Positions 1-64,000 of a stretch of 64,000 nucleotides of DNA are shown here, piece after piece. The position numbers and the translations under genes are program-made. Positions within the stretch are counted from its first letter, which is position 1. Each line of letters opens with the position of its first letter. Under the pieces are notes generated by a model. The model was given only the letters and a program-made list of their open reading frames with translations, was not told the DNA's origin and did not search any database. Origin of the DNA: a virus. Lineage: Duplodnaviria; Caudoviricetes. The DNA lies in IMG/VR virus record IMGVR_UViG_3300029288_000075, positions 96,001 through 160,000 of that record; one strand, written 5' to 3'.

Positions 1-565
1 GCCCGCGGCCAAGGCAGCCAAGAAGGCGGTGAAGAAGGCATCCAAGAAGGAGGCAAAGGCGAGCAAACCTGCGAAGAAGCTTGTCAAGCGTGTCAAGCAG
101 GCAGCTTCAGGCAAGGCACCCGCCGCAGCCGCGCGTGGCAAGGGCAAGAGGAAGGGTAGCAAGCGCACTGTTCAGTCCAGCAAGGTAGAGGAACCTGCCC
201 CGGCGCGGAAGGCCGTAGAGACCGGCGCCTCCCGGGAACAGAAGGACGTGCATCTGATCGAGTTGATGGGAACGGTGGTCAATACACTGAGCACCGTGGT
301 GAAGTCCATGGAGTCTTCTAAGGACCTCTTCCCAAAAGCTGACCTGGAGGCTGGGGTAAAGTCCGCCCATGCTTCCATGACGCGGGCGGTGCGCATCATT
401 GACGGTGCGCTCACCCCCCTGGACAAAAGTGCAGAAGGCAAGTCCGGGACGGTCACGGGAAAAAGGGGCAAAGGGGTAGCGGATAAGCAGGCCCCTGCGG
501 ACGAAGAGGAAGTCGACACCGGTGTTTCCGAGGAGGATGGGGCAGGCGTAGCGGATGACGCGTAG
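1..565 (+). CDS. Histone H1-like Lys/Ala-rich protein, 5' truncated by the window edge
   Basis: Frame is open from position 2 (PAAKAAKKAVKKASKKEAKASKPAKK...); basic N-terminal region, acidic C-terminal tail. Confidence 0.6.
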   Translation, partial: PAAKAAKKAVKKASKKEAKASKPAKKLVKRVKQAASGKAPAAAARGKGKRKGSKRTVQSSKVEEPAPARKAVETGASREQKDVHLIELMGTVVNTLSTVVKSMESSKDLFPKADLEAGVKSAHASMTRAVRIIDGALTPLDKSAEGKSGTVTGKRGKGVADKQAPADEEEVDTGVSEEDGAGVADDA

Positions 566-567
566 TC

Positions 568-846
568 GTGCCTACTCTCGAGGAACATAAGCTGCAGCTG
601 GTGCGTCAGCGGTTCGAAGGGACCCTACCTTGGTTTGAGCGTAGTACTCGAGCCAAGGTAGCCCTTCGTTCGTCCACCGTTGGCGGCAGCTTTACGCTGT
701 GTGCCACATGGGTTGGCGGCACACATGAAAAGACGTACACCGTAGCGACCATACGTGACGTTGGTCGACGCGGATGTACCAAGTGGCTGGCAGAACAGTT
801 CGTTCGCGAAGTGCTACTCAAGCAGGGAGAGGAACCAGACGAATGA
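568..846 (+). CDS. hypothetical protein
   Basis: Fits between neighbours; its stop overlaps the next start (ATGA). Confidence 0.6.
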   Translation: MPTLEEHKLQLVRQRFEGTLPWFERSTRAKVALRSSTVGGSFTLCATWVGGTHEKTYTVATIRDVGRRGCTKWLAEQFVREVLLKQGEEPDE

Positions 847-1622
847 TCGTAGGTATTTCTGGTCTTTGTACGGATATCCACGGCGCACAGCGCGTAGCAG
901 GTGCTGGTAAGGATGTCGTAGCGCAGCGGCTACTGCGGCATCACTCTTTTGTGCAGCTGGCGTGGGCAGATCCCATGAAGAGGTTCTGCCAGGAGGTATT
1001 CGCGTTTACGGATGAGCAGCTTTGGGGAGACAGCAAGGCACGTGTTCAGCCAGATCCTCGATACGTGCGGGTGCCAGCAGGCGAGTTGGACTCCATCACT
1101 GGGGAGCCCAACCCGCCGGTACCTGTTTTCCTTACGCCACGTTATGCGCTGCAAACGTTGGGCAACGACTGGGGTAGGGCATGCTGCCGTGATACATGGA
1201 TTCGCTACGGCATTCGTGTCATCCGGCAGCTGCAGCGAGGCGGTTGTACGTACTCCCCGCAGCAGGGTCTGCGCCCGTGCTGCGTTATCGACAGTGAAGC
1301 AGTGCGCCCAAAGACCCGGGTGGTGGTGTCCGATCTACGCTACTACAACGAGGCTGAGGGGATTCGTGAGGCGGGAGGTAGATTGGTGCGTGTGAAGCGC
1401 ACGGTGGACTACGCCTTTGCAGATCAGCAAATGGACGGACAGCATCAGAGTGAAGTGGAGTTGCCCACCTGGGGTGACGACAAGTTCGACTACATCATCG
1501 AGAATAACGGGGACAACCTGGACCACTTGAACCTACTAGTGGACCAGATGGTTGCCGTGTTCTCTGGAAGAGTGCAGCCATTCGACGAGTCCCGGCAAGA
1601 TGTGCCACCGTGCCTCAGGTAG
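843..1622 (+). CDS. Deoxynucleoside monophosphate kinase (T4 gp1-like)
   Basis: IVGISG...AGAGKD P-loop, WADPMK, TPRYALQTLGNDWGR, VVVSDLRYYNE, HQSE, IIENNG motifs; ATG 843 preceded by GAGGA. Confidence 0.88.
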   Translation: MIVGISGLCTDIHGAQRVAGAGKDVVAQRLLRHHSFVQLAWADPMKRFCQEVFAFTDEQLWGDSKARVQPDPRYVRVPAGELDSITGEPNPPVPVFLTPRYALQTLGNDWGRACCRDTWIRYGIRVIRQLQRGGCTYSPQQGLRPCCVIDSEAVRPKTRVVVSDLRYYNEAEGIREAGGRLVRVKRTVDYAFADQQMDGQHQSEVELPTWGDDKFDYIIENNGDNLDHLNLLVDQMVAVFSGRVQPFDESRQDVPPCLR

Positions 1623-1648
1623 TAGCCAGTACATGATAAGGTAGCCCT

Positions 1649-2044
1649 ATGGCATTCCCAATTTCTCTGGAACAGAGCGAGTACGAGACGCTGGTTGAGT
1701 ATGCCCGACAAGGCACGCTGGATGCCAACGGCCATGTGATCCAGGAGAAGGCTTTGGGCTTGGATGCATGGCTGAGGCTCATCGAGGGGAAGAACGATAT
1801 CCATCGCTACTTCCTGTGGGTGCAGTGGCAGGAGCAGGATGCTCCGCTGCCGGCAGGTACTTCTTTCCCTGACAAGTGGCCTCCAGAACTTCGGGAGTTT
1901 ATCGCTCTGACGTCACGCAGGATCGCCCGAGCAGATGTCGATGCCGTACTTGCTAGGCGAGCACGGCAGCCAACGAATGTACTGGTGACTTTGGACCCGG
2001 CAGCTCGGGTAGGCTGGACTGAGCTGGATCAGTTCTTCCACTGA
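1649..2044 (+). CDS. hypothetical protein, probably leaderless
   Basis: 131-aa ORF; TGA-TAAGGT-N6-ATG directly upstream. Confidence 0.7.
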   Translation: MAFPISLEQSEYETLVEYARQGTLDANGHVIQEKALGLDAWLRLIEGKNDIHRYFLWVQWQEQDAPLPAGTSFPDKWPPELREFIALTSRRIARADVDAVLARRARQPTNVLVTLDPAARVGWTELDQFFH

Positions 2045-2051
2045 GGTCGAC

Positions 2052-2342
2052 ATGCCAGACGAAGGACTGCACTGTCTGAATTGCGGTAAAGGTGTGAGGC
2101 CTGGCGAGGCTAAGCTTTTTGCCGAAGTCTTCTTGTGCCCCGCCTGCTACACGCAGGCGGAGCACTTCTGGCTCAGGCTGGACCGCGAATTACGTAGCCT
2201 CCTTGTTTTGGCCAAAGACGCTATTCGTGTAGCTCTACTGCAGGGCAAGTTCTCTTTTCCTGAAAGTGGCAACAAGGAAGTATCCAAGCGGGAAGTTCTT
2301 GAAGCCATCTTGACGATGGAGGAGCACAGAGGAAATGGCTGA
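2052..2342 (+). CDS. Zn-finger protein
   Basis: CLNC...CPAC; GAGG RBS. Confidence 0.65.
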   Translation: MPDEGLHCLNCGKGVRPGEAKLFAEVFLCPACYTQAEHFWLRLDRELRSLLVLAKDAIRVALLQGKFSFPESGNKEVSKREVLEAILTMEEHRGNG

Positions 2343-2580
2343 TTCCTTGTTGGGTGAATACACGGCGGAGTGCACCTTCCCCTCATGCGTAGGCAAGTTG
2401 CGCTTTCAGTATCCAGCAGCCTCCAGGCTACGGCCAGGAGACATCGTTCCATTCGATTCAAGCAGACCTGACTTTGGAAAGTGCCCGTTATGCAAACGCA
2501 ACGCGATGCGAGTACAGACAGCCCCTTCCCAACCCTTGCCTTCTCCCCCGGTGGGGTTTTCGGAAATACCGACCACTTAG
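2335..2580 (+). CDS. Zn-ribbon protein
   Basis: CTFPSC...CPLC; GAGGA RBS. Confidence 0.6.
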   Translation: MADSLLGEYTAECTFPSCVGKLRFQYPAASRLRPGDIVPFDSSRPDFGKCPLCKRNAMRVQTAPSQPLPSPPVGFSEIPTT

Positions 2581-2957
2581 CATGGTGCCGTCGCGACTGG
2601 CGTAGTCCTGTAGGTACCTTCGAGGGCTTCCACGAAGAGAAGAGCATAGAGGTGCTAGGTGACCAGCAGTATCTTTGGACACTGCGTAGGATCTCTCGTC
2701 TGTCTTTGAGTCACACGGCGACGCTGCTCATGTTGCAAGGGATGCAGTTGAAGCACCTGCTGTTGTCGAACTACTACGTCAGGCATCGGCTGCTGGAGGA
2801 GGAGCTCTTGTTAGGAGAGGTGCTGCTGCGGGTGGACCCGTGGAACTACCGAAAGACCTCCCCTGAGTTGACGAACCTGGCGCTGGTGTCCTTTCACGGC
2901 GCGGTGGACGAGGTCGTGCAGCAGCTGCTGCCCAGAGTGATAGCTGCCACCGCTTGA
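2481..2957 (+). CDS. hypothetical protein, start uncertain
   Basis: Only long + frame filling the gap; true start probably downstream of 2580. Confidence 0.45.
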   Translation: MPVMQTQRDASTDSPFPTLAFSPGGVFGNTDHLAWCRRDWRSPVGTFEGFHEEKSIEVLGDQQYLWTLRRISRLSLSHTATLLMLQGMQLKHLLLSNYYVRHRLLEEELLLGEVLLRVDPWNYRKTSPELTNLALVSFHGAVDEVVQQLLPRVIAATA

Positions 2958-2982
2958 CCCCCGGCCGATTTTTAGCTACGGT
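2954..2982 (+). promoter_or_regulatory. sigma70-type promoter for the 3019 operon
   Basis: TTGACC-N17-TACGGT in the intergenic gap. Confidence 0.55.
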
Positions 2983-3018
2983 TTAGGCGTACGGTGTACG
3001 CCCAGAAAGGCGTCTTCC

Positions 3019-4332
3019 ATGAAGAGAGAAAGTGGCAGTGGAATTGTAAATCCAGGAGGTCCAGGCATACCGCCGACGACGGTGGTGCGTGACCCTTCAA
3101 ATCCAGTGCAGATGGGCGTGGGGGAGCCTTTTGTGGATGATAGGGTGAGAGATCCCGCTGCATTGGCGTACGCCGCGGGGGCACAGAATCGTCGCCGGTC
3201 GCCCTTGCCTTTGTATAGGACGCCTGTGGCAGGTGGGCCAGATGTGGCCATTCCACGACTGGACAGCGAAGCAGGGCAAGGGACCATGGCCGAGCAGGCG
3301 CAACAACAGCGCATGCCAACCGTCAACCAGCTGGTCAGCGAGATAGCTCAGCAGCCTGCACTTCGTTCTGGGATTGTATCCGGTACGGCGCACCAAGCGT
3401 CTCCTCCAGTTCCTCAGCAAATGAGGTCTCGAGCGACGCCCCTCGTGGTTCCAGGCCTGCAAAATGGGGACATGCTGCCTGATGAGGCGGAGCAAGATCC
3501 CACGTACCAGCAGGGGCATGGCAGTAGGTTTGCCATCAACCAACCTGCGCTGGCACTCAAGTATGGGGTGATACGCGGGGGTGAGCGCGTTCCCCCGCAG
3601 GTGCTGGCCGCCGGCGTTCGCTCCAAGCAAGGCGCATCAGCGGGCAAGCTAAGGCCTGAAACCGTTGAGGGGTTGCAGGCCATGAAGGCTCTGGAAGACG
3701 CTTCCAAGAGGGTCACGGCCAAGGCGGAAGATAGGCAGGTTTCCGCGGAGACTGCTGCAGGACCTGCAGGGGGTGCCGGCGAAACCAAGGCACCGATGAC
3801 GGACGATGAAGTTCAGAAGCTGTTGGACAGCCTGGATGACTACGACATCAGCCGCGTGAAGAAGGCGTTGTTCAAGGACATGTTGAACAACGACAAGCAG
3901 CGGGAGATTATTGAGGCTCGGTTGAAGCCCCTCGATCTGACCTCCCTCATCACGCAAGGTCGTGTAACCCAGATCGTGCCGGTAGTTCCGGGTGTGTTCG
4001 AGCCAGAGTTTCAATCCTACGATGGTGAGGAGGATCTCACTATCAAGCGGCTCATCGGGATTGAGGCTCGCTTGTCTGGGGCGGGTGACCGCTACGTGCT
4101 GGACAAGTACCAGCTGATGGGTCTTACGGTGGCGCTTCGGGCCATCAACAAGGAGCTGCTACCCGACTACTTGAACGCTGAAGGTGTTTTTGACGAAGCC
4201 CTTTTTTGGCAGAAGTACGACATCGTGTCTCGGTTCAATTACCACATGCTTGCCAGTATGATGGTGAATTGGTTCTGGTTCGACGCACGAGTTCGCAAGC
4301 TTCTCAAGGCGGACGAGTTGGGAAATGGATAA
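3019..4332 (+). CDS. Tail assembly chaperone-like protein (lambda gpG analogue) with a long disordered N-terminus
   Basis: 437 aa; folded C-terminal domain; ends on a G-GGA-AAT slippery heptamer two codons before the stop. Confidence 0.55.
   Translation: MKRESGSGIVNPGGPGIPPTTVVRDPSNPVQMGVGEPFVDDRVRDPAALAYAAGAQNRRRSPLPLYRTPVAGGPDVAIPRLDSEAGQGTMAEQAQQQRMPTVNQLVSEIAQQPALRSGIVSGTAHQASPPVPQQMRSRATPLVVPGLQNGDMLPDEAEQDPTYQQGHGSRFAINQPALALKYGVIRGGERVPPQVLAAGVRSKQGASAGKLRPETVEGLQAMKALEDASKRVTAKAEDRQVSAETAAGPAGGAGETKAPMTDDEVQKLLDSLDDYDISRVKKALFKDMLNNDKQREIIEARLKPLDLTSLITQGRVTQIVPVVPGVFEPEFQSYDGEEDLTIKRLIGIEARLSGAGDRYVLDKYQLMGLTVALRAINKELLPDYLNAEGVFDEALFWQKYDIVSRFNYHMLASMMVNWFWFDARVRKLLKADELGNG
4320..4326 (+). 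promoter_or_regulatory. Programmed -1 ribosomal frameshift site GGGAAAT
   Basis: X XXY YYZ phasing (G GGA AAT) in the 3019 frame; the -1 frame stays open to 4748. Confidence 0.75.
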
Positions 4333-4748
4333 AGACTCCCGAGGGCTGGGCGCAGGCAAATCTATTGCTTGCGACTCTGAGGAGGCCGCCACCTCGGGGG
4401 TCTGCGCAATCGTATGTATTACAGGCACTCCTCATACACAAGGACCAGATCGAGTACATGCGCACGCTCGCGCTGGTGCAGGCAATCGTCAACAAGGAAG
4501 AGGCAAGTAAGACACTTGAAGCTTATCGTGACACGCAGATGCCGTATCTACCTCGAGTACAGAAGGTGGACCGGCAGAAGCACATTGAACGACTGATGGC
4601 TGAGGTGTCGAAAGGCCCACTGAAGATCACGCACGTCATGCACAAGCAGACAAAAAGCAAGTTGAGATCTCGGGTGATTCAGCGGTCGCAGGCAGAGCAG
4701 CTGGCGGCTGACAGGCGCTTGTCCGGAAAGATGGGCGGTATCGTATGA
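4320..4748 (+). CDS. -1 frameshift extension (gpGT-like C-terminus)
   Basis: GKWIKTPEGWAQ... frame has no start codon with an obvious RBS near 4330; its stop overlaps the next ATG. Confidence 0.65.
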   Translation, partial: GKWIKTPEGWAQANLLLATLRRPPPRGSAQSYVLQALLIHKDQIEYMRTLALVQAIVNKEEASKTLEAYRDTQMPYLPRVQKVDRQKHIERLMAEVSKGPLKITHVMHKQTKSKLRSRVIQRSQAEQLAADRRLSGKMGGIV

Positions 4749-5173
4749 GCAACAGCGAAGTCAGGATTTGTCCGCAGTGTGGGAGTGCTGGGGTGAACTT
4801 CTCTGCCATGGTCCATGGGCGCGGGGAATGCCGTGGCTGCGGATGGAAGGGGACGCGCGAGGAGCTAGTCGTCATCCCCTTCAACCACTCGTTCATGACA
4901 GACGAGTCGGTGATGCTGCAATTCACGCAGGACTTACGTCAGCTGCTGGCTCGAGACGTTGGCGTGGTCTTGCTGACCTACTTGACCAAGTGGGGATTTG
5001 TCAAAACCACTGTTGTAGCAGGCAAGGTGGTCATCGATAGTAAGCAGTTCACCCGCTACCTGGTAGCAATCGCCCGCGCCATCATTGTCTCTATTCTGGA
5101 AGAGCGCAGTCGTCAGGAGGCGGCTGTACAAGAAGCCTCAAGGGAAGGAGAGAGCAGTGGCCGAGCCAGCTGA
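4745..5173 (+). CDS. Zn-ribbon protein
   Basis: CPQC...CRGCGW. Confidence 0.7.
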   Translation: MSNSEVRICPQCGSAGVNFSAMVHGRGECRGCGWKGTREELVVIPFNHSFMTDESVMLQFTQDLRQLLARDVGVVLLTYLTKWGFVKTTVVAGKVVIDSKQFTRYLVAIARAIIVSILEERSRQEAAVQEASREGESSGRAS

Positions 5174-5411
5174 AAACGGAGGTACAGGGCTGTTTTGCTA
5201 CAAGGACCAGCACCGCCCGTGTGGTCCCGAGTGCATGGCTTACCTGCCTCAAGTACCCGACGGACCTTCCTACGTGGGGGTTCAGTGGGCGCACTGCCAC
5301 CTGCTCGTGAATGCTGAGCGGGTGGGCAAGCACATCATCATCGTGGTGGATCTACTAAAGCAAGTCAGGGCAGCCGGCTTGCGAAGTCAACAAGCGCCAG
5401 GAGTTATCTAA
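5157..5411 (+). CDS. Cys-rich hypothetical protein
   Basis: GTG start after AGGAG; FCYKD...PCGPECMAY...HC. Confidence 0.6.
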   Translation: MAEPAENGGTGLFCYKDQHRPCGPECMAYLPQVPDGPSYVGVQWAHCHLLVNAERVGKHIIIVVDLLKQVRAAGLRSQQAPGVI

Positions 5412-6097
5412 TGCACGCGGAAATTATCGGTCTTGGTCAGCAACTCTCCCTGGTGGATGGCAGTTCGTCCCACCAGATCACGCTTGTTCTACCCAGCGGC
5501 GCTGCTTTCACCGCGGTGGTAGACGAAGAAGTAGCTCAGCTCGTCACTGAGGAGTTCGTAGCTGCAGGGGGCGAGGCAGTAGCTAGGGCGGTACAGGCTG
5601 CAAAGTCTGAGGGTCCCTCCAGACCTCAAGTACATCCAGCGCTGGCGCAAGCTCGGTCGGCAGAGCCAAGTGTGCAAACCCGGGATTATGCACCGATGGA
5701 ACTAGCTGACGGTCAAGCTGGTGCGGACGGCGATTTGGAGTTTGGTGGAGACCTCGAGCCAGGCACCCTGGCTGTCGTTGGTGACCAGCTGCGACAGGCA
5801 GAACGTAGTATTGCGGCTGCTATCGGCGATACTGATCCAGACAACCCCCAAGAGATGCATGCTGCGGCGAATCGACTGCGTGGCATAGGAGAGCTGCCAA
5901 CGCCAAACTGGGCGGTGCAAGCGCAAAGTACTAAGGGTCCTGAAGCGCCGGCGATGCCAAAGGCGGTGACGCGTAGAACCCTGCGTATAGGGCAAGATGC
6001 AGCAGGCAACCCCGTTCTCAAGGGTCCGGGGGTGGTCGACCACCGTGCGCTGCTTGGTGGAACATCCGTGGAAGAGGGAGACGCGGGGCAGTTTTGA
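5411..6097 (+). CDS. hypothetical protein
   Basis: 228 aa, TAATG coupling to the previous gene. Confidence 0.7.
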   Translation: MHAEIIGLGQQLSLVDGSSSHQITLVLPSGAAFTAVVDEEVAQLVTEEFVAAGGEAVARAVQAAKSEGPSRPQVHPALAQARSAEPSVQTRDYAPMELADGQAGADGDLEFGGDLEPGTLAVVGDQLRQAERSIAAAIGDTDPDNPQEMHAAANRLRGIGELPTPNWAVQAQSTKGPEAPAMPKAVTRRTLRIGQDAAGNPVLKGPGVVDHRALLGGTSVEEGDAGQF

Positions 6098-6561
6098 TCT
6101 TTCTTGCCTGCCCCGCATGCCGTAAGGCTATCCGTGTGCACGGTGACATGGAGGAGATCACCACTTTGGTCGGTGAGCGCAGTGAGTTCTGGCCGGATAA
6201 GCACAAGTGCTTCAACTGCGACTGTTCTGTCATCTACTGCTTGACCATGGAGGTCAGCCCCGTGGCGCTGGCAGCTATGGACGTACACGACTTGACCCCG
6301 CAGGAAACCTATGCGGCATTGAACGGCTTCGGTTTGCCCGAGGAGCGAACATGCTGTCCCGAAGTTATCCTTCCGCTGTTTCAGGCCGTTGGTGTGTCAG
6401 TGAAAGGCAGCAGGATCAACACGGGCACCTACAGGGTGGAAGAGCTGACGTTCCCTGACGGCACTACCCTTTTCTTGGCACCAGCCGCTGTGGGGGCAGT
6501 AATCTACCGCGTACGGAAGAAGTCATCGTATGCAGAAAACGTGGAGAACACCCCAGCATGA
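6094..6561 (+). CDS. Zn-binding hypothetical protein
   Basis: CPAC...CFNC; overlapping stop/start. Confidence 0.65.
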   Translation: MIFLACPACRKAIRVHGDMEEITTLVGERSEFWPDKHKCFNCDCSVIYCLTMEVSPVALAAMDVHDLTPQETYAALNGFGLPEERTCCPEVILPLFQAVGVSVKGSRINTGTYRVEELTFPDGTTLFLAPAAVGAVIYRVRKKSSYAENVENTPA

Positions 6562-7220
6562 CCGCCCTATTGCTTTCGTACCAGCGCGTTGGTGAATACT
6601 TTGAAGGTACCGTCGGTGACACCCCGTTCGAGCGTCATTCCTTCTCAGACATGATGCTGATGGTGAGCGCTCGTATCATTCGGGAGGGGGTTTCTCAGCT
6701 CAACCTACAGCGTACAGACCGCGCCGGGTTAGCCATGGTGACCATGGAGCCCGCAATGTTCGAGTTGCTGACATCAGATCCGGCAGAGTACGTACGGTTG
6801 CATAGCCCACCTGCGCGCCGTGTGGTGGTACGTGGAGCCCCTTCAAGAGCCTCCAAAGGAACTGTACCGCTGTTGCGAGTAGGACATGACACGTTGGCGG
6901 CGGCCTTTGGAGACGTGATCTATCTGCGTATTCGCAGTGGGCGTGTGGAAAGTCCAGATACCGGTAGATGGGACCGTCTGGCGGTGGTCGAAGCGCGCAT
7001 GAACTTGCGGGAGCCACTTACGGTGGTGTACACCGATGAGGAATCAATGTCTGGCTGGGCGCTAGTTTCCACTGCTGCATTGCTCGAGCATACCCAGCCA
7101 ATCTTCTACCTACCGCGGGCGTGGAATCCGCATGGTGGGTGGATTCAAAGTAGTCAGTTACGTGAGATGTACGACAAGTACCAGAAAGAGAAGATACAAT
7201 GTCTATTGGCGACAGCGTGA
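6558..7220 (+). CDS. hypothetical protein
   Basis: 220 aa, ATGA coupling. Confidence 0.7.
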   Translation: MTALLLSYQRVGEYFEGTVGDTPFERHSFSDMMLMVSARIIREGVSQLNLQRTDRAGLAMVTMEPAMFELLTSDPAEYVRLHSPPARRVVVRGAPSRASKGTVPLLRVGHDTLAAAFGDVIYLRIRSGRVESPDTGRWDRLAVVEARMNLREPLTVVYTDEESMSGWALVSTAALLEHTQPIFYLPRAWNPHGGWIQSSQLREMYDKYQKEKIQCLLATA

Positions 7221-7576
7221 ATCCACTATTTCAAGCACGGCAAGATGGCGTGCGTCGGGCAACTGATGCATCCACTGAGGTGAAAGTTCCCCCGCAGACT
7301 GTCGTGGGTGTAGCGGAAGCCAAGGTGGTGTTTGTGCACTACTGCAATGCGCGGGGGGAGATGGAGACCTCCATGTTCTTCCAGGTCGGGGATCAACTAG
7401 TGGCCCCGAAGGATACGGCGGAGTGGTGCAAACGCATCTACCCGATGTCTGATTGGATGTACAAGCAGGTGCAGGCCAAGCAGCGAGCGGCTACGGCACC
7501 AAGTGCGCCCTTGCCTCAGGGGGATTCGGTAGACGTGCTTGACGGAGGTCTCGATGAAAATCCGCCTACTGCATGA
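7199..7576 (+). CDS. hypothetical protein
   Basis: 125 aa within the operon. Confidence 0.65.
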   Translation: MSIGDSVNPLFQARQDGVRRATDASTEVKVPPQTVVGVAEAKVVFVHYCNARGEMETSMFFQVGDQLVAPKDTAEWCKRIYPMSDWMYKQVQAKQRAATAPSAPLPQGDSVDVLDGGLDENPPTA

Positions 7577-7874
7577 TTGGGTGTTGGCGAGGGTGGAACC
7601 CGCGCCGACGGAAACCCCCGGAGGTATTGTGCTAGTTGGTCCTCGACCAATTCGCACTGCCACTGTACTTGCCGTAGGCCCTGGCAAGCGGGACTCCAAG
7701 GGCCATCTAACGCCCACGCAGCTGAAGGTGGGCGACACATTCCCGTTCTTCAAAGCAGCAGCCGAGACCAAGCAGGGGTATGCCTTGACGCTGCTTCTGG
7801 AGGACAACGAGGTTTTGATCCGGGAAAGCGATGTGCTTTTCGTGACCGAGCAAGGTGTGTCGGTGACGCTGTGA
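7554..7874 (+). CDS. groES: Co-chaperonin GroES-like protein
   Basis: MKIRLLHDWVL...TPGGIVL...VLAVGPG...LKVGD...LIRESDVL; GGAGG RBS. Confidence 0.9.
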   Translation: MKIRLLHDWVLARVEPAPTETPGGIVLVGPRPIRTATVLAVGPGKRDSKGHLTPTQLKVGDTFPFFKAAAETKQGYALTLLLEDNEVLIRESDVLFVTEQGVSVTL

Positions 7875-8080
7875 TTAGCGCGGAAAAACAGAGAGAACTC
7901 TCGAGTATCCTAGGGGACAGGTTACGCAGCAAGAAAGACACCAGTAAGCTAGCTAGCTACGCCGCCTCCTACATACGGGATATATTTCGCGAATATCCGG
8001 AGTTGACCAGCTTACCGAACGTGGTGGAAATACTGAAGGCGTGCAGTAAGCACCTAGGCGAGGACTCATGCGGTTCATAG
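7871..8080 (+). CDS. hypothetical protein
   Basis: GTGA coupling; MISAEKQREL... Confidence 0.55.
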   Translation: MISAEKQRELSSILGDRLRSKKDTSKLASYAASYIRDIFREYPELTSLPNVVEILKACSKHLGEDSCGS

Positions 8081-8367
8081 AACGGACAGGGCCTGGTCAG
8101 CTTGGGCTGAATTACATGTGGCTTCCCACGTGGATCGGCATGAATACGCAGCTGCTCAAGGAGCTTGAGACGGCTATCTCATCGCACATCGTGGGTAAAC
8201 CCCTTGATGAAGACACGCTAGACGCTGCCCACTACCTCATCTTGGATGAGCTCGAGCGAAGGTTCCCAAACAACGCTGGACTACGCGAGTACTTGGACGG
8301 TATCAAGTTCGTGATGGAAGATGGCACTGGGCGCTGGTCGGTAGCAAGCACAGCAAGCGTGGAATGA
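8068..8367 (+). CDS. hypothetical protein
   Basis: GAGGA RBS, 99 aa. Confidence 0.65.
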   Translation: MRFIERTGPGQLGLNYMWLPTWIGMNTQLLKELETAISSHIVGKPLDEDTLDAAHYLILDELERRFPNNAGLREYLDGIKFVMEDGTGRWSVASTASVE

Positions 8368-8546
8368 CGATGGGACAGAAGCGCGAAGACGATGGTAGGC
8401 TGCATCTGCGGATTGATCCGCGGCTGAAGCGTCGTATTCGCGAGTATGCCAGGCGGCAAGGCACGGACCTATCCAAGATTGTGACCCAAAGGTTCCTGGA
8501 GCTGCTGCGACAAGACGAGCAGCAGCGCGATGCGGAGCAGCTATGA
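8364..8546 (+). CDS. Ribbon-helix-helix DNA-binding protein
   Basis: RLHLRIDPRLKRRIREYARRQGTDLSKIV pattern. Confidence 0.75.
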   Translation: MTMGQKREDDGRLHLRIDPRLKRRIREYARRQGTDLSKIVTQRFLELLRQDEQQRDAEQL

Positions 8547-9085
8547 ATCAGGACTACGTCATCGATACCGACTCCATTGACGTTCCGGCATCCGGAGGGA
8601 TCCCCGCGTATCTGAAGGTGTTGGAGTACATCTTTGAATTGCCCAGGGTGCAGCGGGTAGTGGTCACGCTGGACAAGATAGAGTGGACTAGATATCGACG
8701 GGCAGATGAGCCTACGACACCGGTTGAGATAGACCTGGAGTCGGTACTACCCTACAGCGTCATACGTTCGCATGACGTACAGGAAGTACTGATTGACAAC
8801 CTGCCTAATCCGATAGCTGCGCTGGGTATGCTGTTCGCAAAGGTGCACATGGACGGCTACTCTCCCATCCTTTTTGTGACGGGGATGCAGAGCATACTTC
8901 CGCGTTGGTATTCACAGCAGACAGGGGTGGTGCTGCCCCCAGGCACACTGCATGGGCATCAAGTCTTGGGTGACAGCCACATTGACGACGAGACACTCAT
9001 ACTTTGCGCGGGCGTAAGTCGACGAGCGTCGCTGGTCGACACGCAGATGTCTTACAAGATTACGTTGCCAAGGAGAGCACGATGA
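8543..9085 (+). CDS. hypothetical protein
   Basis: 180 aa, coupled to neighbour. Confidence 0.7.
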   Translation: MNQDYVIDTDSIDVPASGGIPAYLKVLEYIFELPRVQRVVVTLDKIEWTRYRRADEPTTPVEIDLESVLPYSVIRSHDVQEVLIDNLPNPIAALGMLFAKVHMDGYSPILFVTGMQSILPRWYSQQTGVVLPPGTLHGHQVLGDSHIDDETLILCAGVSRRASLVDTQMSYKITLPRRAR

Positions 9086-9552
9086 CAATATCTACAGTCA
9101 TGGCGCAGGCAGGGGCGCTGGATGAGGGAATGTTGGCGGAGATAGCCAAGTGGAGGCTACCGTTGCAACTAGATTCCCAAGCGGAACCCTTCGAAGAACC
9201 CGGAGAGGCAGCGGAGGCCATAGAGGAGGCACTTACCGGCAAAGAGGCGGTGGAAGTGCGAACCACTGATTTGAGTGCGCTCAAGCAGTACCTGAAGACG
9301 CAGACCAAGGGGCGTCTCCGAATCAAGACGGATGACGAAGACGAAACCTTCGCTGTCACGTTTGGTACAACCACTTCGGGGGGTATCCTCATCCCATGGC
9401 AGGCAGACTCCCTGGAAGAGCACCTTACCAACGGCGATTCCTACTTGCTGTGCGAAGGGAGACGTGTCTTCTTTTCTCGTGTCGAGGATCTATTCTTCGG
9501 AGAGAAGAAGGCTTTCATCCTCTGCACCGTTGACGAGAGACCCAGCACATGA
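9082..9552 (+). CDS. hypothetical protein
   Basis: AGGAG RBS, ATGA coupling. Confidence 0.7.
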   Translation: MTISTVMAQAGALDEGMLAEIAKWRLPLQLDSQAEPFEEPGEAAEAIEEALTGKEAVEVRTTDLSALKQYLKTQTKGRLRIKTDDEDETFAVTFGTTTSGGILIPWQADSLEEHLTNGDSYLLCEGRRVFFSRVEDLFFGEKKAFILCTVDERPST

Positions 9553-9998
9553 CGAAGGACGACGTAATCATCGCGCTGGCCCGAAAGAGTGGCTTCGAAG
9601 TGGTGCAGCAGCGCGAGACCGCGAACCAACTATGGCTCATGGGGCGTAGTCACCCAGACCGCTGGGGGTTCTTTTCGCTGCTCATCAACGAGCTGCTAGT
9701 GGCTTCGGACGAGCATGCCGAGATCCCTTGGACGTGCGATGTCTCCAAGAAGTACCTGCGCAGGGGTGAGCAGCTGGTGTTTGGGTGGCGTTTGATTTTT
9801 CAGGCCACGCAAGTGCAGGCGCAGTACCCCAGCATCATTGCTGTCATTCAAAGGGCACCACGACCTGAGGCAGTGGAGTTGCAGAGTCAATTGCTGCCTG
9901 GTTACAAGCCCGGCGATGTGCGAGGCGGGGTCAACGACAAGGGCAAGGGATCCAGTAGTGCTGGCTCGTTGCCGCAGATCCTGCAAAGGAGAACGTAA
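9549..9998 (+). CDS. hypothetical protein
   Basis: 149 aa, coupled to neighbour. Confidence 0.7.
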   Translation: MTKDDVIIALARKSGFEVVQQRETANQLWLMGRSHPDRWGFFSLLINELLVASDEHAEIPWTCDVSKKYLRRGEQLVFGWRLIFQATQVQAQYPSIIAVIQRAPRPEAVELQSQLLPGYKPGDVRGGVNDKGKGSSSAGSLPQILQRRT

Positions 9999-10663
9999 TG
10001 CCTGTCTCTGACGGACCAATCAGGTACGACGACGTACGCGAGGGGCCTCTGGTACTGACGACGGAGGAGGCTGCCATCTACGCCAGAGAGAAGGCACGGC
10101 TACAACACATCCTGAGCGATCCGAAGGTCGTGGCCAAGTACAAGCTCGAGATCATCTTTGGCAGGGTGCGTACCGCTCGAGGGTTGACGCCGGGGGCAAT
10201 TACCTTTTGGGCCAATGGAACCAAGTTCCATGGGGGTGGGGACGACAAGTTGTACCTGTGCCCTGGGCGGAGAAAGAAGAAGAGCGATTGCGAGGCAGTT
10301 CTGCAGGCGGCCTACAACAGCGCCATAGGAATTACCTGTCCTGCCTGCGGTGTCACTTGGCTGAATGATGATGTAATAGGGGAGATTTTCCTCAATTTGG
10401 ATATGCGGCATTGGGCGCAGGCGGTATACAACTTCTTCTGTAGGTTTGAATGCGACTGCGACTTGTACTTGAAGCATTCGCCGTCTGATGTACGATCCAT
10501 AGCTCTTGCCCAATCTCAACGACAAACCTGGGTTGGTTCGAAGAACCTGGAGAAGGCAAGAAGTTCTAGAGCTCGAGTGATCTACCCACTACGCAACATC
10601 ATCAAAGACACATCGGCCGGCGCGGATCCTTTGCGTCGCTTTTACGACTTCATAACAGCATGA
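9998..10663 (+). CDS. Zn-binding hypothetical protein
   Basis: YLCP...C...CPACG; AGGAG RBS. Confidence 0.7.
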   Translation: MPVSDGPIRYDDVREGPLVLTTEEAAIYAREKARLQHILSDPKVVAKYKLEIIFGRVRTARGLTPGAITFWANGTKFHGGGDDKLYLCPGRRKKKSDCEAVLQAAYNSAIGITCPACGVTWLNDDVIGEIFLNLDMRHWAQAVYNFFCRFECDCDLYLKHSPSDVRSIALAQSQRQTWVGSKNLEKARSSRARVIYPLRNIIKDTSAGADPLRRFYDFITA

Positions 10664-11115
10664 ACACGCAAAGCACCTTCAAGCGATTGGCCCATGAGCG
10701 CGCCGTCTTCTTGGCTCTGTCCCGGGTGGTGCAAGAGCGTTACCTGACGGTTGAGGGGGCAGAGTCTCCGGAACAGCGCATTGAATGCGACGACTTGCCG
10801 CGTGGTGATTGCCAAGTACCTGAGGACGCCATCATGGACGTGGTCCTTCGGTTGGACCGCATGGCCGCGAAGAGGGCAAGAGAACTCAGCAGATTCAGGC
10901 TAGTACCAACATCGGAGGAAAGCGATGAGCAGGAGTGGGAAGAAGCAGGCGAAACGGCAGATACGAGCAAAGGTGGTCGCAAAGAAGATGCAGCGGCGCA
11001 CAAGCAAGGAAAGAGTAAAGGTAGCAGCGGAAATACTCAAGCTGCAGCAGCTGGGGGCGGTAAGCACAAATCCGGATCTGGCGCAGCTAAGTCGGGAAGC
11101 AGGAGCAACCCGTGA
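10660..11115 (+). CDS. hypothetical protein with a disordered tail
   Basis: ATGA coupling; tail overlaps the next gene. Confidence 0.6.
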   Translation: MNTQSTFKRLAHERAVFLALSRVVQERYLTVEGAESPEQRIECDDLPRGDCQVPEDAIMDVVLRLDRMAAKRARELSRFRLVPTSEESDEQEWEEAGETADTSKGGRKEDAAAHKQGKSKGSSGNTQAAAAGGGKHKSGSGAAKSGSRSNP

Positions 11116-11449
11116 CGGTCTCAACAACCTGATTCGTGGGTTCAACAAGAACGCGCAAGCCTTTGCCGACGCCGCAGCCAACCTTGACGCCAGAATCGGG
11201 GCGCTCATGCTCGTGGGTGACGACCTTGTCTCTCTGCTTCCTGCAGACCAAACGGAGGTTACTACCTACGAGGATGCGGAAGGAAAACGCAAGGTCCACT
11301 GGGAGGCTTACATCAAGCACTACGTGGACAACGTCCGCGCCTTGGCGCTGAAGACCAAGGAAGCAATGACGTCTGCAGCAGACCAAGAAGAGGACTCGGA
11401 AGAGCCCATTGTGTTTGGAGGCAACCATGAAGCTGGTGGCAACGGATAG
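10925..11449 (+). CDS. hypothetical protein with a basic N-terminus
   Basis: GGAGGA RBS. Confidence 0.7.
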   Translation: MSRSGKKQAKRQIRAKVVAKKMQRRTSKERVKVAAEILKLQQLGAVSTNPDLAQLSREAGATRDGLNNLIRGFNKNAQAFADAAANLDARIGALMLVGDDLVSLLPADQTEVTTYEDAEGKRKVHWEAYIKHYVDNVRALALKTKEAMTSAADQEEDSEEPIVFGGNHEAGGNG

Positions 11450-11630
11450 ACGAGCACGAAAAGTTACCGACGGCGTTGCCGTCGTGCATGAGTCAGCTCC
11501 TGGCGGCATGCGAAAGATACGCTGCCCGGCGACACATCAGCTGGCAGTGACCTCGAGATCTACCGATGGATCCACCGTGCTGCGAACCCCTGGCGGGGTG
11601 ACGTATGTCACGAAGAGGCTTGGACGGTAG
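11427..11630 (+). CDS. small hypothetical protein
   Basis: GGAGG RBS before ATG 11427. Confidence 0.6.
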   Translation: MKLVATDRRARKVTDGVAVVHESAPGGMRKIRCPATHQLAVTSRSTDGSTVLRTPGGVTYVTKRLGR

Positions 11631-12018
11631 CTTCTCGCAGCATGACCCAGCTGTTGTTGCTTGGTAGGTGTCCCACGATCTGAAAGCCGTGCTTGCGGTA
11701 CAGTCGAATGGCCCGAGGGTTGTCTTTCTTTACCGTCAGCATGGCCTTTTCGTTTTCTTGCAGTAGTCTCTGGAGGAGCTGCGTACCGAATCCAACCCTT
11801 TGGTAGTCGGGATGCACTCCTAGGCGTAGTAGGTCCATGACGTTGTGACTGTTGCGCACTAGGGCGTATGCAACTACATCACCAGCCACTTCAATTACCC
11901 AGCCAAGGCCATGCTGTGCCTCGTTGGCCAGGGTGGTTTCGTTCAGGGCATTCTCTGGGAACAAGATGCTGTCCAAGTGAGCCAGTACATCTGCGTCAAA
12001 TCTTGTAACGTCACGCAT
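11608..12018 (-). CDS. GNAT N-acetyltransferase (RimI-like)
   Basis: LGVHPDYQRVGFGTQLL (motif A) and LTVKKDNPRAIRLYRKHGF (motif B); start reassigned to MRDVTR at 12018. Confidence 0.88.
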   Translation of the reverse strand: MRDVTRFDADVLAHLDSILFPENALNETTLANEAQHGLGWVIEVAGDVVAYALVRNSHNVMDLLRLGVHPDYQRVGFGTQLLQRLLQENEKAMLTVKKDNPRAIRLYRKHGFQIVGHLPSNNSWVMLREATVQASS

Positions 12019-12043
12019 GCCGTCATGGTACAACAAAAGCATG
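12016..12043. promoter_or_regulatory. Back-to-back leaderless promoters with overlapping -10 boxes
   Basis: + strand TGG-TACAAC-N6-ATG(12041); - strand TACCAT-N6-ATG(12018). Confidence 0.55.
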
Positions 12044-12259
12044 CCAGCACAACCACCAGTTTTATCTGTCTCGTTCGGGCCGATGTACGACGACGGCGAC
12101 GATGGTGGTTTGTCCCGCGGCGATATCGAGAAGTTGGTCGATGAGGACATCGGCAAGTTCGACGAGTTCTTTCAAACCGCGCTTCAGAACGGTTCGCTGT
12201 CAAAGCCCGAGAGGGCAATCATCAAGACCTACCTAGCGTACAAGCTATCGTTGATGTGA
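12041..12259 (+). CDS. small hypothetical protein
   Basis: MPAQPPV..., acidic and helical. Confidence 0.6.
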   Translation: MPAQPPVLSVSFGPMYDDGDDGGLSRGDIEKLVDEDIGKFDEFFQTALQNGSLSKPERAIIKTYLAYKLSLM

Positions 12260-12315
12260 CTATTGCAGCGCTGGCGCGCCCTGTGTATGACGGACGTACG
12301 ATTCGGAGACTAGCT

Positions 12316-12720
12316 ATGGCAAGCAAGCAAGTTACTCAGCATGCGTGTGATCGGTGCAAACGCATATGGTATGTGGACGTGGGAGCAAAGGCGGTTGCCA
12401 CTACGGTGTGCATAGAGGCCGACTTGGATGGCGTGCAGCTGTCCGTGAAGCATGACTGTCTTTGCGCTGGTTGCCGCTCCACCGTGAAGGGACTTCTCGA
12501 GCAGATTGCCAAGACCATCGAGAAGGCCTCCCCGATTCGGACGGCTAAGAAAAAGGACAAGAGGACAGCAGCCGCAGAGGTTACCCCTCCGCCAGCTGCA
12601 GTCCCCTCACCACCTATGAAGCCGCCGCCACCAAGTGTGGTGGTCGCGCCAGCGGCATTGACGGCCGTGTCGGCATCTGCCGCACGATCTGGTGGAGTTC
12701 CTGCCCATCCCACCAGATGA
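12316..12720 (+). CDS. Zn-binding protein with a Pro-rich tail
   Basis: CDRC...CAGC; GGAG RBS; TTGCAG-N17-TATGAC upstream. Confidence 0.65.
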   Translation: MASKQVTQHACDRCKRIWYVDVGAKAVATTVCIEADLDGVQLSVKHDCLCAGCRSTVKGLLEQIAKTIEKASPIRTAKKKDKRTAAAEVTPPPAAVPSPPMKPPPPSVVVAPAALTAVSASAARSGGVPAHPTR

Positions 12721-13192
12721 CTTGACGCTTCGGAGTGCCTTCGAAGGTTCCACCGGGCGGGATGCTCATGAAGATCCCATCGTTACGCTTGAACACGAAC
12801 AGCATCCGCATCATGCAGTCCGTGGTAGTGCATGTAATGAGGCTCGGGTAGTTGTGCCCTATCTCTCTCGATGCACCTAACCTGGTGTAACCTACCTCTT
12901 GGTCATGGCAAATGTCGACCCACACCATGGCCTTGCCATCAGCGTTGGACTTTTCAATGTCTTGGGCCACCAGGTAGATGCCATGCGCTTTGACGTCGAT
13001 GGTCCCATGCATCAGTCGAAACTTGCACGGGTCGTCGTCGGGGTGCGCCAGTAGTCTTCCCAATGAACTGCCTATTGGGATGACTACTGGGTTTCCACTC
13101 TCTACCGATTTGCCCATTGGTACGCCCAGCGTTGGTCGCACGGTAATGCGGCAGCCTGCGTTGACTCTGTCAGATACCTCGTAGACACGCAT
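12614..13192 (-). CDS. hypothetical protein
   Basis: GAGGAGGAG RBS and an upstream GGGGATAAG promoter. Confidence 0.7.
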   Translation of the reverse strand: MRVYEVSDRVNAGCRITVRPTLGVPMGKSVESGNPVVIPIGSSLGRLLAHPDDDPCKFRLMHGTIDVKAHGIYLVAQDIEKSNADGKAMVWVDICHDQEVGYTRLGASREIGHNYPSLITCTTTDCMMRMLFVFKRNDGIFMSIPPGGTFEGTPKRQVIWWDGQELHQIVRQMPTRPSMPLARPPHLVAAAS

Positions 13193-13233
13193 CGCTCCTC
13201 CTCGTAAGCAGACCCCACGTCCGCTTCAAGGTA

Positions 13234-13262
13234 CTTATCCCCGAGCTATGCATGCCTTTTCA
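13234..13262 (-). promoter_or_regulatory. Phage promoter motif, copy 1
   Basis: TGAAA-N15-GGGGATAAG. Confidence 0.7.
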
Positions 13263-13267
13263 GGCAG

Positions 13268-13546
13268 TCAACTGGCTAGGAGCACTGGCTGGAAGTACGC
13301 GAAGGCAGAGCGCACCGCCTGTAGAGCGCACTCCCGAAGACTTGCCAGATCTTCTGAGGGGGTCGGTAGTCTGTACACGACCGACAGTGCGAGTTGGGCC
13401 GACGCCTCGGAGGTCACATCTAATCCCCGTAGAGCTTGCACCGCGACGGCATGCCCCGCCCGCTCGTAGTCGGTACGGCACATGTCGAGCATTACCTGTG
13501 CATTTTCGAGGGCATTGGAGCGCTCGATGTAGGTTTGCTTTGTCAT
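13268..13546 (-). CDS. hypothetical protein
   Basis: Coupled member of the minus-strand operon, AAGG RBS. Confidence 0.6.
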   Translation of the reverse strand: MTKQTYIERSNALENAQVMLDMCRTDYERAGHAVAVQALRGLDVTSEASAQLALSVVYRLPTPSEDLASLRECALQAVRSAFAYFQPVLLAS

Positions 13547-13728
13547 GGGTCACCTTGCGGTTGGGGTTTGATTGAATTGCCTACGTGTAGTGTGGTCACT
13601 TCTTTCCGAAGTTCAAGAAAATTCAGCGTGCGTGCTTGTAGTGGGTTCAACTCTTGTTGGCAACCTCGTGACGAACTGGGGGCTAAGAAAAGACGATGAA
13701 GGCTTACCGCCCTCACGTCCTTTCCCAT
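13543..13728 (-). CDS. small hypothetical protein
   Basis: AGGA RBS, MGKDVR...; stop overlaps the next ATG. Confidence 0.45.
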   Translation of the reverse strand: MGKDVRAVSLHRLFLAPSSSRGCQQELNPLQARTLNFLELRKEVTTLHVGNSIKPQPQGDP

Positions 13729-13742
13729 GCAGTTTCCTGCAG

Positions 13743-14087
13743 TTACACCACGCGTCGCATCGACCACAGCGTGCCTGCCAACGCCAACATCGCGATGGGT
13801 ACAGCCACCGAGCACACCTGCAGTGTGCGTTTAGCCAACCCCCAATAGGTGTATTCCCTGGGCACATATACGCTGGCTTGCGCCATTTGCTGCGCTGCCT
13901 GCTCCATGCCTCCCAAGGCAGTGCCTATGGTTTCCAGCACCTGCAGTGCCGGGTCGCTCTTGGTCTTCCTGGTTTGCGCGGTCTCCTGCTGTACTTCGCT
14001 CATGTTCGGTTCCTCCACGGCGCTTAGGCCGTAACGTTGTTGTAGTTTTCGTCGAGCACTTTGCTCTAGGCTGCGCACGTCAATCAT
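13743..14087 (-). CDS. Protein with a C-terminal transmembrane segment
   Basis: MIDVRSLEQ...; hydrophobic VCSVAVPIAMLALAGTLW. Confidence 0.6.
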   Translation of the reverse strand: MIDVRSLEQSARRKLQQRYGLSAVEEPNMSEVQQETAQTRKTKSDPALQVLETIGTALGGMEQAAQQMAQASVYVPREYTYWGLAKRTLQVCSVAVPIAMLALAGTLWSMRRVV

Positions 14088-14196
14088 CGAAGCGCCCCCG
14101 GGCTTGCGCCTCCCGAATCGCGTGCATGGTTTCGTTGTGTTGCCGAATGGCAACTTTGAGCAGGGAAATCCCTGTCCACGCTAAAGTGATCAGCAT
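14080..14196 (-). CDS. 38-aa small protein absent from the ORF track
   Basis: GGAGGAACTACA-ATG; MLITLAWTGISLLKVAIRQHNETMHAIREAQARGRFDD; overlaps the next start. Confidence 0.55.
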   Translation of the reverse strand: MLITLAWTGISLLKVAIRQHNETMHAIREAQARGRFDD

Positions 14197-14217
14197 TGTA
14201 GTTCCTCCACTACCTTT

Positions 14218-14245
14218 CTTATCCCCGTTTATGACCACTTTTTCA
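14218..14245 (-). promoter_or_regulatory. Phage promoter motif, copy 2
   Basis: TGAAA-N14-GGGGATAAG. Confidence 0.7.
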
Positions 14246-14280
14246 CGGAGCTAAGTTTCAGTGTGTCAAGGTCCTGTAAA

Positions 14281-14428
14281 CGGCACCCCACCAGCGAAGT
14301 GAGGGGGAGGGACTTCGCTGGTGGGGCAGTGGGGTAGAACTACGGTGGAGGCTTGCCGAAGGCAGCCACCGCGTAGGCGTTGGTCTCAGAGGAGGTAACC
14401 TGCCAACAGAGGAGATGCGCAACACCTA
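14281..14428 (-). ncRNA. Candidate structured small RNA with C-rich anti-SD-like loops
   Basis: Lies downstream of promoter copy 3; three hairpins, including a perfect 15-bp stem at 14286-14326; no RBS-led ORF. Confidence 0.45.
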
Positions 14429-14435
14429 CAACTAT

Positions 14436-14464
14436 CTTATGCCCTGCGTTCGCTGAAGTTTGCA
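14436..14464 (-). promoter_or_regulatory. Phage promoter motif, copy 3
   Basis: TGCAA-N15-GGGCATAAG. Confidence 0.6.
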
Positions 14465-14480
14465 GTGCTACGCTAGGGGC

Positions 14481-17400
14481 ATGCCGCTGAGTTCCAGCCA
14501 GATTGCGCAGATGAACGGGGCGTATGCCCAGCAGTACATGCAGAACCTGCAAATGTCGCAGATGATTCAGCCGCCTGGTTACAATCTCGGCGGGTACAAC
14601 ACGGGTGCACAAAACGAGGGAGCGGCAGCTAACGTCCTAAATAGGGGGTCTGCAGTTGGGGCACCCATCGCTGCGTTGGGAATGGGGTTGATGGGACTTG
14701 ACCCATTGTCCATGGGGATCCGTAGAGGAATGGCGGCGCACGGCATGGGGTTGGGTCTGGGTGGTTCTATGGTTGCGGGAGCTGCGGTAGCTGCGCCGAT
14801 GATGGCTGGCATGGCTGGCATCAGTTACATGGGCAACCAGATGATGACTGGTGCGCAGCAAACGCAGCAGTTTCACCAAGATATGCGCCAGGGGTACACC
14901 TTCTTCAATGCGGGGGGTACACATGGTAGAGGCTTCTCGGACCGCGGGATCACGCAAGTTGGGCATGACCTTCGCGGCATGGTCGGGCAGAGCGCTGGGC
15001 AGTTTGGGGGTACCTCAAGTCAGTTCGAGCTGGGTCCAAGCTTTGCAGAACTTGGCCGTTTGGCTTCGAGCATGGGGCGCATGGGGTTGGCTGACGGGGT
15101 ACGCAACGCCAAGGAGTTCACCGAGAAGTTTCGCGAGATGATGAAGTCGGTGAAGACCATTGCGGAGGACATGGGAACCACGCTGGAGGAAGCGCAGAAG
15201 ACCATGGCCGCCATGAAGGGCTCAGGGGTCTTCCGGAACCAGGCTGGTGTTGCCGGGGCGATTCGTGGCGCCAGCGTGGCAGGAAACATGGCGGTCACCG
15301 AAGTGACCGGGATGATGAACATCGGCTCTCAGATCAGTCGTATGTTCGGAGGCACTGGGCGGCAGGGCGCCATGGGCGGCATCAAGACGCTCGAGCAGGT
15401 TGGGCTTGCCCACCAAACCGGTGTGCTCTCGGAGGAGGACATCTACAACACCACTGGATTGACGGGGGCGGAAGGGCGTCGCGCCTTCGCGCAGGACCAG
15501 ATGATGCGTACAGGCTCTTTCCTCAAGAGCTCGAAGGGACGTTGGCTGATGGCGTCTTTGGCCGGCAAGGATGGGAAGTTGGACCAGGGGTCGGTCAACG
15601 ACTTCTTGGCCGGGGGTATGGGTGTAAACGACACCAGAGGTGCGGCTCACCGTAATCTGCGCGGCGTTGGGCGCGCCAACTTCATTCGAAATGAGGGTCG
15701 GCTGCGTGGCGCTGTGATGGAGGAATTTGGTGGCCTGGCGCCGGCGATGGCCATGATGGGTTGGGCTCAAGGCAAGGGGCTTGACATCAACTCCATGGGG
15801 GATCGGGAGATGCTGTTCATGCAGCGTCAGCTGGGTCTTGGGCGCGATGAAGCGGACTCTTTGATCAAGATGACGCGGGCATTGCCGGAGTTGATGCAGC
15901 ATCGTCGGGATGCCAAGGTTGACGACAGGTTTGCGCGCGAGCACGGGGTACGTGCACAAAACTCAGGGATAGAGGGGATCAAGCGGCGTCTCGACGCGGC
16001 CAAAGACAGCGTCAACAACGAGATGCAGAAGGTAGGACAGTCGGTGCTCGAGAGCATGACTGACACGGTGGCCGAATGGGGTAACAAGCTGGCCGGCACC
16101 TACGAAGAACGTGCCTACGAGGGTATTCGGGAGACCCACAGAGCGGCGCTTAGCGGGGGTCGCGCCGGTAAGGCGGCGACGGCCGCGCTTACTGGTGGAG
16201 GCAAGCTGTCGAAACTGTACGGGGCATCCGGCGGTGGCGGCTTCCTGCACGAGGACATTGGGCAATCGCGGTACGCGGAAAAGCTCACCGACATGCAGTT
16301 CTCTGCGCGCATGGCATCCGTCTCCGGCGTTTCTTCGGAAGTCAGCGCCTTGCTGGGTAGCAGCAGCTCTGCTTTGCGTGAAGCCTACGGGGGTACCGCG
16401 GGGCTCGCGGGGCTCGCGGGGGAAGACCGCATGTCTGCCTTCAAGCGGCAGTTCGGCAAGGACACTGCGTTGGGAAAGCACTTTCGCAGTCTAGATGCTG
16501 GAGGGCAGGCCGCCTTTATGCAGCAGGCAGAAGCCTCGATCGGCATGGACAAAGGGCGCCTGAGCGAGACCTTCCAGATGCCGGGGTTGGCCAAGCTGGT
16601 GGGGGGTGGTCCTGACCATACATTGGCCAAGCAGGACGAGCGACTCGGACGATCCATGCTTGGGCTCGAGCGCGGGGGTTTGGCAAGGGCGGCCGACCTG
16701 ATGGGTAAAGTGGGTGGGGGCGTTTTGGGAGCCCAAGTGACAGCGGCTGGAGCCGGCAGTGGCGCGGTGTTGGGTCTTGGCTTTGGCGCCATCCCAGGCG
16801 CGGTGTACGGCGCCAAGTTGGGCGGGTGGATTTCTTCAGGCATGGGTGCACTTGGTGGTGCGGCTGGGGATTTGATCGAGAAGTTCTCTGGTAGGTCCGG
16901 TATGGCCAAAGCTGCCGGTGCAATCTTCGAAGGTAAGCAGATGCGCGAGCTCGCCTTCGGCACGCTCACCGGCGAAGCGGGGTCCCGCGAGAAACTGCAG
17001 AAGGCCCGTATGGACATCCTGGGCGGCGCGGCGGAGCGCGGCGGGATGGACAAGCTGACCGACCAGGAAAAGGCCATGCTTGGTGGACTCGACGCCATTT
17101 CGTTGACGGCAAAGGTGAACACCGCCATCAACGCAAAGGGCGGTGACCCCAACAAGATGACGGACGCAGACTGGGAACCATTGCTCAAGGAGCGGCGTGC
17201 GGCGGTAGAGAGGATGGGAGGGGATCCCAGCACCGTTACAAAGGACTCTGTTCGGGTGATGGCACAAGGCGTTGGAGCTGCTGCGTACAAGGCGCAGGCA
17301 GAGATCATGGATAGACTTTCCAAGCAGGTTGGGCGTACTACGCAAGAAGAAGTGCAGGTGATGCGTGCAGGGAAGATTGCCACAGGAGAAGGCAAGCAGC

Positions 17401-18143
17401 CTCTTACGCTCACTGCAGAGGCGGCAGGGAGTCTTCGTAAAGCAGGCGGCGCGTTGGCTGTAGACACAGCGACTACCATCCTTGCCTCGCAGGATTTGGG
17501 ATTGCAGTTAGGACGTGCAACGTCTGAGGAGGAACGGAGTCGTATCTACGAGGAGTACGCGGGTAAGAAGGGGGCTGCGCGCGACATGATGAGCAACATG
17601 GACATCAAGAGTCTGCGTGCTCTTGGTTCGACCATGGCCGGCACTGAGGAAGGTGACGTTGCTACTGGCATGATCATGCGAGGCCAGGCGATGAAAGCTG
17701 GAGTGCGACGCAAGGGTGCCTTCGGCGCTATGGCAGACCAGCTGGGTGTGCGCATGGACAAGTCGCAGCTCGATGCAATGAAGGGTAAGAGCCCAGAGGC
17801 GCAGGCAGCTATGCTTGCTCGAGAGCTTGGTGTGGGCGGCGACCAGGGGTTTGTCAGTGCACTCACGGAAGCAGCGGGAACCATCGGTAAAAAGGGTGGA
17901 GAAGTGCGTGGGGCTGACTTGCTATCTAGGGCGAGGGAGCACGCTTCGGCGGATACCAGGACCAAGCTGGAGGCCTATGCAAAGGGTCAAGCGAGCCCGG
18001 AAGAGAAGATTCTTGATGCCCTCAAACTGAGCAACGACCACTTGAAGATCATGGCGGATGCAGTACCAAAGACTGAGTCCAAACTCTCAGCGATCTCAGC
18101 CAATTCCAGCAAGTGGTTTCCAGCCGACGGTGAAAAGTCATGA
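14481..18143 (+). CDS. Tape-measure-like tail protein
   Basis: About 1220 aa, Gly/Ala/Met-rich and helical, with a hydrophobic Gly-rich segment (GAVLGLGFGAIPGAVYGA); followed by baseplate-like genes; start at MPLSSSQ behind TGC-TACGCT-N6. Confidence 0.7.
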   Translation: MPLSSSQIAQMNGAYAQQYMQNLQMSQMIQPPGYNLGGYNTGAQNEGAAANVLNRGSAVGAPIAALGMGLMGLDPLSMGIRRGMAAHGMGLGLGGSMVAGAAVAAPMMAGMAGISYMGNQMMTGAQQTQQFHQDMRQGYTFFNAGGTHGRGFSDRGITQVGHDLRGMVGQSAGQFGGTSSQFELGPSFAELGRLASSMGRMGLADGVRNAKEFTEKFREMMKSVKTIAEDMGTTLEEAQKTMAAMKGSGVFRNQAGVAGAIRGASVAGNMAVTEVTGMMNIGSQISRMFGGTGRQGAMGGIKTLEQVGLAHQTGVLSEEDIYNTTGLTGAEGRRAFAQDQMMRTGSFLKSSKGRWLMASLAGKDGKLDQGSVNDFLAGGMGVNDTRGAAHRNLRGVGRANFIRNEGRLRGAVMEEFGGLAPAMAMMGWAQGKGLDINSMGDREMLFMQRQLGLGRDEADSLIKMTRALPELMQHRRDAKVDDRFAREHGVRAQNSGIEGIKRRLDAAKDSVNNEMQKVGQSVLESMTDTVAEWGNKLAGTYEERAYEGIRETHRAALSGGRAGKAATAALTGGGKLSKLYGASGGGGFLHEDIGQSRYAEKLTDMQFSARMASVSGVSSEVSALLGSSSSALREAYGGTAGLAGLAGEDRMSAFKRQFGKDTALGKHFRSLDAGGQAAFMQQAEASIGMDKGRLSETFQMPGLAKLVGGGPDHTLAKQDERLGRSMLGLERGGLARAADLMGKVGGGVLGAQVTAAGAGSGAVLGLGFGAIPGAVYGAKLGGWISSGMGALGGAAGDLIEKFSGRSGMAKAAGAIFEGKQMRELAFGTLTGEAGSREKLQKARMDILGGAAERGGMDKLTDQEKAMLGGLDAISLTAKVNTAINAKGGDPNKMTDADWEPLLKERRAAVERMGGDPSTVTKDSVRVMAQGVGAAAYKAQAEIMDRLSKQVGRTTQEEVQVMRAGKIATGEGKQPLTLTAEAAGSLRKAGGALAVDTATTILASQDLGLQLGRATSEEERSRIYEEYAGKKGAARDMMSNMDIKSLRALGSTMAGTEEGDVATGMIMRGQAMKAGVRRKGAFGAMADQLGVRMDKSQLDAMKGKSPEAQAAMLARELGVGGDQGFVSALTEAAGTIGKKGGEVRGADLLSRAREHASADTRTKLEAYAKGQASPEEKILDALKLSNDHLKIMADAVPKTESKLSAISANSSKWFPADGEKS

Positions 18144-18409
18144 CAAAGTCGCTCTTGTACCAAGGTCAGGTAGGGATGGTGGTTCCTCCTGGCTGTCTCC
18201 AGGGTGATCGCGTAGAGGTTCCTGTGTCCCTACGAAAGGATGGCAGGATCTATCGGTTCGTACTGCGCGACAAGTTGGTTGTTGAGGACGTGCAGTTGAT
18301 GCTCATGAAGGCGGCTGCCTTTGCCATCGCGCAGGGAGAGCCGTATGCAGGTACTCCGCCTGCTCGGGCACTTCGCGACGTTTTGATCAAGCAAGATACG
18401 GTGATGTAA
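18140..18409 (+). CDS. small tail-module protein
   Basis: Coupled to neighbours on both sides. Confidence 0.6.
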   Translation: MTKSLLYQGQVGMVVPPGCLQGDRVEVPVSLRKDGRIYRFVLRDKLVVEDVQLMLMKAAAFAIAQGEPYAGTPPARALRDVLIKQDTVM

Positions 18410-20316
18410 TGGCAGTGTATATTGAACTCACCACGGACCCGTTTATTGCCAACTACCAGCGCATGGTAGACAGGAATGACCCAGCGTTGTCCCGCAGTGG
18501 CAGGGCGGGGCTTGCCAATGTACGTCGGCCGTTGCGCGGTGTAGAGATCAAAGAGGACACCTACGCGTGCCTGAAGGTATTGCGTGCCGACGGTAGTGAG
18601 ATGCCGTTCATGGATTCCAGCTCGGCGAATGGCCAGTCTACCTCCTATTCCAACTTCATCCTGCAGTCGGTGCAGGAGCAGCGTATGGAGAAGCACCAGA
18701 TTGTGGAAACCTTTGGGGACACCTACCTATTTCTGTTTGGGGAGGCTCCGAGGTTCCTTGACGTCAGTGCGGTGCTGCTCAACAGCAACGACTTCAACTG
18801 GGAAGCTGAGTGGTGGGCAAATTGGGAGACTACGCTGCGTGGTTCGAAGTCTGTGGAGAATGGCGCACGTACCTACTTGTTCTACGACGACAACATCGTC
18901 GAAGGATACATGCTGATGGCGCAGGCGCAGAAGATCAGCACGGAGCCGATTCAAATACCTCTTACTTTTAGGCTCTTCGTCTCCAGCATCCGCAACGTAT
19001 CTTCAATAGGAGATCCAAACTTTCCCGTTGCAGAGTCGGTATTCTTGCCGCCAGATGTCTCACTTACTAGCGGCGATGCATTCCAGCAGCTGCGGGACTA
19101 CTACGAGGCCAACAACGGGTACCTGAGTCCGGGACAAGCCAACTCCTGGATGGACAACGTGTTGAGGAATACAGACCCCCGTCAACTAGGTACGGGCGCA
19201 AAGCTGGTGGACTTGTTGAAGCGTGGAACCCGCGCCATTGCATTCCCCTCGAGCGTTCAGGCGTACTTGGATGAAGCATCCCCTACTCTGGGCGTGCAGA
19301 ATGTGTTGGGCATGTACGACAGCAAGCCGATGCGCAGTCTGATTGCTGACAACGCAGACGAGTACACTGGGTATGACCCAAAGAACGCAGAGCTGAATTC
19401 TCAGTTGCCCGAGGTGTACGACCCAAGAGTTCGTGGTCAGCTCGAGGTAGAGGACTTGTTCCAAGAGGCAATCCAGTGGATGAGTTGCTTTGGGGCGAAC
19501 ATCAACAGCTACAATGCGCTCAATGGATTAGGCATGGGCGTGAACTTCTTGCCCAGTACAGGCGTTGGTATTGGCATTGGTGGTAGCGCGGGGTCAGGCT
19601 TAGGAGCTACCTTTGGCGCCGTCCCCGCGGGTGGCGGTGTTGGCTTTGGCGTCAATAACCGCAGCGGCGTGACCGGTGGCATGTTCGCAGGTCCCGGTAC
19701 CTACGGCTCAGCGCAGCAAGGCATGGCGTCAAATGGTTTTGGGATGGCGCAGGCTGGACAACCTGTCTACTCGCCAGGGCAGTTGTCCTCGGCACGTAGT
19801 GATGTGTTGTTCAGCGCCGGCGCCAATAACCGGTACCCGAACGACACGTTGTCCACAGGCTATGGAGATCCCGGGTACGGCTATTCTGGTCCGTACGGCG
19901 GAGCTGGCTACGGTCAGTCCGGTTTTGGAGACTACGGGGGGTTGGGGTACGGCTCGAGCTTTGGGTCCACCGGGGATCCCGGGTTTATGCCGCCGTCGGC
20001 GTTCAGCCGAGCCGGGATTGCGGATACCCGTAGTGACTTTCAGCGGTTGACTGCACCCAAGCCCGGTTTTGGCTCTGGCTTTGGTGGGGTACCCGCGGGG
20101 GCAAGCTTTGCCGGTGCCGGTGCCGGTGCTTCCGTATCGGTGGGCGGTTCTTTGACTGCGTTCTCGATTTTTGCAGCGCCAGGGACCTTGAATCCGTATG
20201 GCAATGCGCTGGCGGCAAATGGGAGACGTCTTGGTTTGACCGAGAGGAACCCGTTTGGGGTACCGTGCCTTGGTGCCACAGGACTTACCAGAATCAACCT
20301 ACTGGACATGATTTGA
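18409..20316 (+). CDS. Putative baseplate or tail-tube-initiator-like protein with a Gly/Tyr-rich C-terminus
   Basis: Position after the tape measure gene; beta-rich N-terminal domain (FILQSVQEQRMEKHQIVETFG...); function inferred. Confidence 0.45.
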   Translation: MAVYIELTTDPFIANYQRMVDRNDPALSRSGRAGLANVRRPLRGVEIKEDTYACLKVLRADGSEMPFMDSSSANGQSTSYSNFILQSVQEQRMEKHQIVETFGDTYLFLFGEAPRFLDVSAVLLNSNDFNWEAEWWANWETTLRGSKSVENGARTYLFYDDNIVEGYMLMAQAQKISTEPIQIPLTFRLFVSSIRNVSSIGDPNFPVAESVFLPPDVSLTSGDAFQQLRDYYEANNGYLSPGQANSWMDNVLRNTDPRQLGTGAKLVDLLKRGTRAIAFPSSVQAYLDEASPTLGVQNVLGMYDSKPMRSLIADNADEYTGYDPKNAELNSQLPEVYDPRVRGQLEVEDLFQEAIQWMSCFGANINSYNALNGLGMGVNFLPSTGVGIGIGGSAGSGLGATFGAVPAGGGVGFGVNNRSGVTGGMFAGPGTYGSAQQGMASNGFGMAQAGQPVYSPGQLSSARSDVLFSAGANNRYPNDTLSTGYGDPGYGYSGPYGGAGYGQSGFGDYGGLGYGSSFGSTGDPGFMPPSAFSRAGIADTRSDFQRLTAPKPGFGSGFGGVPAGASFAGAGAGASVSVGGSLTAFSIFAAPGTLNPYGNALAANGRRLGLTERNPFGVPCLGATGLTRINLLDMI

Positions 20317-20317
20317 C

Positions 20318-23300
20318 ATGACGGTGCATGCACAGCGGATACATCTTCGGATGTTCTTGGAGGGGATTGAGATACCGATAGTTGGGATCCAGCTGCAGGG
20401 TTTGCCAAACTCTCCGCTTCTGGCTTCTATTCAGATACCTCCTGTAGCTGAAGGCACCCGGCTACTTCCCAGAACCTTGGTGCATGTGTTTTTCCGAGAT
20501 CCGTACGAGTCGGTGAGTCCGCACTTAGCCCGTACAAGCACAGGGGGTACTACGCCGACTGATTACCAAACGGCGTTGGAGAAGCGACAGGCAAGCAATC
20601 CGGAGGGCGTATCAAGTCTGCTAGATACCGAACTGACTCGGTACAAGCACTTCTTCTCTGGGGAGATACTTGGGTTTGCTTGGACGAAAGATCAAGCCCA
20701 GCGGTCTCTTGTGCTTCAGTGCGCCGACCTATCGAACTACTGGGACTACGCGTACCAGTGGACGAACACAGACCTCTTTGGGCCTGGTATCAAGGCTATG
20801 TTTTCTGGTGGGTCTACGAACTTGTTCACTGACTTCTTGTCGAGCTCGGGTGAGGTCATCACGAACATCCTGCGTACTCCTTCCATCACCTTCCCCAAGT
20901 TGAAGGGACTTGCTGGTGGGATAGTACATCTGCTCGAGGCCATCGGAGGGACGTACTACTACGACCGTAAGATCGCAGGACAGAACATCTTCTTTACGCT
21001 GGCCGAACTGCGGTTGCACATCAACCAGATGATCATGGCCATAGAAGATGATCCTACTACGGCTCGCCTGTTGGCTACGCAGGGGTACAGCGGCATGATG
21101 AGTCGTCTGCTAGGCGGTATGGGTGGTCAGACGTCAATTCGTCAAAGCATCACAGCGTTACAGGGGATCATCTTCCATGAGACCTACGCGCAGCCCTGCC
21201 CCCGCTACGTACCAGGAACTTTGAATCCTACGTCGGCCGCAAACCGTGTACGCCTAGCGGATGACCCCAGCACTGCCTTTGTAGTCAGTGCGGCACAGCA
21301 GGCACTTACAGACATCGGTATGATCAAGCGGCAGCTGCATTCAACGGAAGGCGATGTGGAGGCTAGTAAGCTTGCTGCACAGGCAGGTGTACGTAGTTCA
21401 CTGCAGCAGCAGGTCATACTGCAGACTCGCAAGTTGCAGTCGTACCTCAAGTCGCTCATCATGCAGCTCAGGCGGGTGACTCCGGCGGCCCCCAAAGCAG
21501 TGTCTTTGCTCACCACCGCGTCGCAGCAGCTTGGAAGCGCAGGGACTGCACTAGCTCGTTGGAGTCCCAATAGCACAGCCTCCACAGGCAAAATAGAGGG
21601 TTTCCTCAATACCGCTGAGAATGCCTTGAAGTCTCTGTCGAACATGACTCGAGAGACGGCAGTCAAATCGCGCCCAGCCCCACCCAGGCTGGCTCAGCAG
21701 ATTTTACGGCCAGACGTGTGGTTCAGCGCTCCTCCCAGATGCAACGTACTGTTCCCTGAACACTACAGTAGGCTCAACTACTCTCGGAACTTTATGGAGG
21801 AGCCAACCCGGCTACTGCTCAAGACCAACGACGAATTCTTTGGAGAAGACGAGCTGTTCGACCGCCTGTACTTTGCGCCAAAGACGACCAGCGTGAAGAA
21901 GGCCAAGGCAGACTTGCAGGCCATGCTACAGAATGACCTATTGGAGCATGAGCTCTATACTGGAATCTTGCCCGTGTTCGAAAAGATGGGCGAGCTCAAC
22001 ATCTTTGCGGCGCGCGGTGGTGTGACTACAGGCCGTGTAGCTCAGGTAGGTCTGGCACAGCGTTCTGCCAACTTTCTCTACTTCAAGTATCGTTTTGCGT
22101 CGCGCCAGATGACCGTGTCAGGACGGTTCAACCCGTACATTGCGTTGGGGTTTCCCGGGTTAGTCATTGACAAGTACGCTGACGAGGAGATGCTGCGGTT
22201 GCACAACGAACTTCGTGTAGCGACAGGATCTTCGGCACGCGATATAAACAAGCTCTTGGGGACTGCCTTCTTGGGCAACTTCACGCAAGTGTCGTTCGTG
22301 GTCAACAACCAGGGAACAGGCACTACTGACATCGTGATGAGCTACCCTCGGCAGACCGATGAGGGTGTGGAGTTCTTGGGTACCACGGATCCGCAGGACT
22401 TGTCCGTTAGCAAACGTCTCGAGCAGGATGCCGTGCGCGTAACTGATGTGGCCTCCGTAGGGCAGCCACTCATTGACTCATTGGGTCCCAACCTGGGTAG
22501 AATCACGCAGGTGGAGGAGGTAAGCCTGTTGTACCGTGGCAGTACGCAGTCTGGAGATCCACAAGACACGATGAGCAGCAAGCCGCTGCTGCTGTTCAGC
22601 AAGCAGGACAGTAGGCAGCCGCGGTCTCCCGAATCGCGCAAGTCCGCGCGGGTACCTGTTGGTGTGGAGGTGGACGCAAGGGATCTCGATAAGGCGGTGC
22701 TGAAGGAACTGGGTCTTTTTGGGGCTGGTGCAAATCCTGATGGGTGGTTCGGAGATAGCCAAGCCAAGAACAAGGCAGCCGGGTCCTCTTCAGCAGACCA
22801 GTTCTACAAGAGAACGCGACCGATAACCATTCGGGCATACCGCATTCGTGAAGAGATCCCGCGGTATCGTCAACTGCCAGTTGACTTGCCGGCAGAGGAG
22901 TACATTCGACCTGGTTGGTACGGCGATATATGGAGCTCTGCGCGCATTGGTGAAGCGTACGACACTTTCTTTGCTACCGGGGCAATCACTGACCCGCATG
23001 TAATCGGGGATCCCGAGGGGCAGCAACGGGCAGCTACAAACAACGGTGCCGCGGACGCACAGAATACAGCTGCCGAGACCACAGACCCGAATAGCCCACA
23101 GAAGGATGCTCCCGTGGTGTACCAACTCGAGGCAGGGGCAACCATCGAGCAGGCTGCGGGATACCTTCAGGCCATGTACAGTCACATCAAGCTGAAGGGG
23201 CTTGACGTCGAGGAATTCATTCGGGCGTACACCTATCGTCCTATTGCCACGCTGGTGGACATCTTCGGTACTCGAGATCTCTCTTTGAGCGCGGATGGAG

Positions 23301-23512
23301 CCTACGTACTCTCAGGTGTGGAGGGCTTTCATTCCCGCGCCTTTGGGCAGTTCAACGACCTGTTCGGGCTAGTTACCCCAGAGATAGTGGAGGTGGTTGG
23401 ATTGAAGAGAGGTACAACGGCGGCACAACGAGGCGACACGCGCAAAGTGAAGCAGGACGCAGTCAAAGACTATCTTGCGGGGCTGGGTCTAGGTAGGGCA
23501 ATACTTGGGTAG
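20318..23512 (+). CDS. Putative baseplate hub or large tail protein
   Basis: 1064 aa in the tail operon; function inferred from synteny. Confidence 0.45.
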   Translation: MTVHAQRIHLRMFLEGIEIPIVGIQLQGLPNSPLLASIQIPPVAEGTRLLPRTLVHVFFRDPYESVSPHLARTSTGGTTPTDYQTALEKRQASNPEGVSSLLDTELTRYKHFFSGEILGFAWTKDQAQRSLVLQCADLSNYWDYAYQWTNTDLFGPGIKAMFSGGSTNLFTDFLSSSGEVITNILRTPSITFPKLKGLAGGIVHLLEAIGGTYYYDRKIAGQNIFFTLAELRLHINQMIMAIEDDPTTARLLATQGYSGMMSRLLGGMGGQTSIRQSITALQGIIFHETYAQPCPRYVPGTLNPTSAANRVRLADDPSTAFVVSAAQQALTDIGMIKRQLHSTEGDVEASKLAAQAGVRSSLQQQVILQTRKLQSYLKSLIMQLRRVTPAAPKAVSLLTTASQQLGSAGTALARWSPNSTASTGKIEGFLNTAENALKSLSNMTRETAVKSRPAPPRLAQQILRPDVWFSAPPRCNVLFPEHYSRLNYSRNFMEEPTRLLLKTNDEFFGEDELFDRLYFAPKTTSVKKAKADLQAMLQNDLLEHELYTGILPVFEKMGELNIFAARGGVTTGRVAQVGLAQRSANFLYFKYRFASRQMTVSGRFNPYIALGFPGLVIDKYADEEMLRLHNELRVATGSSARDINKLLGTAFLGNFTQVSFVVNNQGTGTTDIVMSYPRQTDEGVEFLGTTDPQDLSVSKRLEQDAVRVTDVASVGQPLIDSLGPNLGRITQVEEVSLLYRGSTQSGDPQDTMSSKPLLLFSKQDSRQPRSPESRKSARVPVGVEVDARDLDKAVLKELGLFGAGANPDGWFGDSQAKNKAAGSSSADQFYKRTRPITIRAYRIREEIPRYRQLPVDLPAEEYIRPGWYGDIWSSARIGEAYDTFFATGAITDPHVIGDPEGQQRAATNNGAADAQNTAAETTDPNSPQKDAPVVYQLEAGATIEQAAGYLQAMYSHIKLKGLDVEEFIRAYTYRPIATLVDIFGTRDLSLSADGAYVLSGVEGFHSRAFGQFNDLFGLVTPEIVEVVGLKRGTTAAQRGDTRKVKQDAVKDYLAGLGLGRAILG

Positions 23513-23532
23513 TTCCACTTTGGCCAGTGGAA
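23513..23532. repeat. Inverted repeat TTCCACT-N6-AGTGGAA abutting the promoter of the 23548 cluster
   Basis: Perfect 7-bp arms; possible operator or hairpin. Confidence 0.5.
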
Positions 23533-23547
23533 TGGTACAACTGATCC

Positions 23548-23784
23548 ATGCTGAACGCTCAAGTTCTATCCAGTTTTGGTGCAGAGGTATCGAAGGTAGC
23601 TGCCAAGAAAGACGTGGGGCAGCTCCTGGCTAGCTTGGCTTCAAGGCAGGGGCATAGGCCTTCGCTTTTCCCTAGCATTCAACAAGTGAAGAATGTGGCG
23701 ACCCGAGATCGTGGTCGAGCTGCCGAAATTGCCTCCAACATCCGCTCTACGTTGAAGAACACTGCCGCGGTGCAGGCGGCTTAG
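23548..23784 (+). CDS. Putative head-internal protein (K-x-A motif)
   Basis: SSFGAEVSKVA N-terminal motif; TGG-TACAAC-N6-ATG. Confidence 0.55.
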   Translation: MLNAQVLSSFGAEVSKVAAKKDVGQLLASLASRQGHRPSLFPSIQQVKNVATRDRGRAAEIASNIRSTLKNTAAVQAA

Positions 23785-23786
23785 CC

Positions 23787-25205
23787 ATGGCTGTCCCGAC
23801 TCTTGTGACGCCGTTGCTTACCCTACTGGTCAAGGTGTCCGCTGCACGTTCTCGCATGACCGTGTCGCAGACGCGGTCAGGCAGACGCCCGATGCGTGTG
23901 GAGACCATGCTCAAGAAGGACAACGAGGGTACCCTGTATCGCAATTGGAAGGATCACATACCCGGCGGATTGGCAGACAAGAAGAAGCCCACTGATTTCG
24001 ATCCTGCTGCGTTGGCCAAAGGTACCAAGGTGGAGTTCGAGCACACCGACAGGCTGCTTACTGCGTCTGAGATTGCCATGGACCACCTTGTCGAGGACCC
24101 TCGGTACTACGACAAACTCGAGAAGATGGAAGAGGGTGGGGCTAAGCATGCTGGTTTGTTGGATGTGTTGAAGGCTCCTATTCCTGGGACCAAGGACTGG
24201 TTCGTGAACACCGGTAAAGCTGGACTGCAGGGAGCTCATAGACTCACGGGCACCATGCCTGCGCGTCCCGGGGCATTGCGAACTGCAGCGAATTCGGTGG
24301 CTCCTGCAGCACGGGCGTCAGGGGCTCTGCCTGTTGCACGTGGCGGGGTGTACGGGATCTCGGAAGCGGAGCTGCAACGTCTAGGCTTTGGGGATTTGAT
24401 GAAGTCGGGGTCTGCTAAAAAGGTCGAAGACCTGAAGAAGGCGGCCTATCGTCTGCAAGGTCACACGGAAGTACAGGGACTTCCAATCGCCATCGAAAAT
24501 AGAAAGGGCTCTGTGCGGTCTGGCGAGGACCCAGACGGCACCCCGTGGCGCACGAAGTACAAGTACCCTTACGGTTACCTCGTGGGTACCAAGGGAAATG
24601 ACGACGAAGAGATTGATGTCTACGTAGGTCCCAACAAGGCAGCCCCCAACGCGTACGTAGTACATCAGCACAAGGTCACTGGCAAAGGCTACGATGAAGA
24701 CAAGGTGATGTTGGGTTTCGAGTCGGAAGCAGCTGCTAGGGCGGCGTACCTCGAGCACTACAACAAAGTTGGACCAAAGCTTCTTGGTCCCATCACGGTC
24801 ATTGCCATGAAGCGGCTGATAGAGATGCTGGCGCAGAAGAAGGAGTACAAGAAGCTGGCCACAGCCGACATATCCAACAATACGCTGATGACGGACCGAG
24901 CGGGGCCAACTACACGTAGCAAGCCTGGTGATGTACCAGACGCTATGGATGTGGCATTCTCCAAACTCAAGCAAGCATGGGATGGCGTTGGCTCTAGTGG
25001 AGGTCCTACCGGAAACAGAATGGCCATGCTTGACATGGATGAGAAGCCCGATCGAACAAAGCCGGGTGATGTACCATCACGGGATGGAACCAGTCCCGGC
25101 GCCGCACGCATCGAGCGGCATGAGGCAGGGCCGGATTTCATGACCACGTTACCTACGAACGGCGCCATGGCTAGTTCTCAGACCGGAGCAACTACGAGGC
25201 TTTGA
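23787..25205 (+). CDS. Multidomain protein: DUF5661 plus polyvalent-protein inorganic pyrophosphatase (InPase) domain
   Basis: IPGGLAD...KGTKVEFEHT...EIAMDHLVEDPRYYDKL (DUF5661); GLPIAIENRKGSVRSG...YGYLVGTKGNDDEEIDVYVGP...YDEDKVMLGF (InPase). Confidence 0.8.
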   Translation: MAVPTLVTPLLTLLVKVSAARSRMTVSQTRSGRRPMRVETMLKKDNEGTLYRNWKDHIPGGLADKKKPTDFDPAALAKGTKVEFEHTDRLLTASEIAMDHLVEDPRYYDKLEKMEEGGAKHAGLLDVLKAPIPGTKDWFVNTGKAGLQGAHRLTGTMPARPGALRTAANSVAPAARASGALPVARGGVYGISEAELQRLGFGDLMKSGSAKKVEDLKKAAYRLQGHTEVQGLPIAIENRKGSVRSGEDPDGTPWRTKYKYPYGYLVGTKGNDDEEIDVYVGPNKAAPNAYVVHQHKVTGKGYDEDKVMLGFESEAAARAAYLEHYNKVGPKLLGPITVIAMKRLIEMLAQKKEYKKLATADISNNTLMTDRAGPTTRSKPGDVPDAMDVAFSKLKQAWDGVGSSGGPTGNRMAMLDMDEKPDRTKPGDVPSRDGTSPGAARIERHEAGPDFMTTLPTNGAMASSQTGATTRL

Positions 25206-26068
25206 TGCAATACTCAGAAGTCCAGTGGGCATCGTTCAGCGAGCAGCTAAGCAAGGAGGCTTTTTCGTTAGCTGGGATGGGGTCTACCTTGCGCGGTGCG
25301 CTGGGTTCCTCTATGGGAAAGGCCAAGGCCCCGACGGGGTGGATTCTGCCGAGTAGGAAGGGGTTGGCTCTGGGTTCTGCTGCGAAGCCCGGTGCAAGCA
25401 TGTTTCCTGCCCCTGGTGGTGTGGCCGCAACCCCAGGTGTATTTCAGTCTTTTGGCAAATCACTGCAGGAAGGCGGCAAGCTGATGCAGCGAGATTCGAC
25501 CAAGAGCCTACTGGCAGGTAAGTCTGTGTCGGCTGGTCCCGCCGCACGCATGGGGGGTGAGGTGGCGCAGTCGGTAGGGCACCACTACGCACACAAGGGT
25601 ACCTTAGGAAACCTCGTCAACCCACTAGGCGGTGCCCTGGGTGGGATGGCCGAGGGGATCACTCGCGGGGCTGGTAAAGAGTTGACCCGTGGAGCTGGTG
25701 CCCTAGGCGCGCATGGGCCGGCGGCTTTGCAGGGTACAGCGCGCACCATGGGTAGATTTGGCACGGGCATGCAACGAGCAGCCAAGGGCGTTGGTATGGC
25801 CGGTGAGGTAGCGGGGCTAGCCGGACTTGGTACGGCCGTACACGCTCCGCTGTCTTTGGCTGGTGCCGTCGGCGGGAAGATTGTGGGCGGGGCATCGCAA
25901 GCTCTCCCCATACTGACCGACGCACTGCACAGCGCCGGCGACGTAGTGGCGCATGGCGCGCACGACGTAGTGGGCAACGCGGCGCATTCAGCAGCAGGAA
26001 AAGTGCAGAGTGCTGCCAAGCGGTCATTGCCCTCGATGAGTCCACAACTTGTTCATGGAGTACCCTGA
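25205..26068 (+). CDS. Gly/Ala-rich putative internal or ejected protein
   Basis: ASFSEQLSKEA N-terminal motif; TGATG coupling. Confidence 0.6.
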   Translation: MQYSEVQWASFSEQLSKEAFSLAGMGSTLRGALGSSMGKAKAPTGWILPSRKGLALGSAAKPGASMFPAPGGVAATPGVFQSFGKSLQEGGKLMQRDSTKSLLAGKSVSAGPAARMGGEVAQSVGHHYAHKGTLGNLVNPLGGALGGMAEGITRGAGKELTRGAGALGAHGPAALQGTARTMGRFGTGMQRAAKGVGMAGEVAGLAGLGTAVHAPLSLAGAVGGKIVGGASQALPILTDALHSAGDVVAHGAHDVVGNAAHSAAGKVQSAAKRSLPSMSPQLVHGVP

Positions 26069-26544
26069 TGTCCATCACCTACGACGAAGCTCTGCACGAT
26101 TGTCTTGTCGATGCACTAGGGAAGCTGGCAGGTCAATGTGGCTTGAAGGTCGCCGAGGTTTCTTCAGAAAGAGCCCGTCGAGCCATGGATCGTCTGAGTT
26201 CCATGGAAGACACCAAGCCCACGGTGGGTCAGGTGGCGCGTTACGCAGGTATTGGCGGTGGCGGTGGCGCGGCTGTCAAGGCCATCGGCAATGTGATTGA
26301 GGGGTACAAGAAACCCACGGTTCCTGGGGTCAAAGGACACCTGTTGGCCTTGGGTAGGGCAGCCGTGAAGGGGGACGTGAACAAGACGGTAGGCTCCAAG
26401 ATCCGCTCCGTAGCATCTACCGGGATCACTGGGGCTCTGGGGGCAGGGGTAATCCCACTTGCTCGCAGCGGTAGTGACCGTGCAGCAGAGCGGAAGGTTC
26501 TCAAGAAGTACATTCAACAGACTCCAGCGGTGCCCAATGCCTGA
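26068..26544 (+). CDS. Putative internal or ejected protein
   Basis: DCLVDALGKLA motif; Gly-rich amphipathic segments. Confidence 0.6.
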   Translation: MSITYDEALHDCLVDALGKLAGQCGLKVAEVSSERARRAMDRLSSMEDTKPTVGQVARYAGIGGGGGAAVKAIGNVIEGYKKPTVPGVKGHLLALGRAAVKGDVNKTVGSKIRSVASTGITGALGAGVIPLARSGSDRAAERKVLKKYIQQTPAVPNA

Positions 26545-27718
26545 GTGGATGCACAATCGAGCCGAGCACATACTTGCCAAGAATCCTTCGATGCCCAAGT
26601 CGGAGGCCTTTGCCATTGCAACGCAGCAGAGCCACGCTACAGGGCATTCTCCAAAGGGGTTTGGTACAGCCGAGGGAAGAGCGAAAGCCAAGGCCAAGTT
26701 CGATACTCCCAAGGGTGACGAGCATCGGGCGAATCCAGGTAACTTGACGAGCTCCAAGATGGCCGCGGCGGCGTTTACGCATGTAGTGTCTGTGCGTACC
26801 ACGCGTGATGGTGCCGGCGCTTTACGTGACATCCTGCACAACATCCAGCAGAATGGTGCCCCCGGGCACTCCTTTGGGATAGTAACGACGGATAAGCCCG
26901 CGCGCCACATTGGAAGTTGGGATGGGGATGGCGCCGATACAATGGCTCTTCCTACCATGCACAAGATGGCGTCCGTAGTAGGCTGGTTGTTGGAGTCTAC
27001 TGGGTTGCTAGGGAAACTTGGCTTTGCCAGCTCCTCCTACGGGGGTCAGCCGGCACAAAATGGTCCTGGAATGCGTGGACGTAGCCAGATTCCACCCTTC
27101 GTGGCTCCTCCCATTGAGGTGAAGGCAGCCGGGCTGCGGCGCGTGGGAGAACTGGTTACAGGTAGTCGAGCGAACAAGCTCTACGACGCTGCGCTTCGTC
27201 ATGCCGATTCTGCTCGAGGAGGTAGTGCAGCAAGCGCAAAGGCCGTTCGAAAACTGCGTGGGCTTGCCCACATGGAAGAGGGAAACGTGGGGCGTATGCA
27301 GGGTGCCTTGGCTACAGGTGCTGGCATTGGGGCTGTAGCGGATCTCACTGGTTTTGCGGAGAGACGTGCCAAAGCTAAGGAGGCAGGCGTGGGTGTGGGC
27401 GCCGGGATGTCTGCTTCGCAGTACTCTGGGCCGCTCTCATATGGTCCATTCAAGCAAGAGAGTGCGATTCCTGCATTCATTTCTCCGGGCATGACCAAGA
27501 CGGACCCGCGGTTGGAAGCGCCCGCCTACGCCACCGGTGGCAACAAGACTGCTGGTGCGGCAACGGGGGCCATGACGGCGGCCGGTCGTCTTCGGGCAAG
27601 TCAACGACTCACCGCACCAAAGCTTACTGGGTTTTCTGGCCCTAGCATCGCGGACATTGCTAAGCCAAAGGGCTTTGGAAAGCCGCTGTCGGGGGCACTG
27701 AAAGGTACTCTCGGATGA
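26537..27718 (+). CDS. Modular putative internal protein with multiple K-x-A junctions
   Basis: Start MPEWMHNRAEH; KMA, KMA, KAA, KEA and KTA at module boundaries. Confidence 0.65.
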   Translation: MPEWMHNRAEHILAKNPSMPKSEAFAIATQQSHATGHSPKGFGTAEGRAKAKAKFDTPKGDEHRANPGNLTSSKMAAAAFTHVVSVRTTRDGAGALRDILHNIQQNGAPGHSFGIVTTDKPARHIGSWDGDGADTMALPTMHKMASVVGWLLESTGLLGKLGFASSSYGGQPAQNGPGMRGRSQIPPFVAPPIEVKAAGLRRVGELVTGSRANKLYDAALRHADSARGGSAASAKAVRKLRGLAHMEEGNVGRMQGALATGAGIGAVADLTGFAERRAKAKEAGVGVGAGMSASQYSGPLSYGPFKQESAIPAFISPGMTKTDPRLEAPAYATGGNKTAGAATGAMTAAGRLRASQRLTAPKLTGFSGPSIADIAKPKGFGKPLSGALKGTLG

Positions 27719-28116
27719 CTCCTGCGGCTATCTCTGCATGCTGCAGGGAGCTTACCAAGGTTGCTCTGCTCGAGCGCCTGGTACGTTTGGGCGCTACCGA
27801 TATCCCTCGAACGCCTCGACTTCTCATGAAGCACAGAGACCCTAAGGCGCTGGCGGCGTTGCAGCAGGCAACTGAGACGGCGTGGGACTCAAGGGTTACC
27901 GCGCCCCTGATGCGGGCTGCTGATCGAGGGCTACGGCATCTTCCTGAAGGCAAGGCTCGCAACTTGGCCACCTCCGGTGCGCGGTTGTTGGCCGAAGATC
28001 CTGTTGGATTTACGGTCACGAATGCCATACCAATACCGGGAGCTTCTCCTGCTTGGATCGCGGCCAAAAGGGGACTTGAACGCGTGATTGACAAGACTGC
28101 GCCTCTGCAAGTCTGA
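27715..28116 (+). CDS. Putative internal protein
   Basis: SACCRELTKVA motif. Confidence 0.6.
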   Translation: MTPAAISACCRELTKVALLERLVRLGATDIPRTPRLLMKHRDPKALAALQQATETAWDSRVTAPLMRAADRGLRHLPEGKARNLATSGARLLAEDPVGFTVTNAIPIPGASPAWIAAKRGLERVIDKTAPLQV

Positions 28117-28133
28117 CATGTAGCAGGCATAAG
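28106..28133 (+). promoter_or_regulatory. Phage promoter motif, copy 4
   Basis: TGCAA-N14-AGGCATAAG. Confidence 0.65.
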
Positions 28134-28168
28134 GACTCTGTATCAGAGATCCTACCTGTTGGAGGAAC

Positions 28169-28756
28169 ATGCGCGTATGCCCTGTTTTACTAGGCTATTT
28201 GAGTGGCCTGAGAAAGCACATTGACTTTGATTCTCCTCTGAACGAATTCGGTTTGCCCACCCAGGAGGAACTGGAAGAACGGTGCAAAGCCCAACTGGTG
28301 TCAGAGGCTACTTCACACTTGCGCGGATTCTACTGCGTACAGGAGACGCTTGCTAGGCTGGCACTGCGCTGGCCAGCTGCGGTTCTCATGCCAGAGATGC
28401 CCAAGGCGAGCATGTCGGCGTACTACTTGATGCAGGTCGTATCTTGGGTACGAGAGGTAGAGGATCTTCTTGCCGGCAATGCGTTGGAGACTGCGGTCAT
28501 GCAACGTACGCTACCTCTGCAGGAGACCGGAGGAGGGCAAGTACATCAGCAAGATGCTGAGAGGGCGTCTAGGCTTTGTTCGTACCTTGTGTTGGAGGCC
28601 ATGCCCCTACGCAGGTCCCTCAAGGACAGACGCACAAGTTTGCGGCGGGTTGGTCACTACTATGCCCGCGTGCTATTGGATGTTGGGACTAGCGTTGCCG
28701 CTGCTCATAGAGAGGCGTTGGCATTGAGCCAGAACGTGGAGGAGAAGTATGCCTGA
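28169..28756 (+). CDS. hypothetical protein
   Basis: GGAGGA RBS. Confidence 0.7.
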   Translation: MRVCPVLLGYLSGLRKHIDFDSPLNEFGLPTQEELEERCKAQLVSEATSHLRGFYCVQETLARLALRWPAAVLMPEMPKASMSAYYLMQVVSWVREVEDLLAGNALETAVMQRTLPLQETGGGQVHQQDAERASRLCSYLVLEAMPLRRSLKDRRTSLRRVGHYYARVLLDVGTSVAAAHREALALSQNVEEKYA

Positions 28757-29108
28757 AGCTAGCGCGGAAGAGCTTCCCAGCTTGTTGCTTGAGGTGCGTG
28801 AGTCGAGCACAGCCAAGAACAAGCAAGGTATGTTCGTAGGGGCTATTCAGCTGGTCTGCGTCACCCGTGACGAAGGGATCTTTGATGCCGCGGTGCAGTA
28901 CTTGGACGGCTACAAGATGTATGGCTCTACATCGGAGGAGGTGATACAGGCGTTGACGGCCGAGTTGCATGACGTGGAGGAGACTCAGGCTTCTCTGCTA
29001 GTTCGTAATGGCCTGCTCGAGCGCCGTATACGGGAAAAAGACGCCAGAATAGCTCAGCTCGAGCGTCTTCTGGGCGCCTTGGGCACGGACCTGGGCTTTG
29101 ACGACTGA
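28749..29108 (+). CDS. coiled-coil hypothetical protein
   Basis: GGAG RBS; heptad-like C-terminus. Confidence 0.7.
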   Translation: MPEASAEELPSLLLEVRESSTAKNKQGMFVGAIQLVCVTRDEGIFDAAVQYLDGYKMYGSTSEEVIQALTAELHDVEETQASLLVRNGLLERRIREKDARIAQLERLLGALGTDLGFDD

Positions 29109-29132
29109 GCGTTGTACACTTGTCGGAGGCAA

Positions 29133-29588
29133 ATGGCACATTCAAGTACAGACGATTACCCCGTTCGCATCACTTCTCCCGACTACAAGACGGCTGACCG
29201 CAGTGAGTTGGAGGCGTGGCTTAGAAAGGAAGCTGCAGCTGTAGCTGGAGGGGTCAAGCCTGAGGACAACGAGGATTCTACAACCGCTCAATACAGCGAG
29301 TTGTACGAGCCTCCAGCTGGCGCAAAGAAGCTCGTAGAGACTGCCCTCCATACGACGTACCCTAATGGGGCAGCCTCGCAGGCCACGCAGCGTGAGGTAC
29401 TGGACGGCGCATTTGCCAGTACACCAGCTACAGCCAAGGCAGAGCAAGCGCTACTTAGCGCAAATTTCGAACATGCGCGCACTGGAGACTTCGAAACGCA
29501 AGCGCCATTGCTACGTGGCGAGCGCGCGAAGGGTAAGGTAGCGCACTTTCTGTCAGACCGTACGCACTTGCTGGGGCTTGGGAAGTGA
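29133..29588 (+). CDS. hypothetical protein with K-x-A motifs
   Basis: TACACT -10 and GGAGG before ATG; YKTA, RKEA, GKVA. Confidence 0.65.
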   Translation: MAHSSTDDYPVRITSPDYKTADRSELEAWLRKEAAAVAGGVKPEDNEDSTTAQYSELYEPPAGAKKLVETALHTTYPNGAASQATQREVLDGAFASTPATAKAEQALLSANFEHARTGDFETQAPLLRGERAKGKVAHFLSDRTHLLGLGK

Positions 29589-30340
29589 ATGCAGCTGACG
29601 AATTCCTAGAGACCAAGCAGAAGACCGCCGCGGCTCGAGCCGCGCAGGATCTTCATCTTTGGCATGCGTGGGATCAAGGAGGAAGGACACCTCAGCTGCT
29701 GGAGCCACTGCTGTCCAGGTACGACTCGCTCATGAACCGTAGGGCGAATGACTGGCGTGCCCCTACGGTGGCCCCGGCGGCATTCAAAGCTGAGCTGCAT
29801 AAGCAGTTCATTCAAGCAGCACACTCGTACGATCCTGAGCGTGGTGTGGCCTTCAACACACACGTGCAGTCTCGTTTGAAGAAAGCTCAGCGGTTCAACG
29901 CCAAGCACCAAAACGTGGGGTACATACCTGAGGACTTGTCCAGACACGTAGGTCCCATGGAGCGTGCCAAGAACGAGCTTACGGACCAGTTCGGACGTCC
30001 CCCCACTACGGTGGAACTTGCGAATCACATGGGCTTGCCGCAGCGTAAGCTCACTGCGCTAATTACTCAGCTACGAAGGGATGTGCCATCGTCGCATTTC
30101 GAGTCAGATCCCACGACGCTATCCACGGGTAGGGAAGCAGACGTGGTTCGTTTGATGAAGCGCAGACCGGAGGAGTACCTGACACCCGAGGAAGTACGGG
30201 TATTTTCTCACATCTACGGCATCAACGGTGCTCGGAAGATTACGGATACGACGTCGTTGGCCACCCAACTTGGGTTGAGTCAACCAAAGGTCTCACGCTT
30301 GAAGACCTCAATCGCGAAGAAGGTTCAGCAGTACCTCTGA
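29585..30340 (+). CDS. RNA polymerase sigma factor, sigma70 family group 3-like (FliA/SigF/SigB type)
   Basis: Region 2 SYDPERGVAFNTHV; region 3 LTDQFGRPPTTVELANHMGL; region 4 LTPEEVRVF...LATQLGLSQPKVSRL. Confidence 0.85.
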   Translation: MNAADEFLETKQKTAAARAAQDLHLWHAWDQGGRTPQLLEPLLSRYDSLMNRRANDWRAPTVAPAAFKAELHKQFIQAAHSYDPERGVAFNTHVQSRLKKAQRFNAKHQNVGYIPEDLSRHVGPMERAKNELTDQFGRPPTTVELANHMGLPQRKLTALITQLRRDVPSSHFESDPTTLSTGREADVVRLMKRRPEEYLTPEEVRVFSHIYGINGARKITDTTSLATQLGLSQPKVSRLKTSIAKKVQQYL

Positions 30341-30368
30341 CGTAGAACCCACTGGGCTACGTATTGAT

Positions 30369-30397
30369 AGGCGACGTGCGTCAGCACGCCGCCTTTT
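30369..30397 (+). terminator. Intrinsic terminator after the sigma gene
   Basis: AGGCGACGTGC-GTCA-GCACGCCGCCT followed by TTT. Confidence 0.6.
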
Positions 30398-30406
30398 GGA
30401 GTTTTC

Positions 30407-31609
30407 ATGTACACACAAAGCGACTACAACGTTGGAAATGATTCAGCCACAACGGCAGCCATAGCTCGAGTGCTTGCCTACTTGCGCATCGGAGAGGCGG
30501 AACAACAGCGCCTGGTAGACCACTGCGCTCGAAACATCCCCCGGGATCGCTACGTGCATCCCAAGCTCATGAGCTTCTCCACGGAGTACAAGGACGAGCG
30601 AGACGAGCAGTTCAGCAAAGGCGCCAAGGAACGGGCAAGGTTGTGCGTCATCTACGACCGTAAGGGGCAAAAGGAGGCCATGCTGATTCATCGGCATGCA
30701 TTGAGCCACCTTTGCGAAATTGCCGGATTGGACGGCAGGTACAGGGCCAAGTTGGACGTAGACAGCGCGGATGCGTGGCGGCGCGACTTGCTGGCTACCA
30801 ACTTGAAAGAGCTGTTTGCCAAGCAGCGCTTCCTGAACAAGCTGAAGAGGGAGGCAGAGTTCTTGCACCGCATTGTGGGCAACGAGTTGCGAGCGGTCCT
30901 GACGCAGAGCTACAACAGGCACTTGGTAAGTACTGCGGTGCTGCAGCCCTTCTTGGCAGCCTGTCAGGAGGTAGGGTTGCAGCCAGCCAAGGCCACAGTG
31001 TCTGACATGAAGGTGCACTTGCAGACGTACCTGCCTTTTGCCTTTCAGCCGGTGCCTGGTGAGTTCGTAGCCATCGGCACCTGCTGGACAAACAGCGACT
31101 TCGGTGAGGGCAAGTTGCGTATCAGCCATAGCGTGCTTCGGCTGAATGGTGGCGGCAACCTCGTTACTGAGGATGCCTTCAGTCGCATGCACATTGGTTC
31201 GGTAGTTCAGGATACGGACATGAAGCTCAGCGACGAGGTCGCCATAAAGGAGCTCGAGGCCGTGGCTGCAGCTACTCGTTCGGCTGTGCTCGAGGCCATG
31301 ACACCAGACCGCGTGAACCTTCTGCTGCGTGCAATTCAGAAGGCGGCGGAAGAGAAAGTGCCGTGGTACCAGATGAAGGACCAGCTTGCCAAGATCTTGA
31401 GCAAGGGTGACCTGGACACCATTGAAGGGCTTTTGGAGGCTGAGATAGAAGACCTACCACCCCCAGGGGTAGGAAGCGATGGACAGCCTTTGCCCTCGAG
31501 GTGGTGGGCTGCGGCTGCCTTGTCCCACCTGGCGGAGAAGACGGCGGACCCAACTAAAGCTATGGAGATCAAGGCGGCGGCTGGTTCATTCTTGAACTCC
31601 GCCAAGTAG
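30407..31609 (+). CDS. DUF932-like protein
   Basis: LRAVLTQSY...WTNSDFGEGKL...LRL...RMHIG pattern; the usual VCxNG is degenerate. Confidence 0.55.
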   Translation: MYTQSDYNVGNDSATTAAIARVLAYLRIGEAEQQRLVDHCARNIPRDRYVHPKLMSFSTEYKDERDEQFSKGAKERARLCVIYDRKGQKEAMLIHRHALSHLCEIAGLDGRYRAKLDVDSADAWRRDLLATNLKELFAKQRFLNKLKREAEFLHRIVGNELRAVLTQSYNRHLVSTAVLQPFLAACQEVGLQPAKATVSDMKVHLQTYLPFAFQPVPGEFVAIGTCWTNSDFGEGKLRISHSVLRLNGGGNLVTEDAFSRMHIGSVVQDTDMKLSDEVAIKELEAVAAATRSAVLEAMTPDRVNLLLRAIQKAAEEKVPWYQMKDQLAKILSKGDLDTIEGLLEAEIEDLPPPGVGSDGQPLPSRWWAAAALSHLAEKTADPTKAMEIKAAAGSFLNSAK

Positions 31610-31627
31610 TAGGCTAGGAGGAAATAC

Positions 31628-32104
31628 ATGGCATACCTATCAGCTGACGAGCAAGAAGTTCTGCGTCTTGCTCGTACAGTCATTCGGGACATGGAGTACG
31701 ACTACCCAAACAAGGATCTGGTGTGCTCACCACAGGAAGTTTGTACCAAGCTGTCGGTTCTTCTTGGCGAGGAGTACGACTACCAGTCGAATGAGGTGAC
31801 GGCGGCTGCCGAGGAAGTGAAGAAGGGACTTGTGCTGGAGGTCTTCGAGGACATAGGGAAACTGCGCAGCCGTGCCGAGTCTTTGTCGGAAGACGGCTAC
31901 CACATCTATCCAGTGCAGTACCTGGGGCATGCTGGATTCATGTTTTTGTTGCAAGCAGTGAACCCAGTATTGATGCAGAGCAAGCAAGCAGCAGCCCTGC
32001 AAGGCTTGATGCGAAGCATACAGAGCATGCCCAGCCCCTTCGGAGATCCTACGTACGGACCAGGGCATGGCCCGGGTCAAGGGTATCGGAGGCCAGGTGG
32101 CTGA
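31628..32104 (+). CDS. hypothetical protein
   Basis: AGGAGGA RBS. Confidence 0.7.
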   Translation: MAYLSADEQEVLRLARTVIRDMEYDYPNKDLVCSPQEVCTKLSVLLGEEYDYQSNEVTAAAEEVKKGLVLEVFEDIGKLRSRAESLSEDGYHIYPVQYLGHAGFMFLLQAVNPVLMQSKQAAALQGLMRSIQSMPSPFGDPTYGPGHGPGQGYRRPGG

Positions 32105-32351
32105 TCATCCTTCTACAACTTTGGTGGTGCAGAAGGCGCAGCTAGCGATGTGCGAAGCTGAGCTGGAGGTGCACGAAGAGGCGTTGTACAACGGCACTGA
32201 CGCAACGGTGAAGCAAAGCAGGTACACCAGGCTGCGAGCCAAGTATCTTCAAGAGCATATACTTCCAAAACTACGGGAAGAGATCAGGTCTGCAGAGCAG
32301 TACCTCGAGTGGGAAGCAAGAACGAACAACCCAGCACCACGGAGTACATGA
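32097..32351 (+). CDS. hypothetical protein
   Basis: GGAGG before GTG. Confidence 0.55.
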   Translation: MADHPSTTLVVQKAQLAMCEAELEVHEEALYNGTDATVKQSRYTRLRAKYLQEHILPKLREEIRSAEQYLEWEARTNNPAPRST

Positions 32352-32653
32352 GCCGCTGGATAGAGCTCTACACCACAACGCCCAGCGGTAAGACGCAGTT
32401 CGTATGCCAGTTTTGCGGGCGCATCTCCCCGCTGCCGGACAAGAAGTGTCCGCAGCCACCGGAGGTGGGCCCGCACAAAATGGCACTCTCTTGCGAGTTG
32501 CTGGAGGAGGTGGCCATGGCACTAGAGAAGAAGCCACTGAAACTTTCAACCCTATACGTTAGCTACAACGAGACCACGGGGGAAGGCTCAGTGAGTTGGG
32601 ACATCGGGACCCAGCAAGTACAAACGGCAACAATGCGGCTGACTAAAGTGTAG
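32348..32653 (+). CDS. Zn-ribbon protein
   Basis: FVCQFCG; GGAG RBS. Confidence 0.6.
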   Translation: MSRWIELYTTTPSGKTQFVCQFCGRISPLPDKKCPQPPEVGPHKMALSCELLEEVAMALEKKPLKLSTLYVSYNETTGEGSVSWDIGTQQVQTATMRLTKV

Positions 32654-32666
32654 AAAGGAAAAGCAG

Positions 32667-33551
32667 ATGCAAGCGTACCTCGACATAGTTAGGAAGATCC
32701 TGAGTGACGGAGTTACCAGGTCAAATCGAACCGGCGTTGACGCCATCACCATCCCTGGTGCCATATTTGAGCACGACATGGCCACGGGCTTTCCTCTGTT
32801 GACCACCAAGTCGGTGCCATTTCGCTTGATAGCAACCGAGCTCGAGTTCTTCATCCGTGGGATCACGGATAAGCAATGGCTTCAGGACAGGAACAACCAC
32901 ATCTGGGACGAGTGGTGCAATCCTTCAATTGTGCCGTACGGGCACGACGAGGACACGAAGCTACGGATGTTCTTGGAGAGGGACTTGGGGCCTATCTACG
33001 GGTGGCAGTGGAGGCACTTTGGGGCAAAGTACGTCGGCTACGACAAGCCCCATGCAGGTGTTGGCATTGACCAACTAGGCAACCTGGTGCGCAAGTTGGA
33101 CACTGACCCGAGTGACCGTCGCATGATCGTATCTGCTTGGAATCCTGCAGACTTTCACCTGATGGCGTTGCCGCCCTGTCACTACAGCTTTCAAGTCACT
33201 GTCATCGGCAACAAGCTGAATCTAGGTTGGAACCAGCGTAGCGTTGACGTAGCGCTGGGCCTTCCATTCAACATTGCCAGCTACGGCCTACTGCTTCTTT
33301 TGCTTGCCCGGCAGTTTGGTCTAGAAGCAGGAAAGCTGTTTGGATTCTTGGCAGACACGCACGTCTACGTGAACCATGTCGACGGCTTGCGTACTCAGCT
33401 GTCAAGGGACCCACGCCCGCTACCTGAAGTCGATATTGCCTTCGACGCTAGTTGCGAGCGTTGGCAGAAACTTTTCAAGTGGGAGTGCGGCGACGCGTGT
33501 CTGCGTGACTACTACCCTGCCCCAAAGATCAAGTTCGACATAGCCGTGTAG
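32667..33551 (+). CDS. thyA: Thymidylate synthase
   Basis: RTG, LGPIYGWQWR, RRMIVSAWN, MALPPCH, QRSVD, GLPFNIASY, DTHVYVNH, FDIAV. Confidence 0.97.
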   Translation: MQAYLDIVRKILSDGVTRSNRTGVDAITIPGAIFEHDMATGFPLLTTKSVPFRLIATELEFFIRGITDKQWLQDRNNHIWDEWCNPSIVPYGHDEDTKLRMFLERDLGPIYGWQWRHFGAKYVGYDKPHAGVGIDQLGNLVRKLDTDPSDRRMIVSAWNPADFHLMALPPCHYSFQVTVIGNKLNLGWNQRSVDVALGLPFNIASYGLLLLLLARQFGLEAGKLFGFLADTHVYVNHVDGLRTQLSRDPRPLPEVDIAFDASCERWQKLFKWECGDACLRDYYPAPKIKFDIAV

Positions 33552-33562
33552 TTGGGCCACTT

Positions 33563-34267
33563 ATGCAGCAATGGTCTACAAAGGAGCTGCAGCGTCGTGG
33601 CCTGGACAAGCTGCAGCGGCTGGGTCACAAGTACATCATCGGAGTAGATGAGGTAGGCTATGGCTCTTGGGCAGGCCCTGTTGTGGTGTGCGCGGCTTTG
33701 GTACGTGCGGATTGGCGCAATGTGCGCATCAAGGACTCCAAGAAATATGGCAGCGGTATGGAAGGCAGGGCACGCAGGGAATCAGCGGCAAGGCTCTTGA
33801 CTCCTGACGTAGTACTGGTGCCTAGGTTGTTGCAGTACGACCGCGATGTGATTGACAAGTACGGCGTGAACAAGGCCCGAGACATGCTGGTGGTACAGGC
33901 AGTTACGTACTGCTTGGAGAAAAAACCTGGTACTCCCGTCGTTATGGACGGAAACCAGTTACCCAACGAACTACTTGGGAAGGCGATATGCTTTCCCAAG
34001 GCAGACTCTTTGGTGCCCGCCGTGAGTGCCGCCAGCGTCATGGCCAAGGTCTATCGGGATCGCCTGATGGAGCAGATGCACGAGCTGTACCCTTGGTACG
34101 ACTTCGCCTCCAACGCCGGATACGGGAGTCAGACACATGAGGAGGGCATCTTGGAGCACGGCCTATGCCCAATTCACCGCAGGAGCTACCGCAATATCAA
34201 GCAGTTTGCTGCACGGGAGTCGCAAGGAAGGCTTGCAGTTGCTAGGCTCAGAGCATGGCATCGGTAG
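33563..34267 (+). CDS. rnhB: Ribonuclease HII
   Basis: GVDEVGYGSWAGPV, KDSKK, MDG, KADSLVPAVSAASVMAKVYRD, NAGYG, HRRSY. Confidence 0.93.
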   Translation: MQQWSTKELQRRGLDKLQRLGHKYIIGVDEVGYGSWAGPVVVCAALVRADWRNVRIKDSKKYGSGMEGRARRESAARLLTPDVVLVPRLLQYDRDVIDKYGVNKARDMLVVQAVTYCLEKKPGTPVVMDGNQLPNELLGKAICFPKADSLVPAVSAASVMAKVYRDRLMEQMHELYPWYDFASNAGYGSQTHEEGILEHGLCPIHRRSYRNIKQFAARESQGRLAVARLRAWHR

Positions 34268-34470
34268 TACAACGTAACGCCAGGCTAGACGCGCTTCAGC
34301 AAGCCACCACGCAGTATGCCGACAAGCAGCGTCGGGAGCTGAATCGGCGAGTTGATGTCTGCAAGAAGATTCTGAAGGGAAGGACTGGTTCTGAAAGGCT
34401 GGCTCAAGCAGCGGTAGACCAGTCCTCCTCTTTGGTCGTTACAACCATCAATGACTTTCTGACGGGATAG
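34255..34470 (+). CDS. small hypothetical protein
   Basis: Fills the gap, helical. Confidence 0.55.
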   Translation: MASVVQRNARLDALQQATTQYADKQRRELNRRVDVCKKILKGRTGSERLAQAAVDQSSSLVVTTINDFLTG

Positions 34471-34473
34471 AAC

Positions 34474-34839
34474 ATGGACAACGAAGAAACCACGACGAGT
34501 GTTGTAAAGGCAGATCCTGAGCAAGACAAGGAAAGCAGCGGTCCGGTGGCGCCAGTGCTGAACTCCACCACGCCAATTCAGCTGTCCGAAGTGGACTTCC
34601 TGAAGTACCTGCTATCTCGAGAGAAGTTCCAGAAAGCGCAACTTACGCATGACGTTTGCGTGCGAGAAGTGCAGCGCGCCGAAGGTGACTTGTCGCATGT
34701 GGGGCATCTTCTGGGACAGCTCACTCGCGAACTCGGACAGAAATACGGTGTGGACCTGGATGCGATGATGGTGTCAGACGACGGGTACTTCATGCCGCGC
34801 CCAACGCGTATGCAGATGCCCCCGCGGAGACAACCATGA
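34474..34839 (+). CDS. coiled-coil hypothetical protein
   Basis: 121 aa, coupled to the next gene. Confidence 0.65.
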   Translation: MDNEETTTSVVKADPEQDKESSGPVAPVLNSTTPIQLSEVDFLKYLLSREKFQKAQLTHDVCVREVQRAEGDLSHVGHLLGQLTRELGQKYGVDLDAMMVSDDGYFMPRPTRMQMPPRRQP

Positions 34840-35861
34840 GCCAAATCATCGTAAGCCCCATCAGTTCAGAAGTAAGGCCCGCCTTCGAAGTGGTGAACCT
34901 GGACATCCTCGTGAAGAATGAGGACTGGTACGGATTCTTCGACCTCATTGAGGTTTGGAGATCTCGAGGTACTGCTGGGGGTCCCTACGAGGAGTTGACG
35001 GCCGAAGCTTGGCTGACGGCGCGTATGCCTCGCGCGGGCGGCGAGGTGTCGGCGGTTACAGGCCCGGTGGTCGACGTGGACGGGAAGACCATCAGCTTCG
35101 TTTTGAAGGAGAAGGACACTGTGCTGGTGGTACTATCGGGAACTCCGACCTTGGCCGGGGTTGCCACGCAGATTACGGCGCAAGGTATGGGGCGCCTTCG
35201 CGCGCACGTCGACAGCGATGGGCAGCTGGTGGTGGAGACTCAGGAACCCGGCACGGGCGCGACGCTGCGCGTGCTGCCCGGCGATGCGACGTCTATTCTT
35301 GGGCTTCCCATGACCGAGCCCGAGAGTCTTGTCTTCGGGCACGACGCGCGCATTCAGCTCCTGCTTGATGTAGGTACATATCGGTTCACCGATATCTCCG
35401 GTTCTACGGCCTACTACTACAAGACGAGATTTCGTAGTCGGTACACCGGCGCCGTGAGCGAGTTCAGCCTGCCTTTTGGCGTCGCAGAATCGCTGGGGAT
35501 CAGCCCGACCAACTTGGTCTGCGGCTACCTGAACTTGGCCACATTGGACGGAAAACCGCTGGTTGGACGGGAAGTGTCGTTGTCCAGTCCGTTCACCGGG
35601 GAGTCCGTAGAAGACCGGGTGTTGGCCGGCGGAGCGCTTATGAAACCGACGGACCACCAGGGGCATGTTGAGTTCACCCTCGTCCGCGGGCAGAAGTACA
35701 CCCTTGCCATCGCGGGTACGAATCTGGCAAAGGAGCTTGTAGCTCCAGTGGACCCCACCATCTCGTCTTTCCCTCTTGTCGGGCCCGCCGAAGGCAGTCA
35801 AGATGATTACTTCCGGGTCCGTGTACCAGTAGTCCCCGTTATGGAGCGCAGAGGTATCTAA
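34836..35861 (+). CDS. Putative virion structural protein with beta-sandwich domains
   Basis: DGKPLVGREV...TDHQGHVEFTLVRGQKYTL transthyretin/carboxypeptidase-regulatory-like pattern. Confidence 0.55.
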   Translation: MSQIIVSPISSEVRPAFEVVNLDILVKNEDWYGFFDLIEVWRSRGTAGGPYEELTAEAWLTARMPRAGGEVSAVTGPVVDVDGKTISFVLKEKDTVLVVLSGTPTLAGVATQITAQGMGRLRAHVDSDGQLVVETQEPGTGATLRVLPGDATSILGLPMTEPESLVFGHDARIQLLLDVGTYRFTDISGSTAYYYKTRFRSRYTGAVSEFSLPFGVAESLGISPTNLVCGYLNLATLDGKPLVGREVSLSSPFTGESVEDRVLAGGALMKPTDHQGHVEFTLVRGQKYTLAIAGTNLAKELVAPVDPTISSFPLVGPAEGSQDDYFRVRVPVVPVMERRGI

Positions 35862-35865
35862 ATCT

Positions 35866-36303
35866 ATGGGGGATCCTTCGTTGATAGCAGGTGTGTCGAT
35901 GCCAGGTCAGGCAACTGCCGAAGACCTATTGGCACTGGACTTCGGTCCTGGCGCAGGGGCCCCAACTTCCCAGGCATGGGAGGTAGCGTTCGACCCTTCA
36001 TACGGCTCTTCAACTCTGGTGGGCAATTCAGAGGCTGAATCCGTAACTGACTGCGGGGGATCCCCCACCCAACTCGAGATTCGGTACATCGGACACGGTG
36101 GGCAGTTGACCACGAAGCAGACTCCCTTCGTACCCGGTGCGACGGTGCATCAGTACCTGAAGAGGGTGCATCTGGTAGCTGCCCGCTTGTCTCGAGTGCT
36201 GGTGGTGGGAGGAAAACGGGTGCGGATGAGTCACGTACCTCTGCGCGGAGAGGCGATTGTTTTAGCCCCCAGAAACGCGCCGAGCATAACCCTTGGAGGA
36301 TGA
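35866..36303 (+). CDS. Protein with a C-terminal ubiquitin-like (ThiS/MoaD beta-grasp) domain ending in GG
   Basis: LEIRYI...PGATVHQYL...VLVVGGKRV...GEAIVLAP...TLGG-stop. Confidence 0.5.
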   Translation: MGDPSLIAGVSMPGQATAEDLLALDFGPGAGAPTSQAWEVAFDPSYGSSTLVGNSEAESVTDCGGSPTQLEIRYIGHGGQLTTKQTPFVPGATVHQYLKRVHLVAARLSRVLVVGGKRVRMSHVPLRGEAIVLAPRNAPSITLGG

Positions 36304-36304
36304 A

Positions 36305-37192
36305 GTGGCGCTAGCAACGGTACGTATCCGTGTTCTGAATGACATAGACGACCAGCCCATCGCGGGCGTGGTCGTTCGTGTTTTTGATAACGCCGGAGCT
36401 TTTCTAGTTACGTCTGCAGTGACAGATGCGAGTGGCATTGCTGACGTCACGCTAGTGACCGGGATCATCTACAAGACGCGGTTTTTCAAAGAGAAGGTGA
36501 GTTTCCAGCAGCCGCAAGCCATGGAAGTTCTCGACGCGCCAGCGGTGAACGACTTTGCGGTTCTGGGACACGTATACGTCCCGCCAGAGGCTGTTCATCC
36601 TCGCATGTGTTGTTGCTCCGGGTACTTCAAGGGGCCAGACAATGCTCCTATGCCGCACGCCGCCGTGCACTTCATTCCTAAGTTCGACCCCCTTCTGTTC
36701 GAGGGGGATGCGATGCTGAAGGAGCGCGTGGTGCGTTACACCGACGATGAGGGCTTCGCCCGCGTAGATCTTGTGCGCTTTGGTCAGTACGAGGTAACCA
36801 TCGAAGGGTTGGAGGACCAGCAGCGCGTCATCACTATTCCCAACGCATCGAGGGTCAATCTGCCTGACCTGCTATTCGCAGTAGTGGAACGCATAGAGTT
36901 CGATCCCCCGGGACCTTGGAATCTCGGGGTTGGGGTGTTGAACGAGATCACGGTCACCCCTACGGTGTACACGTCGGATGGGCGTGTTCTGCCGGGATCA
37001 GCCGTAACCGATGTGCAGTGGCGGGCTGCAGACGAGACCATACTTTGCGTACAGCCTACGCCAACTACCGTAGTTCTTCGAGGACTTGCCCCGGGGGTCA
37101 CTCAACTGACGCCATTGAGGCAGGACCAATCCATCGTGCGTATTCCTAACCCGCCGATACAAGGTACTCCAATCGACGTCACCGTGACCTGA
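36305..37192 (+). CDS. Putative virion surface protein: two beta-sandwich repeats plus an Ig-like domain
   Basis: DQPIAGVVVRV...TDASG; TDDEGFARVDL; DVQWRAADETIL...RGLAPGVTQL; GGAGGA-GTG start. Confidence 0.6.
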   Translation: MALATVRIRVLNDIDDQPIAGVVVRVFDNAGAFLVTSAVTDASGIADVTLVTGIIYKTRFFKEKVSFQQPQAMEVLDAPAVNDFAVLGHVYVPPEAVHPRMCCCSGYFKGPDNAPMPHAAVHFIPKFDPLLFEGDAMLKERVVRYTDDEGFARVDLVRFGQYEVTIEGLEDQQRVITIPNASRVNLPDLLFAVVERIEFDPPGPWNLGVGVLNEITVTPTVYTSDGRVLPGSAVTDVQWRAADETILCVQPTPTTVVLRGLAPGVTQLTPLRQDQSIVRIPNPPIQGTPIDVTVT

Positions 37193-37971
37193 TGCTGCAA
37201 TCTTCCCAACTAGAATCAACACTACGTGCGCTGTCCATGGGGGCAGTACTCATGCGCTACGTGGCAGAAGCAAGGGCGCTAATTCCTGGGTCAGAGGTAG
37301 CAGCAGACATGTTCATGCGTGCGCTGCTGACCCCGCTGTACACGCTTGAAGGACTGTTTGAAGAGGCGGACGTTCCTCAGCCGGTGTCAGTTAGAGCGCG
37401 CACGCGACGAGCGCTGACGGCAACGGTACAGCGAAAGACCAAAGCACAGCGGCAGGGGTTACCAAAGCCGGTGGACCTGCATGGACTAGACAAGCGGCTA
37501 CCCTCGTTGGTTGACCGTAGAATGGGCGTGGGGCGTACAGATGAGGCGCTGGAGGCGTCTGCCTGTAGGGCCTTGCTGCTAGAGGTCATTCGCCGGGCTG
37601 CCTTCGACTGGGTTCTGTACCGTAGCAGTTCAGACATAGCGAAGAAGCAGTGGGCAGAAACAGCATACATTTGGCTGTTTGAAGAGACTCCAAGATCTGC
37701 AACATGGTCGACACGACAGCGCGACGGCAAACTGCTTACTGGCTTTGTCACGGTGTGCACCATCTTGGATCTTGACCCCGACCAGGTGAGATCTAGGGTG
37801 CGCAAAATGACAGTACAAAGCATTCTGAGTGCTGGAAGACCTGCAGAGAGACGTAAGGGAAAGGTCTCCGACGAAGTCATGCACAGCGAAGACCTGCGGG
37901 TATTTGACGTTGATGTGAGCACGTTGCCTGTGCACGACTGCATGTTCGCCCCCGAGGATCGACATAGCTAA
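37192..37971 (+). CDS. hypothetical protein with a possible nucleic-acid-binding helical domain
   Basis: LLLEVIRRA...AYIWLF...FVTVCTILDLDPDQVR. Confidence 0.65.
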   Translation: MLQSSQLESTLRALSMGAVLMRYVAEARALIPGSEVAADMFMRALLTPLYTLEGLFEEADVPQPVSVRARTRRALTATVQRKTKAQRQGLPKPVDLHGLDKRLPSLVDRRMGVGRTDEALEASACRALLLEVIRRAAFDWVLYRSSSDIAKKQWAETAYIWLFEETPRSATWSTRQRDGKLLTGFVTVCTILDLDPDQVRSRVRKMTVQSILSAGRPAERRKGKVSDEVMHSEDLRVFDVDVSTLPVHDCMFAPEDRHS

Positions 37972-38004
37972 GAAAGAGGCGCAGGCCCTCTCTCCCGGTG
38001 CAGC

Positions 38005-38859
38005 TCACGTGCAGTACTTGGCATAGAAGTCGTTGCAGATGTCTGTCGTCAAAGCCACGTGCTCGGAGGTGTTGTTGGCATAGTTCACCCAGCACCATCC
38101 TGTATTTGAACTATAGTCACAGCTCTCTAATGACGAACCGTCTGCCGCAACGTTGGAGCACTTGTAGTCGGGGTTGGCACTTCCGTTGGGAAAGGTCTTG
38201 ATGGATGCCATCACCAGCGTATGGCAGTCGATTGATCCCCACACGAAGGTCGAGCCCCCCGTGCCAGCGTTCCCACCTGTGGTGGCTGTGCCGCCAGCGA
38301 CGCCGCTGGTACTCGCCGAACCGCCAGTGCTGGGAGTGCCTCCTGTGCTGGCTGGCGTTCCGCCGGTGCTTGTTGATGCCCCTCCGGTGGCGTTGGGGGT
38401 GCCTCCGGTGGCAGCAGCCCCACCGGTCGAAGAGCCGCTTCTGCTCATGGATCCTCCAGTAGGTCTCGCGCCGCCGGTTGCCGCAGCCCCGCCAGTGCCG
38501 TCGAAAGTCCCACCTGTAGTCTGTGTTGCTACGCCGCCCGTGGCATACGCGGTGGACCCTCCCGTGGCCTGGCTGCCTCCTGTAGAGGCTCCACCCGATG
38601 CACCGGGGTTGCCGCCGGTGGCTTGGCTGATGGAGCCCCCAGTTGCTACCTGTGAGGAGCCGCCAACTACGAACGTGGATCCACCGGTGACCCTCACCGT
38701 GGTACTAGCAGAACCGCCAGTACTTTTGATGACGGTGATTGCACCCGAAGCTCCTGCTACGTCGACAGCGTAGTTTTCTGGGCTCGCTTCGTCGCTACCG
38801 CAGGCAGCGCTGAGAACTGCAAGAGATGCCGTGAGCAGAATCTTGGATGTAGTTTTCAT
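38005..38859 (-). CDS. Myxobacterial-style lipoprotein with a TGG-repeat linker and Cys-rich C-terminal domain
   Basis: MKTTSKILLTASLAVLSAAC signal/lipobox; many TGG repeats; 6 Cys at the C-terminus. Confidence 0.75.
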   Translation of the reverse strand: MKTTSKILLTASLAVLSAACGSDEASPENYAVDVAGASGAITVIKSTGGSASTTVRVTGGSTFVVGGSSQVATGGSISQATGGNPGASGGASTGGSQATGGSTAYATGGVATQTTGGTFDGTGGAAATGGARPTGGSMSRSGSSTGGAAATGGTPNATGGASTSTGGTPASTGGTPSTGGSASTSGVAGGTATTGGNAGTGGSTFVWGSIDCHTLVMASIKTFPNGSANPDYKCSNVAADGSSLESCDYSSNTGWCWVNYANNTSEHVALTTDICNDFYAKYCT

Positions 38860-38870
38860 GTCATGTTCTT

Positions 38871-39131
38871 TCAGTGAGTTGTAGGAGACATTGGGTAGCA
38901 CTGCAGGATGAGTGTGCCTTCTCCGTTGTCGTAGTCACCCAGGTATTCGTCTTCTACTTCTATGGTATCGAGTGGTTGCACATGGCCCACTGTGGTTTCT
39001 GGGCCTTGGTAAATGACGGTGCGATCCCTAAGATAGGCGCATAGCTCTACGGGACGGCACGGGGTTTCGTTGGGTACGTCGACCACAAAGGTCGGGTCGT
39101 CGAACTTTTTCAGACGGGTCATTCCTTGCAT
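38871..39131 (-). CDS. small hypothetical protein
   Basis: GAGGAGGA RBS and promoter copy 5. Confidence 0.65.
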   Translation of the reverse strand: MQGMTRLKKFDDPTFVVDVPNETPCRPVELCAYLRDRTVIYQGPETTVGHVQPLDTIEVEDEYLGDYDNGEGTLILQCYPMSPTTH

Positions 39132-39151
39132 GTGGTTCCTCCTCTACCTAT

Positions 39152-39180
39152 CTTATCCCCGAATTTGCCCACTTCTTTCA
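39152..39180 (-). promoter_or_regulatory. Phage promoter motif, copy 5
   Basis: TGAAA-N15-GGGGATAAG. Confidence 0.7.
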
Positions 39181-39236
39181 ACCTGATGCGGTTGTTGACC
39201 CCTCTATTCCGCGCTTGAGCACCACCAGGAAGCACA

Positions 39237-39264
39237 TGAAGAATACGGCGGTTCATGGCATAAG
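39237..39264 (+). promoter_or_regulatory. Phage promoter motif, copy 6 (divergent from copy 5)
   Basis: TGAAG-N14-TGGCATAAG. Confidence 0.6.
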
Positions 39265-41995
39265 GGATCTATGGAGACTGTACCGTGGGTGATGTAATCG
39301 ATCGCAAGCCCCCTCAATGGCAAAAGAAAGCCCCAGTAGAGGTCGACGAAGACGCCATGATTCTGAGATTGGCGAGTGCTGTACTACGCACACTCACCGA
39401 CGAAGTGGTTCCCACGCAGGCGCAAATTGCTGTACTGCAGCTAGTGAAGCGCGCCGTGTTGGGAAACTACTTGGCGGCAACGCCTAGTGCATCAGCTCGA
39501 GAAGTCTTGTCGCAAGCCAACGCCTTGGCCAGAAACTACTCTGTCATGGGTGCAGACGGACAAAGCTATGACTGAAGAAACTACGATGAACGAGCTGACT
39601 GCAGTGGAGCTAGACCGTATCGACACCGTACGCGCACCGCCGCTATTCTTGGACTCTTCTCCTTGCGCATCGTTGGAGGAGCTGCGGGAATCGCTGCAGC
39701 AGCCGCTAGAGAAAGGGACTGTAAACAATCCATGACGTCACTTTGGCTACTAAAACTACGAGTGCTAGAGACCGCGCGCAAATGGTGGGAGATGCATAAG
39801 CCCGTCGACTGGTCTTTGGAGAAGCACTTGCTCAACCCAACCATCAATACGTGTGGGGAGGATGAGAGTGCGTTAGCGCGCTCTGTGGCCTCGTTGGTCA
39901 AGGAGTCTTGGCAATGGGACGACGCCGAGCCCATCGTACGAGACCTATATGGGCTGGTGAAGGACATGGAAAGCGCCAAGAAAGCGAGGCCAGACCGGCA
40001 CTTGATCCTGCGCAGGGCAGAAGCTTTCTTGGGTTTGCGGACAGTGTCTGAGGTGCCTGCTCCCATAGAGAGGGCAAAGGCCAAGGGAAAGCTGCATGAA
40101 ACACAGCAAGCGCGGGGCACGTGGCGTCAAGGGCAAAGAGCGTAAGCAGGGGGACTGTCCTTCGCGGCAGCCCTGGAGAGGAAGAACGAGCAAATGGCAA
40201 GGTCTACGACTGGAAGAAAGCCTAGAAAGGTTGGCAAGAAGGCCACCACCAAGCTCCGGACAGCAGCCAATGTCCGCAACGCAAAGAAGAATCCTCGAGT
40301 TGCAAGCCCACTACGCGAAGTCCTCGCACACATGACGGGAAAGAATCCTCCAAGGTTTGTACGTGGCTATTCGCTGGACGAGCTGTCTGACGAGGAGTAC
40401 GAGCAGCTACACACGTGGGCGGTCAAGAACGTACGACCTCGTTGGCTCACGGGGTGTGGCCTACTGGAGGCTGCTGAAGATCAGGTACAGGACGCGGTCA
40501 GCAATGGCAACATCCTTCCGTCCCCCGACTCATTGTCAGGTAGGGTGGAGGCCGCACAGCGAGTCCTACGCCGTCTACGGCAGCGGTATGATGCTGCGCT
40601 ACTAGACTTGGCTGTTGCTGTGGAAGGGCAGGCCAGGAGGACCCAGCATGACTGCAACTGCAAAGCGATGGGCTGAAGAGGTCAAGGATCCAGTGCTGTT
40701 TCTGAAGTGCTTGCATAGCGCGTTGAATGATCCCGATGTCTTGCCGGAGTTCGACAGGCTTACTGGATTTGACTTGTGCATGCGGCGCCCAGCCATAGAA
40801 CAGGCGATAGACAAGGCCACTGGCATGCTTGACGGTGGTGTTGAGGCGTTTCTGAAGTTTGTCGTGGATGCCATTTACCTACCAGTCGAGAAGGAGCTTT
40901 CGGAGATTCATCATGAAAAGTGACAGCTACTGCACTACCTTTTGCAATCACCCGCATAGACTGTCCGACGGCAAACCTATCGCGCATGAATGCTATGTAC
41001 TTCCAACTGCGGCACTATATGCAGAGAAAGCAGGAAAGATAGGGCTGGCAGTCGAGGAGCTGTCCAAGTGGAAGAACCGCAGAGTGCACCGTGGACTCAA
41101 GGAATCCCGTGCCTCATGATCATGACAGTATCGGTAGTGATGTGCGACCACTGCCAAGATCTGAAGTTTGCTTCGCACGTTGAGGCATACCGCGTAGCTG
41201 ACGGACCTACGCTGCACATCTGCTGTATTTGCCAGCGCAAGCCTTTTCGAAAAGTGCAACCGGCACCTAAGCGGATAGCTGCCCTCGAGCTGATACGGCA
41301 GGCTGCGGAACACCTGAATGACTGAGTACACGCCCCCAGAGCGTCAGTTGATTTCGCACGAAGTAGCACTGGCGCTGGAGTTCGAACAGCTGATTGAGGG
41401 GCTGTACGAGGAACGTGAGGCTGGGGTTGCCGCGCGTAAGAGGTTCATGGATGGGGTCCGTGCGCTGTTGGAGGCGCCCGTTGTACGTGAACCAGTGGTT
41501 ATGAACCAGCAGCAATGGGAGGACATCCTGCGATACGAGGAAGGAGTTCGAATGAAGGACGACACACTGCTGATACGGCGGGTTATACGCAACGGCGCTA
41601 ACAGATCCTCCACGGGGCCTGTTGTTGCGTCAGCCAGGGAACTTCGTAGGTTCGGCATGGACAAGAAGCCTGTAGCGCCTGCCACCTACACGAAGCGCAA
41701 CCGAAAGAGCAAGCGGTGACAGAAGCAGCAGATGAATACCGCCGGCTGTACAGCGAGTTGTTGTTTGCTCGTGAGCTAGATGGCGGTGATCTATCGCAGG
41801 AAGAAGAGGCACATCGCTGCGGTCAGCTCACTGACCTTTGGAACGAGATGACCGAAGAGGAGCAGGCCTCTTTCGAGCGGGATCTGGTGTCACCCTCCCC
41901 TGGCCTTCCATATAGCGACAACCCGTTGGGAGATCCGATGACGGATATGCGCACGGTGCTAGGAACCGGCGGCCTACCTCGCCAGCCTGCAGAGG

Positions 41996-42610
41996 ATGCT
42001 TCGGATGCCAGACGAAGATGACACCAGCCTTGGTCTGGCTTTTGAGGAACGTGTGGAGACCAGGGCTGTTGTCCGCGTGGTGCAGGAAACGATGCGCCAT
42101 GAATTGCAGGGCTTTGTTGGCACCCCGCGGATAACTGGGATGCGGATATCCGGGGAAGAGGCTACAGTTGAGGCTGACGTTGTACTGGACGTTCCAGCAA
42201 ACTACATACGAATCCAGTTTGACCTAGGAGAGAACATGACGAAGCAATTTGATACATGGGGGCCAGAGACGCCGGAGTCTGCTCTTGAAGGAGTGGCTGT
42301 GATACAGGAGGTGGACCCGCGGGTGGACAGTACACACCAGCTAGGAGTACTGCCCGTACCGGCTAATCCTCCCCCACCTACGGGTTGGGAGTATTGGGGT
42401 AAGCAGCCTGTTCCAAAGCAAGCGGCCGAGTTATGCATGACCATGCTGCACGCGCCTAGCCTGTACCCCATGGGTGCTTTTGCTCGCATCAAGGTTGGTG
42501 AAAAGGTCATAGGCGCGCGTGTGGAGTGGCACGACATACAGGGTGCTACTGGAAAAAGGGGATGCTTCCGCGGGGTGAATCTGCTTCACAAGGTGCACAA
42601 TGCCGTTTAG
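41996..42610 (+). CDS. hypothetical protein, possibly two in-frame genes
   Basis: Internal AGGAGA-ATG (MTKQFD) near 42236. Confidence 0.55.
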   Translation: MLRMPDEDDTSLGLAFEERVETRAVVRVVQETMRHELQGFVGTPRITGMRISGEEATVEADVVLDVPANYIRIQFDLGENMTKQFDTWGPETPESALEGVAVIQEVDPRVDSTHQLGVLPVPANPPPPTGWEYWGKQPVPKQAAELCMTMLHAPSLYPMGAFARIKVGEKVIGARVEWHDIQGATGKRGCFRGVNLLHKVHNAV

Positions 42611-42971
42611 AGCGCACCTGACTCGCACGCACAAGGAGAAGGTGCAGCTCGCTATGGAGGTGTGTGCCTACTTGAACGAGCTGCTGGAGGCAGACCAGCT
42701 GACGTTGCACCGCATGGTCGAAGCCAGATTTCGGTGCAACCGGAAGCTACTGGAGCATCCAACAGCCCAAGTAGATGCATCCCGTGGCACTCCAGTAGTA
42801 GGCCTACTAGGGATCATCAACGGCCTGATAGGCGTGGACGACAACCGGTGGGGCTACGTGACTGCGCTGTACGGAAGCAACCACGAGCTGGAGAAGTTTG
42901 TACTGTCTCCACGGCAACATGCCAATGGCAAAGTCGAAGAAGCAAAAGAAGAGGCACTGGAAGACAGCTAG
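42600..42971 (+). CDS. phage hypothetical protein
   Basis: CNRKLLEHPTAQV...VGLLGIINGLIG. Confidence 0.65.
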   Translation: MPFRAHLTRTHKEKVQLAMEVCAYLNELLEADQLTLHRMVEARFRCNRKLLEHPTAQVDASRGTPVVGLLGIINGLIGVDDNRWGYVTALYGSNHELEKFVLSPRQHANGKVEEAKEEALEDS

Positions 42972-43052
42972 CGAGCAGCGCAAGTACATGTTCCGACAGC
43001 GTGAGAAACAGCAAAAGAACACGGAAAGCGCTGCACCAGCAAAGGAGGAGTA

Positions 43053-43286
43053 ATGCCCTTGAAGACACGGGTGGTCTACGCCATCACAGAGAGGTCGGGT
43101 AAGATCTACATGCGTAGGATTGGTGCAGGGCATGAGAACCCAGACGGAAGTCTGGACTTACGCCTGGAGGCGTTGCCCACTGACGGCTGCATACACGTGC
43201 GTACGTTCGTGCCCGCACCAGCGTCCAAGAAGCCCGTGCTGCGCCTCACACGTGCGTCTAGGGACGCTCCTTGGAGAAGATCATGA
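43053..43286 (+). CDS. Small beta-rich protein of a family common in myxobacteria (DUF736/PC4-like)
   Basis: VYAITER...RIGAGHENPDGSLDLRLEALP.DG.IHVR; AGGAGG RBS. Confidence 0.6.
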   Translation: MPLKTRVVYAITERSGKIYMRRIGAGHENPDGSLDLRLEALPTDGCIHVRTFVPAPASKKPVLRLTRASRDAPWRRS

Positions 43287-43603
43287 CATGCACCTCATGC
43301 CGAATTGCGAACATGGAGTGTGACTGCGCCGACGGCCCATGTCCGGACTGCGACGAGCGTCTCTACGGTCCTCCAGAGAACACGACGCTGCCAGATCCAT
43401 CACTGATTTCGTGTGACTATGCGGCTGTGGAGCTTCGTGTGCTGGCTGCCGCAGCGATAAAGAATCCTGATTTGGACTTGGTGGTTCTGGACGTGTACGG
43501 TACAGATGTTCGTACCGTAGTGGACACGCAGGCAGACCGTAAGAAGCAACTGGCTGCGCTTTACGGTGCCTGCCTTGGAGACAAGCCCAATGAACCAAGA
43601 TGA
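43283..43603 (+). CDS. Small protein carrying family-A DNA polymerase motif fragments
   Basis: LISCDYAAVELRVLA resembles motif A; RKKQLAALYG resembles motif B; Cys-rich N-terminus. Confidence 0.5.
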   Translation: MTCTSCRIANMECDCADGPCPDCDERLYGPPENTTLPDPSLISCDYAAVELRVLAAAAIKNPDLDLVVLDVYGTDVRTVVDTQADRKKQLAALYGACLGDKPNEPR

Positions 43604-44015
43604 GGTTCGTAAGCTTACGGGGCTTCGAATGGCCCAGGAGATTCAAGAGGAGCAAGAGGCAGAACTTCAGCTCATCCTGGACAACATGAAACAAGGGATC
43701 CCCTTGGAGGACACTGTTGCTGCTCTGCGCCTCGAAGAAGACATGAGCCGCCCTTGGCGTAAGGAACAGGGCGAGGTCTTCCCCGAGGTACGGCAGCCCT
43801 CGGAGAAGGAGCGGATGATTGCTGAGTTGATGCTGCTCATTCGCACGAACTTCACTAGGCCCGGGGTGCCCATGGAATACCTCAGGCAAGAGATTGAGGG
43901 GATAGCAGGCCCTTGCGAGGTTCAGGGACTAGCGCACACCGTCATTATTCGCCGACTGCAAGAAGAAGCGGACGGCACGCACATTGAGATCAACATCGAC
44001 TTCTAGGAACTGGCA

Positions 44016-44729
44016 ATGAACGACAACGAAGTGTACGACCGAGTTATTCGACGTGAACTTTCCCCAGACCAGCTAGATGACTGGTACATGGGCATACCTG
44101 GTACCCCGAGCAAGTACCAGATGTACCTCTTTGCCGAAGGCAGGGCTTTCTTGCTGATGCAGTCCAGGCCGTTGGCGCGTGAGATGACTCTACAGGAGCC
44201 TTACACCCAGCTGCAGCGGATACGCGTACGCACGGACCACGTACCTCCGCCGTTGGTTGGCCACCTACAAGCTACAGTTACTGGGCGTGATACGTGCATG
44301 ACTTGGATGGTGCCTGCCCATTTGCGTGAGGGATTAGTGGCCACGTTGAAGGAGCAGGGATACGACGTGGTCGACTGCAAGCAGCCTACGGTCATGACCT
44401 ACGTGTACGTGGAGGGAGACTCAGGCTCTGCTGTCATGTCTGGTAGGCACGAGTACCCCGCCCCAGCAGGTTGGCGTTGTTGGACAGTCCCCGCTGCAGA
44501 AGTGGGCCCTATATTGAAGCAGCTGTGGAGTGCCGGGTACATCGCTACGCTTGCAGTTCCCACGACCCTGTCTTCCTCCATAGACATCGTAGAGGAGAAG
44601 AATGGGAGGGCGCAGCTTGTCTATGGGCGTGTTCCAACTACTCCTTTCCGCACGAGTTTACCCAACACGGCCTCGAAGGGATTGCTTGGTCTGCTTGGTT
44701 TTGGCCGCAAGGCACGGAAGGATCCCTGA
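44016..44729 (+). CDS. hypothetical protein
   Basis: 237 aa, AGGA RBS. Confidence 0.7.
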   Translation: MNDNEVYDRVIRRELSPDQLDDWYMGIPGTPSKYQMYLFAEGRAFLLMQSRPLAREMTLQEPYTQLQRIRVRTDHVPPPLVGHLQATVTGRDTCMTWMVPAHLREGLVATLKEQGYDVVDCKQPTVMTYVYVEGDSGSAVMSGRHEYPAPAGWRCWTVPAAEVGPILKQLWSAGYIATLAVPTTLSSSIDIVEEKNGRAQLVYGRVPTTPFRTSLPNTASKGLLGLLGFGRKARKDP

Positions 44730-45189
44730 TGGCAGCAAAACGACGTGGCCATACCATCTCCCTCAAAGGGGTGGCGGCAAAGGCCTTCGTGGAGATGTAT
44801 ACGGGCGTACGTGCGCCATGTGAAGATGACGTGTTTGTGCGGTTGGCTACCCTTGTGCACATGGAGGTAGCCTCCAACAACATGGATGGTGCAGTGGCGT
44901 TACTCAAGGATGCCATGGCCCAGGCGCGTGTTGATGCACGCAAGGACTACAACCAGGTGACTGAGCAGGAGCACAAGGAGTGCCATGAGACCCTTCCAAA
45001 AACCTGAAAAGACGAAGAAGCCCTTCAAGAGGGTGGTTGGGGCATCCTGCTCTGACGCCCAGCGAGTAGTGCACCCGGCTACACGCGAGCAAGATGCGTC
45101 GAATCTAGCCAGGGTGCAGCGAGAACGTGCATTGAAACCACCACCCCTCAAGTTGCCAGACCGGTGCAGCAGAAGGTCGTAGGAATCAC

Positions 45190-45570
45190 ATGAATAGGTC
45201 AACAAAGTTGCGACGCGAGCGAAAGAAGGAACGAGCAGCGCGAGCAAAGGGTAGAACGCACTACTACGATTTCGAAACTGCTGCTCTGCTTCCGCGGCAG
45301 ACGCAGCCACCGGCGCCGGTGAAGCCTGCTGCCAGCGATGCAGTACCTGTGGATTCCCGCCTGCTGATCCAATACATGGGCATTGGGCGTCCTTCCTGCC
45401 TACGTCCATACCGCAAGGGTGTCAGCCTCAAGGAGGGTTGGCAGTCCTATTGGGTGCCAACGGAACGGCTAGCTGAACTGCAGCAAGAACTTGAGCTGGC
45501 AGGCATACCCAGCAGTACAGGAATGCCCATCACGTTCGTTCCTACCAGCACCAGAGATGGAGATTACTGA
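45190..45570 (+). CDS. hypothetical protein
   Basis: AGGA RBS; contains YYDFET. Confidence 0.6.
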   Translation: MNRSTKLRRERKKERAARAKGRTHYYDFETAALLPRQTQPPAPVKPAASDAVPVDSRLLIQYMGIGRPSCLRPYRKGVSLKEGWQSYWVPTERLAELQQELELAGIPSSTGMPITFVPTSTRDGDY

Positions 45571-45571
45571 C

Positions 45572-46213
45572 ATGGCGACCGTCAAAGACCGGATGTTGTA
45601 TCCGTCACCGGCAAAGGACCGTCTCACTTTCGGTGCGCAGCTTCGTCAAGATTTGGATGAAGCAAGGAGTGAAGAAGACCAAGGGATCTTTGCATCAATA
45701 GCAGAAACTTCGCAGGTAGTGCACGACGAGATCCAGGAAGTAGATGTCGACCTAGTGCAGAAAATGGCCACGACGGCTACGCTGGTGACTCCGCCGCCCT
45801 TCGTTGACCCCTACAAGGTAGGGTACAAGCCGCTTTGTCCTGAGGAGCAGGCACTAGTGGTGGTTCATTTGTTCGCCTGCCTCGTACTGGACCACATTGG
45901 CCCTGAGCTGGACCGATTGGAAGGAGAGGAGGGACTTAGGGGATTTGGTGAGCTCTTGGAGGATGACCCTCCTGCGGATCACGGAGTCTACATCTGGACT
46001 GGGCATGTACGCTGGACTCCAGCAACCCCGCCAGATCTTGACGACTCAGAACGCGAGTTGGTGGGCTTCTTCCGAGAGGCTACAGCGGAGGAGTGGGATG
46101 CTCACTTGCGTGGGGAGCATCCGTGGGACCCCAGCGAATGGAAGGAAGAAGATGTCGGAAACATTGACGATAAACGCGGATCAGCTGAGGGAGATAACGA
46201 AGCTGGCAGCTAG
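45572..46213 (+). CDS. acidic hypothetical protein
   Basis: GGAG RBS before MATVKD. Confidence 0.65.
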   Translation: MATVKDRMLYPSPAKDRLTFGAQLRQDLDEARSEEDQGIFASIAETSQVVHDEIQEVDVDLVQKMATTATLVTPPPFVDPYKVGYKPLCPEEQALVVVHLFACLVLDHIGPELDRLEGEEGLRGFGELLEDDPPADHGVYIWTGHVRWTPATPPDLDDSERELVGFFREATAEEWDAHLRGEHPWDPSEWKEEDVGNIDDKRGSAEGDNEAGS

Positions 46214-46301
46214 GTACGGCATCACTGTCAACGAGTGTCTGCGCAAGCTACTTGAGCGGGCACTGCTAGACGTCAAGTTGGCTGAAGCTCATTCGTTGTA
46301 G
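46152..46301 (+). CDS. Small ribbon-helix-helix-like protein
   Basis: TLTINADQLREITKLAARYGITVNECLRKLL. Confidence 0.5.
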   Translation: MSETLTINADQLREITKLAARYGITVNECLRKLLERALLDVKLAEAHSL

Positions 46302-47201
46302 ACGAGAAAGGACGTAAAGGATGCCGATAGAGCTCGTAAGCGACAGGCTTGAGCGGGAGCGCAGAGAAGCAGCGGATGCGAGGAAACGCATCCGTTATGT
46401 GATCGTGCACTACTCCCCAAAGTGCGATGGCTATTCCCTGGCCGTTACAAATCAGGGTAGGTTTCACTACGACGATGCTGCTTCTGCACTAGATGCTGCG
46501 GCGGTGCTCAGACCTAGCATGAAGAGTAAGTTAGGTCTGGCGGATATCAATGTCATAGCCGCCACGTGCTGGGAAAGTGGGGACTGCTGCGGTACCGTGT
46601 TTTCAAAGGAATACGTGAAAGCCAACATGGTGGTGGACGACGATCCTGTACGCAGGGCACAGTTGGCGGCAGAAAGCGAGGAATAGTATGGCATTTCACG
46701 AATCCAAACCGCGTAAGGGCAAGCGTCGTCGCGTGAAGTTCAACGCTGACGAGATGCATGATTGGTACACCGACTTGTGGGACGAGTTCCCACCAAGTCC
46801 GCTGTGCCCAGAAGACCGCACCAACTTCAAGACCGTCACCTACGTCCCGCTGGCAGATCTCAAGGCCTTAGCTGCAGCAGTTCGTGCCCACAACAGGGCG
46901 GTCATAGATGCGGAGTCCATGCTCCCAGAGCAGGAGACAGACTGGCCCGATGGGTATGACTTCAAGGAACTAGAAAAGGTCAATGCAGTTGAGGATTTGG
47001 CGCGGGCCAGGCTGAATCGCCTTCTAAGCCGCGCCGAAGGAGGCAAGGATGGCACTTGTGCTACTTGCAAGCACTGCATCCACGACAAGAAGCACAACCG
47101 TAGGTACTGCAAGAAGCGTGTGAATGGGGCCACCTACGACGACGTACCTGCCAGCGGGGCTGGCTTTTGCTACATGTACGAAGTATCTAGATGAGGATTA
47201 C

Positions 47202-47852
47202 ATGCCAACAACCGAAGTAGAGAAAGCCACCAAGACTAATGACACCTGCCAGGGGTGTGGAGCCTGCTGCGCTCCAGGCATTTTGGGACAAGAGACTGGT
47301 CCTTACCTTGAAGTCACGCCGTCTGATCTCAAAGATGAGTTCAAGAGTAGGAAGAAGCTGGTGGTCAAAGACCAGTTCTTCGGAGAAGGCGGAAGGCTTT
47401 TTCTTCCAGTGGTCAGAGCGCAGAACGACTTCACCCAGTGTGAGCATCTAGCAGGGCACGTGTTGCAGGATGCACGCTGTGGCTGCTATGACACCAGGCC
47501 CGCGGCTTGCCGCATCTTCGTTCCTGGTGGAGAGATGTGTCAAAAGGCACGGCAGGCCTGGTTGGTACATAGAGACCAGGTGCGATGGGAGCTATCGGAG
47601 CATCCCGAGCTCAATAGGGACGAGGCGGTTTTCGCCGTAGTGTCCAGAAACAATGGCCCCTTCCTTGGCTTGGACTTGCACAACGCGGTACTCAATTCTT
47701 TGGGGCAGGGACCTGACTACGTGTACTTGCGTGCGAAGAGGGATAGAGAGCAGCAGCTTGAAGTAACCAAGTTGCCTGCTTCGGAGATCCCTGACCTTCA
47801 GAAAAAACGCCCAGCGGTTCCTGTATCTGGCAGAAGAAAGGCCAAGGCATGA
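47202..47852 (+). CDS. YkgJ/FliB-like Zn/Fe-chelating cysteine-cluster protein
   Basis: CQGCGACC...CEHL...CGCYDTRPAACRIF. Confidence 0.8.
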   Translation: MPTTEVEKATKTNDTCQGCGACCAPGILGQETGPYLEVTPSDLKDEFKSRKKLVVKDQFFGEGGRLFLPVVRAQNDFTQCEHLAGHVLQDARCGCYDTRPAACRIFVPGGEMCQKARQAWLVHRDQVRWELSEHPELNRDEAVFAVVSRNNGPFLGLDLHNAVLNSLGQGPDYVYLRAKRDREQQLEVTKLPASEIPDLQKKRPAVPVSGRRKAKA

Positions 47853-47981
47853 GCATGGAGTTTCTCACCTTCTTCTATACGCATTGGGTACTTACCACCT
47901 GGTTCCTTGCTGTGAACTGGGGAGGGATCATCCTGACGGTAGGTGCTGCGTATGAGGCGTTGAACAAGAAAGGATAGACAC

Positions 47982-48257
47982 GTGCGAATACTCAAAAAGA
48001 ACCGTGGTCTGCATTCCAACCGCTACAGCCGAGAGCCGGAGGAGAAGCGATTCGCTGAGGCATGGGATGCCAAGAATCGTGGTGTTGTACGTACTCTGAA
48101 CTACTTGCTGTCGTCGGACAGTCAAAGGGCAATTGAACCCAGTGACAGGGAACGCGTGTTAGCGGCCACCGTGATCCAGTGGTTGGGTTCATCTGTGGGG
48201 CAATCCTTTCTGGAGGATCTGGGGTATAGGCTCCTCTTCCGGTACAGGAAGTCATGA
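47982..48257 (+). CDS. phage hypothetical protein
   Basis: EKRFAEAW...AATVIQWLGSSVGQSFL. Confidence 0.65.
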   Translation: MRILKKNRGLHSNRYSREPEEKRFAEAWDAKNRGVVRTLNYLLSSDSQRAIEPSDRERVLAATVIQWLGSSVGQSFLEDLGYRLLFRYRKS

Positions 48258-48478
48258 TTGTTGGCGCCTACGAGCTCACGCTGTATTGCGATACTGCGGG
48301 ATGCCCGAAAGCTTCCTGCACACCCAACGGCTCGCAAGAGCCAGCACCGCCGTTCCAGACGTACGCAGAGACCGGCGGCGAGTGCCGAAGAAAAGCCAGA
48401 CGTCTTGGCTGGTTCTTGAACCTGAAGACTGGTGGTTGCCTGTGTCCAACCTGTGCCCTAATACGTAGGAGATAATCG

Positions 48479-49417
48479 ATGCCCATCAAGCGACCAACTA
48501 CCCCTGTGGACGACCGCTGTGCCGACTGCAAGGAGTTCGACAAGGACGGCTGCTACAACTGCGGGCCCCTCACGATTGCGAAGGTGTTCAACCCAGCGGA
48601 GCTTGGGAAGGGCGCTGCGCACAGACAGCTGGTGCAGGATGCCCAGGGTCACCATCCCAAAGACGCGTGTCCAGAAGAATGCATTCTCTGTGGCGTCAGG
48701 GATTGCCCATATGAGAATCCACTTCATTACCATCATGACGGCTGCCCTGCTTGTCAGGCGGCAAGAAGGCAAGCTAAGGAGAAGGAGCAGTCTGCGCTAT
48801 CTGATGAAGAGTTACGACAGGCACTGTCCGACACGGCGTTCGAACGAATGGTACGCGCCGCGGGATGTAAACCAACGTTGGAATGGCTGGGTTGGATGCG
48901 TTGGGCGTACGAGCAGGGGCGCCAGAGTCGTGAAGTGGCTATCAGTATGCTCGAAGAAGAGAGAGCTGCGCACAACCAGCACAGGCTAGACTTGGGCGCT
49001 GCGTTAGACGCCAATCCCGGAGACCGGGCATCGTACATTGCGTTTGCCCAAATGATCTGCGCAGCGCATAGGGAATCCGAAAGGAAACTGGGCGACGTGA
49101 TCGCGCATGCCGAGGAATCCGGATGGAACGGCGTCGAGAACCCGAAGGACCTGTGCGACTACATCGTTGATACAGCCGAGCAGTTGCGTGCGGCTGAGCG
49201 GAAGCTGGACGCGTTGACACGGTGGAAGCCGCTTTCGGAACTTTCGGACGACATTCCTTCGGATCTATTTGTCGCGCTGGCGCTTGCAGAAAACCCGAAT
49301 GATGCGTCAGTAGAGCGTGTTGCGTTCTTGCGCACTTTGCTACTCCCCGAACGGTACATCTACAGGCTCATGCCTGAGTCATTCGAGGTAATGGAGAAAG
49401 CGAAAACCGATGGCTGA
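48479..49417 (+). CDS. Mosaic Cys/His-rich and coiled-coil hypothetical protein
   Basis: CILCGVRDCP...LHYHHDGCPAC; AGGAG RBS. Confidence 0.7.
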   Translation: MPIKRPTTPVDDRCADCKEFDKDGCYNCGPLTIAKVFNPAELGKGAAHRQLVQDAQGHHPKDACPEECILCGVRDCPYENPLHYHHDGCPACQAARRQAKEKEQSALSDEELRQALSDTAFERMVRAAGCKPTLEWLGWMRWAYEQGRQSREVAISMLEEERAAHNQHRLDLGAALDANPGDRASYIAFAQMICAAHRESERKLGDVIAHAEESGWNGVENPKDLCDYIVDTAEQLRAAERKLDALTRWKPLSELSDDIPSDLFVALALAENPNDASVERVAFLRTLLLPERYIYRLMPESFEVMEKAKTDG

Positions 49418-49715
49418 ATACGGAAACCGACCCACGCTCGACAAGCTGGAGCCGCACTACAGCAGACACGTGAGCGCCATGACGACCGAGGGCCTGTGGT
49501 CAAAATCGGACATCGCGGCAGAGCTAGCCGTGCGGGATGCGAGACTCGAAGCGGCGCAGAGGCGGGTTGCGGCACTGGAGAAAGAAGCGTCTGGACTAGT
49601 TTCTGCGCTTCACAGCCAGTCCAGTGGTGCTCTATCTGTCGTGGCTCGATTCAAGCTTTCTGACCTTGAAGCAGCGCTCGCAGGAAGGAAGAGTGATGTC
49701 AAGGCCACAGAATAG
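49410..49715 (+). CDS. phage hypothetical protein
   Basis: HVSAMTTEGLWSKSDIAAELAVRD. Confidence 0.65.
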   Translation: MAEYGNRPTLDKLEPHYSRHVSAMTTEGLWSKSDIAAELAVRDARLEAAQRRVAALEKEASGLVSALHSQSSGALSVVARFKLSDLEAALAGRKSDVKATE

Positions 49716-50078
49716 AACCTACGCACTAGCAAATGTGCGAAAACCTGGATACGGGGTAACGTCTCAACGAGAGCGCGATGCTGAGTACAAGACTGGACGC
49801 GCGGGGCGGACTTCACGTATTCACGCGCTAAACTTGGAGGTCACTAAGCTGAAGGAGCTGCTCAAGGTGGCGTTGGAGGAGCGTAGGGCACTAGAAGATG
49901 AGCAGTTTCTTGAGGACCACCCATGCGCGTGCGTGGCCTTGAATAGCCAGCTGGGGATCTTTGACATGGGAGAGCAAGAGCGTCGAGGGCGTGTCTCCTT
50001 TGACTCTCGCAGTCTCGTTGGTGAGTCATTCACCGCCAGCCGAAGTTGCATGACATGCGGAGGTACAGGAAAACCTAG

Positions 50079-50309
50079 ATGACTAGCTCGAAACGAGTTA
50101 TGAGACGATTCGGTAAAACGCTGGCAGCGATACGCCAATTGAAAGGCTTGTCGCAGGCTGAGCTAGCGCAAAAGGCGAAGCTTGCGCCGACATGGATTAG
50201 CCAGTTGGAGACAGGTAAGCGGCTGCCCTCTTTCATTACGCTGCAGAAGCTTGTCGGCGCGCTAGACGTGGATGCGTCAGTGCTGGTGGAGCTCGGAGAG
50301 GGCAGGTAA
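50079..50309 (+). CDS. XRE-family HTH regulator
   Basis: IRQLKGLSQAELA...WISQLETGKRLPS...LVGALDV. Confidence 0.9.
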   Translation: MTSSKRVMRRFGKTLAAIRQLKGLSQAELAQKAKLAPTWISQLETGKRLPSFITLQKLVGALDVDASVLVELGEGR

Positions 50310-50957
50310 CCGCGTTGGCAGGGCCAACCCATGCGGAGCTAGATGCTGCCAAGAGGCTCGAGCGGCGTCTGGCTATGGAGGGCTACAAGCGGGTGGTTCA
50401 AGAAGCGCAACTTGAGCTGCCCGCAGCCAGCCTTCGTGACATCCTGAGCTCGAAGACCATGCTGAGCCTGGCCACCGTTGTAACGGCCGGAGTAGGCATG
50501 GGGCTTACCATCAAAGAGATGCAACAGGCCGCAGATGAGTTGAAATCGCGCAAAGGGACCTAACATGTCGAAGCACAACGAAGATACCCAGGTTGCCAAG
50601 GGACCCATAGACGTAGAAGACCTACGTAAGGCATTTGCTGAGTTGGATGCTGTCCCCTTCAAGATAGGCGGAAACCATCCACCAGGTACTGCCTCTTTCG
50701 TGGACGACAACCCGGATAACCCCGTACAACTCTGCGATTCGCAAGGGAACCAGCTGGTGCTGATGACCTTGGATGAGTACAAGGCATTCAGGGCGCACAA
50801 GCCGATAAGCATGGGCTGCAGGATGGATGTTCCAGTACTGCCCGCCGGGCATTCCTTTGAGTGCGAACAGCAGGAATCCGTGGCTGAGCTAATTATGGGC
50901 TGCCTACTGCCGGAGAGGCTGACCCCCTCTCTCACCAATACCAAGGACCGCAAGTAG

Positions 50958-53900
50958 ATGGCAAATTACACCAGCGATGAGATTCAGACCGCCGTAGAGC
51001 AAATCGTGCGCTCTAGCATACGCACACCCACCGGCAGCGTCGGTGAAAGGCGGGTTGATACAACATTCACGGACCTCCAAGAAGCTGCCTCAGGGGTGTT
51101 CGTTCTCTACTACAATGCCCCGTTCTACGTCATCGGGCTGGGAACTACAAGAATCGCCGACGCAGCCCAAACCCAGCAGCAAACCCTCAATTCCATCGTG
51201 GATGCCATCAGAGCCCTCGGGAACATCGTAACCCCCGTGGGAGACATCTCCTCGCTTGCTAACGCGAAAGCTGCCCTCCAGGAGCTCGAAGGTGCCGTAG
51301 GAGCTCGAGCTCAGGGGTTTTCCGACATCTCCAACGTGCCCGCCTTCAGAAGGTACGCCCAGAACCTCTCCAAGTTCGTCGATGACTACGGTGGGAACGT
51401 GAAGGGGTTCGTGGAGGATGAGGAGACTGGTGCGTCCGTCCCAGGCATCGTAGACACCCCCTCGGGGGCCAAGTCCAAGATCCCAGGCCTCGTGAAGCAG
51501 ATGATTGAGCAGCACAAGGAGCTGGTCCGCCGTGTAACCCAGCTTGCGGGGGCCATGGACGACTTCGCCAGTCTCCAGCTGCCTCAGGTGACTGCCCAGG
51601 GCGTCATCTCGAGGGCTCGGCAGGTGCTGGACAGCCACTACGACACGCTTTCGGGCCAAACCCCCGAAGAGCGCCTTGGTGACCTGCGCTCAATACTGCT
51701 GGACTTGCTCACCCAGCAGCCGCTGGTGCAGCAATACGGGGCTGCCTTGGGCCCAAGCGAGTACATCACCACGAAGGGGCGTGGGGTTGCTACCAGCGAT
51801 GGAACTCATCTGGCCTCACCGGCGCAGCTCGCAGCCACCGCGTACGGTCCATACCCAATCACTGAGGCGAACCAGTTCGTGCGGTTCACCATGGATGGAG
51901 GCACACCCTTCAACTTCCCACTGCCGCTGGGCTACGTGGCAGAGCTGCGGTCCATCTTCTCTGGCCCGTACTTGATAGATGCCACCAACGACCGTCTCGT
52001 GGTGGACTTTGGTCTGCCAGGGATGATGGTGCGCTACACCGTCGCACTGACCCATGGCACTTTTTATGCGGAAGGCATTGCCATACAGGCGAATGTAGCC
52101 TTCGGTGCCATCTCCTTACGGTGCGAGACGTTCTTCAACCCGATCAAGTACGAGTCACATGTAATCACCACGGTGGAGAGTACCAACGTGGCGCGTTTCA
52201 CCTTGATGGCAGGTGGACTCACGGGGCTCAACATTGCCTTGACCGATGAAGTAGAAATTCTGGATGGGCCCAATGCGGGAACCACGTGGGCTATCACCTT
52301 CGTGGACCCTGCGGGGCAGTATGTACTTGCCGGTGGTACTACAAACGTGACTCCGGTGGGGCTTCCCGACGGAGTGCACATCCAGATTGGGCCCGCAGAG
52401 CGTTCGCTAATGCTCGTTGATACCGACGCTGCCACGTCTTTGGCAGTTCGAAGGGCTATCAGCCTGCCCATCACCAATGGCGTTGGAGATCTAGGGGCAG
52501 CAGTGTTGGGATTCTACCCAGGGATGCAGGTGCGCTCAAGGGCTGTGGCCGCCGCAGACGTGGCCAACTACATTGCCAAGTCCACTACGCTGCTCAATGC
52601 CAGTGCTGAGTTTGGCGACATTCGCTACACTGGCAATGCCCGCTCGTACGAGACGGATCATGGCCGTATCGTGCTGTCCGAGTACTACGGCACTGGCAGT
52701 ATTACGGCCGGCACAATCACCACGTACACACCTGATGTTGCGCTGCCAGCTACGGTGCAGGTTGGATTCAAGTTTGTGGTCCGTGCTTCTATCACCCCAG
52801 GAGATATAGGTAAGGTGGGTACTGTTGTGCAGCTGGTGCCCATCGTCAGAGTGGCGTTTTCCGTAGCTATCGTAGCGGGGACCATTACGGCCGAGGCTGG
52901 CCCAAGCGTGTGGTTCGACGCGGGGGACATCTTGAAGATCACCGCGGGGCCCAATCAGGGCAGGTACGTGGTGCGTGAGGAAGCCGGGTACCAGACAGAC
53001 AGTCCACTTGAGATTCTGCTTGAGGCGTCGCTACCTGTACCAATCGCAAACGGGACGTTTTCTACCTTCTCGGTGGAGCTAGGTGCGGAGCGTGTGGTGT
53101 TCGCAAGCCGGGTTCCTCAGACGACCAGCACGGTGGTGGTGAACAACCCAGTGAGTGCGGGGTCAGGAGCGGAGTACTTTTTTGCCCCTACGGAGTTGCC
53201 GGCGAGTGCAGAGGGTACAACTCCGTGGATGAGGTTCACGCAGTACCCTGCTGGCGTACAGGTGGGTGACCTCATGCAGTTGTTCGAAACGGACTTCCTC
53301 ACACCAAGCAGGGCCTACACCATCACGAGTACAGAGCAGGGAACTAGGTTGCTGAAGGTGACGCCTGGACTGCTGCCCGATGATGACTTCTCCTTCGAGT
53401 TCAACACGCCAGTGCCTTTCGGGCGCATTCGAGTGGCGAAGGTAGCGGACTTTCAGGAGCTCAAGACACGCTTGACTACTTGGCTAGGGCTGTCTGAACA
53501 ACAGCAGCTGTATCTGACGGGGATCTTGCCGGTGTTGAATCCGCTACTCACTACTACGAACCCCACGGCGTTGCAGATTGGGGATGCGGTCAACTACTTC
53601 CAGGCGGTGTCCGAGGTCCTTACGGTCAAGGCAGCCACGAACCACGTAGCACCGGTGTCTGCCACGCTCGAGTATGCGCTGCAGCAGTACACGCCACCCC
53701 CAGAAGAAGCAGTCGATACATTATTGGCAACTTTCAGGCATAAGGGAGCTGATAGAGCGATTGACCTACTGCTTGAGGGACGCTTCGGTGACTTCTTCGG
53801 TTTGAGCATGGATGAGTCCAGCTACTCCGGGATGTTGTTGAAGGGCATCCGAGACATGGCCCGAGAAGACCTGCCAGTCCGCAGGTTCGACAGGCGTAAG

Positions 53901-54035
53901 CTGATAGGACAAACGCTCATTGGGGCAGCACCAAACCAGAAGGACTCTGAGTTCGATGAAGAAGACGCGGATTCTCCGAAACAACCTGACATTCCTATTG
54001 GCGATAGCGTTTCACGGCCTGGCGCCGACTTCTGA
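50958..54035 (+). CDS. Large putative virion structural protein
   Basis: 1025 aa; helical termini flanking a long Thr/Gly/Val-rich beta region; function inferred. Confidence 0.5.
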   Translation: MANYTSDEIQTAVEQIVRSSIRTPTGSVGERRVDTTFTDLQEAASGVFVLYYNAPFYVIGLGTTRIADAAQTQQQTLNSIVDAIRALGNIVTPVGDISSLANAKAALQELEGAVGARAQGFSDISNVPAFRRYAQNLSKFVDDYGGNVKGFVEDEETGASVPGIVDTPSGAKSKIPGLVKQMIEQHKELVRRVTQLAGAMDDFASLQLPQVTAQGVISRARQVLDSHYDTLSGQTPEERLGDLRSILLDLLTQQPLVQQYGAALGPSEYITTKGRGVATSDGTHLASPAQLAATAYGPYPITEANQFVRFTMDGGTPFNFPLPLGYVAELRSIFSGPYLIDATNDRLVVDFGLPGMMVRYTVALTHGTFYAEGIAIQANVAFGAISLRCETFFNPIKYESHVITTVESTNVARFTLMAGGLTGLNIALTDEVEILDGPNAGTTWAITFVDPAGQYVLAGGTTNVTPVGLPDGVHIQIGPAERSLMLVDTDAATSLAVRRAISLPITNGVGDLGAAVLGFYPGMQVRSRAVAAADVANYIAKSTTLLNASAEFGDIRYTGNARSYETDHGRIVLSEYYGTGSITAGTITTYTPDVALPATVQVGFKFVVRASITPGDIGKVGTVVQLVPIVRVAFSVAIVAGTITAEAGPSVWFDAGDILKITAGPNQGRYVVREEAGYQTDSPLEILLEASLPVPIANGTFSTFSVELGAERVVFASRVPQTTSTVVVNNPVSAGSGAEYFFAPTELPASAEGTTPWMRFTQYPAGVQVGDLMQLFETDFLTPSRAYTITSTEQGTRLLKVTPGLLPDDDFSFEFNTPVPFGRIRVAKVADFQELKTRLTTWLGLSEQQQLYLTGILPVLNPLLTTTNPTALQIGDAVNYFQAVSEVLTVKAATNHVAPVSATLEYALQQYTPPPEEAVDTLLATFRHKGADRAIDLLLEGRFGDFFGLSMDESSYSGMLLKGIRDMAREDLPVRRFDRRKLIGQTLIGAAPNQKDSEFDEEDADSPKQPDIPIGDSVSRPGADF

Positions 54036-54101
54036 AGAGACTCGGGACGCTATCCTGAAGCACTTCAGGCAATGCAGGAACAGGCACTAGAGGACAGCTG
54101 T

Positions 54102-54136
54102 TCCCGGCGGTGGTGTAGAGGTGCCCATCGCCGGGA
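54102..54136 (+). terminator. GC-rich hairpin after the 1025-aa gene
   Basis: 12-bp stem TCCCGGCGGTGG/CCATCGCCGGGA; no U-tract. Confidence 0.35.
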
Positions 54137-54154
54137 GCACAACTGGAGGTAACC

Positions 54155-54556
54155 ATGGAACCACGAGCTGAGATCTACGAGCGATTGAAGAAGAGCCCAA
54201 TCATCCCACCAGATGAGTTGGACCACGCCATGCAGTTGGTGGACACTCTGCTGCAGGCGTGCGGGTCATTGCAAGCCGCGGGGGTGCCCATTTTCACGTT
54301 GATACACGTCTGTACGTTGCCTACCCGACAGCAGGTGTCGTTACCCGTGTCGCTCGTGGAAGAGATGGTTGCAGCAATGGGCGTCGGAGAGATGGGTCTT
54401 CAAACGTTGCGTACTTTACGAGACATTGCAGGCGAGATGGTACTTCGTATCCTGTTCATCACGCCAACGGGCATGTCGGTGCTTGCAGTGCAGTACATAC
54501 CAAAGTCAGATGGTCCCCACGTGGCGGTGAACTGCACTACCACTGGCAGCGCCTGA
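54155..54556 (+). CDS. hypothetical protein
   Basis: GGAGGT RBS. Confidence 0.7.
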   Translation: MEPRAEIYERLKKSPIIPPDELDHAMQLVDTLLQACGSLQAAGVPIFTLIHVCTLPTRQQVSLPVSLVEEMVAAMGVGEMGLQTLRTLRDIAGEMVLRILFITPTGMSVLAVQYIPKSDGPHVAVNCTTTGSA

Positions 54557-54576
54557 CACTCCAGAGGAGGAATTAC

Positions 54577-54645
54577 ATGAAGGCGCTATCAGTACGTCAG
54601 CCTTGGCTTGACGCCATTCTGAGTGTGGTCGGGTCAGCCGTATGA
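54577..54645 (+). pseudogene. Truncated ASCH-domain gene
   Basis: GAGGAGG RBS, then MKALSVRQPWLDAIL (ASCH N-terminal signature) and a stop after 22 aa. Confidence 0.6.
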
Positions 54646-54721
54646 TTGAGGAGAGCGTTTATCTGGTTCGGGACCTGAATGGGTTGCGGCAAGCTCTTCG
54701 GGTATTCAGGAAGGAGCACTG

Positions 54722-55021
54722 ATGCAACGGTCTGAGCACCGTAGCGGACGACGCATCGCCGTCATGTACTTCCTCACCAGGTTCTATCGGGCACAAAAGC
54801 GTGGAGACTCTGTGCTGCGAGACAAACTGGGCGAAGTGCTCGAGGAGATACAAGCCAGTTGCCCGCACAGCGAGGCAGGACGGTTTCAGGCCAAAGTCAG
54901 CGGCACGAAGATACGAGCAGGTCAGTGGTTCACCATGTGCATGGAGTGCAACAAGCTGTTGGGCTACGAAGATGCGCCAAAAGACAGGCCAAGTGGGGTA
55001 CAAGTAAGACAAGGACTGTAA
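54722..55021 (+). CDS. hypothetical protein
   Basis: AGGAG RBS; CPH...CMEC. Confidence 0.6.
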   Translation: MQRSEHRSGRRIAVMYFLTRFYRAQKRGDSVLRDKLGEVLEEIQASCPHSEAGRFQAKVSGTKIRAGQWFTMCMECNKLLGYEDAPKDRPSGVQVRQGL

Positions 55022-55024
55022 CTA

Positions 55025-55651
55025 ATGGACAAATGTACCTGCGATGACTTCTGCGACGGCCCCTGTCCTGAGCACGCCACCGAAGAGGAGAAGGCTGCTT
55101 GGAACGGGGGCTTGGGGGACTTGGAAGGTGCCTACCCCGAGTACAGCCCTTCCGAGGTCTTGGCCAACGACCGCTTGAAGCTCTGGCACAGCACCACAGA
55201 TGCTCGAGCCGTGCAGGTGGCCTTGATGCTGAGCGACGAGGAGTACGCCACCTTCGTTGAACGCAATGAGCTTCCTGCAGACTACATGAGCAGAAGCAGA
55301 TACGACTACGCCAAGGTTCCCGGTATTGGCCAGCTTCAGGGAGACCTTGTGCCGGACTTGGACAAACCGCTCACTGTGGAGTCCTTAGTTCAGCAGTACG
55401 AGGCAAGGGCCAAGGAAGTACATACGAAGCTTGGCTGGTTCAGCGACCACTGGCAGGGTTTGGCAGAGCTGTGGGCCGTGGCTGACTTGGAGATCATCCG
55501 CATGACCTTGGCAATGCACCCCAACGAGCCACAAGACATTGTGCTACGTAGGCTGTACAAGCTGCCCCCAAGGCACACGCTACCATCTACGACAGAGGAG
55601 ACTGAGAGGACATGCGACTCTACAAATGTGAATGGCCCGACGGCGACGTGA
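55025..55651 (+). CDS. hypothetical protein
   Basis: 208 aa. Confidence 0.65.
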   Translation: MDKCTCDDFCDGPCPEHATEEEKAAWNGGLGDLEGAYPEYSPSEVLANDRLKLWHSTTDARAVQVALMLSDEEYATFVERNELPADYMSRSRYDYAKVPGIGQLQGDLVPDLDKPLTVESLVQQYEARAKEVHTKLGWFSDHWQGLAELWAVADLEIIRMTLAMHPNEPQDIVLRRLYKLPPRHTLPSTTEETERTCDSTNVNGPTAT

Positions 55652-56460
55652 CCATGATTCTGGCGCGCAACAAAGAAGAAGCGCTGGATGACCTCGACGA
55701 GATTGGGAATGCTGACATCGAGATGCTCACGGAAGTGCGCAGTTTCATGGTTACCTTTGCGCCAACGGAGGTTGAGCACCCAGAGGTAGACGAACCTGAC
55801 TTCGAGTGGAGTCTAAGCCATCTCGGGGAGTGCATGGTAGGCGTGCTACCAGCGATCGAGGAGGCAATAGCACGTTTAGGGTCCTATGTGGGCGCGGGAG
55901 ACCCTATGTTGGAAGAGCTCGACGGCAACCCTACTGGTGATGAGTGTGATGGGAACTGCGCCAATTGCGAGCATGCGTCTACAGATCCCAACAAGGTCGG
56001 TACAGGGCCCATGCAAGCTCTGGCAGAAGAACATCTGCATCGTCCCTCAGTGCTGGCCGTACACGAGGTGTTCCCTGACCTATGCCCCCAATTCCCTACC
56101 AAGTTGCAGAAGCTGTTCGCGCGAAACGTCGAATACATGTGCTTCGGCTTGAGCCAGATAGCAGCGTATCCTCCGTTGCGTTACCTGGTGGGGGTTGTTC
56201 AGCTGAACGAGCAGGGCAAGGGCATGTGCGCCATATTTTCTCGTCAAAACTTGGTGGCAACGCATCCTGACGACGCAGAGTTGGTCAAGCAGGCGGAACA
56301 AGGGATACAGCCAAGCGATATGCACCTGCCTGTGCTGTTGGTCGGACCAAGCAGGAAGGAAGCGCACGTCATCAACGTGCCTCAAGTACTGCAGTCATTC
56401 AATGCGAAGAAGGAAGCCATGGCAGCTACAACCTCGCCAGGCTCTACGGAGAACAACTAG
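55612..56460 (+). CDS. hypothetical protein with a CDGNCANC cluster
   Basis: 282 aa, GAGGA RBS. Confidence 0.7.
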   Translation: MRLYKCEWPDGDVTMILARNKEEALDDLDEIGNADIEMLTEVRSFMVTFAPTEVEHPEVDEPDFEWSLSHLGECMVGVLPAIEEAIARLGSYVGAGDPMLEELDGNPTGDECDGNCANCEHASTDPNKVGTGPMQALAEEHLHRPSVLAVHEVFPDLCPQFPTKLQKLFARNVEYMCFGLSQIAAYPPLRYLVGVVQLNEQGKGMCAIFSRQNLVATHPDDAELVKQAEQGIQPSDMHLPVLLVGPSRKEAHVINVPQVLQSFNAKKEAMAATTSPGSTENN

Positions 56461-56772
56461 ATGAACGAGATCATTGTCGGTAGCAAGCCCAGCGTCTCTA
56501 CTACGCCCAAGTGCAAACTCATGGTCTCCATCATGGAGCTCAACCACAGCAACATCGTGCTGCCGGGGCAGCCACCGCCGCCCCAGCTGGACCCGCGGAT
56601 AAAGTTCATTGGGCAGTTCTTCATGCCCGGTCCGCAGGGGCCTGTGGGTATTGGCGTAGTTGGCGAGACCAGGGACGAGGTCCTGGAGAAGCTGAAGATC
56701 GCGCTGCCCAACGTAATGCGGGACTTCCACTACATCTCCATCGAGCAGTTCGAACTGACGCTGGGAGGCTGA
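56461..56772 (+). CDS. hypothetical protein, HicB-like C-terminal pattern
   Basis: VVGETRDEVLEKLKIAL. Confidence 0.55.
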   Translation: MNEIIVGSKPSVSTTPKCKLMVSIMELNHSNIVLPGQPPPPQLDPRIKFIGQFFMPGPQGPVGIGVVGETRDEVLEKLKIALPNVMRDFHYISIEQFELTLGG

Positions 56773-56773
56773 G

Positions 56774-57016
56774 GTGGCTGAATCGTCCAATGGTGCTGAC
56801 GCCAGGACGCCGAGGTATCTTCTTGTTGGGAAGCAGGTTGGTAGGGAGCTGGCCTTGTTAGGTACAGCTCCCAGCTGGGAGCAGGCCATGGAGGGTGTTT
56901 ACGCTTTACTCGATGGGTGTCCAGAAGGGGTGCTGCTTGTGGATACTATTGAGCGAAGGTCACGTCTCGTGAAGAACAAGAATACTCTAGTCAACAAGGC
57001 TGAGGAGACGGGTTAG
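56774..57016 (+). CDS. small hypothetical protein
   Basis: GGAGG-GTG start. Confidence 0.55.
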   Translation: MAESSNGADARTPRYLLVGKQVGRELALLGTAPSWEQAMEGVYALLDGCPEGVLLVDTIERRSRLVKNKNTLVNKAEETG

Positions 57017-57018
57017 CC

Positions 57019-57243
57019 ATGGCATACGGCGAGTTGGTTACGATAGAGGACTGCAGGGTGGTGGCGGTCTCCACAAAGAACGAGTCGGTCCTTGTCCACA
57101 ACGACGAGTGGGATGAGGACCTCTGGTTCCCAGACAGTCAGATTGACGACAACGCATCCGAGATCTACAGCGGCTGCAAACGCGGGGATACAGGAAAGCT
57201 CGTCATCACGGAATGGATTGCCAAGCAGAAAGGGATCCTCTGA
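57019..57243 (+). CDS. small phage protein
   Basis: WFPDSQI...LVITEWIAKQKGI. Confidence 0.65.
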   Translation: MAYGELVTIEDCRVVAVSTKNESVLVHNDEWDEDLWFPDSQIDDNASEIYSGCKRGDTGKLVITEWIAKQKGIL

Positions 57244-57246
57244 GTT

Positions 57247-57489
57247 ATGGCGTACTACGTAGTTGCTGGTAGCAACGCGAAAGGGGGTCTTGTTGTTTTG
57301 GATACGTACAAGGGGTGGCTCGTCTACGGTGTAGACGACGTATTGCTGTACGCCTGTGGGCGTCACTTCAAGAGTCACGCGGAAAGTAAGCGGGCTGCTG
57401 CACGAGCTCTTCGGATGTACCCAACGTACAGACTAGTACCTACAAAAGTTGTCATAGGAGGGCCTGCTAGTGTGCCACGGGCCTCCTGA
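57247..57489 (+). CDS. small hypothetical protein
   Basis: 80 aa within the array. Confidence 0.55.
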   Translation: MAYYVVAGSNAKGGLVVLDTYKGWLVYGVDDVLLYACGRHFKSHAESKRAAARALRMYPTYRLVPTKVVIGGPASVPRAS

Positions 57490-57605
57490 GAAGGTACCAA
57501 TCCAGAATGACTGAGGTGATTCATCGCCTCTTGTGGTGCATCGTGGCTGGCCTACTATTCGTGGCGCTGGCTGCGATGCATTCTATAACCCGAAAGGATT
57601 GATGT

Positions 57606-58034
57606 ATGGCTAGCCCACTGCGCAAGCTGACCTTTGACGATGTTGTATTTACCGTAGAGGCTGTAGAGGACGACACGCCGATACAGGGAAATGCACAGGC
57701 TTCTGATGATCCAAGGGCAGACAAGGCCTACGAGTGCGAGCTTCTGCTGCGGCGGGCTCAGGGTGACGTCTGGGCCTGGGCGCTGGTGCGGGTGATTGCC
57801 ACGTGGAAGTACTTCCGTGGATCAACCGTTCTGGGTGGTTGCACGTACAAGGACCTCCAGGAGTTCATGGGTGACGTCTACTACGCCGACATGAAGATTC
57901 AAGCGCTGGATGATCTGCAGGAGAAACTCCAGCACACCTACGACAATCTAGCGGAGCTGGTGGTTGACGAATCCGCCGCGCTGCGTAGGCAAATTGCCGA
58001 ATACGAGGAGCTATTGGCAGATGACGGAAAGTGA
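57606..58034 (+). CDS. phage hypothetical protein
   Basis: AAGGA RBS; VWAWALVRV...LGGCTY. Confidence 0.65.
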   Translation: MASPLRKLTFDDVVFTVEAVEDDTPIQGNAQASDDPRADKAYECELLLRRAQGDVWAWALVRVIATWKYFRGSTVLGGCTYKDLQEFMGDVYYADMKIQALDDLQEKLQHTYDNLAELVVDESAALRRQIAEYEELLADDGK

Positions 58035-58279
58035 GAGCATAAAGGGACAGCACAATTTGTTGGAGTTCGAGTACTTCCCTTCTCGCGGCCTGTGCATTAT
58101 TCGAGCACTGCACTCTGGTGCATATTACGCCCGCATCCGCAACTTGGACACGTCGCCTGAGGTTTGTCCTTTTCCAGGAATCTGGGTGTCCTTAGAGACC
58201 TTGCGGTTGGCTATGGAGTTCGTAGGACAGCACAAGGCGGACAAGCCCGCCAATCCCCCTGTGGTTACGGATCACTGCC

Positions 58280-58564
58280 ATGCGAAATGAGCAGGTGGAC
58301 CGGCGTGCCTTTATCCGTTGGACAGCGGCAGGACAGACGCTGCTCCTCGAGCGGGACAGGGCAGGTACCGTGTATGTACTTCCCGACGACGGTGGTCCAG
58401 AGGAGAAGCGCATGCATGAGCTGGTGGAAGCGCTGGATCGCGGTGAGACCATAGAGTTGGTGAATTCAGGGACAGGGAAAGTGCTGTCTACGATGGAGCT
58501 CACCGACGACGGTTACGTAGAGCGTCTGGCACCAGGCGTGGTGGTACGCGAGTTGGACTACTGA
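58280..58564 (+). CDS. small hypothetical protein
   Basis: 94 aa, last gene of the array before a hairpin. Confidence 0.55.
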   Translation: MRNEQVDRRAFIRWTAAGQTLLLERDRAGTVYVLPDDGGPEEKRMHELVEALDRGETIELVNSGTGKVLSTMELTDDGYVERLAPGVVVRELDY

Positions 58565-58568
58565 GGCA

Positions 58569-58597
58569 GCGGCGTCTTGTACTTCACAGGGCGCCGC
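58569..58597 (+). terminator. Hairpin at the end of the array
   Basis: 12-bp stem with G-U pairs immediately after the stop. Confidence 0.4.
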
Positions 58598-58651
58598 CAG
58601 CAGCTCATCTTCAGGGGAATTCGCCTTTTCTTAGGTGTCTTTTGCGGCATA

Positions 58652-58679
58652 GGAAAGTCGGAGTGGATTGAGGCATAAG
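58652..58679 (+). promoter_or_regulatory. Phage promoter motif, copy 7
   Basis: GGAAA-N14-AGGCATAAG. Confidence 0.6.
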
Positions 58680-58703
58680 GGCTGTACAGGAGGCTCTACT
58701 GAC

Positions 58704-59672
58704 ATGGACAGAGAAGTACAGGCATTCGAGGATACGGTGAATTCGCTCACTAGTGCATTGCGCTATGCCGGACAGGCGCTGTCAGAGGCAGCAACGGCGG
58801 TGGCCTTGGTTATGTCGGCCGAACAGGAAGCAAGTGAGGCCAGGCAGGAACAGGAGGTGGTGAAACCTGATGCCCCGAGGGTTCTTTCAGGCCAATACCC
58901 TCACTTTGTGTCGATCCGGCTGTGGCGCTGCTCGAGCAAGGAGAACGCCGGGAAGTCGATTTGTCAACTGCGCCGTGCGGATACCGACGAGTGGCTGTGG
59001 TCCAGTCACCCTTACAAGGATGCGGGCAGGGCGATTCGCGATGCGTCAAATACTGCCCACAGGTTTGGCTGGGAGGTAGTGAGTCAGAGCGGGGCTACCG
59101 GCAGTGATGGACCTGAGGAGGTCTTGGATCCTGATGATGGTCAGAGCGACTATCAGCGTGGATTCGAGGCAGGGCAATGTACCTCTGGTGCAGCGAAGAA
59201 GGCAACGCCCCCACCCAACAAGAGATACGTGGTGGGTTTCCGCTTTAGTGGGGATCTCCAGTCTGTTGTCTTGATACTCAAGACCCATCCAGAGTGGCAG
59301 GCAGGGAGATACAATGGAGTTGGTGGCCACATCGAAGACGGCGAGACTCCAGAGCAGACCATGAAACGCGAGTACCTGGAGGAGACTGGTACTACTGAAG
59401 CCAACTGGAAGCTGTTCAACACGCTGTACGGCAAGGACGGTAACTTCTCCGTGGACTTCTTTTGGGCCAGAGGACCTCTGACACTACTGCGTAGTACGAC
59501 AGAGGAGACGGTGCATTGGTTAGACGTCGACGCTGTTGTTACGGGCAAGCTTCCCACGTTGCCCAGTCTAGGCTGGATGATCCCAATGGCTATAACGGAC
59601 ATTCGGCGCACGGACGTATGTACCCGCTTCGTCACTCATGAGGAAGAGTACGTGGGTGATCCTCATGACTAG
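58704..59672 (+). CDS. Nudix hydrolase with extra N-terminal domains
   Basis: Nudix box GHIEDGETPEQTMKREYLEETG; AGGAGG RBS before ATG 58704. Confidence 0.85.
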   Translation: MDREVQAFEDTVNSLTSALRYAGQALSEAATAVALVMSAEQEASEARQEQEVVKPDAPRVLSGQYPHFVSIRLWRCSSKENAGKSICQLRRADTDEWLWSSHPYKDAGRAIRDASNTAHRFGWEVVSQSGATGSDGPEEVLDPDDGQSDYQRGFEAGQCTSGAAKKATPPPNKRYVVGFRFSGDLQSVVLILKTHPEWQAGRYNGVGGHIEDGETPEQTMKREYLEETGTTEANWKLFNTLYGKDGNFSVDFFWARGPLTLLRSTTEETVHWLDVDAVVTGKLPTLPSLGWMIPMAITDIRRTDVCTRFVTHEEEYVGDPHD

Positions 59673-59705
59673 GGTTGCAGGGTACGTCGCCACAATGGAG
59701 GGCCA

Positions 59706-59942
59706 ATGACTCTGGGAGAAGCGCTTGCCCGTGTTGTGCTGCAAGAAGGCACCGTCTACGCGCAGGCTTTGGTAGGTGATGGCGTTGGAGACGTCTGTCG
59801 CATCATGTATCACGCGGCGCAGGATAGGCCGGAGCCCACCCTGCGCTTTACAATATGCGGGGCTTCGGTTTCGGAGATCCCGATAAACCTGGATTGGTGT
59901 CTGAGGATGACTTACCGATTGGAGAAGCCTGATGAATGGTGA
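59706..59942 (+). CDS. small hypothetical protein
   Basis: GGAGG RBS. Confidence 0.55.
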   Translation: MTLGEALARVVLQEGTVYAQALVGDGVGDVCRIMYHAAQDRPEPTLRFTICGASVSEIPINLDWCLRMTYRLEKPDEW

Positions 59943-60417
59943 AAACAACGTGCATACCCGGCCAGCTGTCGATCAGGGCGTTTTGGCCGGTGCTGGAGTA
60001 GGCGCTGCCGTGGGCAGGTACCTGCAGCAGAGTGGTCCGTTCAAACGCCCACGTGCCCCCTTTGGGGCCTGGTTGGAGCCCTGGCAGATGTGGTGTATCA
60101 TTGCTGCCTTTGCCGGGACTGGTCTGGGCGTCGCCTGGGCTGGCTCCAACATGAAGACGGCGCAGACGGAGGCCTACATTCGGGCTGAAGAGGCTGCGAA
60201 GCGCGCAGAGGGCCGTCACATGGACGTGGAGTTCACGCTGCGCCGGGAGCAAGAGCGCAAAGAGGCGGACTTGCTTATGCGTAACCAGCAGGCTGTGCAG
60301 GAATGTGCCAAAGATGGGAACGTACCCGTCATTGGGCATGACTTCACGGTGGTCTGTCTTTCCCGCATCAACGTGCAGTGGGAATACAACATGAAGGACC
60401 CACTGCCGTGGCTGTGA
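59932..60417 (+). CDS. Membrane protein A
   Basis: TM segment WCIIAAFAGTGLGVAW; C-terminal ECAKDGNVPVIGHDFTVVCL. Confidence 0.65.
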   Translation: MNGENNVHTRPAVDQGVLAGAGVGAAVGRYLQQSGPFKRPRAPFGAWLEPWQMWCIIAAFAGTGLGVAWAGSNMKTAQTEAYIRAEEAAKRAEGRHMDVEFTLRREQERKEADLLMRNQQAVQECAKDGNVPVIGHDFTVVCLSRINVQWEYNMKDPLPWL

Positions 60418-60614
60418 AACCTATTCGTCTTGAGTTGGTGGTGGCAGGCTGTGCTGTGACGGTGCTGTTGATGTGCGTGGTTGCCGCGGTGGCTGCAGCA
60501 CGGTATGACCGGGTGCAGGCGTTCATTGGTGTCAAGGGCGCCTCTGATGCAGCTATTGATGCCGCCACGTCCCACGAGACGGACGAAGAGAGGGGGTGTC
60601 ATTGTGCCAAGTAA
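60414..60614 (+). CDS. Small membrane protein B
   Basis: TM segment; ends GCHCAK; start 60408 or 60414. Confidence 0.55.
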   Translation: MKPIRLELVVAGCAVTVLLMCVVAAVAAARYDRVQAFIGVKGASDAAIDAATSHETDEERGCHCAK

Positions 60615-60795
60615 GTGGTTTCAACAGCCGGCTGGCATGCTTGGACTGCTTGCGCTGCTTGGTGTAGTTGCTTGGAGCCATGGCCTGTGGATGTCTGAGA
60701 AGAAGGATTACTACAGACATGCTGAGCTCATTAGTGCCATCAAGGCCAATACCGCGGCTATCAAAGAGATGGGGTGTCATTGTGCGGATAAGTGA
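60604..60795 (+). CDS. Small membrane protein B'
   Basis: TM segment; ends GCHCADK. Confidence 0.55.
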   Translation: MPSKWFQQPAGMLGLLALLGVVAWSHGLWMSEKKDYYRHAELISAIKANTAAIKEMGCHCADK

Positions 60796-61111
60796 TCGAA
60801 AGGTTTGGCTGTTGCAACAGCTTGCCTGGTCGCTGCTTTTGGCTGCAGCGGTTATGTTGGGTGTTTACGTGGGTCGTAGTAAGAATCGCGTGCAACACCC
60901 GGAACCTTCTAGCACGCAATCGGCTGCTTCAAACCCTCCTCCACGGAGGGATACCGACGAGGAGATGGAGCAGCGTCTCAAGTGGCATTGGGCAGCCATC
61001 AACAAGTGCAAAGCGAAGGGCTTGCACGCTGTCATGGGCTTCAACGACGAGGTCATCTGCCTGGACCCTGGTGCTTGGGCGTGGGTGTACGACGGGAAAG
61101 GACCACCTTGA
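60782..61111 (+). CDS. Membrane protein A' (paralog of 59932)
   Basis: TM segment; KCKAKGLHAVMGFNDEVICL. Confidence 0.6.
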   Translation: MRISDRKVWLLQQLAWSLLLAAAVMLGVYVGRSKNRVQHPEPSSTQSAASNPPPRRDTDEEMEQRLKWHWAAINKCKAKGLHAVMGFNDEVICLDPGAWAWVYDGKGPP

Positions 61112-61325
61112 GCACAGTTTTCATTCGGATGACTAGAGAGGAAGCACTCGAGCAGGGGCTTTTGGTTTGCACCTGCGGCCATCCACCAAACAACCACTTC
61201 TCAACCGGCGCTTGCGCGCGTTGTGAGTGCACCAAGTACGCAGAGGTAGCCAAGGTGGGCAAGCTGTTGAAGGGTAAACAACAGACAGGCGACTCGGCAT
61301 GCAGTAGAAAGTAGGCACAGCACGT

Positions 61326-61685
61326 ATGAGTTACCGAATTCTGGTCAATGTAGACACTTATGCTGCCGTAGAATGTGACACGGTGGACGAGCTGCTTTCA
61401 CTTTTGGATGTGGTCGACCACCTGCCGGTAGTCAAGGACAGTCCGAAGCAAGAGGAACTCTCGTACTATTCGAACTCGCTGTACTACTGGATTATGGCCA
61501 CGGACAAGCAGCACGGCGGGGACTCAGTGACTGCCCAGACCATACGGGAGCTTTGGGACAACGAGTCCTGGGACAGCATCATGGACAAGCTTCGTACTGA
61601 AGGAAGTACCTGGATAGTTTGGTGGATGGACGGAGTCAGGAAGTATGCCGAGCATGACCAAAAACAGAGAGACAGCGCGGTATAA
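61326..61685 (+). CDS. hypothetical protein
   Basis: 119 aa. Confidence 0.6.
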   Translation: MSYRILVNVDTYAAVECDTVDELLSLLDVVDHLPVVKDSPKQEELSYYSNSLYYWIMATDKQHGGDSVTAQTIRELWDNESWDSIMDKLRTEGSTWIVWWMDGVRKYAEHDQKQRDSAV

Positions 61686-61798
61686 GGTAAGTGACGGAGC
61701 ACGGTATTCCTTCAATGCCGTGCTCATCAACCAGATGACTTGGCAGCCTACGCTCAGCAGCTACGAGCGGTTTGTCCTCAACGAAATGAAGGAGTGGA

Positions 61799-62068
61799 AT
61801 GCAAGATACCTCGAGCAACGACCCACTTCTTGCGTACATCAACAGGTGCCAGCGAGATAGAGCCTTGCTGGCGCGTGTTGACCGCATGACCGCGCGTGAC
61901 ATTGCTGCTGTGTTTCGCACAGGCAACGTAGCGGACAACCCCTTTCTCCATGGCGAGGTGGGGGTTGCTCTCAGTCACAGGCTACGAAAGGTCTTGGATG
62001 AAGAACAAGCACAGCGCGTGGTGGCTCGAACCAGCCGACCACGTAGACTTAGACCAACTGCGCCATGA
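61799..62068 (+). CDS. hypothetical protein
   Basis: AAGGAG RBS. Confidence 0.55.
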   Translation: MQDTSSNDPLLAYINRCQRDRALLARVDRMTARDIAAVFRTGNVADNPFLHGEVGVALSHRLRKVLDEEQAQRVVARTSRPRRLRPTAP

Positions 62069-62181
62069 TTCTCACGTCAGGATGGTGTGGACCATCGCAG
62101 TTGTATTTGCCTTTTCCTTGCTCTTGCTTTGGCTGACGCTAAAGCTACCAGCTGGTGAAGCACCAACAGAGGAGACACCAA

Positions 62182-63306
62182 GTGAGCTACAACCCGGATA
62201 ACTGGAATGGTAAGGGCCCATTGCCCATGCTGTACTCCCGCACGGCCACAGGAGCAGTCAATACATGGGCCTGTTGGGTGCGTGGAGAATCAGTGATAGT
62301 TGAATGGGGTCAGCAGGATGGCACCCTGCAATTGGCCGAGTTTGTCTGTAAGCCGAAAAACGAGGGCAGGTCCAATGCCACTACTGCCAAGGAACAGGCC
62401 AGGCTCGAGGCTATCGCGAAGTGGCGAAAGCAGATCAAGAAGAAGTACTACGAGAAGTTGGAGGAGGCCGAGAACGGCCCCAAGCTCCGACCCATGCTGG
62501 CCAAGGACTTCAAGAAGCAGAAGAAGGTCCAGTACCCCGTCGATGTGCAGCGCAAGTTTGATGGTGTGCGTTGCCTGGCCTATTGGGATGGGGATCGGGT
62601 AGAACTGCACAGCCGTGGCGGGGATCTCTACGATGTAGAGCACATACGGGCTGAGATCCAGCGCTTTCTACGCCCTGGGTGCATGCTGGATGGTGAACTC
62701 TACGTACACGGCTTGAGTCGTCAGCAGATCACGTCGCTGGTGAAGCGTCCACAGGACTACAGCAGAAGTATCACGTACAACGTCTATGACTTCGTGAACC
62801 TGCAAGACAACGACCGCTGGGTCATGCGGAAGCACCTTCTGCAAGAGTGGTTCGAGCAGGCGCAGGAAGTCAATCTGCAGGACTTCATCGTTGAGACTCA
62901 GACCTTCGAGGCTCTAGATGAAGCCGACATCAAGGCGCTGCACGACGAGTTTGTGGCGGAGGGCTACGAAGGTGCCATCGTTCGCCTAAGAAACGGCGAA
63001 TACCGAATTGGCTATCGTTCCCCTGACCTGCTGAAGTACAAGATGTTCGATGACGGCGAGTTCAAGCTCACTGGGTACAAGACAGGTAAGGGCAAGTTCA
63101 AGGAGGTACCCATCTTTGAATGCACCATGAAGAACGGCAAGACCTTCGATGTCGCGCCGCGCGGTACTACAGCCGTGCGCAAAGAACTGCTACGTACGGC
63201 CAAGAGTCTCATGGGCAAGATGTACACCGTGCGCTACTTTGGCTTCACCGACGAGGGCTTGCCCTGCTTTCCAGTCGGTATTGGCGTACGTGAGAAGGGT
63301 ACGTGA
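62182..63306 (+). CDS. lig: ATP-dependent DNA ligase with an N-terminal WGR-like domain
   Basis: PMLA, motif I KFDGVR, LDGELY, YNVYD, EGAIVR, LLKYK, OB-fold TVRYF...GLP.FP; GAGGAG-GTG start. Confidence 0.93.
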   Translation: MSYNPDNWNGKGPLPMLYSRTATGAVNTWACWVRGESVIVEWGQQDGTLQLAEFVCKPKNEGRSNATTAKEQARLEAIAKWRKQIKKKYYEKLEEAENGPKLRPMLAKDFKKQKKVQYPVDVQRKFDGVRCLAYWDGDRVELHSRGGDLYDVEHIRAEIQRFLRPGCMLDGELYVHGLSRQQITSLVKRPQDYSRSITYNVYDFVNLQDNDRWVMRKHLLQEWFEQAQEVNLQDFIVETQTFEALDEADIKALHDEFVAEGYEGAIVRLRNGEYRIGYRSPDLLKYKMFDDGEFKLTGYKTGKGKFKEVPIFECTMKNGKTFDVAPRGTTAVRKELLRTAKSLMGKMYTVRYFGFTDEGLPCFPVGIGVREKGT

Positions 63307-63512
63307 CAGCACGGGAAACCCCGGCGGTGCTGCATTTCGTACAAGAGGTGCAGCGCCGCGTAGCTTCTGGGGTCATATTGGCGGAGGCAGTTCGCACGAC
63401 TGTTTCCGCCAGCCCGTCGCGAGCGAATGCAGTCATGGACATCATCGGCTCGTGGCCATCTTCTGAGATGGAGCTACGGGAGCTTCAGAGACAACCTATC
63501 CCAACGAGGTAG
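63303..63512 (+). CDS. small hypothetical protein
   Basis: GTGA coupling. Confidence 0.5.
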   Translation: MTARETPAVLHFVQEVQRRVASGVILAEAVRTTVSASPSRANAVMDIIGSWPSSEMELRELQRQPIPTR

Positions 63513-63517
63513 CAAGC

Positions 63518-63796
63518 ATGTTGAGACGTGTAGGAAAACCGACCGCAATTTCGACGTCCGTCACGGGTGAACCCGAGTTGACGCTGCAGCCGGTGCAGAC
63601 AGGTAAGGACGAATACCAAGTTGAGTGGACTACCACGTGCACTTGGAGCTCGGTACTCCGCCGCTGGCGCAGCTTCAGAAAGAAGACACCTGGCATGTAC
63701 GGGTCTGCTCGAGAGGCACGTGAGGCCATCAAGGGATTCCTGGCTAAAGAACAGCGGCTGGGTGAAAAGCGTGCCTGGGGTTTGAAAGGAGCTTGA
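63518..63796 (+). CDS. small hypothetical protein
   Basis: GAGGT RBS. Confidence 0.55.
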   Translation: MLRRVGKPTAISTSVTGEPELTLQPVQTGKDEYQVEWTTTCTWSSVLRRWRSFRKKTPGMYGSAREAREAIKGFLAKEQRLGEKRAWGLKGA

Positions 63797-63797
63797 G

Positions 63798-64000
63798 ATG
63801 AGAAAGTCAGCAGAGCTACGTGAGCTAGAGCGGCATCGCGACATTGCTCAGCGTGCGGTTTCGGTCACAAGCTTTCTGGGGATCCATGGGTTTCTGCCAG
63901 ATGTACAGTGCAGGCTGATGGCCGCCCGCGTGAGCAAGTACATACGCAAGTACAATCTGGGTCTAGTAGACAAAGGGTTCAAGGACTACGCAGTTCTGCT
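63798..64000 (+). CDS. hypothetical protein, 3' truncated by the window edge
   Basis: AAGGAG RBS, MRKSAELRELERHRD..., open to the end of the window. Confidence 0.55.
   Translation, partial: MRKSAELRELERHRDIAQRAVSVTSFLGIHGFLPDVQCRLMAARVSKYIRKYNLGLVDKGFKDYAVL

Follow-up and report, generated by a model that had tools for sequence, protein, structure and literature searches.

A short two-block sequence, laid out like a bacterial -35/-10 promoter, recurs ahead of genes in the 188-kb genome of this phage, and sequence comparison makes it probable that it represents a promoter class specific to the phage family, read by the phage's own sigma factor together with its own RNA polymerase. The first-pass annotation had reported seven such sites in the window, i.e. 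the whole 64,000-nucleotide stretch of phage DNA analysed here. All seven were confirmed at the coordinates and on the strands claimed, and the observation reaches well past the window. Counts and placement bear out a real, multi-copy and oriented promoter-like signal.

The two-block motif and its sites

The signal consists of a putative -35-like block TGMAA (core AA), a gap of 16 ± 1 nt and a putative -10 box GGSATAAG. In the window, the box occurs 8 times against 2.2 expected, and none of 100 shuffles reached 8. The strict bipartite form TG[AC]AA-N15/16-GG[GC]ATAAG was found five times in the window (0.01 expected) and ten times in the genome (0.03 expected), while GGGGATAA, GGGATAAG and GGCATAAG were the top three words in an unbiased k-mer enrichment of the intergenic DNA of the genome. 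TGMAA with at most one mismatch lies 15-17 nt 5' of the box in 18 of the 21 GGSATAAG copies of the whole genome; the boxes of these 18 sites are GGGATAAG or GGCATAAG, and 15 of the 18 fall within the DNA called non-coding in this analysis, which makes up 7% of the genome. Weight-matrix scores over the genome had a bimodal distribution, and 20 sites scored at least 19 bits. A distance of 18 nt separates the hexamers cTGMAA and SATAAG, and the spacer between TGMAA and GGSATAAG is fixed in length, its sequence itself not being conserved. Of 17 intergenic sites in the phage genome, 16 have a box ending in G, and in six sites the box is fused to a conserved leader. Past the box, a weakly conserved block (A.AG.T), which would belong to the initial transcript, leads directly into the Shine-Dalgarno sequence.

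Genome-wide, a start codon with a ribosome-binding site was located 15-41 nt past the box, usually 15-25 nt. The proteins encoded downstream are mutually unrelated, so the sites are not duplicated cassettes. Sites head nine of about 12 minus-strand units, are carried by single-gene promoter-ORF-terminator cassettes on that strand, and form the divergent pairs 39152/39237 (window) and 175405/175462 (genome). Both the two-block, fixed-spacer layout and the intergenic, gene-facing position at the head of units are those of a sigma-70-family bipartite promoter.

On the minus strand, candidate promoter 1 (13234-13262; weight-matrix score 27.7 bits) combines TGAAA (13258-13262), N16 and GGGATAAG (13234-13241), and faces a 192-aa gene (12614-13192, minus) whose start codon lies 41 nt past the box. 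Candidate promoter 2 (14218-14245, minus; 29.6 bits) carries the conserved leader GATAAGAAAGGTAGTGGAGGAAC and leads into a 38-aa ORF (14080-14196; ATG 21 nt past the box) and then an 86-aa ORF (13743-14003). Candidate promoter 3 (14436-14464, minus; TGCAA-N16-GGCATAAG; 28.6 bits) is a tandem second site 218 nt upstream of promoter 2, both facing one unit. This minus-strand unit ends in an intergenic hairpin with a T-run at 13691-13716 (minus; 8-pair stem 13716-13696, T-rich tail, -15.9 kcal/mol), which resembles an intrinsic terminator. On the plus strand, candidate promoter 4 (28106-28133; TGCAA-N15-GGCATAAG; 25.0 bits) precedes a four-gene unit (28169-28756, 28749-29108, 29112-29588 and the sigma gene at 29585-30340), and a counterpart is found about 1.5 kb upstream of the sigma gene in the relatives L003, L004 and L022. 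Immediately past the sigma stop codon, an intergenic hairpin with a T-run (30362-30400, plus; genome 126394; -15.6 kcal/mol) probably marks where the sigma unit ends.

Candidate promoter 5 (39152-39180, minus; TGAAA-N16-GGGATAAG with the conserved leader; 28.2 bits) is followed by an 86-aa gene (38871-39131, minus; ATG 20 nt past the box) and the gene at 38005-38901 (minus), and its orthologue is retained in L003 and L004. The leader common to copies 2 and 5 is GGGGATAAGAWAGGTAGWGGAGGAAC, as the first-pass annotation had noticed. Divergent from promoter 5, candidate promoter 6 (39237-39264, plus; TGAAG-N15-GGCATAAG; 23.2 bits) leads into a long plus-strand array of small genes with its first start at 39285; the L003/L004 orthologue is GGTATAAG, ahead of the same MGDV..KPPQ protein. 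Candidate promoter 7 (58652-58679, plus; GGAAA-N15-GGCATAAG; 22.8 bits) faces a NUDIX-domain gene ending at 59672. Its -10 box is overlapped only by a long ORF call with a TTG start; the likely start of the NUDIX gene is the ATG at 58704, which stands behind CAGGAGG and 24 nt past the box. The one-base -35 variants given earlier for copies 6 (TGAAG) and 7 (GGAAA) were thus found again, as was a gene led by a ribosome-binding site in front of six of the seven sites, with start codons 20-41 nt past the box. An eighth box, GGCATAAG at 53737-53744 (plus), lies inside a 1025-aa gene; it has no -35 element (score -0.5 bits) and is therefore probably not a promoter.

The motif stands ahead of non-structural units and of the sigma operon; a weight-matrix scan of the genome found none ahead of the head, terminase or RNA polymerase operons. 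This distribution agrees with the earlier description of the targets as small-gene arrays and minus-strand islands, set apart from the structural operons. The sigma70-like -10 boxes that had been assigned to the structural operons are not supported, as bipartite sigma-70-type matches are depleted in the genome (39 vs 62 ± 7), with only 3 intergenic and no intergenic enrichment; in positions 1-20000 of the window, 2 were found vs 6.3 expected. For the structural operons, the genome yielded no promoter class, which leaves the proposed transcription programme incomplete.

The sigma factor and RNA polymerase of the phage

The plus-strand gene at 29585-30340 encodes a 251-aa sigma-70-family factor with regions 2 to 4 (Pfam Sigma70_r3; weak NCBIfam matches; PHROG 351), and is the sole sigma-family gene detectable in the genome. 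It had been taken for a FliA/SigF-like group-3 sigma. The protein does have the compact group-3 architecture (regions 2, 3 and 4, no region 1.1), and its residues 75-250 can be aligned with the 227-position SigBFG model over positions 41-225. NCBIfam models, however, gave 30-35 bits against cut-offs of 190-234, namely 30.6 bits for TIGR02479 (FliA/WhiG; cut-off 189.6) and 34.6 bits for TIGR02980 (group-3; cut-off 234). When the sigma-family profile was compared with the PDB, SigA was the best match (1.5e-15), followed by SigF (3e-9) and FliA (9e-9), and the profile aligns to SigA regions 2-4. A FliA/SigF-like or group-3 assignment is thus not supported, since the curated models were failed by a wide margin and SigA was nearest. 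The proposal that this protein reads the promoters holds to the extent that it is the best candidate, and we infer that it is the reader. Its N-terminal leader MNAADEFLETKQKTAA (K-x-A) resembles the leader of the head-module protein encoded between terminase and the major head protein.

The phage also encodes a fused, single-chain beta-beta' RNA polymerase, present once in the genome, which is key context absent from the first-pass annotation. Its gene lies among the structural operons and has no ATAAG promoter. It should be pointed out that a sigma operon with such a promoter and a polymerase gene lacking it also fit a sigma working with host core enzyme.

Conservation of the box among relatives

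A three-block signal, AA, N16 and [T]G[G/T][T/S]ATAAG, then T about 6 nt on, was present in every sigma-carrying relative analysed, including the cultured phages Arash and D69; across six genomes the blocks occupy matching positions. Where the sigma of a relative is 62% identical, the two boxes are found at orthologous sites, with differing spacers between them. GGNATAAG, GGTATAAG or GTTATAAG was strongly enriched and strand-biased in all relatives analysed, with counts on the two strands of 30 vs 1 in Arash, 42 vs 1 in G008, 36 vs 0 in G009 and 53 vs 5 in G007 (controls 1-17). Conservation of the box spans 43-61% GC and phages of Salmonella and Vibrio.

In relatives the box reads TGGTATAAG or TGTTATAAG, which resembles an extended -10 element with a terminal G. 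GGSATAAG thus looks like a derived variant of it, and the ancestral box of the family looks like an extended -10 box with G as its last base. In every clade, 70-95% of the intergenic boxes end in G, T being rare even at 44% GC; G at -14 and A-T-A-A at -11 to -8 are likewise retained in all clades. The box variants follow the sigma clades, GGS occurring with RFNAKHQN, and GGT and GTT with R[LM]NY[KT]YQN; this match involves only two or three independent changes and may therefore reflect shared ancestry.

Sigma, polymerase and the ATAAG box occurred together in 12 of 12 genomes examined. The polymerase beta gene was present once in each of the 10 relatives tested, and in relatives with strong strand bias it is encoded on the opposite strand to the motif. 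Arash (OQ632216; PMC10585845) and the Vibrio phages D69, D148 and D181 belong to the same family; their sigma is homologous (23-30% identity) and syntenic within a structural operon, and they have a bacterial-type polymerase. Arash carries GGTATAAG 30 times on the non-structural strand and a further time ahead of the sigma gene, and in D69 GTTATAAG takes the same role. The four differ from the present phage in that beta and beta' are separate, the sigma is without the N-terminal K-x-A leader and box position 3 is T rather than G/C. No promoter of these four phages was described in the literature searched.

The virion proteome of Arash includes the sigma Gp10 along with beta' and beta of the polymerase, beta showing the highest spectral count (PMC10585845). 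That proteome comprises 116 proteins, among them enzymes such as ribonucleotide reductase, and its authors allow for carry-over of abundant proteins (PMC10585845), so packaging of the sigma is not proven by it. For the present phage, the head-module-like leader of the sigma and the place of the polymerase gene among the structural operons point to packaging only indirectly.

Reading of the box and its place among phage systems

Sigma-28 (FliA/WhiG) promoters read TAAA-N15-GCCGATAA. The likeness to them proposed in the first-pass annotation turned out to be superficial. Both have an A-rich -35 and G/C-rich bases 5' of ATAA, and alignment on GATAA gives a 15-nt spacer in each, but the phage sites are without the CGA core (0 of 18 contain CCGATAA), the relatives' boxes TGGTATAAG/TGTTATAAG point to derivation from TGGTATAAG, and the sigma fails the FliA/WhiG model. 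The closer resemblance is to the extended -10 promoter (TGnTATAAT), whose layout is shared by the family consensus T-G-G/T-TATAA-G; the TGGTATAAG box of AT-rich relatives comes near to a sigma-70 promoter of the extended -10 type, which counts against a phage-specific reading.

The boxes might accordingly be early promoters of this extended -10 type, retained by the phage family for the host primary sigma holoenzyme. The sigma-70-family architecture, with SATAAG and cTGMAA 18 nt apart, and the agreement of TGGTATAAG/TGTTATAAG with TGn and all but one base of TATAAT are in line with it, and strong host-type early promoters are common among phages. Yet this is improbable. Primary-sigma promoters have a conserved T at -7, where, in each clade, 70-95% of the family's sites have G, even at 44% GC; in the phage itself 16 of 17 boxes end in G, and both the T of TG (-15) and the T at -12 are lost. 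The upstream block is TGMAA or CAATAA instead of TTGACA, the same word is kept over 43-61% GC in phages whose hosts belong to different genera, and promoters of sigma-70 consensus are depleted in the genome and not enriched intergenically. It is likewise unlikely, although less so, that the phage sigma reads the box with host core RNA polymerase, as SPO1 gp28 and phiEco32 gp36 do, and that the phage polymerase serves another class, e.g. late genes. Regions 2 to 4 of the sigma are recognisable and align to bacterial SigA, and the sigma gene is served by an ATAAG promoter and directly followed by a terminator, while the polymerase gene among the structural operons has none; new sigma could thus be produced early with no need for new phage polymerase. 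Sigma and phage polymerase nevertheless co-occur in all 12 genomes examined, and both are reported in Arash virions (PMC10585845).

That the phage polymerase reads the box with no sigma, or with another phage factor, and that the sigma serves a different promoter class, is very improbable. Polymerases of the phiKZ and AR9 type are reported to work without a canonical sigma (PMC7598289, PMC5449584), and the failure to find a promoter ahead of the structural operons means that there must be a second specificity somewhere. However, the genome yields a single detectable sigma-like gene, and the box variants track its clades. Moreover, two blocks at a fixed spacing, here 16 ± 1 nt, are characteristic of promoters that a sigma-70-family protein recognises through its regions 4 and 2. 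A signal acting in RNA, for instance to direct processing or to enhance translation next to the ribosome-binding site, is barely credible: the box does lie 15-25 nt from the Shine-Dalgarno sequence and start codon, and six sites are fused to the conserved leader, but an RNA signal does not account for a second conserved block at a fixed upstream distance across a non-conserved spacer, or for sites heading divergent units and isolated opposite-strand cassettes, where transcription must begin.

If the phage's own sigma and polymerase do read the box, the sigma at 29585-30340 would recognise it while acting with the single-chain beta-beta' enzyme. About 20 copies per 188-kb genome would drive the non-structural transcription units, namely the minus-strand single-gene cassettes, the small-gene array, the NUDIX unit and the sigma-containing operon, and weaker variants of the motif may drive the replication block. 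As the polymerase gene has no such promoter and lies amid structural operons, and as polymerase and sigma were found in the Arash virion, the holoenzyme is probably delivered with the DNA, and the promoters would fire from the start of infection. This would explain a sigma-type promoter on early-looking genes, an arrangement that the first-pass annotation had considered reversed. We tentatively suggest that this phage family of about 170-195 kb may possess a host-independent system of a kind not yet described, in which a bacterial-type polymerase and sigma packaged in the capsid would be injected and start infection from a private -35/-10 promoter ending in G, with the sigma gene keeping its own copy.

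Phage transcription is usually sorted either by a phage sigma that re-aims the host enzyme or by a phage polymerase that has no sigma. The virion polymerases of phiKZ, AR9 and N4 are carried in the particle and transcribe early genes from phage promoters with no host enzyme (PMC7598289, PMC5312081, PMC4496689); packaging would be the same here. Those enzymes have no sigma-70-family factor, and their promoters are single-block, hairpin-type or template-strand; in phiKZ and AR9, beta and beta' are also split into several pieces and there are two polymerases. The present phage differs in that it has a single polymerase and a single sigma of canonical appearance, and its promoter is of the -35/-10 type. 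SPO1 gp28 and gp33/34, gp36 of phiEco32 and 7-11, and T4 gp55 are likewise phage sigmas with their own promoter word before a temporal gene class (PMC8948821, PMC4331800). They serve middle or late genes with host core enzyme, whereas the targets here are non-structural and early-looking, and the phage supplies its own catalytic subunits. A comparative survey reported jumbo phages with polymerases but no sigma, or with sigma but no polymerases (PMC7824862).

Compared with these systems, the phage family appears to bring together a bacterial-type polymerase of its own, a sigma of canonical appearance and a promoter that is sharply defined. With about 14 informative bases, this promoter is simple; it also spans 43% to 61% GC and is present in the cultured phages Arash (Salmonella) and D69 (Vibrio), which makes the idea directly testable. 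If true, it would provide a compact orthogonal set of sigma, polymerase and promoter, as well as a natural specificity series (GGS, GGT and GTT boxes) for the reading of the -12 to -7 bases by sigma region 2, and non-structural transcription units could be annotated in many uncultured phage genomes.

A candidate two-block promoter motif between genes

The candidate promoter TGMAA-N16(±1)-GGSATAAG was analyzed in a phage genome recovered as a single contig of 187,857 bp with 57% GC, and the completeness of the virus record is estimated at 99%. The window covers bases 96001-160000 of this contig. Searching with the stretch revealed no near-identical phage record, and the only sequencing runs found to contain it, three in number, are DNA metagenomes (landfill, groundwater) and none is an RNA run. 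Re-reading of the sequence confirmed the seven sites reported for the window by the first-pass annotation, including their positions, strands, variants and shared leader. Eight copies of the -10 part of the motif, GGSATAAG (the box), were counted in the window where 2.2 would be expected, and none of the shuffles reached this number. The eighth copy, at 53737, is intragenic and lacks a -35 element. Under the strict bipartite pattern, the window has 5 matches (0.01 expected) and the whole genome 10 (0.03 expected). Throughout the genome, TGMAA with at most one mismatch was located 15-17 nt upstream of 18 of the 21 GGSATAAG copies. Fifteen of these 18 bipartite sites fell within the 7% of the genome that is non-coding by our own gene-calling procedure, and 13 were on the minority coding strand. 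A prior-free enrichment analysis gave GGGGATAA, GGGATAAG and GGCATAAG as the top intergenic k-mers. When the genome was scored with a two-block weight matrix, the distribution was bimodal: the 18 seed sites scored 20-33 bits, two variant sites 19.1 and 22.6 bits, the intragenic copy at 53737 scored 17.7 bits, and all remaining matches, mostly in coding sequence, scored 12-15 bits. The search for repeated 12-mers revealed no further regulatory repeat. Intergenic enrichment was also seen for the palindrome TAGCTAGC, with 6 of 10 genome copies between genes, and TAGCTAGCTAGC lies in an intergenic gap at window 7948-7959.

At most sites the box is followed after 15-25 nt by a start codon, with a Shine-Dalgarno sequence in between. 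The leader GATAAGAWAGGTAGWGGAGGAAC is common to six minus-strand sites; duplicated (paralogous) cassettes were ruled out as an explanation because the downstream proteins are mutually unrelated. Several sites head minus-strand units of one or two genes, which end in a hairpin with a T-run and have plus-strand operons around them. Such terminator-closed units extend on the minus strand, for example, from genome 48037 to 47695, from genome 67987 to 67681 and from window 14218 to about 13700. Divergent promoter pairs were found at window 39152(-)/39237(+) and genome 175405(-)/175462(+). Behind the site at 28126(+) are four genes, the last of which encodes the phage's own sigma factor; the sigma stop codon is followed by a hairpin resembling a terminator. 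Weaker variants of the motif, GGCAAAAG (genome 42158) and GGCACAAG (genome 35342), precede the replication block encoding DNA polymerase A, a DnaB-like helicase and a RecA-like protein. Most target genes gave no Pfam or PHROGs match. The unit of the tandem promoters at window 14218(-) and 14436(-) also contains CGAAA-N16-GGCCTAAG on the minus strand (window 14003-14030, genome 110023), with the ATG of an 86-aa ORF 19 nt downstream. Its score is under the matrix threshold, and it may act as a weak promoter internal to the unit.

Conservation of the box in related phages

Two viral contigs encode a sigma with 62% identity, and in both of them the two promoter boxes, before the sigma unit and at the divergent pair, are at orthologous positions with diverged spacers. 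One of the two, G001 (195.6 kb, 60% GC), carries the regulon genome-wide in the form cGG[G/A/C]ATAAGA, leader and ATG. More distant sigmas (24-33% identity) were identified by profile search at 38 loci, mostly in contigs of 170-195 kb. Motif counts in 20-kb loci around sigma from 36 relatives were uninformative because they contain too little intergenic DNA, and hence whole records were needed.

In whole records of relatives with 43-56% GC, GGTATAAG showed strong enrichment and strand bias. It occurred 42 times on the majority strand and once on the other in G008 (controls per strand 1 and 4), 36 and 0 times in G009 (controls 2 and 3), and 30 times and once in the cultured Salmonella phage Arash (controls 2 and 3). 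The corresponding counts for GGNATAAG were 33 and 4 in G004 (controls 5 and 8), 34 and 3 in G005 (4 and 10), 35 and 7 in G006 (8 and 8), and 53 and 5 in G007 (12 and 17). Whole-record counts showed no GGTATAAG enrichment in Vibrio phage D69 and contig G010, and de novo analysis revealed that these two use TGTTATAAG in its place. A box-centred alignment of six genomes displayed three common blocks: the box, an element containing AA that lies 16 nt before it, and T or TG about 6 nt after it. In every genome, 70-95% of the intergenic boxes ended in G, and few ended in T.

Exactly one polymerase beta gene was present in each of the 10 relatives tested, and in the strongly strand-biased ones it is on the strand opposite the motif. 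The forward box ahead of sigma lies about 1.5 kb upstream in this clade and 325 nt upstream in the Arash clade; none was found before sigma in the AT-rich clade. This Arash-clade site (Arash 11588-11595 and the -325 sites at the relatives' loci L024, L030, L039, L041, L047 and L055) is the only forward-strand GGTATAAG in the clade, and the ATG of a small gene preceding sigma follows it after 4 nt. Transcription from this site would begin within the small gene, so that sigma would be the first ORF to be complete on the transcript.

Structural operons

The genome-wide scan revealed no motif upstream of the RNA polymerase operon (genome 52188-58583), before the terminase (65041) or major head protein (75604) operons, or before the operons of large virion proteins in window 14460-27718. 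Sigma-70-like boxes had been proposed for the structural operons, a proposal that found no support; our searches detected no promoter class there at all. Strand-aware k-mer enrichment in upstream regions returned the ATAAG box and the Shine-Dalgarno sequence and nothing else. GTATTC, GTAGGC, GTACAAY and TAYAMT were considered as late-promoter candidates and rejected for inconsistent context.

When the upstream regions of 20 structural genes were compared between this phage and G001, the sole shared box was TATACT before the polymerase gene. It is located at genome 52172-52177, 10-11 nt before the ATG of the fused polymerase (52188), and likewise in G001 (146708). Neither genome has a Shine-Dalgarno sequence between TATACT and the start codon, and TATACT could belong to a late transcript that is leaderless or initiated in another way. 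Among the relatives, G007 has strongly intergenic clusters of GGTGTCCA/TGGACAC at about 39.7-40.3 kb and 76.3-76.9 kb. In G005, an intergenic element of about 60 nt, which contains ACGTTTGA twice on the strand of the structural genes, occurs at 26.3, 63.5, 95.2, 135.6 and 169.8 kb. These repeats could be origin-like or late regulatory elements.

The sigma factor and the enzyme that probably reads the box

The only sigma-like gene in the genome is the ORF at window 29585-30340(+), whose product aligns over regions 2 to 4 but scores far below the cut-off of each curated family model. With a profile of 15 family sigmas, the PDB search matched primary sigmas best (SigA, 1.5e-15), followed by SigF (3e-9) and FliA (9e-9). 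The sigma-28 likeness claimed by the first-pass annotation was not borne out: the CGA core is at no site, the box appears to descend from TGGTATAAG, and the sigma is outside FliA/WhiG. Of its 'group-3' label, only the compact architecture holds. The region 2.4 alignment to sigma-70 can be shifted by one residue, which makes base contacts read from these residues unreliable. The genome has one RNA polymerase, beta-beta' fused, of 2131 aa (Pfam). Compared over G001, G003 and G004-G010, the beta-domain ORF is 2131-2165 aa long when fused beta-beta', reaches 3259 aa in G003 and is 1136-1546 aa in the remaining relatives; therefore the beta/beta' fusion state changes within the family.

A promoter of two blocks at this spacing suggests a reader of the sigma-70 family, such as the one that the phage encodes. 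The host primary sigma is an unlikely reader for several reasons. Primary-sigma promoters have a conserved T where this box ends in a conserved G, and the box of this phage has no T at -12 and a TG element without its T. The box word stays the same in genomes that differ widely in base composition and in phages whose hosts belong to at least two genera. Moreover, sigma-70-type bipartite matches are depleted (39 in the genome versus 62 ± 7 in its Markov simulations; 2 versus 6.3 expected for consensus matches in window 1-20000), and the 39 are not enriched between genes (3 intergenic). This depletion may reflect avoidance of the host holoenzyme by the phage. The three box variants, distinguished by their first three bases, follow the sigma clades, though across few independent changes: GGS occurs where the sigma has RFNAKHQN, and both GGT and GTT where it has R[LM]NY[KT]YQN.

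The main alternative is that the phage sigma works with the host core enzyme, and the sigma gene does have its own promoter and its own terminator. Sigma and a phage polymerase occur together in 12 of 12 genomes, and in purified Arash particles the beta subunit gave the highest spectral count, with beta' and the sigma Gp10 also found (PMC10585845). The partner of the sigma is probably the phage polymerase. The N-terminal leader of the sigma, MNAADEFLETKQKTAA (window 29585-29632), was gained in this clade; the sigmas of Arash and D69 do not have this leader of about 13 residues. It is very like the start of a head-module protein, MNPAEEFLTEKKAF, encoded between the terminase and major head protein, and also resembles ..AEQFLREKAAS (likeness loci at genome 70045-70635 and 88780-89127). 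The likeness to the head-module protein would fit packaging of the sigma.

We found no description in the literature of the promoter or of transcription in Arash-like phages. Jumbo phages in a comparative survey had either their own polymerases without sigma or a sigma without polymerases (PMC7824862). In the phage studied here, a holoenzyme of phage sigma and phage polymerase carried in the virion would account for a sigma-type promoter at early-looking genes and for its absence from the polymerase gene.

Follow-up and report, generated by a model that had tools for sequence, protein, structure and literature searches.

The window, as the whole stretch of DNA analysed here is called, comprises 64,000 nucleotides and corresponds to bases 96001-160000 of a 187,857-bp IMG/VR virus record that is rated 99% complete. 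The majority of its genes run rightward. At the locus of interest, a leftward gene module and a large rightward gene diverge from each other, and the RNA locus described below sits in the gap of about 284-285 nt that separates their starts (14196 on the minus strand and 14481 on the plus strand). The flanking genes are the following.

From the ATG at 14481, plus strand: rightward gene for a 1220-aa protein
Ending at the ATG at 14196, minus strand: leftward module for a 38-aa membrane peptide, a second small membrane protein, a 92-aa protein, a 192-aa protein and a GNAT acetyltransferase
14080-14196, minus strand: gene for the 38-aa peptide, which has a hydrophobic N-terminus and a charged tail

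The acetyltransferase is assigned to the GNAT family by Pfam (E 1e-15) and, together with the genes for the 92-aa and 192-aa proteins, is syntenic in all the relatives of this phage, which are denoted below by L and a number. The gene that comes next after the RNA varies among phages, while the module further downstream is syntenic. The 38-aa peptide is kept beside the RNA, or one gene further, in the window, L005, L006 and L223, and apparently also in L007 and L008; it may represent a small membrane peptide or one of a lysis type.

Within the gap, a repeated promoter-like motif occupies positions 14432-14444 of the minus strand and forms the proximal part of a promoter that faces leftward.

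14432-14464, minus strand: promoter of the RNA, with a -35-like TGCAAA (14459-14464), a 17-nt spacer and a -10-like CATAAG (14436-14441) that lies within the repeated motif

The -10-like SATAAG of this motif is preceded, at a distance of 17 nt, by a weak, A-rich element that resembles a -35 box. The motif itself, GGGSATAAGAWAG, has three exact copies within the window, all of them on the minus strand; when up to two mismatches are allowed, the window contains seven matches where 2.9 would be expected, and the whole genome contains eight minus-strand copies with zero or one mismatch. In seven of these eight, a GGAGG-type Shine-Dalgarno (SD) sequence and a start codon follow within about 10-20 nt, and the sole exception is the copy at 14432-14444. 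The preliminary description of this DNA was therefore right in pointing to an orphan leftward promoter copy with no SD-led ORF after it. Only about 36 nt lie between the motif and the divergent ATG at 14481, which leaves room for no other leftward promoter; consequently, the motif has to be the leftward promoter itself and not a piece of a longer leader. From the promoter spacing, transcription would be expected to start near 14429. The motif is also present upstream of the RNA in all nine homologues, and its core exceeds a control pattern in all five related phages, with enrichment on one strand in four of the five.

Outside the RNA locus, the motif is part of a promoter-leader cassette (A-rich -35-like element, GGGGATAAGAWAG, GGTAGWGGAGGAAC and ATG) that heads every leftward gene module, with seven gene-linked copies; examples lie at 14197-14243 and 39131-39177 of the window. 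These cassettes look like a dedicated promoter class with a very strong SD built in.

What follows the orphan promoter copy is a real, conserved gene for a non-coding RNA, which together with its promoter takes up positions 14278-14464 of the minus strand.

14278-14429, minus strand: structured non-coding RNA of about 150 nt, both of whose ends are predicted positions, the 5′ end from the promoter and the 3′ end at or after a GCCG tail

The preliminary description had proposed a discrete, structured, minus-strand RNA at this place, and its own promoter, a conserved fold and covariation now substantiate that proposal. The sole ORF over the RNA is a 55-aa frame with a GTG start (14258-14425). 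This small protein-coding ORF was rejected, as it has no counterpart in the relatives, where indels are not multiples of three. Moreover, an invariant loop of the RNA (the P2 loop described below) is read in one frame in the window and in a different one in L006 and L008, and thus the 55-aa frame has not been kept.

Relatives of the locus were found through both protein and RNA. The N-terminal 507 residues of the 1220-aa protein led to five IMG/VR phages of 186-195 kb with 71-77% identity, and a deeper search with a protein profile, meant to reach more distant phages, yielded these five again and none beyond. In four of these five, the RNA element lies directly upstream of the big gene and shows visibly compensating changes in its long hairpin. 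A covariance model built from five sequences scores 104.9 bits on the RNA of the window, which is its single copy in that genome, and matches the fifth phage, L005, at 77 bits. The homologues score 77-157 bits and come from all five related phages and at least three further distinct metagenome contigs; among the matches listed from a pattern scan followed by the model, the metagenomes also hold one truncated and two duplicate copies. By contrast, a first, loose DNA pattern matched 119 stretches of IMG/VR, and outside the known relatives none of them was convincing to the model (17.8 bits at best). In bacterial and archaeal genomes, a tighter pattern gave at least 120 matches, and among the matches listed none reached E 0.001 with the model. 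No GenBank phage matched positions 13000-16000 by megablast. An Rfam search, the check that had been named for a known family, gave no match either: across the whole window, none of the 4227 families of Rfam 15 passed its gathering threshold, and at E up to 10 the region 14150-14550 produced only chance matches to miRNA and lncRNA families (11-17 bits against thresholds of 50-90). What emerges is a real structured RNA family, not catalogued before, that belongs to a small clade of phages.

The intergenic region of about 285 nt folds more stably than its shuffled versions (z = -4.0; none of 200 shuffles did equally well), and the excess is seen on both strands, at z about -4. On plain MAFFT alignments, RNAalifold returned the same core of three helices, P1, P2 and P3, with five and with nine sequences, and changes on both sides of a pair were found in 20 of 37 pairs and 20 of 31 pairs, respectively. 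In the alignment fitted to the covariance model, 23 of the 37 pairs have changed on both sides and 91.9% of the 347 pair cells are standard. Shifting the partners by one to three columns lowers this share to 37-52%, and the observed values were reached by none of 500 shuffles. Covariation across related phages, which the preliminary description had named as a check, therefore supports the three helices and, in addition, a pseudoknot of 4 bp.

14420-14429, minus strand: 5′ strand of helix P1, pairing with 14373-14382
14373-14382, minus strand: 3′ strand of helix P1, with covariation
14383-14419, minus strand: large loop of 37 nt closed by P1, with CU tracts 1 and 2
14342-14372, minus strand: hairpin P2, with an extension peculiar to this phage and an 11-nt loop (14352-14362)
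14329-14335, minus strand: single-stranded joiner with CCCCAC, invariant in the alignment
14285-14327, minus strand: hairpin P3, with 16 bp and an 11-nt loop
14355-14358, minus strand: 5′ half of the pseudoknot, CGGC in the P2 loop
14281-14284, minus strand: 3′ half of the pseudoknot, the GCCG of the 3′ tail

P1 shows double changes in six of nine pairs with 93.8% of its cells paired, and P3 in nine of 16 pairs with 94.3%, while an inner hairpin within the P1 loop, P1a, is weak (78.6% paired). The 11-nt loop of P2 is invariant in the six phages found through protein homology alone; the loop of P3, by contrast, varies among the homologues in both length and sequence. The 5′ strand of P1 is similar to the leader of the promoter-leader cassettes, and the RNA gene has therefore probably been derived from such a cassette.

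In the pseudoknot, YGGC of the P2 loop pairs with the GCCR that comes directly after P3, and all 40 of its pair cells are paired. At the variable position, six sequences have C-G and four have U-A, and none deviates. As the tree of a neighbouring protein nests L005, a phage with U-A, within the C-G clade, the pseudoknot must have undergone at least two independent double changes. The 3′ tail adjoins P3 without a gap, so that the pseudoknot helix should stack on P3; the invariant CCCCAC joiner may then cross this helix. P2, the pseudoknot and P3 form a compact 3′ domain. An alternative pairing of the joiner with the 3′ arm of P3 was discarded because the joiner stays constant where P3 changes (L007 and L008).

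Every element of the preliminary description could be located in the sequence, although several of them take on another meaning in the light of the relatives. The perfect 15-bp stem (14286-14300 with 14312-14326) is present, extended by a closing G-U pair, and is conserved as P3, but its C-rich loop, CCCUCCCCCUC, is not. The parts of a hairpin that was to hold ACCUCCU in its loop are all there, yet the simple hairpin loop did not hold up, since the longer, covarying P1 competes for the same CAAC; according to the relatives, ACCUCCU is instead placed in the large loop closed by P1. Likewise, the CCUCC of a further hairpin exists in sequence but falls in the stem extension of P2 that only this phage has. 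Thus, from the three anti-SD loops originally envisaged, the tract in the P1 loop is kept among the relatives and predicted to be unpaired, whereas the other two, in P3 and P2, are specific to this phage.

Which strand is functional can be judged from the direction of the promoter, the balance of G-U pairs and the consensus energies, all of which point to the minus strand. The paired cells include 43 G-U pairs on the minus strand, which would be A-C on the other, against 13 of the reverse kind, and the alifold consensus energy is -46.9 kcal/mol for the minus and -40.2 kcal/mol for the plus strand. The preliminary description had kept open a plus-strand alternative, a sponge for CsrA, and these figures, with the leftward promoter, speak against it. 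In its wider form, this alternative takes the plus strand as a GGA-rich sponge of the CsrA/RsmA type, or else as purine-repeat DNA operators acting without any RNA, and it can appeal to two AGGAG-type repeats about 21 nt apart that are seen also in relatives. A sponge of the CsrB/RsmZ type was rejected, since the GGA motifs of the plus strand read as CU-rich on the transcribed minus strand, and Rfam gave no CsrB/RsmZ match. Operators would leave the covariation of P1, P2, P3 and the pseudoknot inexplicable at the DNA level, and in L005 the element is intact despite the insertion of a 560-bp gene that parts it from the plus-strand promoter. A functional plus strand is accordingly given hardly any credence here.

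The other question raised by the position of the RNA is whether it is a separate transcript or merely the start of a longer one. Indeed, the beginning of the RNA coincides with the predicted start of transcription, and a conserved gene module follows it on its own strand, as would be expected from a cis-acting leader of the leftward operon, be it an attenuator that masks an SD or an element of the put kind that lets polymerase read through terminators. P3 itself is not an obvious end for the transcript: the terminator scan found none there, and no U-run follows P3 in most members, which suits a leader and counts against a freestanding small RNA. P3 was consequently rejected as an intrinsic terminator, its tails being GCCR followed by two or three mixed pyrimidines or A, with the tail engaged in pairing with the P2 loop. 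Two elements further downstream bear on the matter.

14247-14255, minus strand: the motif CUUAGCUCC (CUUAGCYCC), downstream of the RNA
14194-14226, minus strand: second complete promoter-leader cassette, with the motif at 14214-14226, the SD GGAGG at 14204-14208 and the ATG at 14194-14196 that begins the 38-aa membrane peptide

The first of these, CUUAGCYCC, occurs 25-35 nt past the RNA in five phages (window, L005, L006, L007 and L008) and recurs elsewhere in the genome, where at least six strong terminators made of a hairpin and a U-run have it as their tail; this shared tail suggests that transcription ends, or is meant to end, at that point. In L007, a canonical terminator formed by a hairpin and U5 lies 12 nt past the RNA tail, and a U-run terminator is perhaps present after the RNA of L223. 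Such terminator-type elements, namely that of L007 and the CUUAGCYCC tail, would equally serve a leader that controls read-through, as would a strong terminator at 13696-13716 inside the leftward operon, between the gene for the second small membrane protein and that for the 92-aa protein.

The second element weighs against a leader. In six loci, a complete promoter-leader cassette with its own short leader stands between the RNA and the following gene; because that gene is served by a full promoter of its own, it does not need the distal transcript. Furthermore, the downstream gene differs between phages, and the exposed CU tract has no obvious role in antitermination. L009 and L142 cut both ways: in these two, about 35 nt lie between the RNA and the next gene, a stretch in which no cassette promoter can be recognised, as in a leader and unlike what a separate RNA gene would predict, but this first gene has no SD that could be masked. 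A cis-acting leader thus ranks second among the functional readings and is considered rather unlikely. The suspicion that the region is only the 5′ UTR of the operon at 14196 is countered by the second promoter copy and the L007 terminator, which make it less probable, and the most likely reading of the sequence is that of an independent small-RNA gene.

The terminators that carry this tail form a family with the common sequence YUUAGCCCC, often followed by UAG. One member lies at 13678-13716 of the window (minus strand), and others at genome positions 187830(+), 172637(-), 161247(-), 47691(-) and 25010(-). The reverse complement of YUUAGCCCC is one base off the core of the leftward promoter.

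The large loop closed by P1 contains two pyrimidine-rich stretches.

14408-14415, minus strand: CU tract 1, UCUCCUCU, in the P1 loop, 5′ of tract 2
14388-14396, minus strand: CU tract 2, ACCUCCUCU, in the P1 loop

Tract 1 is CU-rich, conserved as a second tract and partly paired in P1a. In tract 2, CUCCU was counted in nine of nine homologues, though two of them are listed as keeping only CUCC; the tract has the form CUCCUUCU in seven homologues and CCUCCUCU in this phage. When P1 to P3 are enforced in the folding of the homologues, tract 2 is predicted to be mostly unpaired. Its possible counterparts are the leaders of the leftward cassettes, which carry very strong SD sites. In the relatives, the core of these leaders, AGAAGGAG(G), is exactly complementary to the conserved tract, and several leaders of this phage carry a shorter form, AGAGGAGG, that matches the CCUCCUCU of its RNA. 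The longest perfect match of each RNA to the leaders of its own phage is 8-11 nt, and over all RNA-leader pairings the mean match lies in the range of 4.9-8.1 nt; with random or other upstream windows, the RNA of this phage reaches 4.1-4.2 nt.

On these grounds, the reading ranked first, and tentatively preferred here, is that of a trans-acting RNA whose exposed tract is an anti-SD-like seed for purine-rich SD leaders. P1 would close the large loop and present the conserved pyrimidine tract, which might then act like the 3′ tail of 16S rRNA, pairing with such leaders and lowering their translation. The candidate targets that match best are leaders with a strong SD in the phage itself, those of its leftward cassettes, and host mRNAs could be targets as well. 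The 3′ domain, for its part, may end or stabilise the transcript, or bind a protein.

Nevertheless, several results do not favour the trans-acting anti-SD reading. RNA-leader pairs from one phage are not clearly better than pairs across phages, in either energy or mean match length, so that the complementarity may be a generic SD/anti-SD likeness only. A whole-genome RNAduplex scan with the P1 loop gave no outlier target apart from its own antisense; its best sites, at -36 kcal/mol against a mean of -14.7 and a standard deviation of 4, are at chance level for 94,000 windows. In addition, many plus-strand genes of the phage use GGAGG, and a broad SD-occluding repressor, as the preliminary description envisaged it, would hit the phage itself. 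Finally, the pseudoknotted 3′ domain, with its invariant loop and joiner, exceeds what a base-pairing small RNA needs, and for this reason a partner in the form of a protein or ligand is suggested.

A mismatch search for extended targets found one notable site, with a 10-nt perfect complement to tract 2 (AGGAGGTAAC). It lies at about 39820-39833 of the genome (minus strand), 56 kb before the window, where it coincides with the ribosome-binding site of an ORF of 276 aa that starts with TTG, and the match could be due to chance.

Among the rightward genes, the starts at 4745, 18409, 20318, 23787, 33563 and others have no SD within 20 nt, while GGAGG is present at 28169, 28749 and 31628; these starts were taken from the longest ORFs, and some of them are possibly misplaced. 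That leaderless genes would escape an SD-directed RNA, as the preliminary description supposed, is plausible given the many plus-strand genes that lack an SD; yet other plus-strand genes carry GGAGG. Since SD-less and GGAGG genes are mixed, such an RNA would act on part of the phage messages only.

The vicinity of the 38-aa peptide gene also brings to mind a type I antitoxin, which usually has 18 nt or more of complementarity to its toxin mRNA. This candidate was rejected, as the longest perfect complement to any cassette leader is 8-11 nt and as the peptide gene is not next to the RNA in L007, L008 and L009.

The partner suggested by the 3′ domain leads to the reading ranked third, and judged unlikely: a protein-binding or decoy RNA that titrates a protein through the 3′ domain, the CU-rich loop or both. 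Candidates would be a factor with affinity for the 3′ end of 16S rRNA or for pyrimidine-rich RNA, such as ribosomal protein S1 or a ribosome-directed nuclease, or an RNA polymerase or sigma factor of the phage or its host. The 11-nt P2 loop and the CCCCAC joiner are invariant in a way that secondary structure does not explain, and the pseudoknot adjoins P3 for what is predicted to be direct stacking, a tertiary organisation that is typical of protein- or ligand-binding RNAs. The tract of L008 also shares 9 nt with the canonical 16S tail. Against a decoy, no partner protein could be identified, and apart from the syntenic module no protein gene regularly accompanies the RNA.

The same pseudoknotted fold, with its invariant unpaired nucleotides and its promoter-proximal position, would suit a ligand-sensing riboswitch or a self-cleaving ribozyme of an undescribed class. 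Either appears very improbable, as the Rfam search up to E 10 matched none of the known families. There is also no covarying alternative between terminator and antiterminator, the joiner ignores the changes in P3, and the second promoter bypasses the RNA.

A bolder variant of the preferred anti-SD reading, which strikes us as quite doubtful, is that the RNA is a mimic of the 16S 3′ tail, made by the phage to compete with ribosomes for strong SD leaders, both those of the phage cassettes and those of host mRNAs. Expressed from a promoter of early type, the mimic would shift translation to phage genes that are SD-less or leaderless, and the pseudoknotted 3′ domain might stabilise the decoy or recruit a nuclease. 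No virus is known to reprogramme translation by means of a decoy of the rRNA tail. The actual 16S tail, or anti-SD, is a single-stranded pyrimidine tract with a CCUCC/CUCCU core, and up to 9 contiguous nt of the tract in some relatives, including L008, are identical to it. In contrast to the 16S tail, however, the phage tract is internal, in a loop closed by P1, and its flanks vary between phages.

In working principle, the nearest systems are the csRNAs of streptococci and the RsaE/RoxS RNAs and, among phage RNAs, the c4 RNA of P1 and P7 and the put RNAs of HK022. The CiaRH-dependent csRNAs have an unpaired anti-SD and an anti-start codon, set at the spacing of a translation-initiation region between two stem-loops, and are thought to block translation initiation (PMC3091779). 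Like them, the phage RNA is small and non-coding and has an SD-complementary tract, in its case predicted to be unpaired. The differences are nonetheless considerable: csRNAs are chromosomal Streptococcus genes with CiaR promoters and usually two simple stem-loops, whereas the phage RNA is driven by the repeated leftward motif of the phage and has a closing helix, three hairpins and a pseudoknot. As for an anti-AUG, no CAU was found 5′ of the tract at the spacing seen in csRNAs; in L006 and L007 a CAU adjoins the tract directly, and the window has none. Membership in the csRNAs was therefore rejected, given the lack of a spaced anti-start codon and of a CiaR-dependent promoter, the other architecture and the lack of an Rfam match.

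In RsaE/RoxS and other small RNAs of Firmicutes with C-rich motifs, such motifs are duplicated and pair with G-rich SD regions (PMC6158497). The phage RNA resembles them in having two conserved CU tracts and a duplicated CCCCAC, one copy of which is unpaired. It differs in that the second CCCCAC is buried in P3, and there is no similarity in sequence or model; RsaE, moreover, has motifs of the UCCC type on a scaffold free of pseudoknots, while the scaffold of the phage RNA is pseudoknotted.

The c4 antisense RNA of phages P1 and P7 shares the strand of its target genes, is encoded shortly before them and blocks their ribosome-binding site through short complementary segments; it is processed from the transcript of its own target, in which it has two defined complementary sites. 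The phage RNA, by comparison, has a separate promoter and complementarity at the level of the SD only, of 8-11 nt. The putL and putR RNAs of HK022 are about 70 nt long, form two hairpins and act in cis on the host RNA polymerase, and they directly follow a phage promoter and precede terminators as well as a long operon. In position, the RNA described here fits this pattern, being promoter-proximal, structured and upstream of terminators; in contrast to the put RNAs, it is twice as long and pseudoknotted and has a conserved CU tract, and a second promoter bypasses it. With neither a model match nor the same promoter and architecture, it belongs to none of the csRNA, RsaE/RoxS, c4 and put groups.

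For large phages that have not been cultured, the number of known structured RNA families is small. The support for the one described here is unusually clean: it has its own promoter, three covarying helices and a pseudoknot, and it occurs once in this genome. Its fold is well supported, and a mechanism can be proposed from one conserved exposed motif. If the tract is indeed how the RNA acts, the phage would govern which of its messages the ribosomes load. Whatever the function, the family can be proposed to Rfam and offers a defined object for structure probing.

Two minor observations concern the DNA around the divergent promoters. In L005, the 560-bp insertion between the RNA promoter and the big rightward gene contains a gene for a Cys-rich protein (L005:3425-3945, minus strand), which looks like an HNH-type homing endonuclease and whose 3′ end overlaps the -35 region of the RNA promoter. 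In the window, positions 14388-14415 read on the plus strand as AGAGGAG blocks about 21 bp apart, roughly two helical turns, with similar spacing in the relatives, and a regulator of the divergent promoters might also use these blocks as sites on the DNA.
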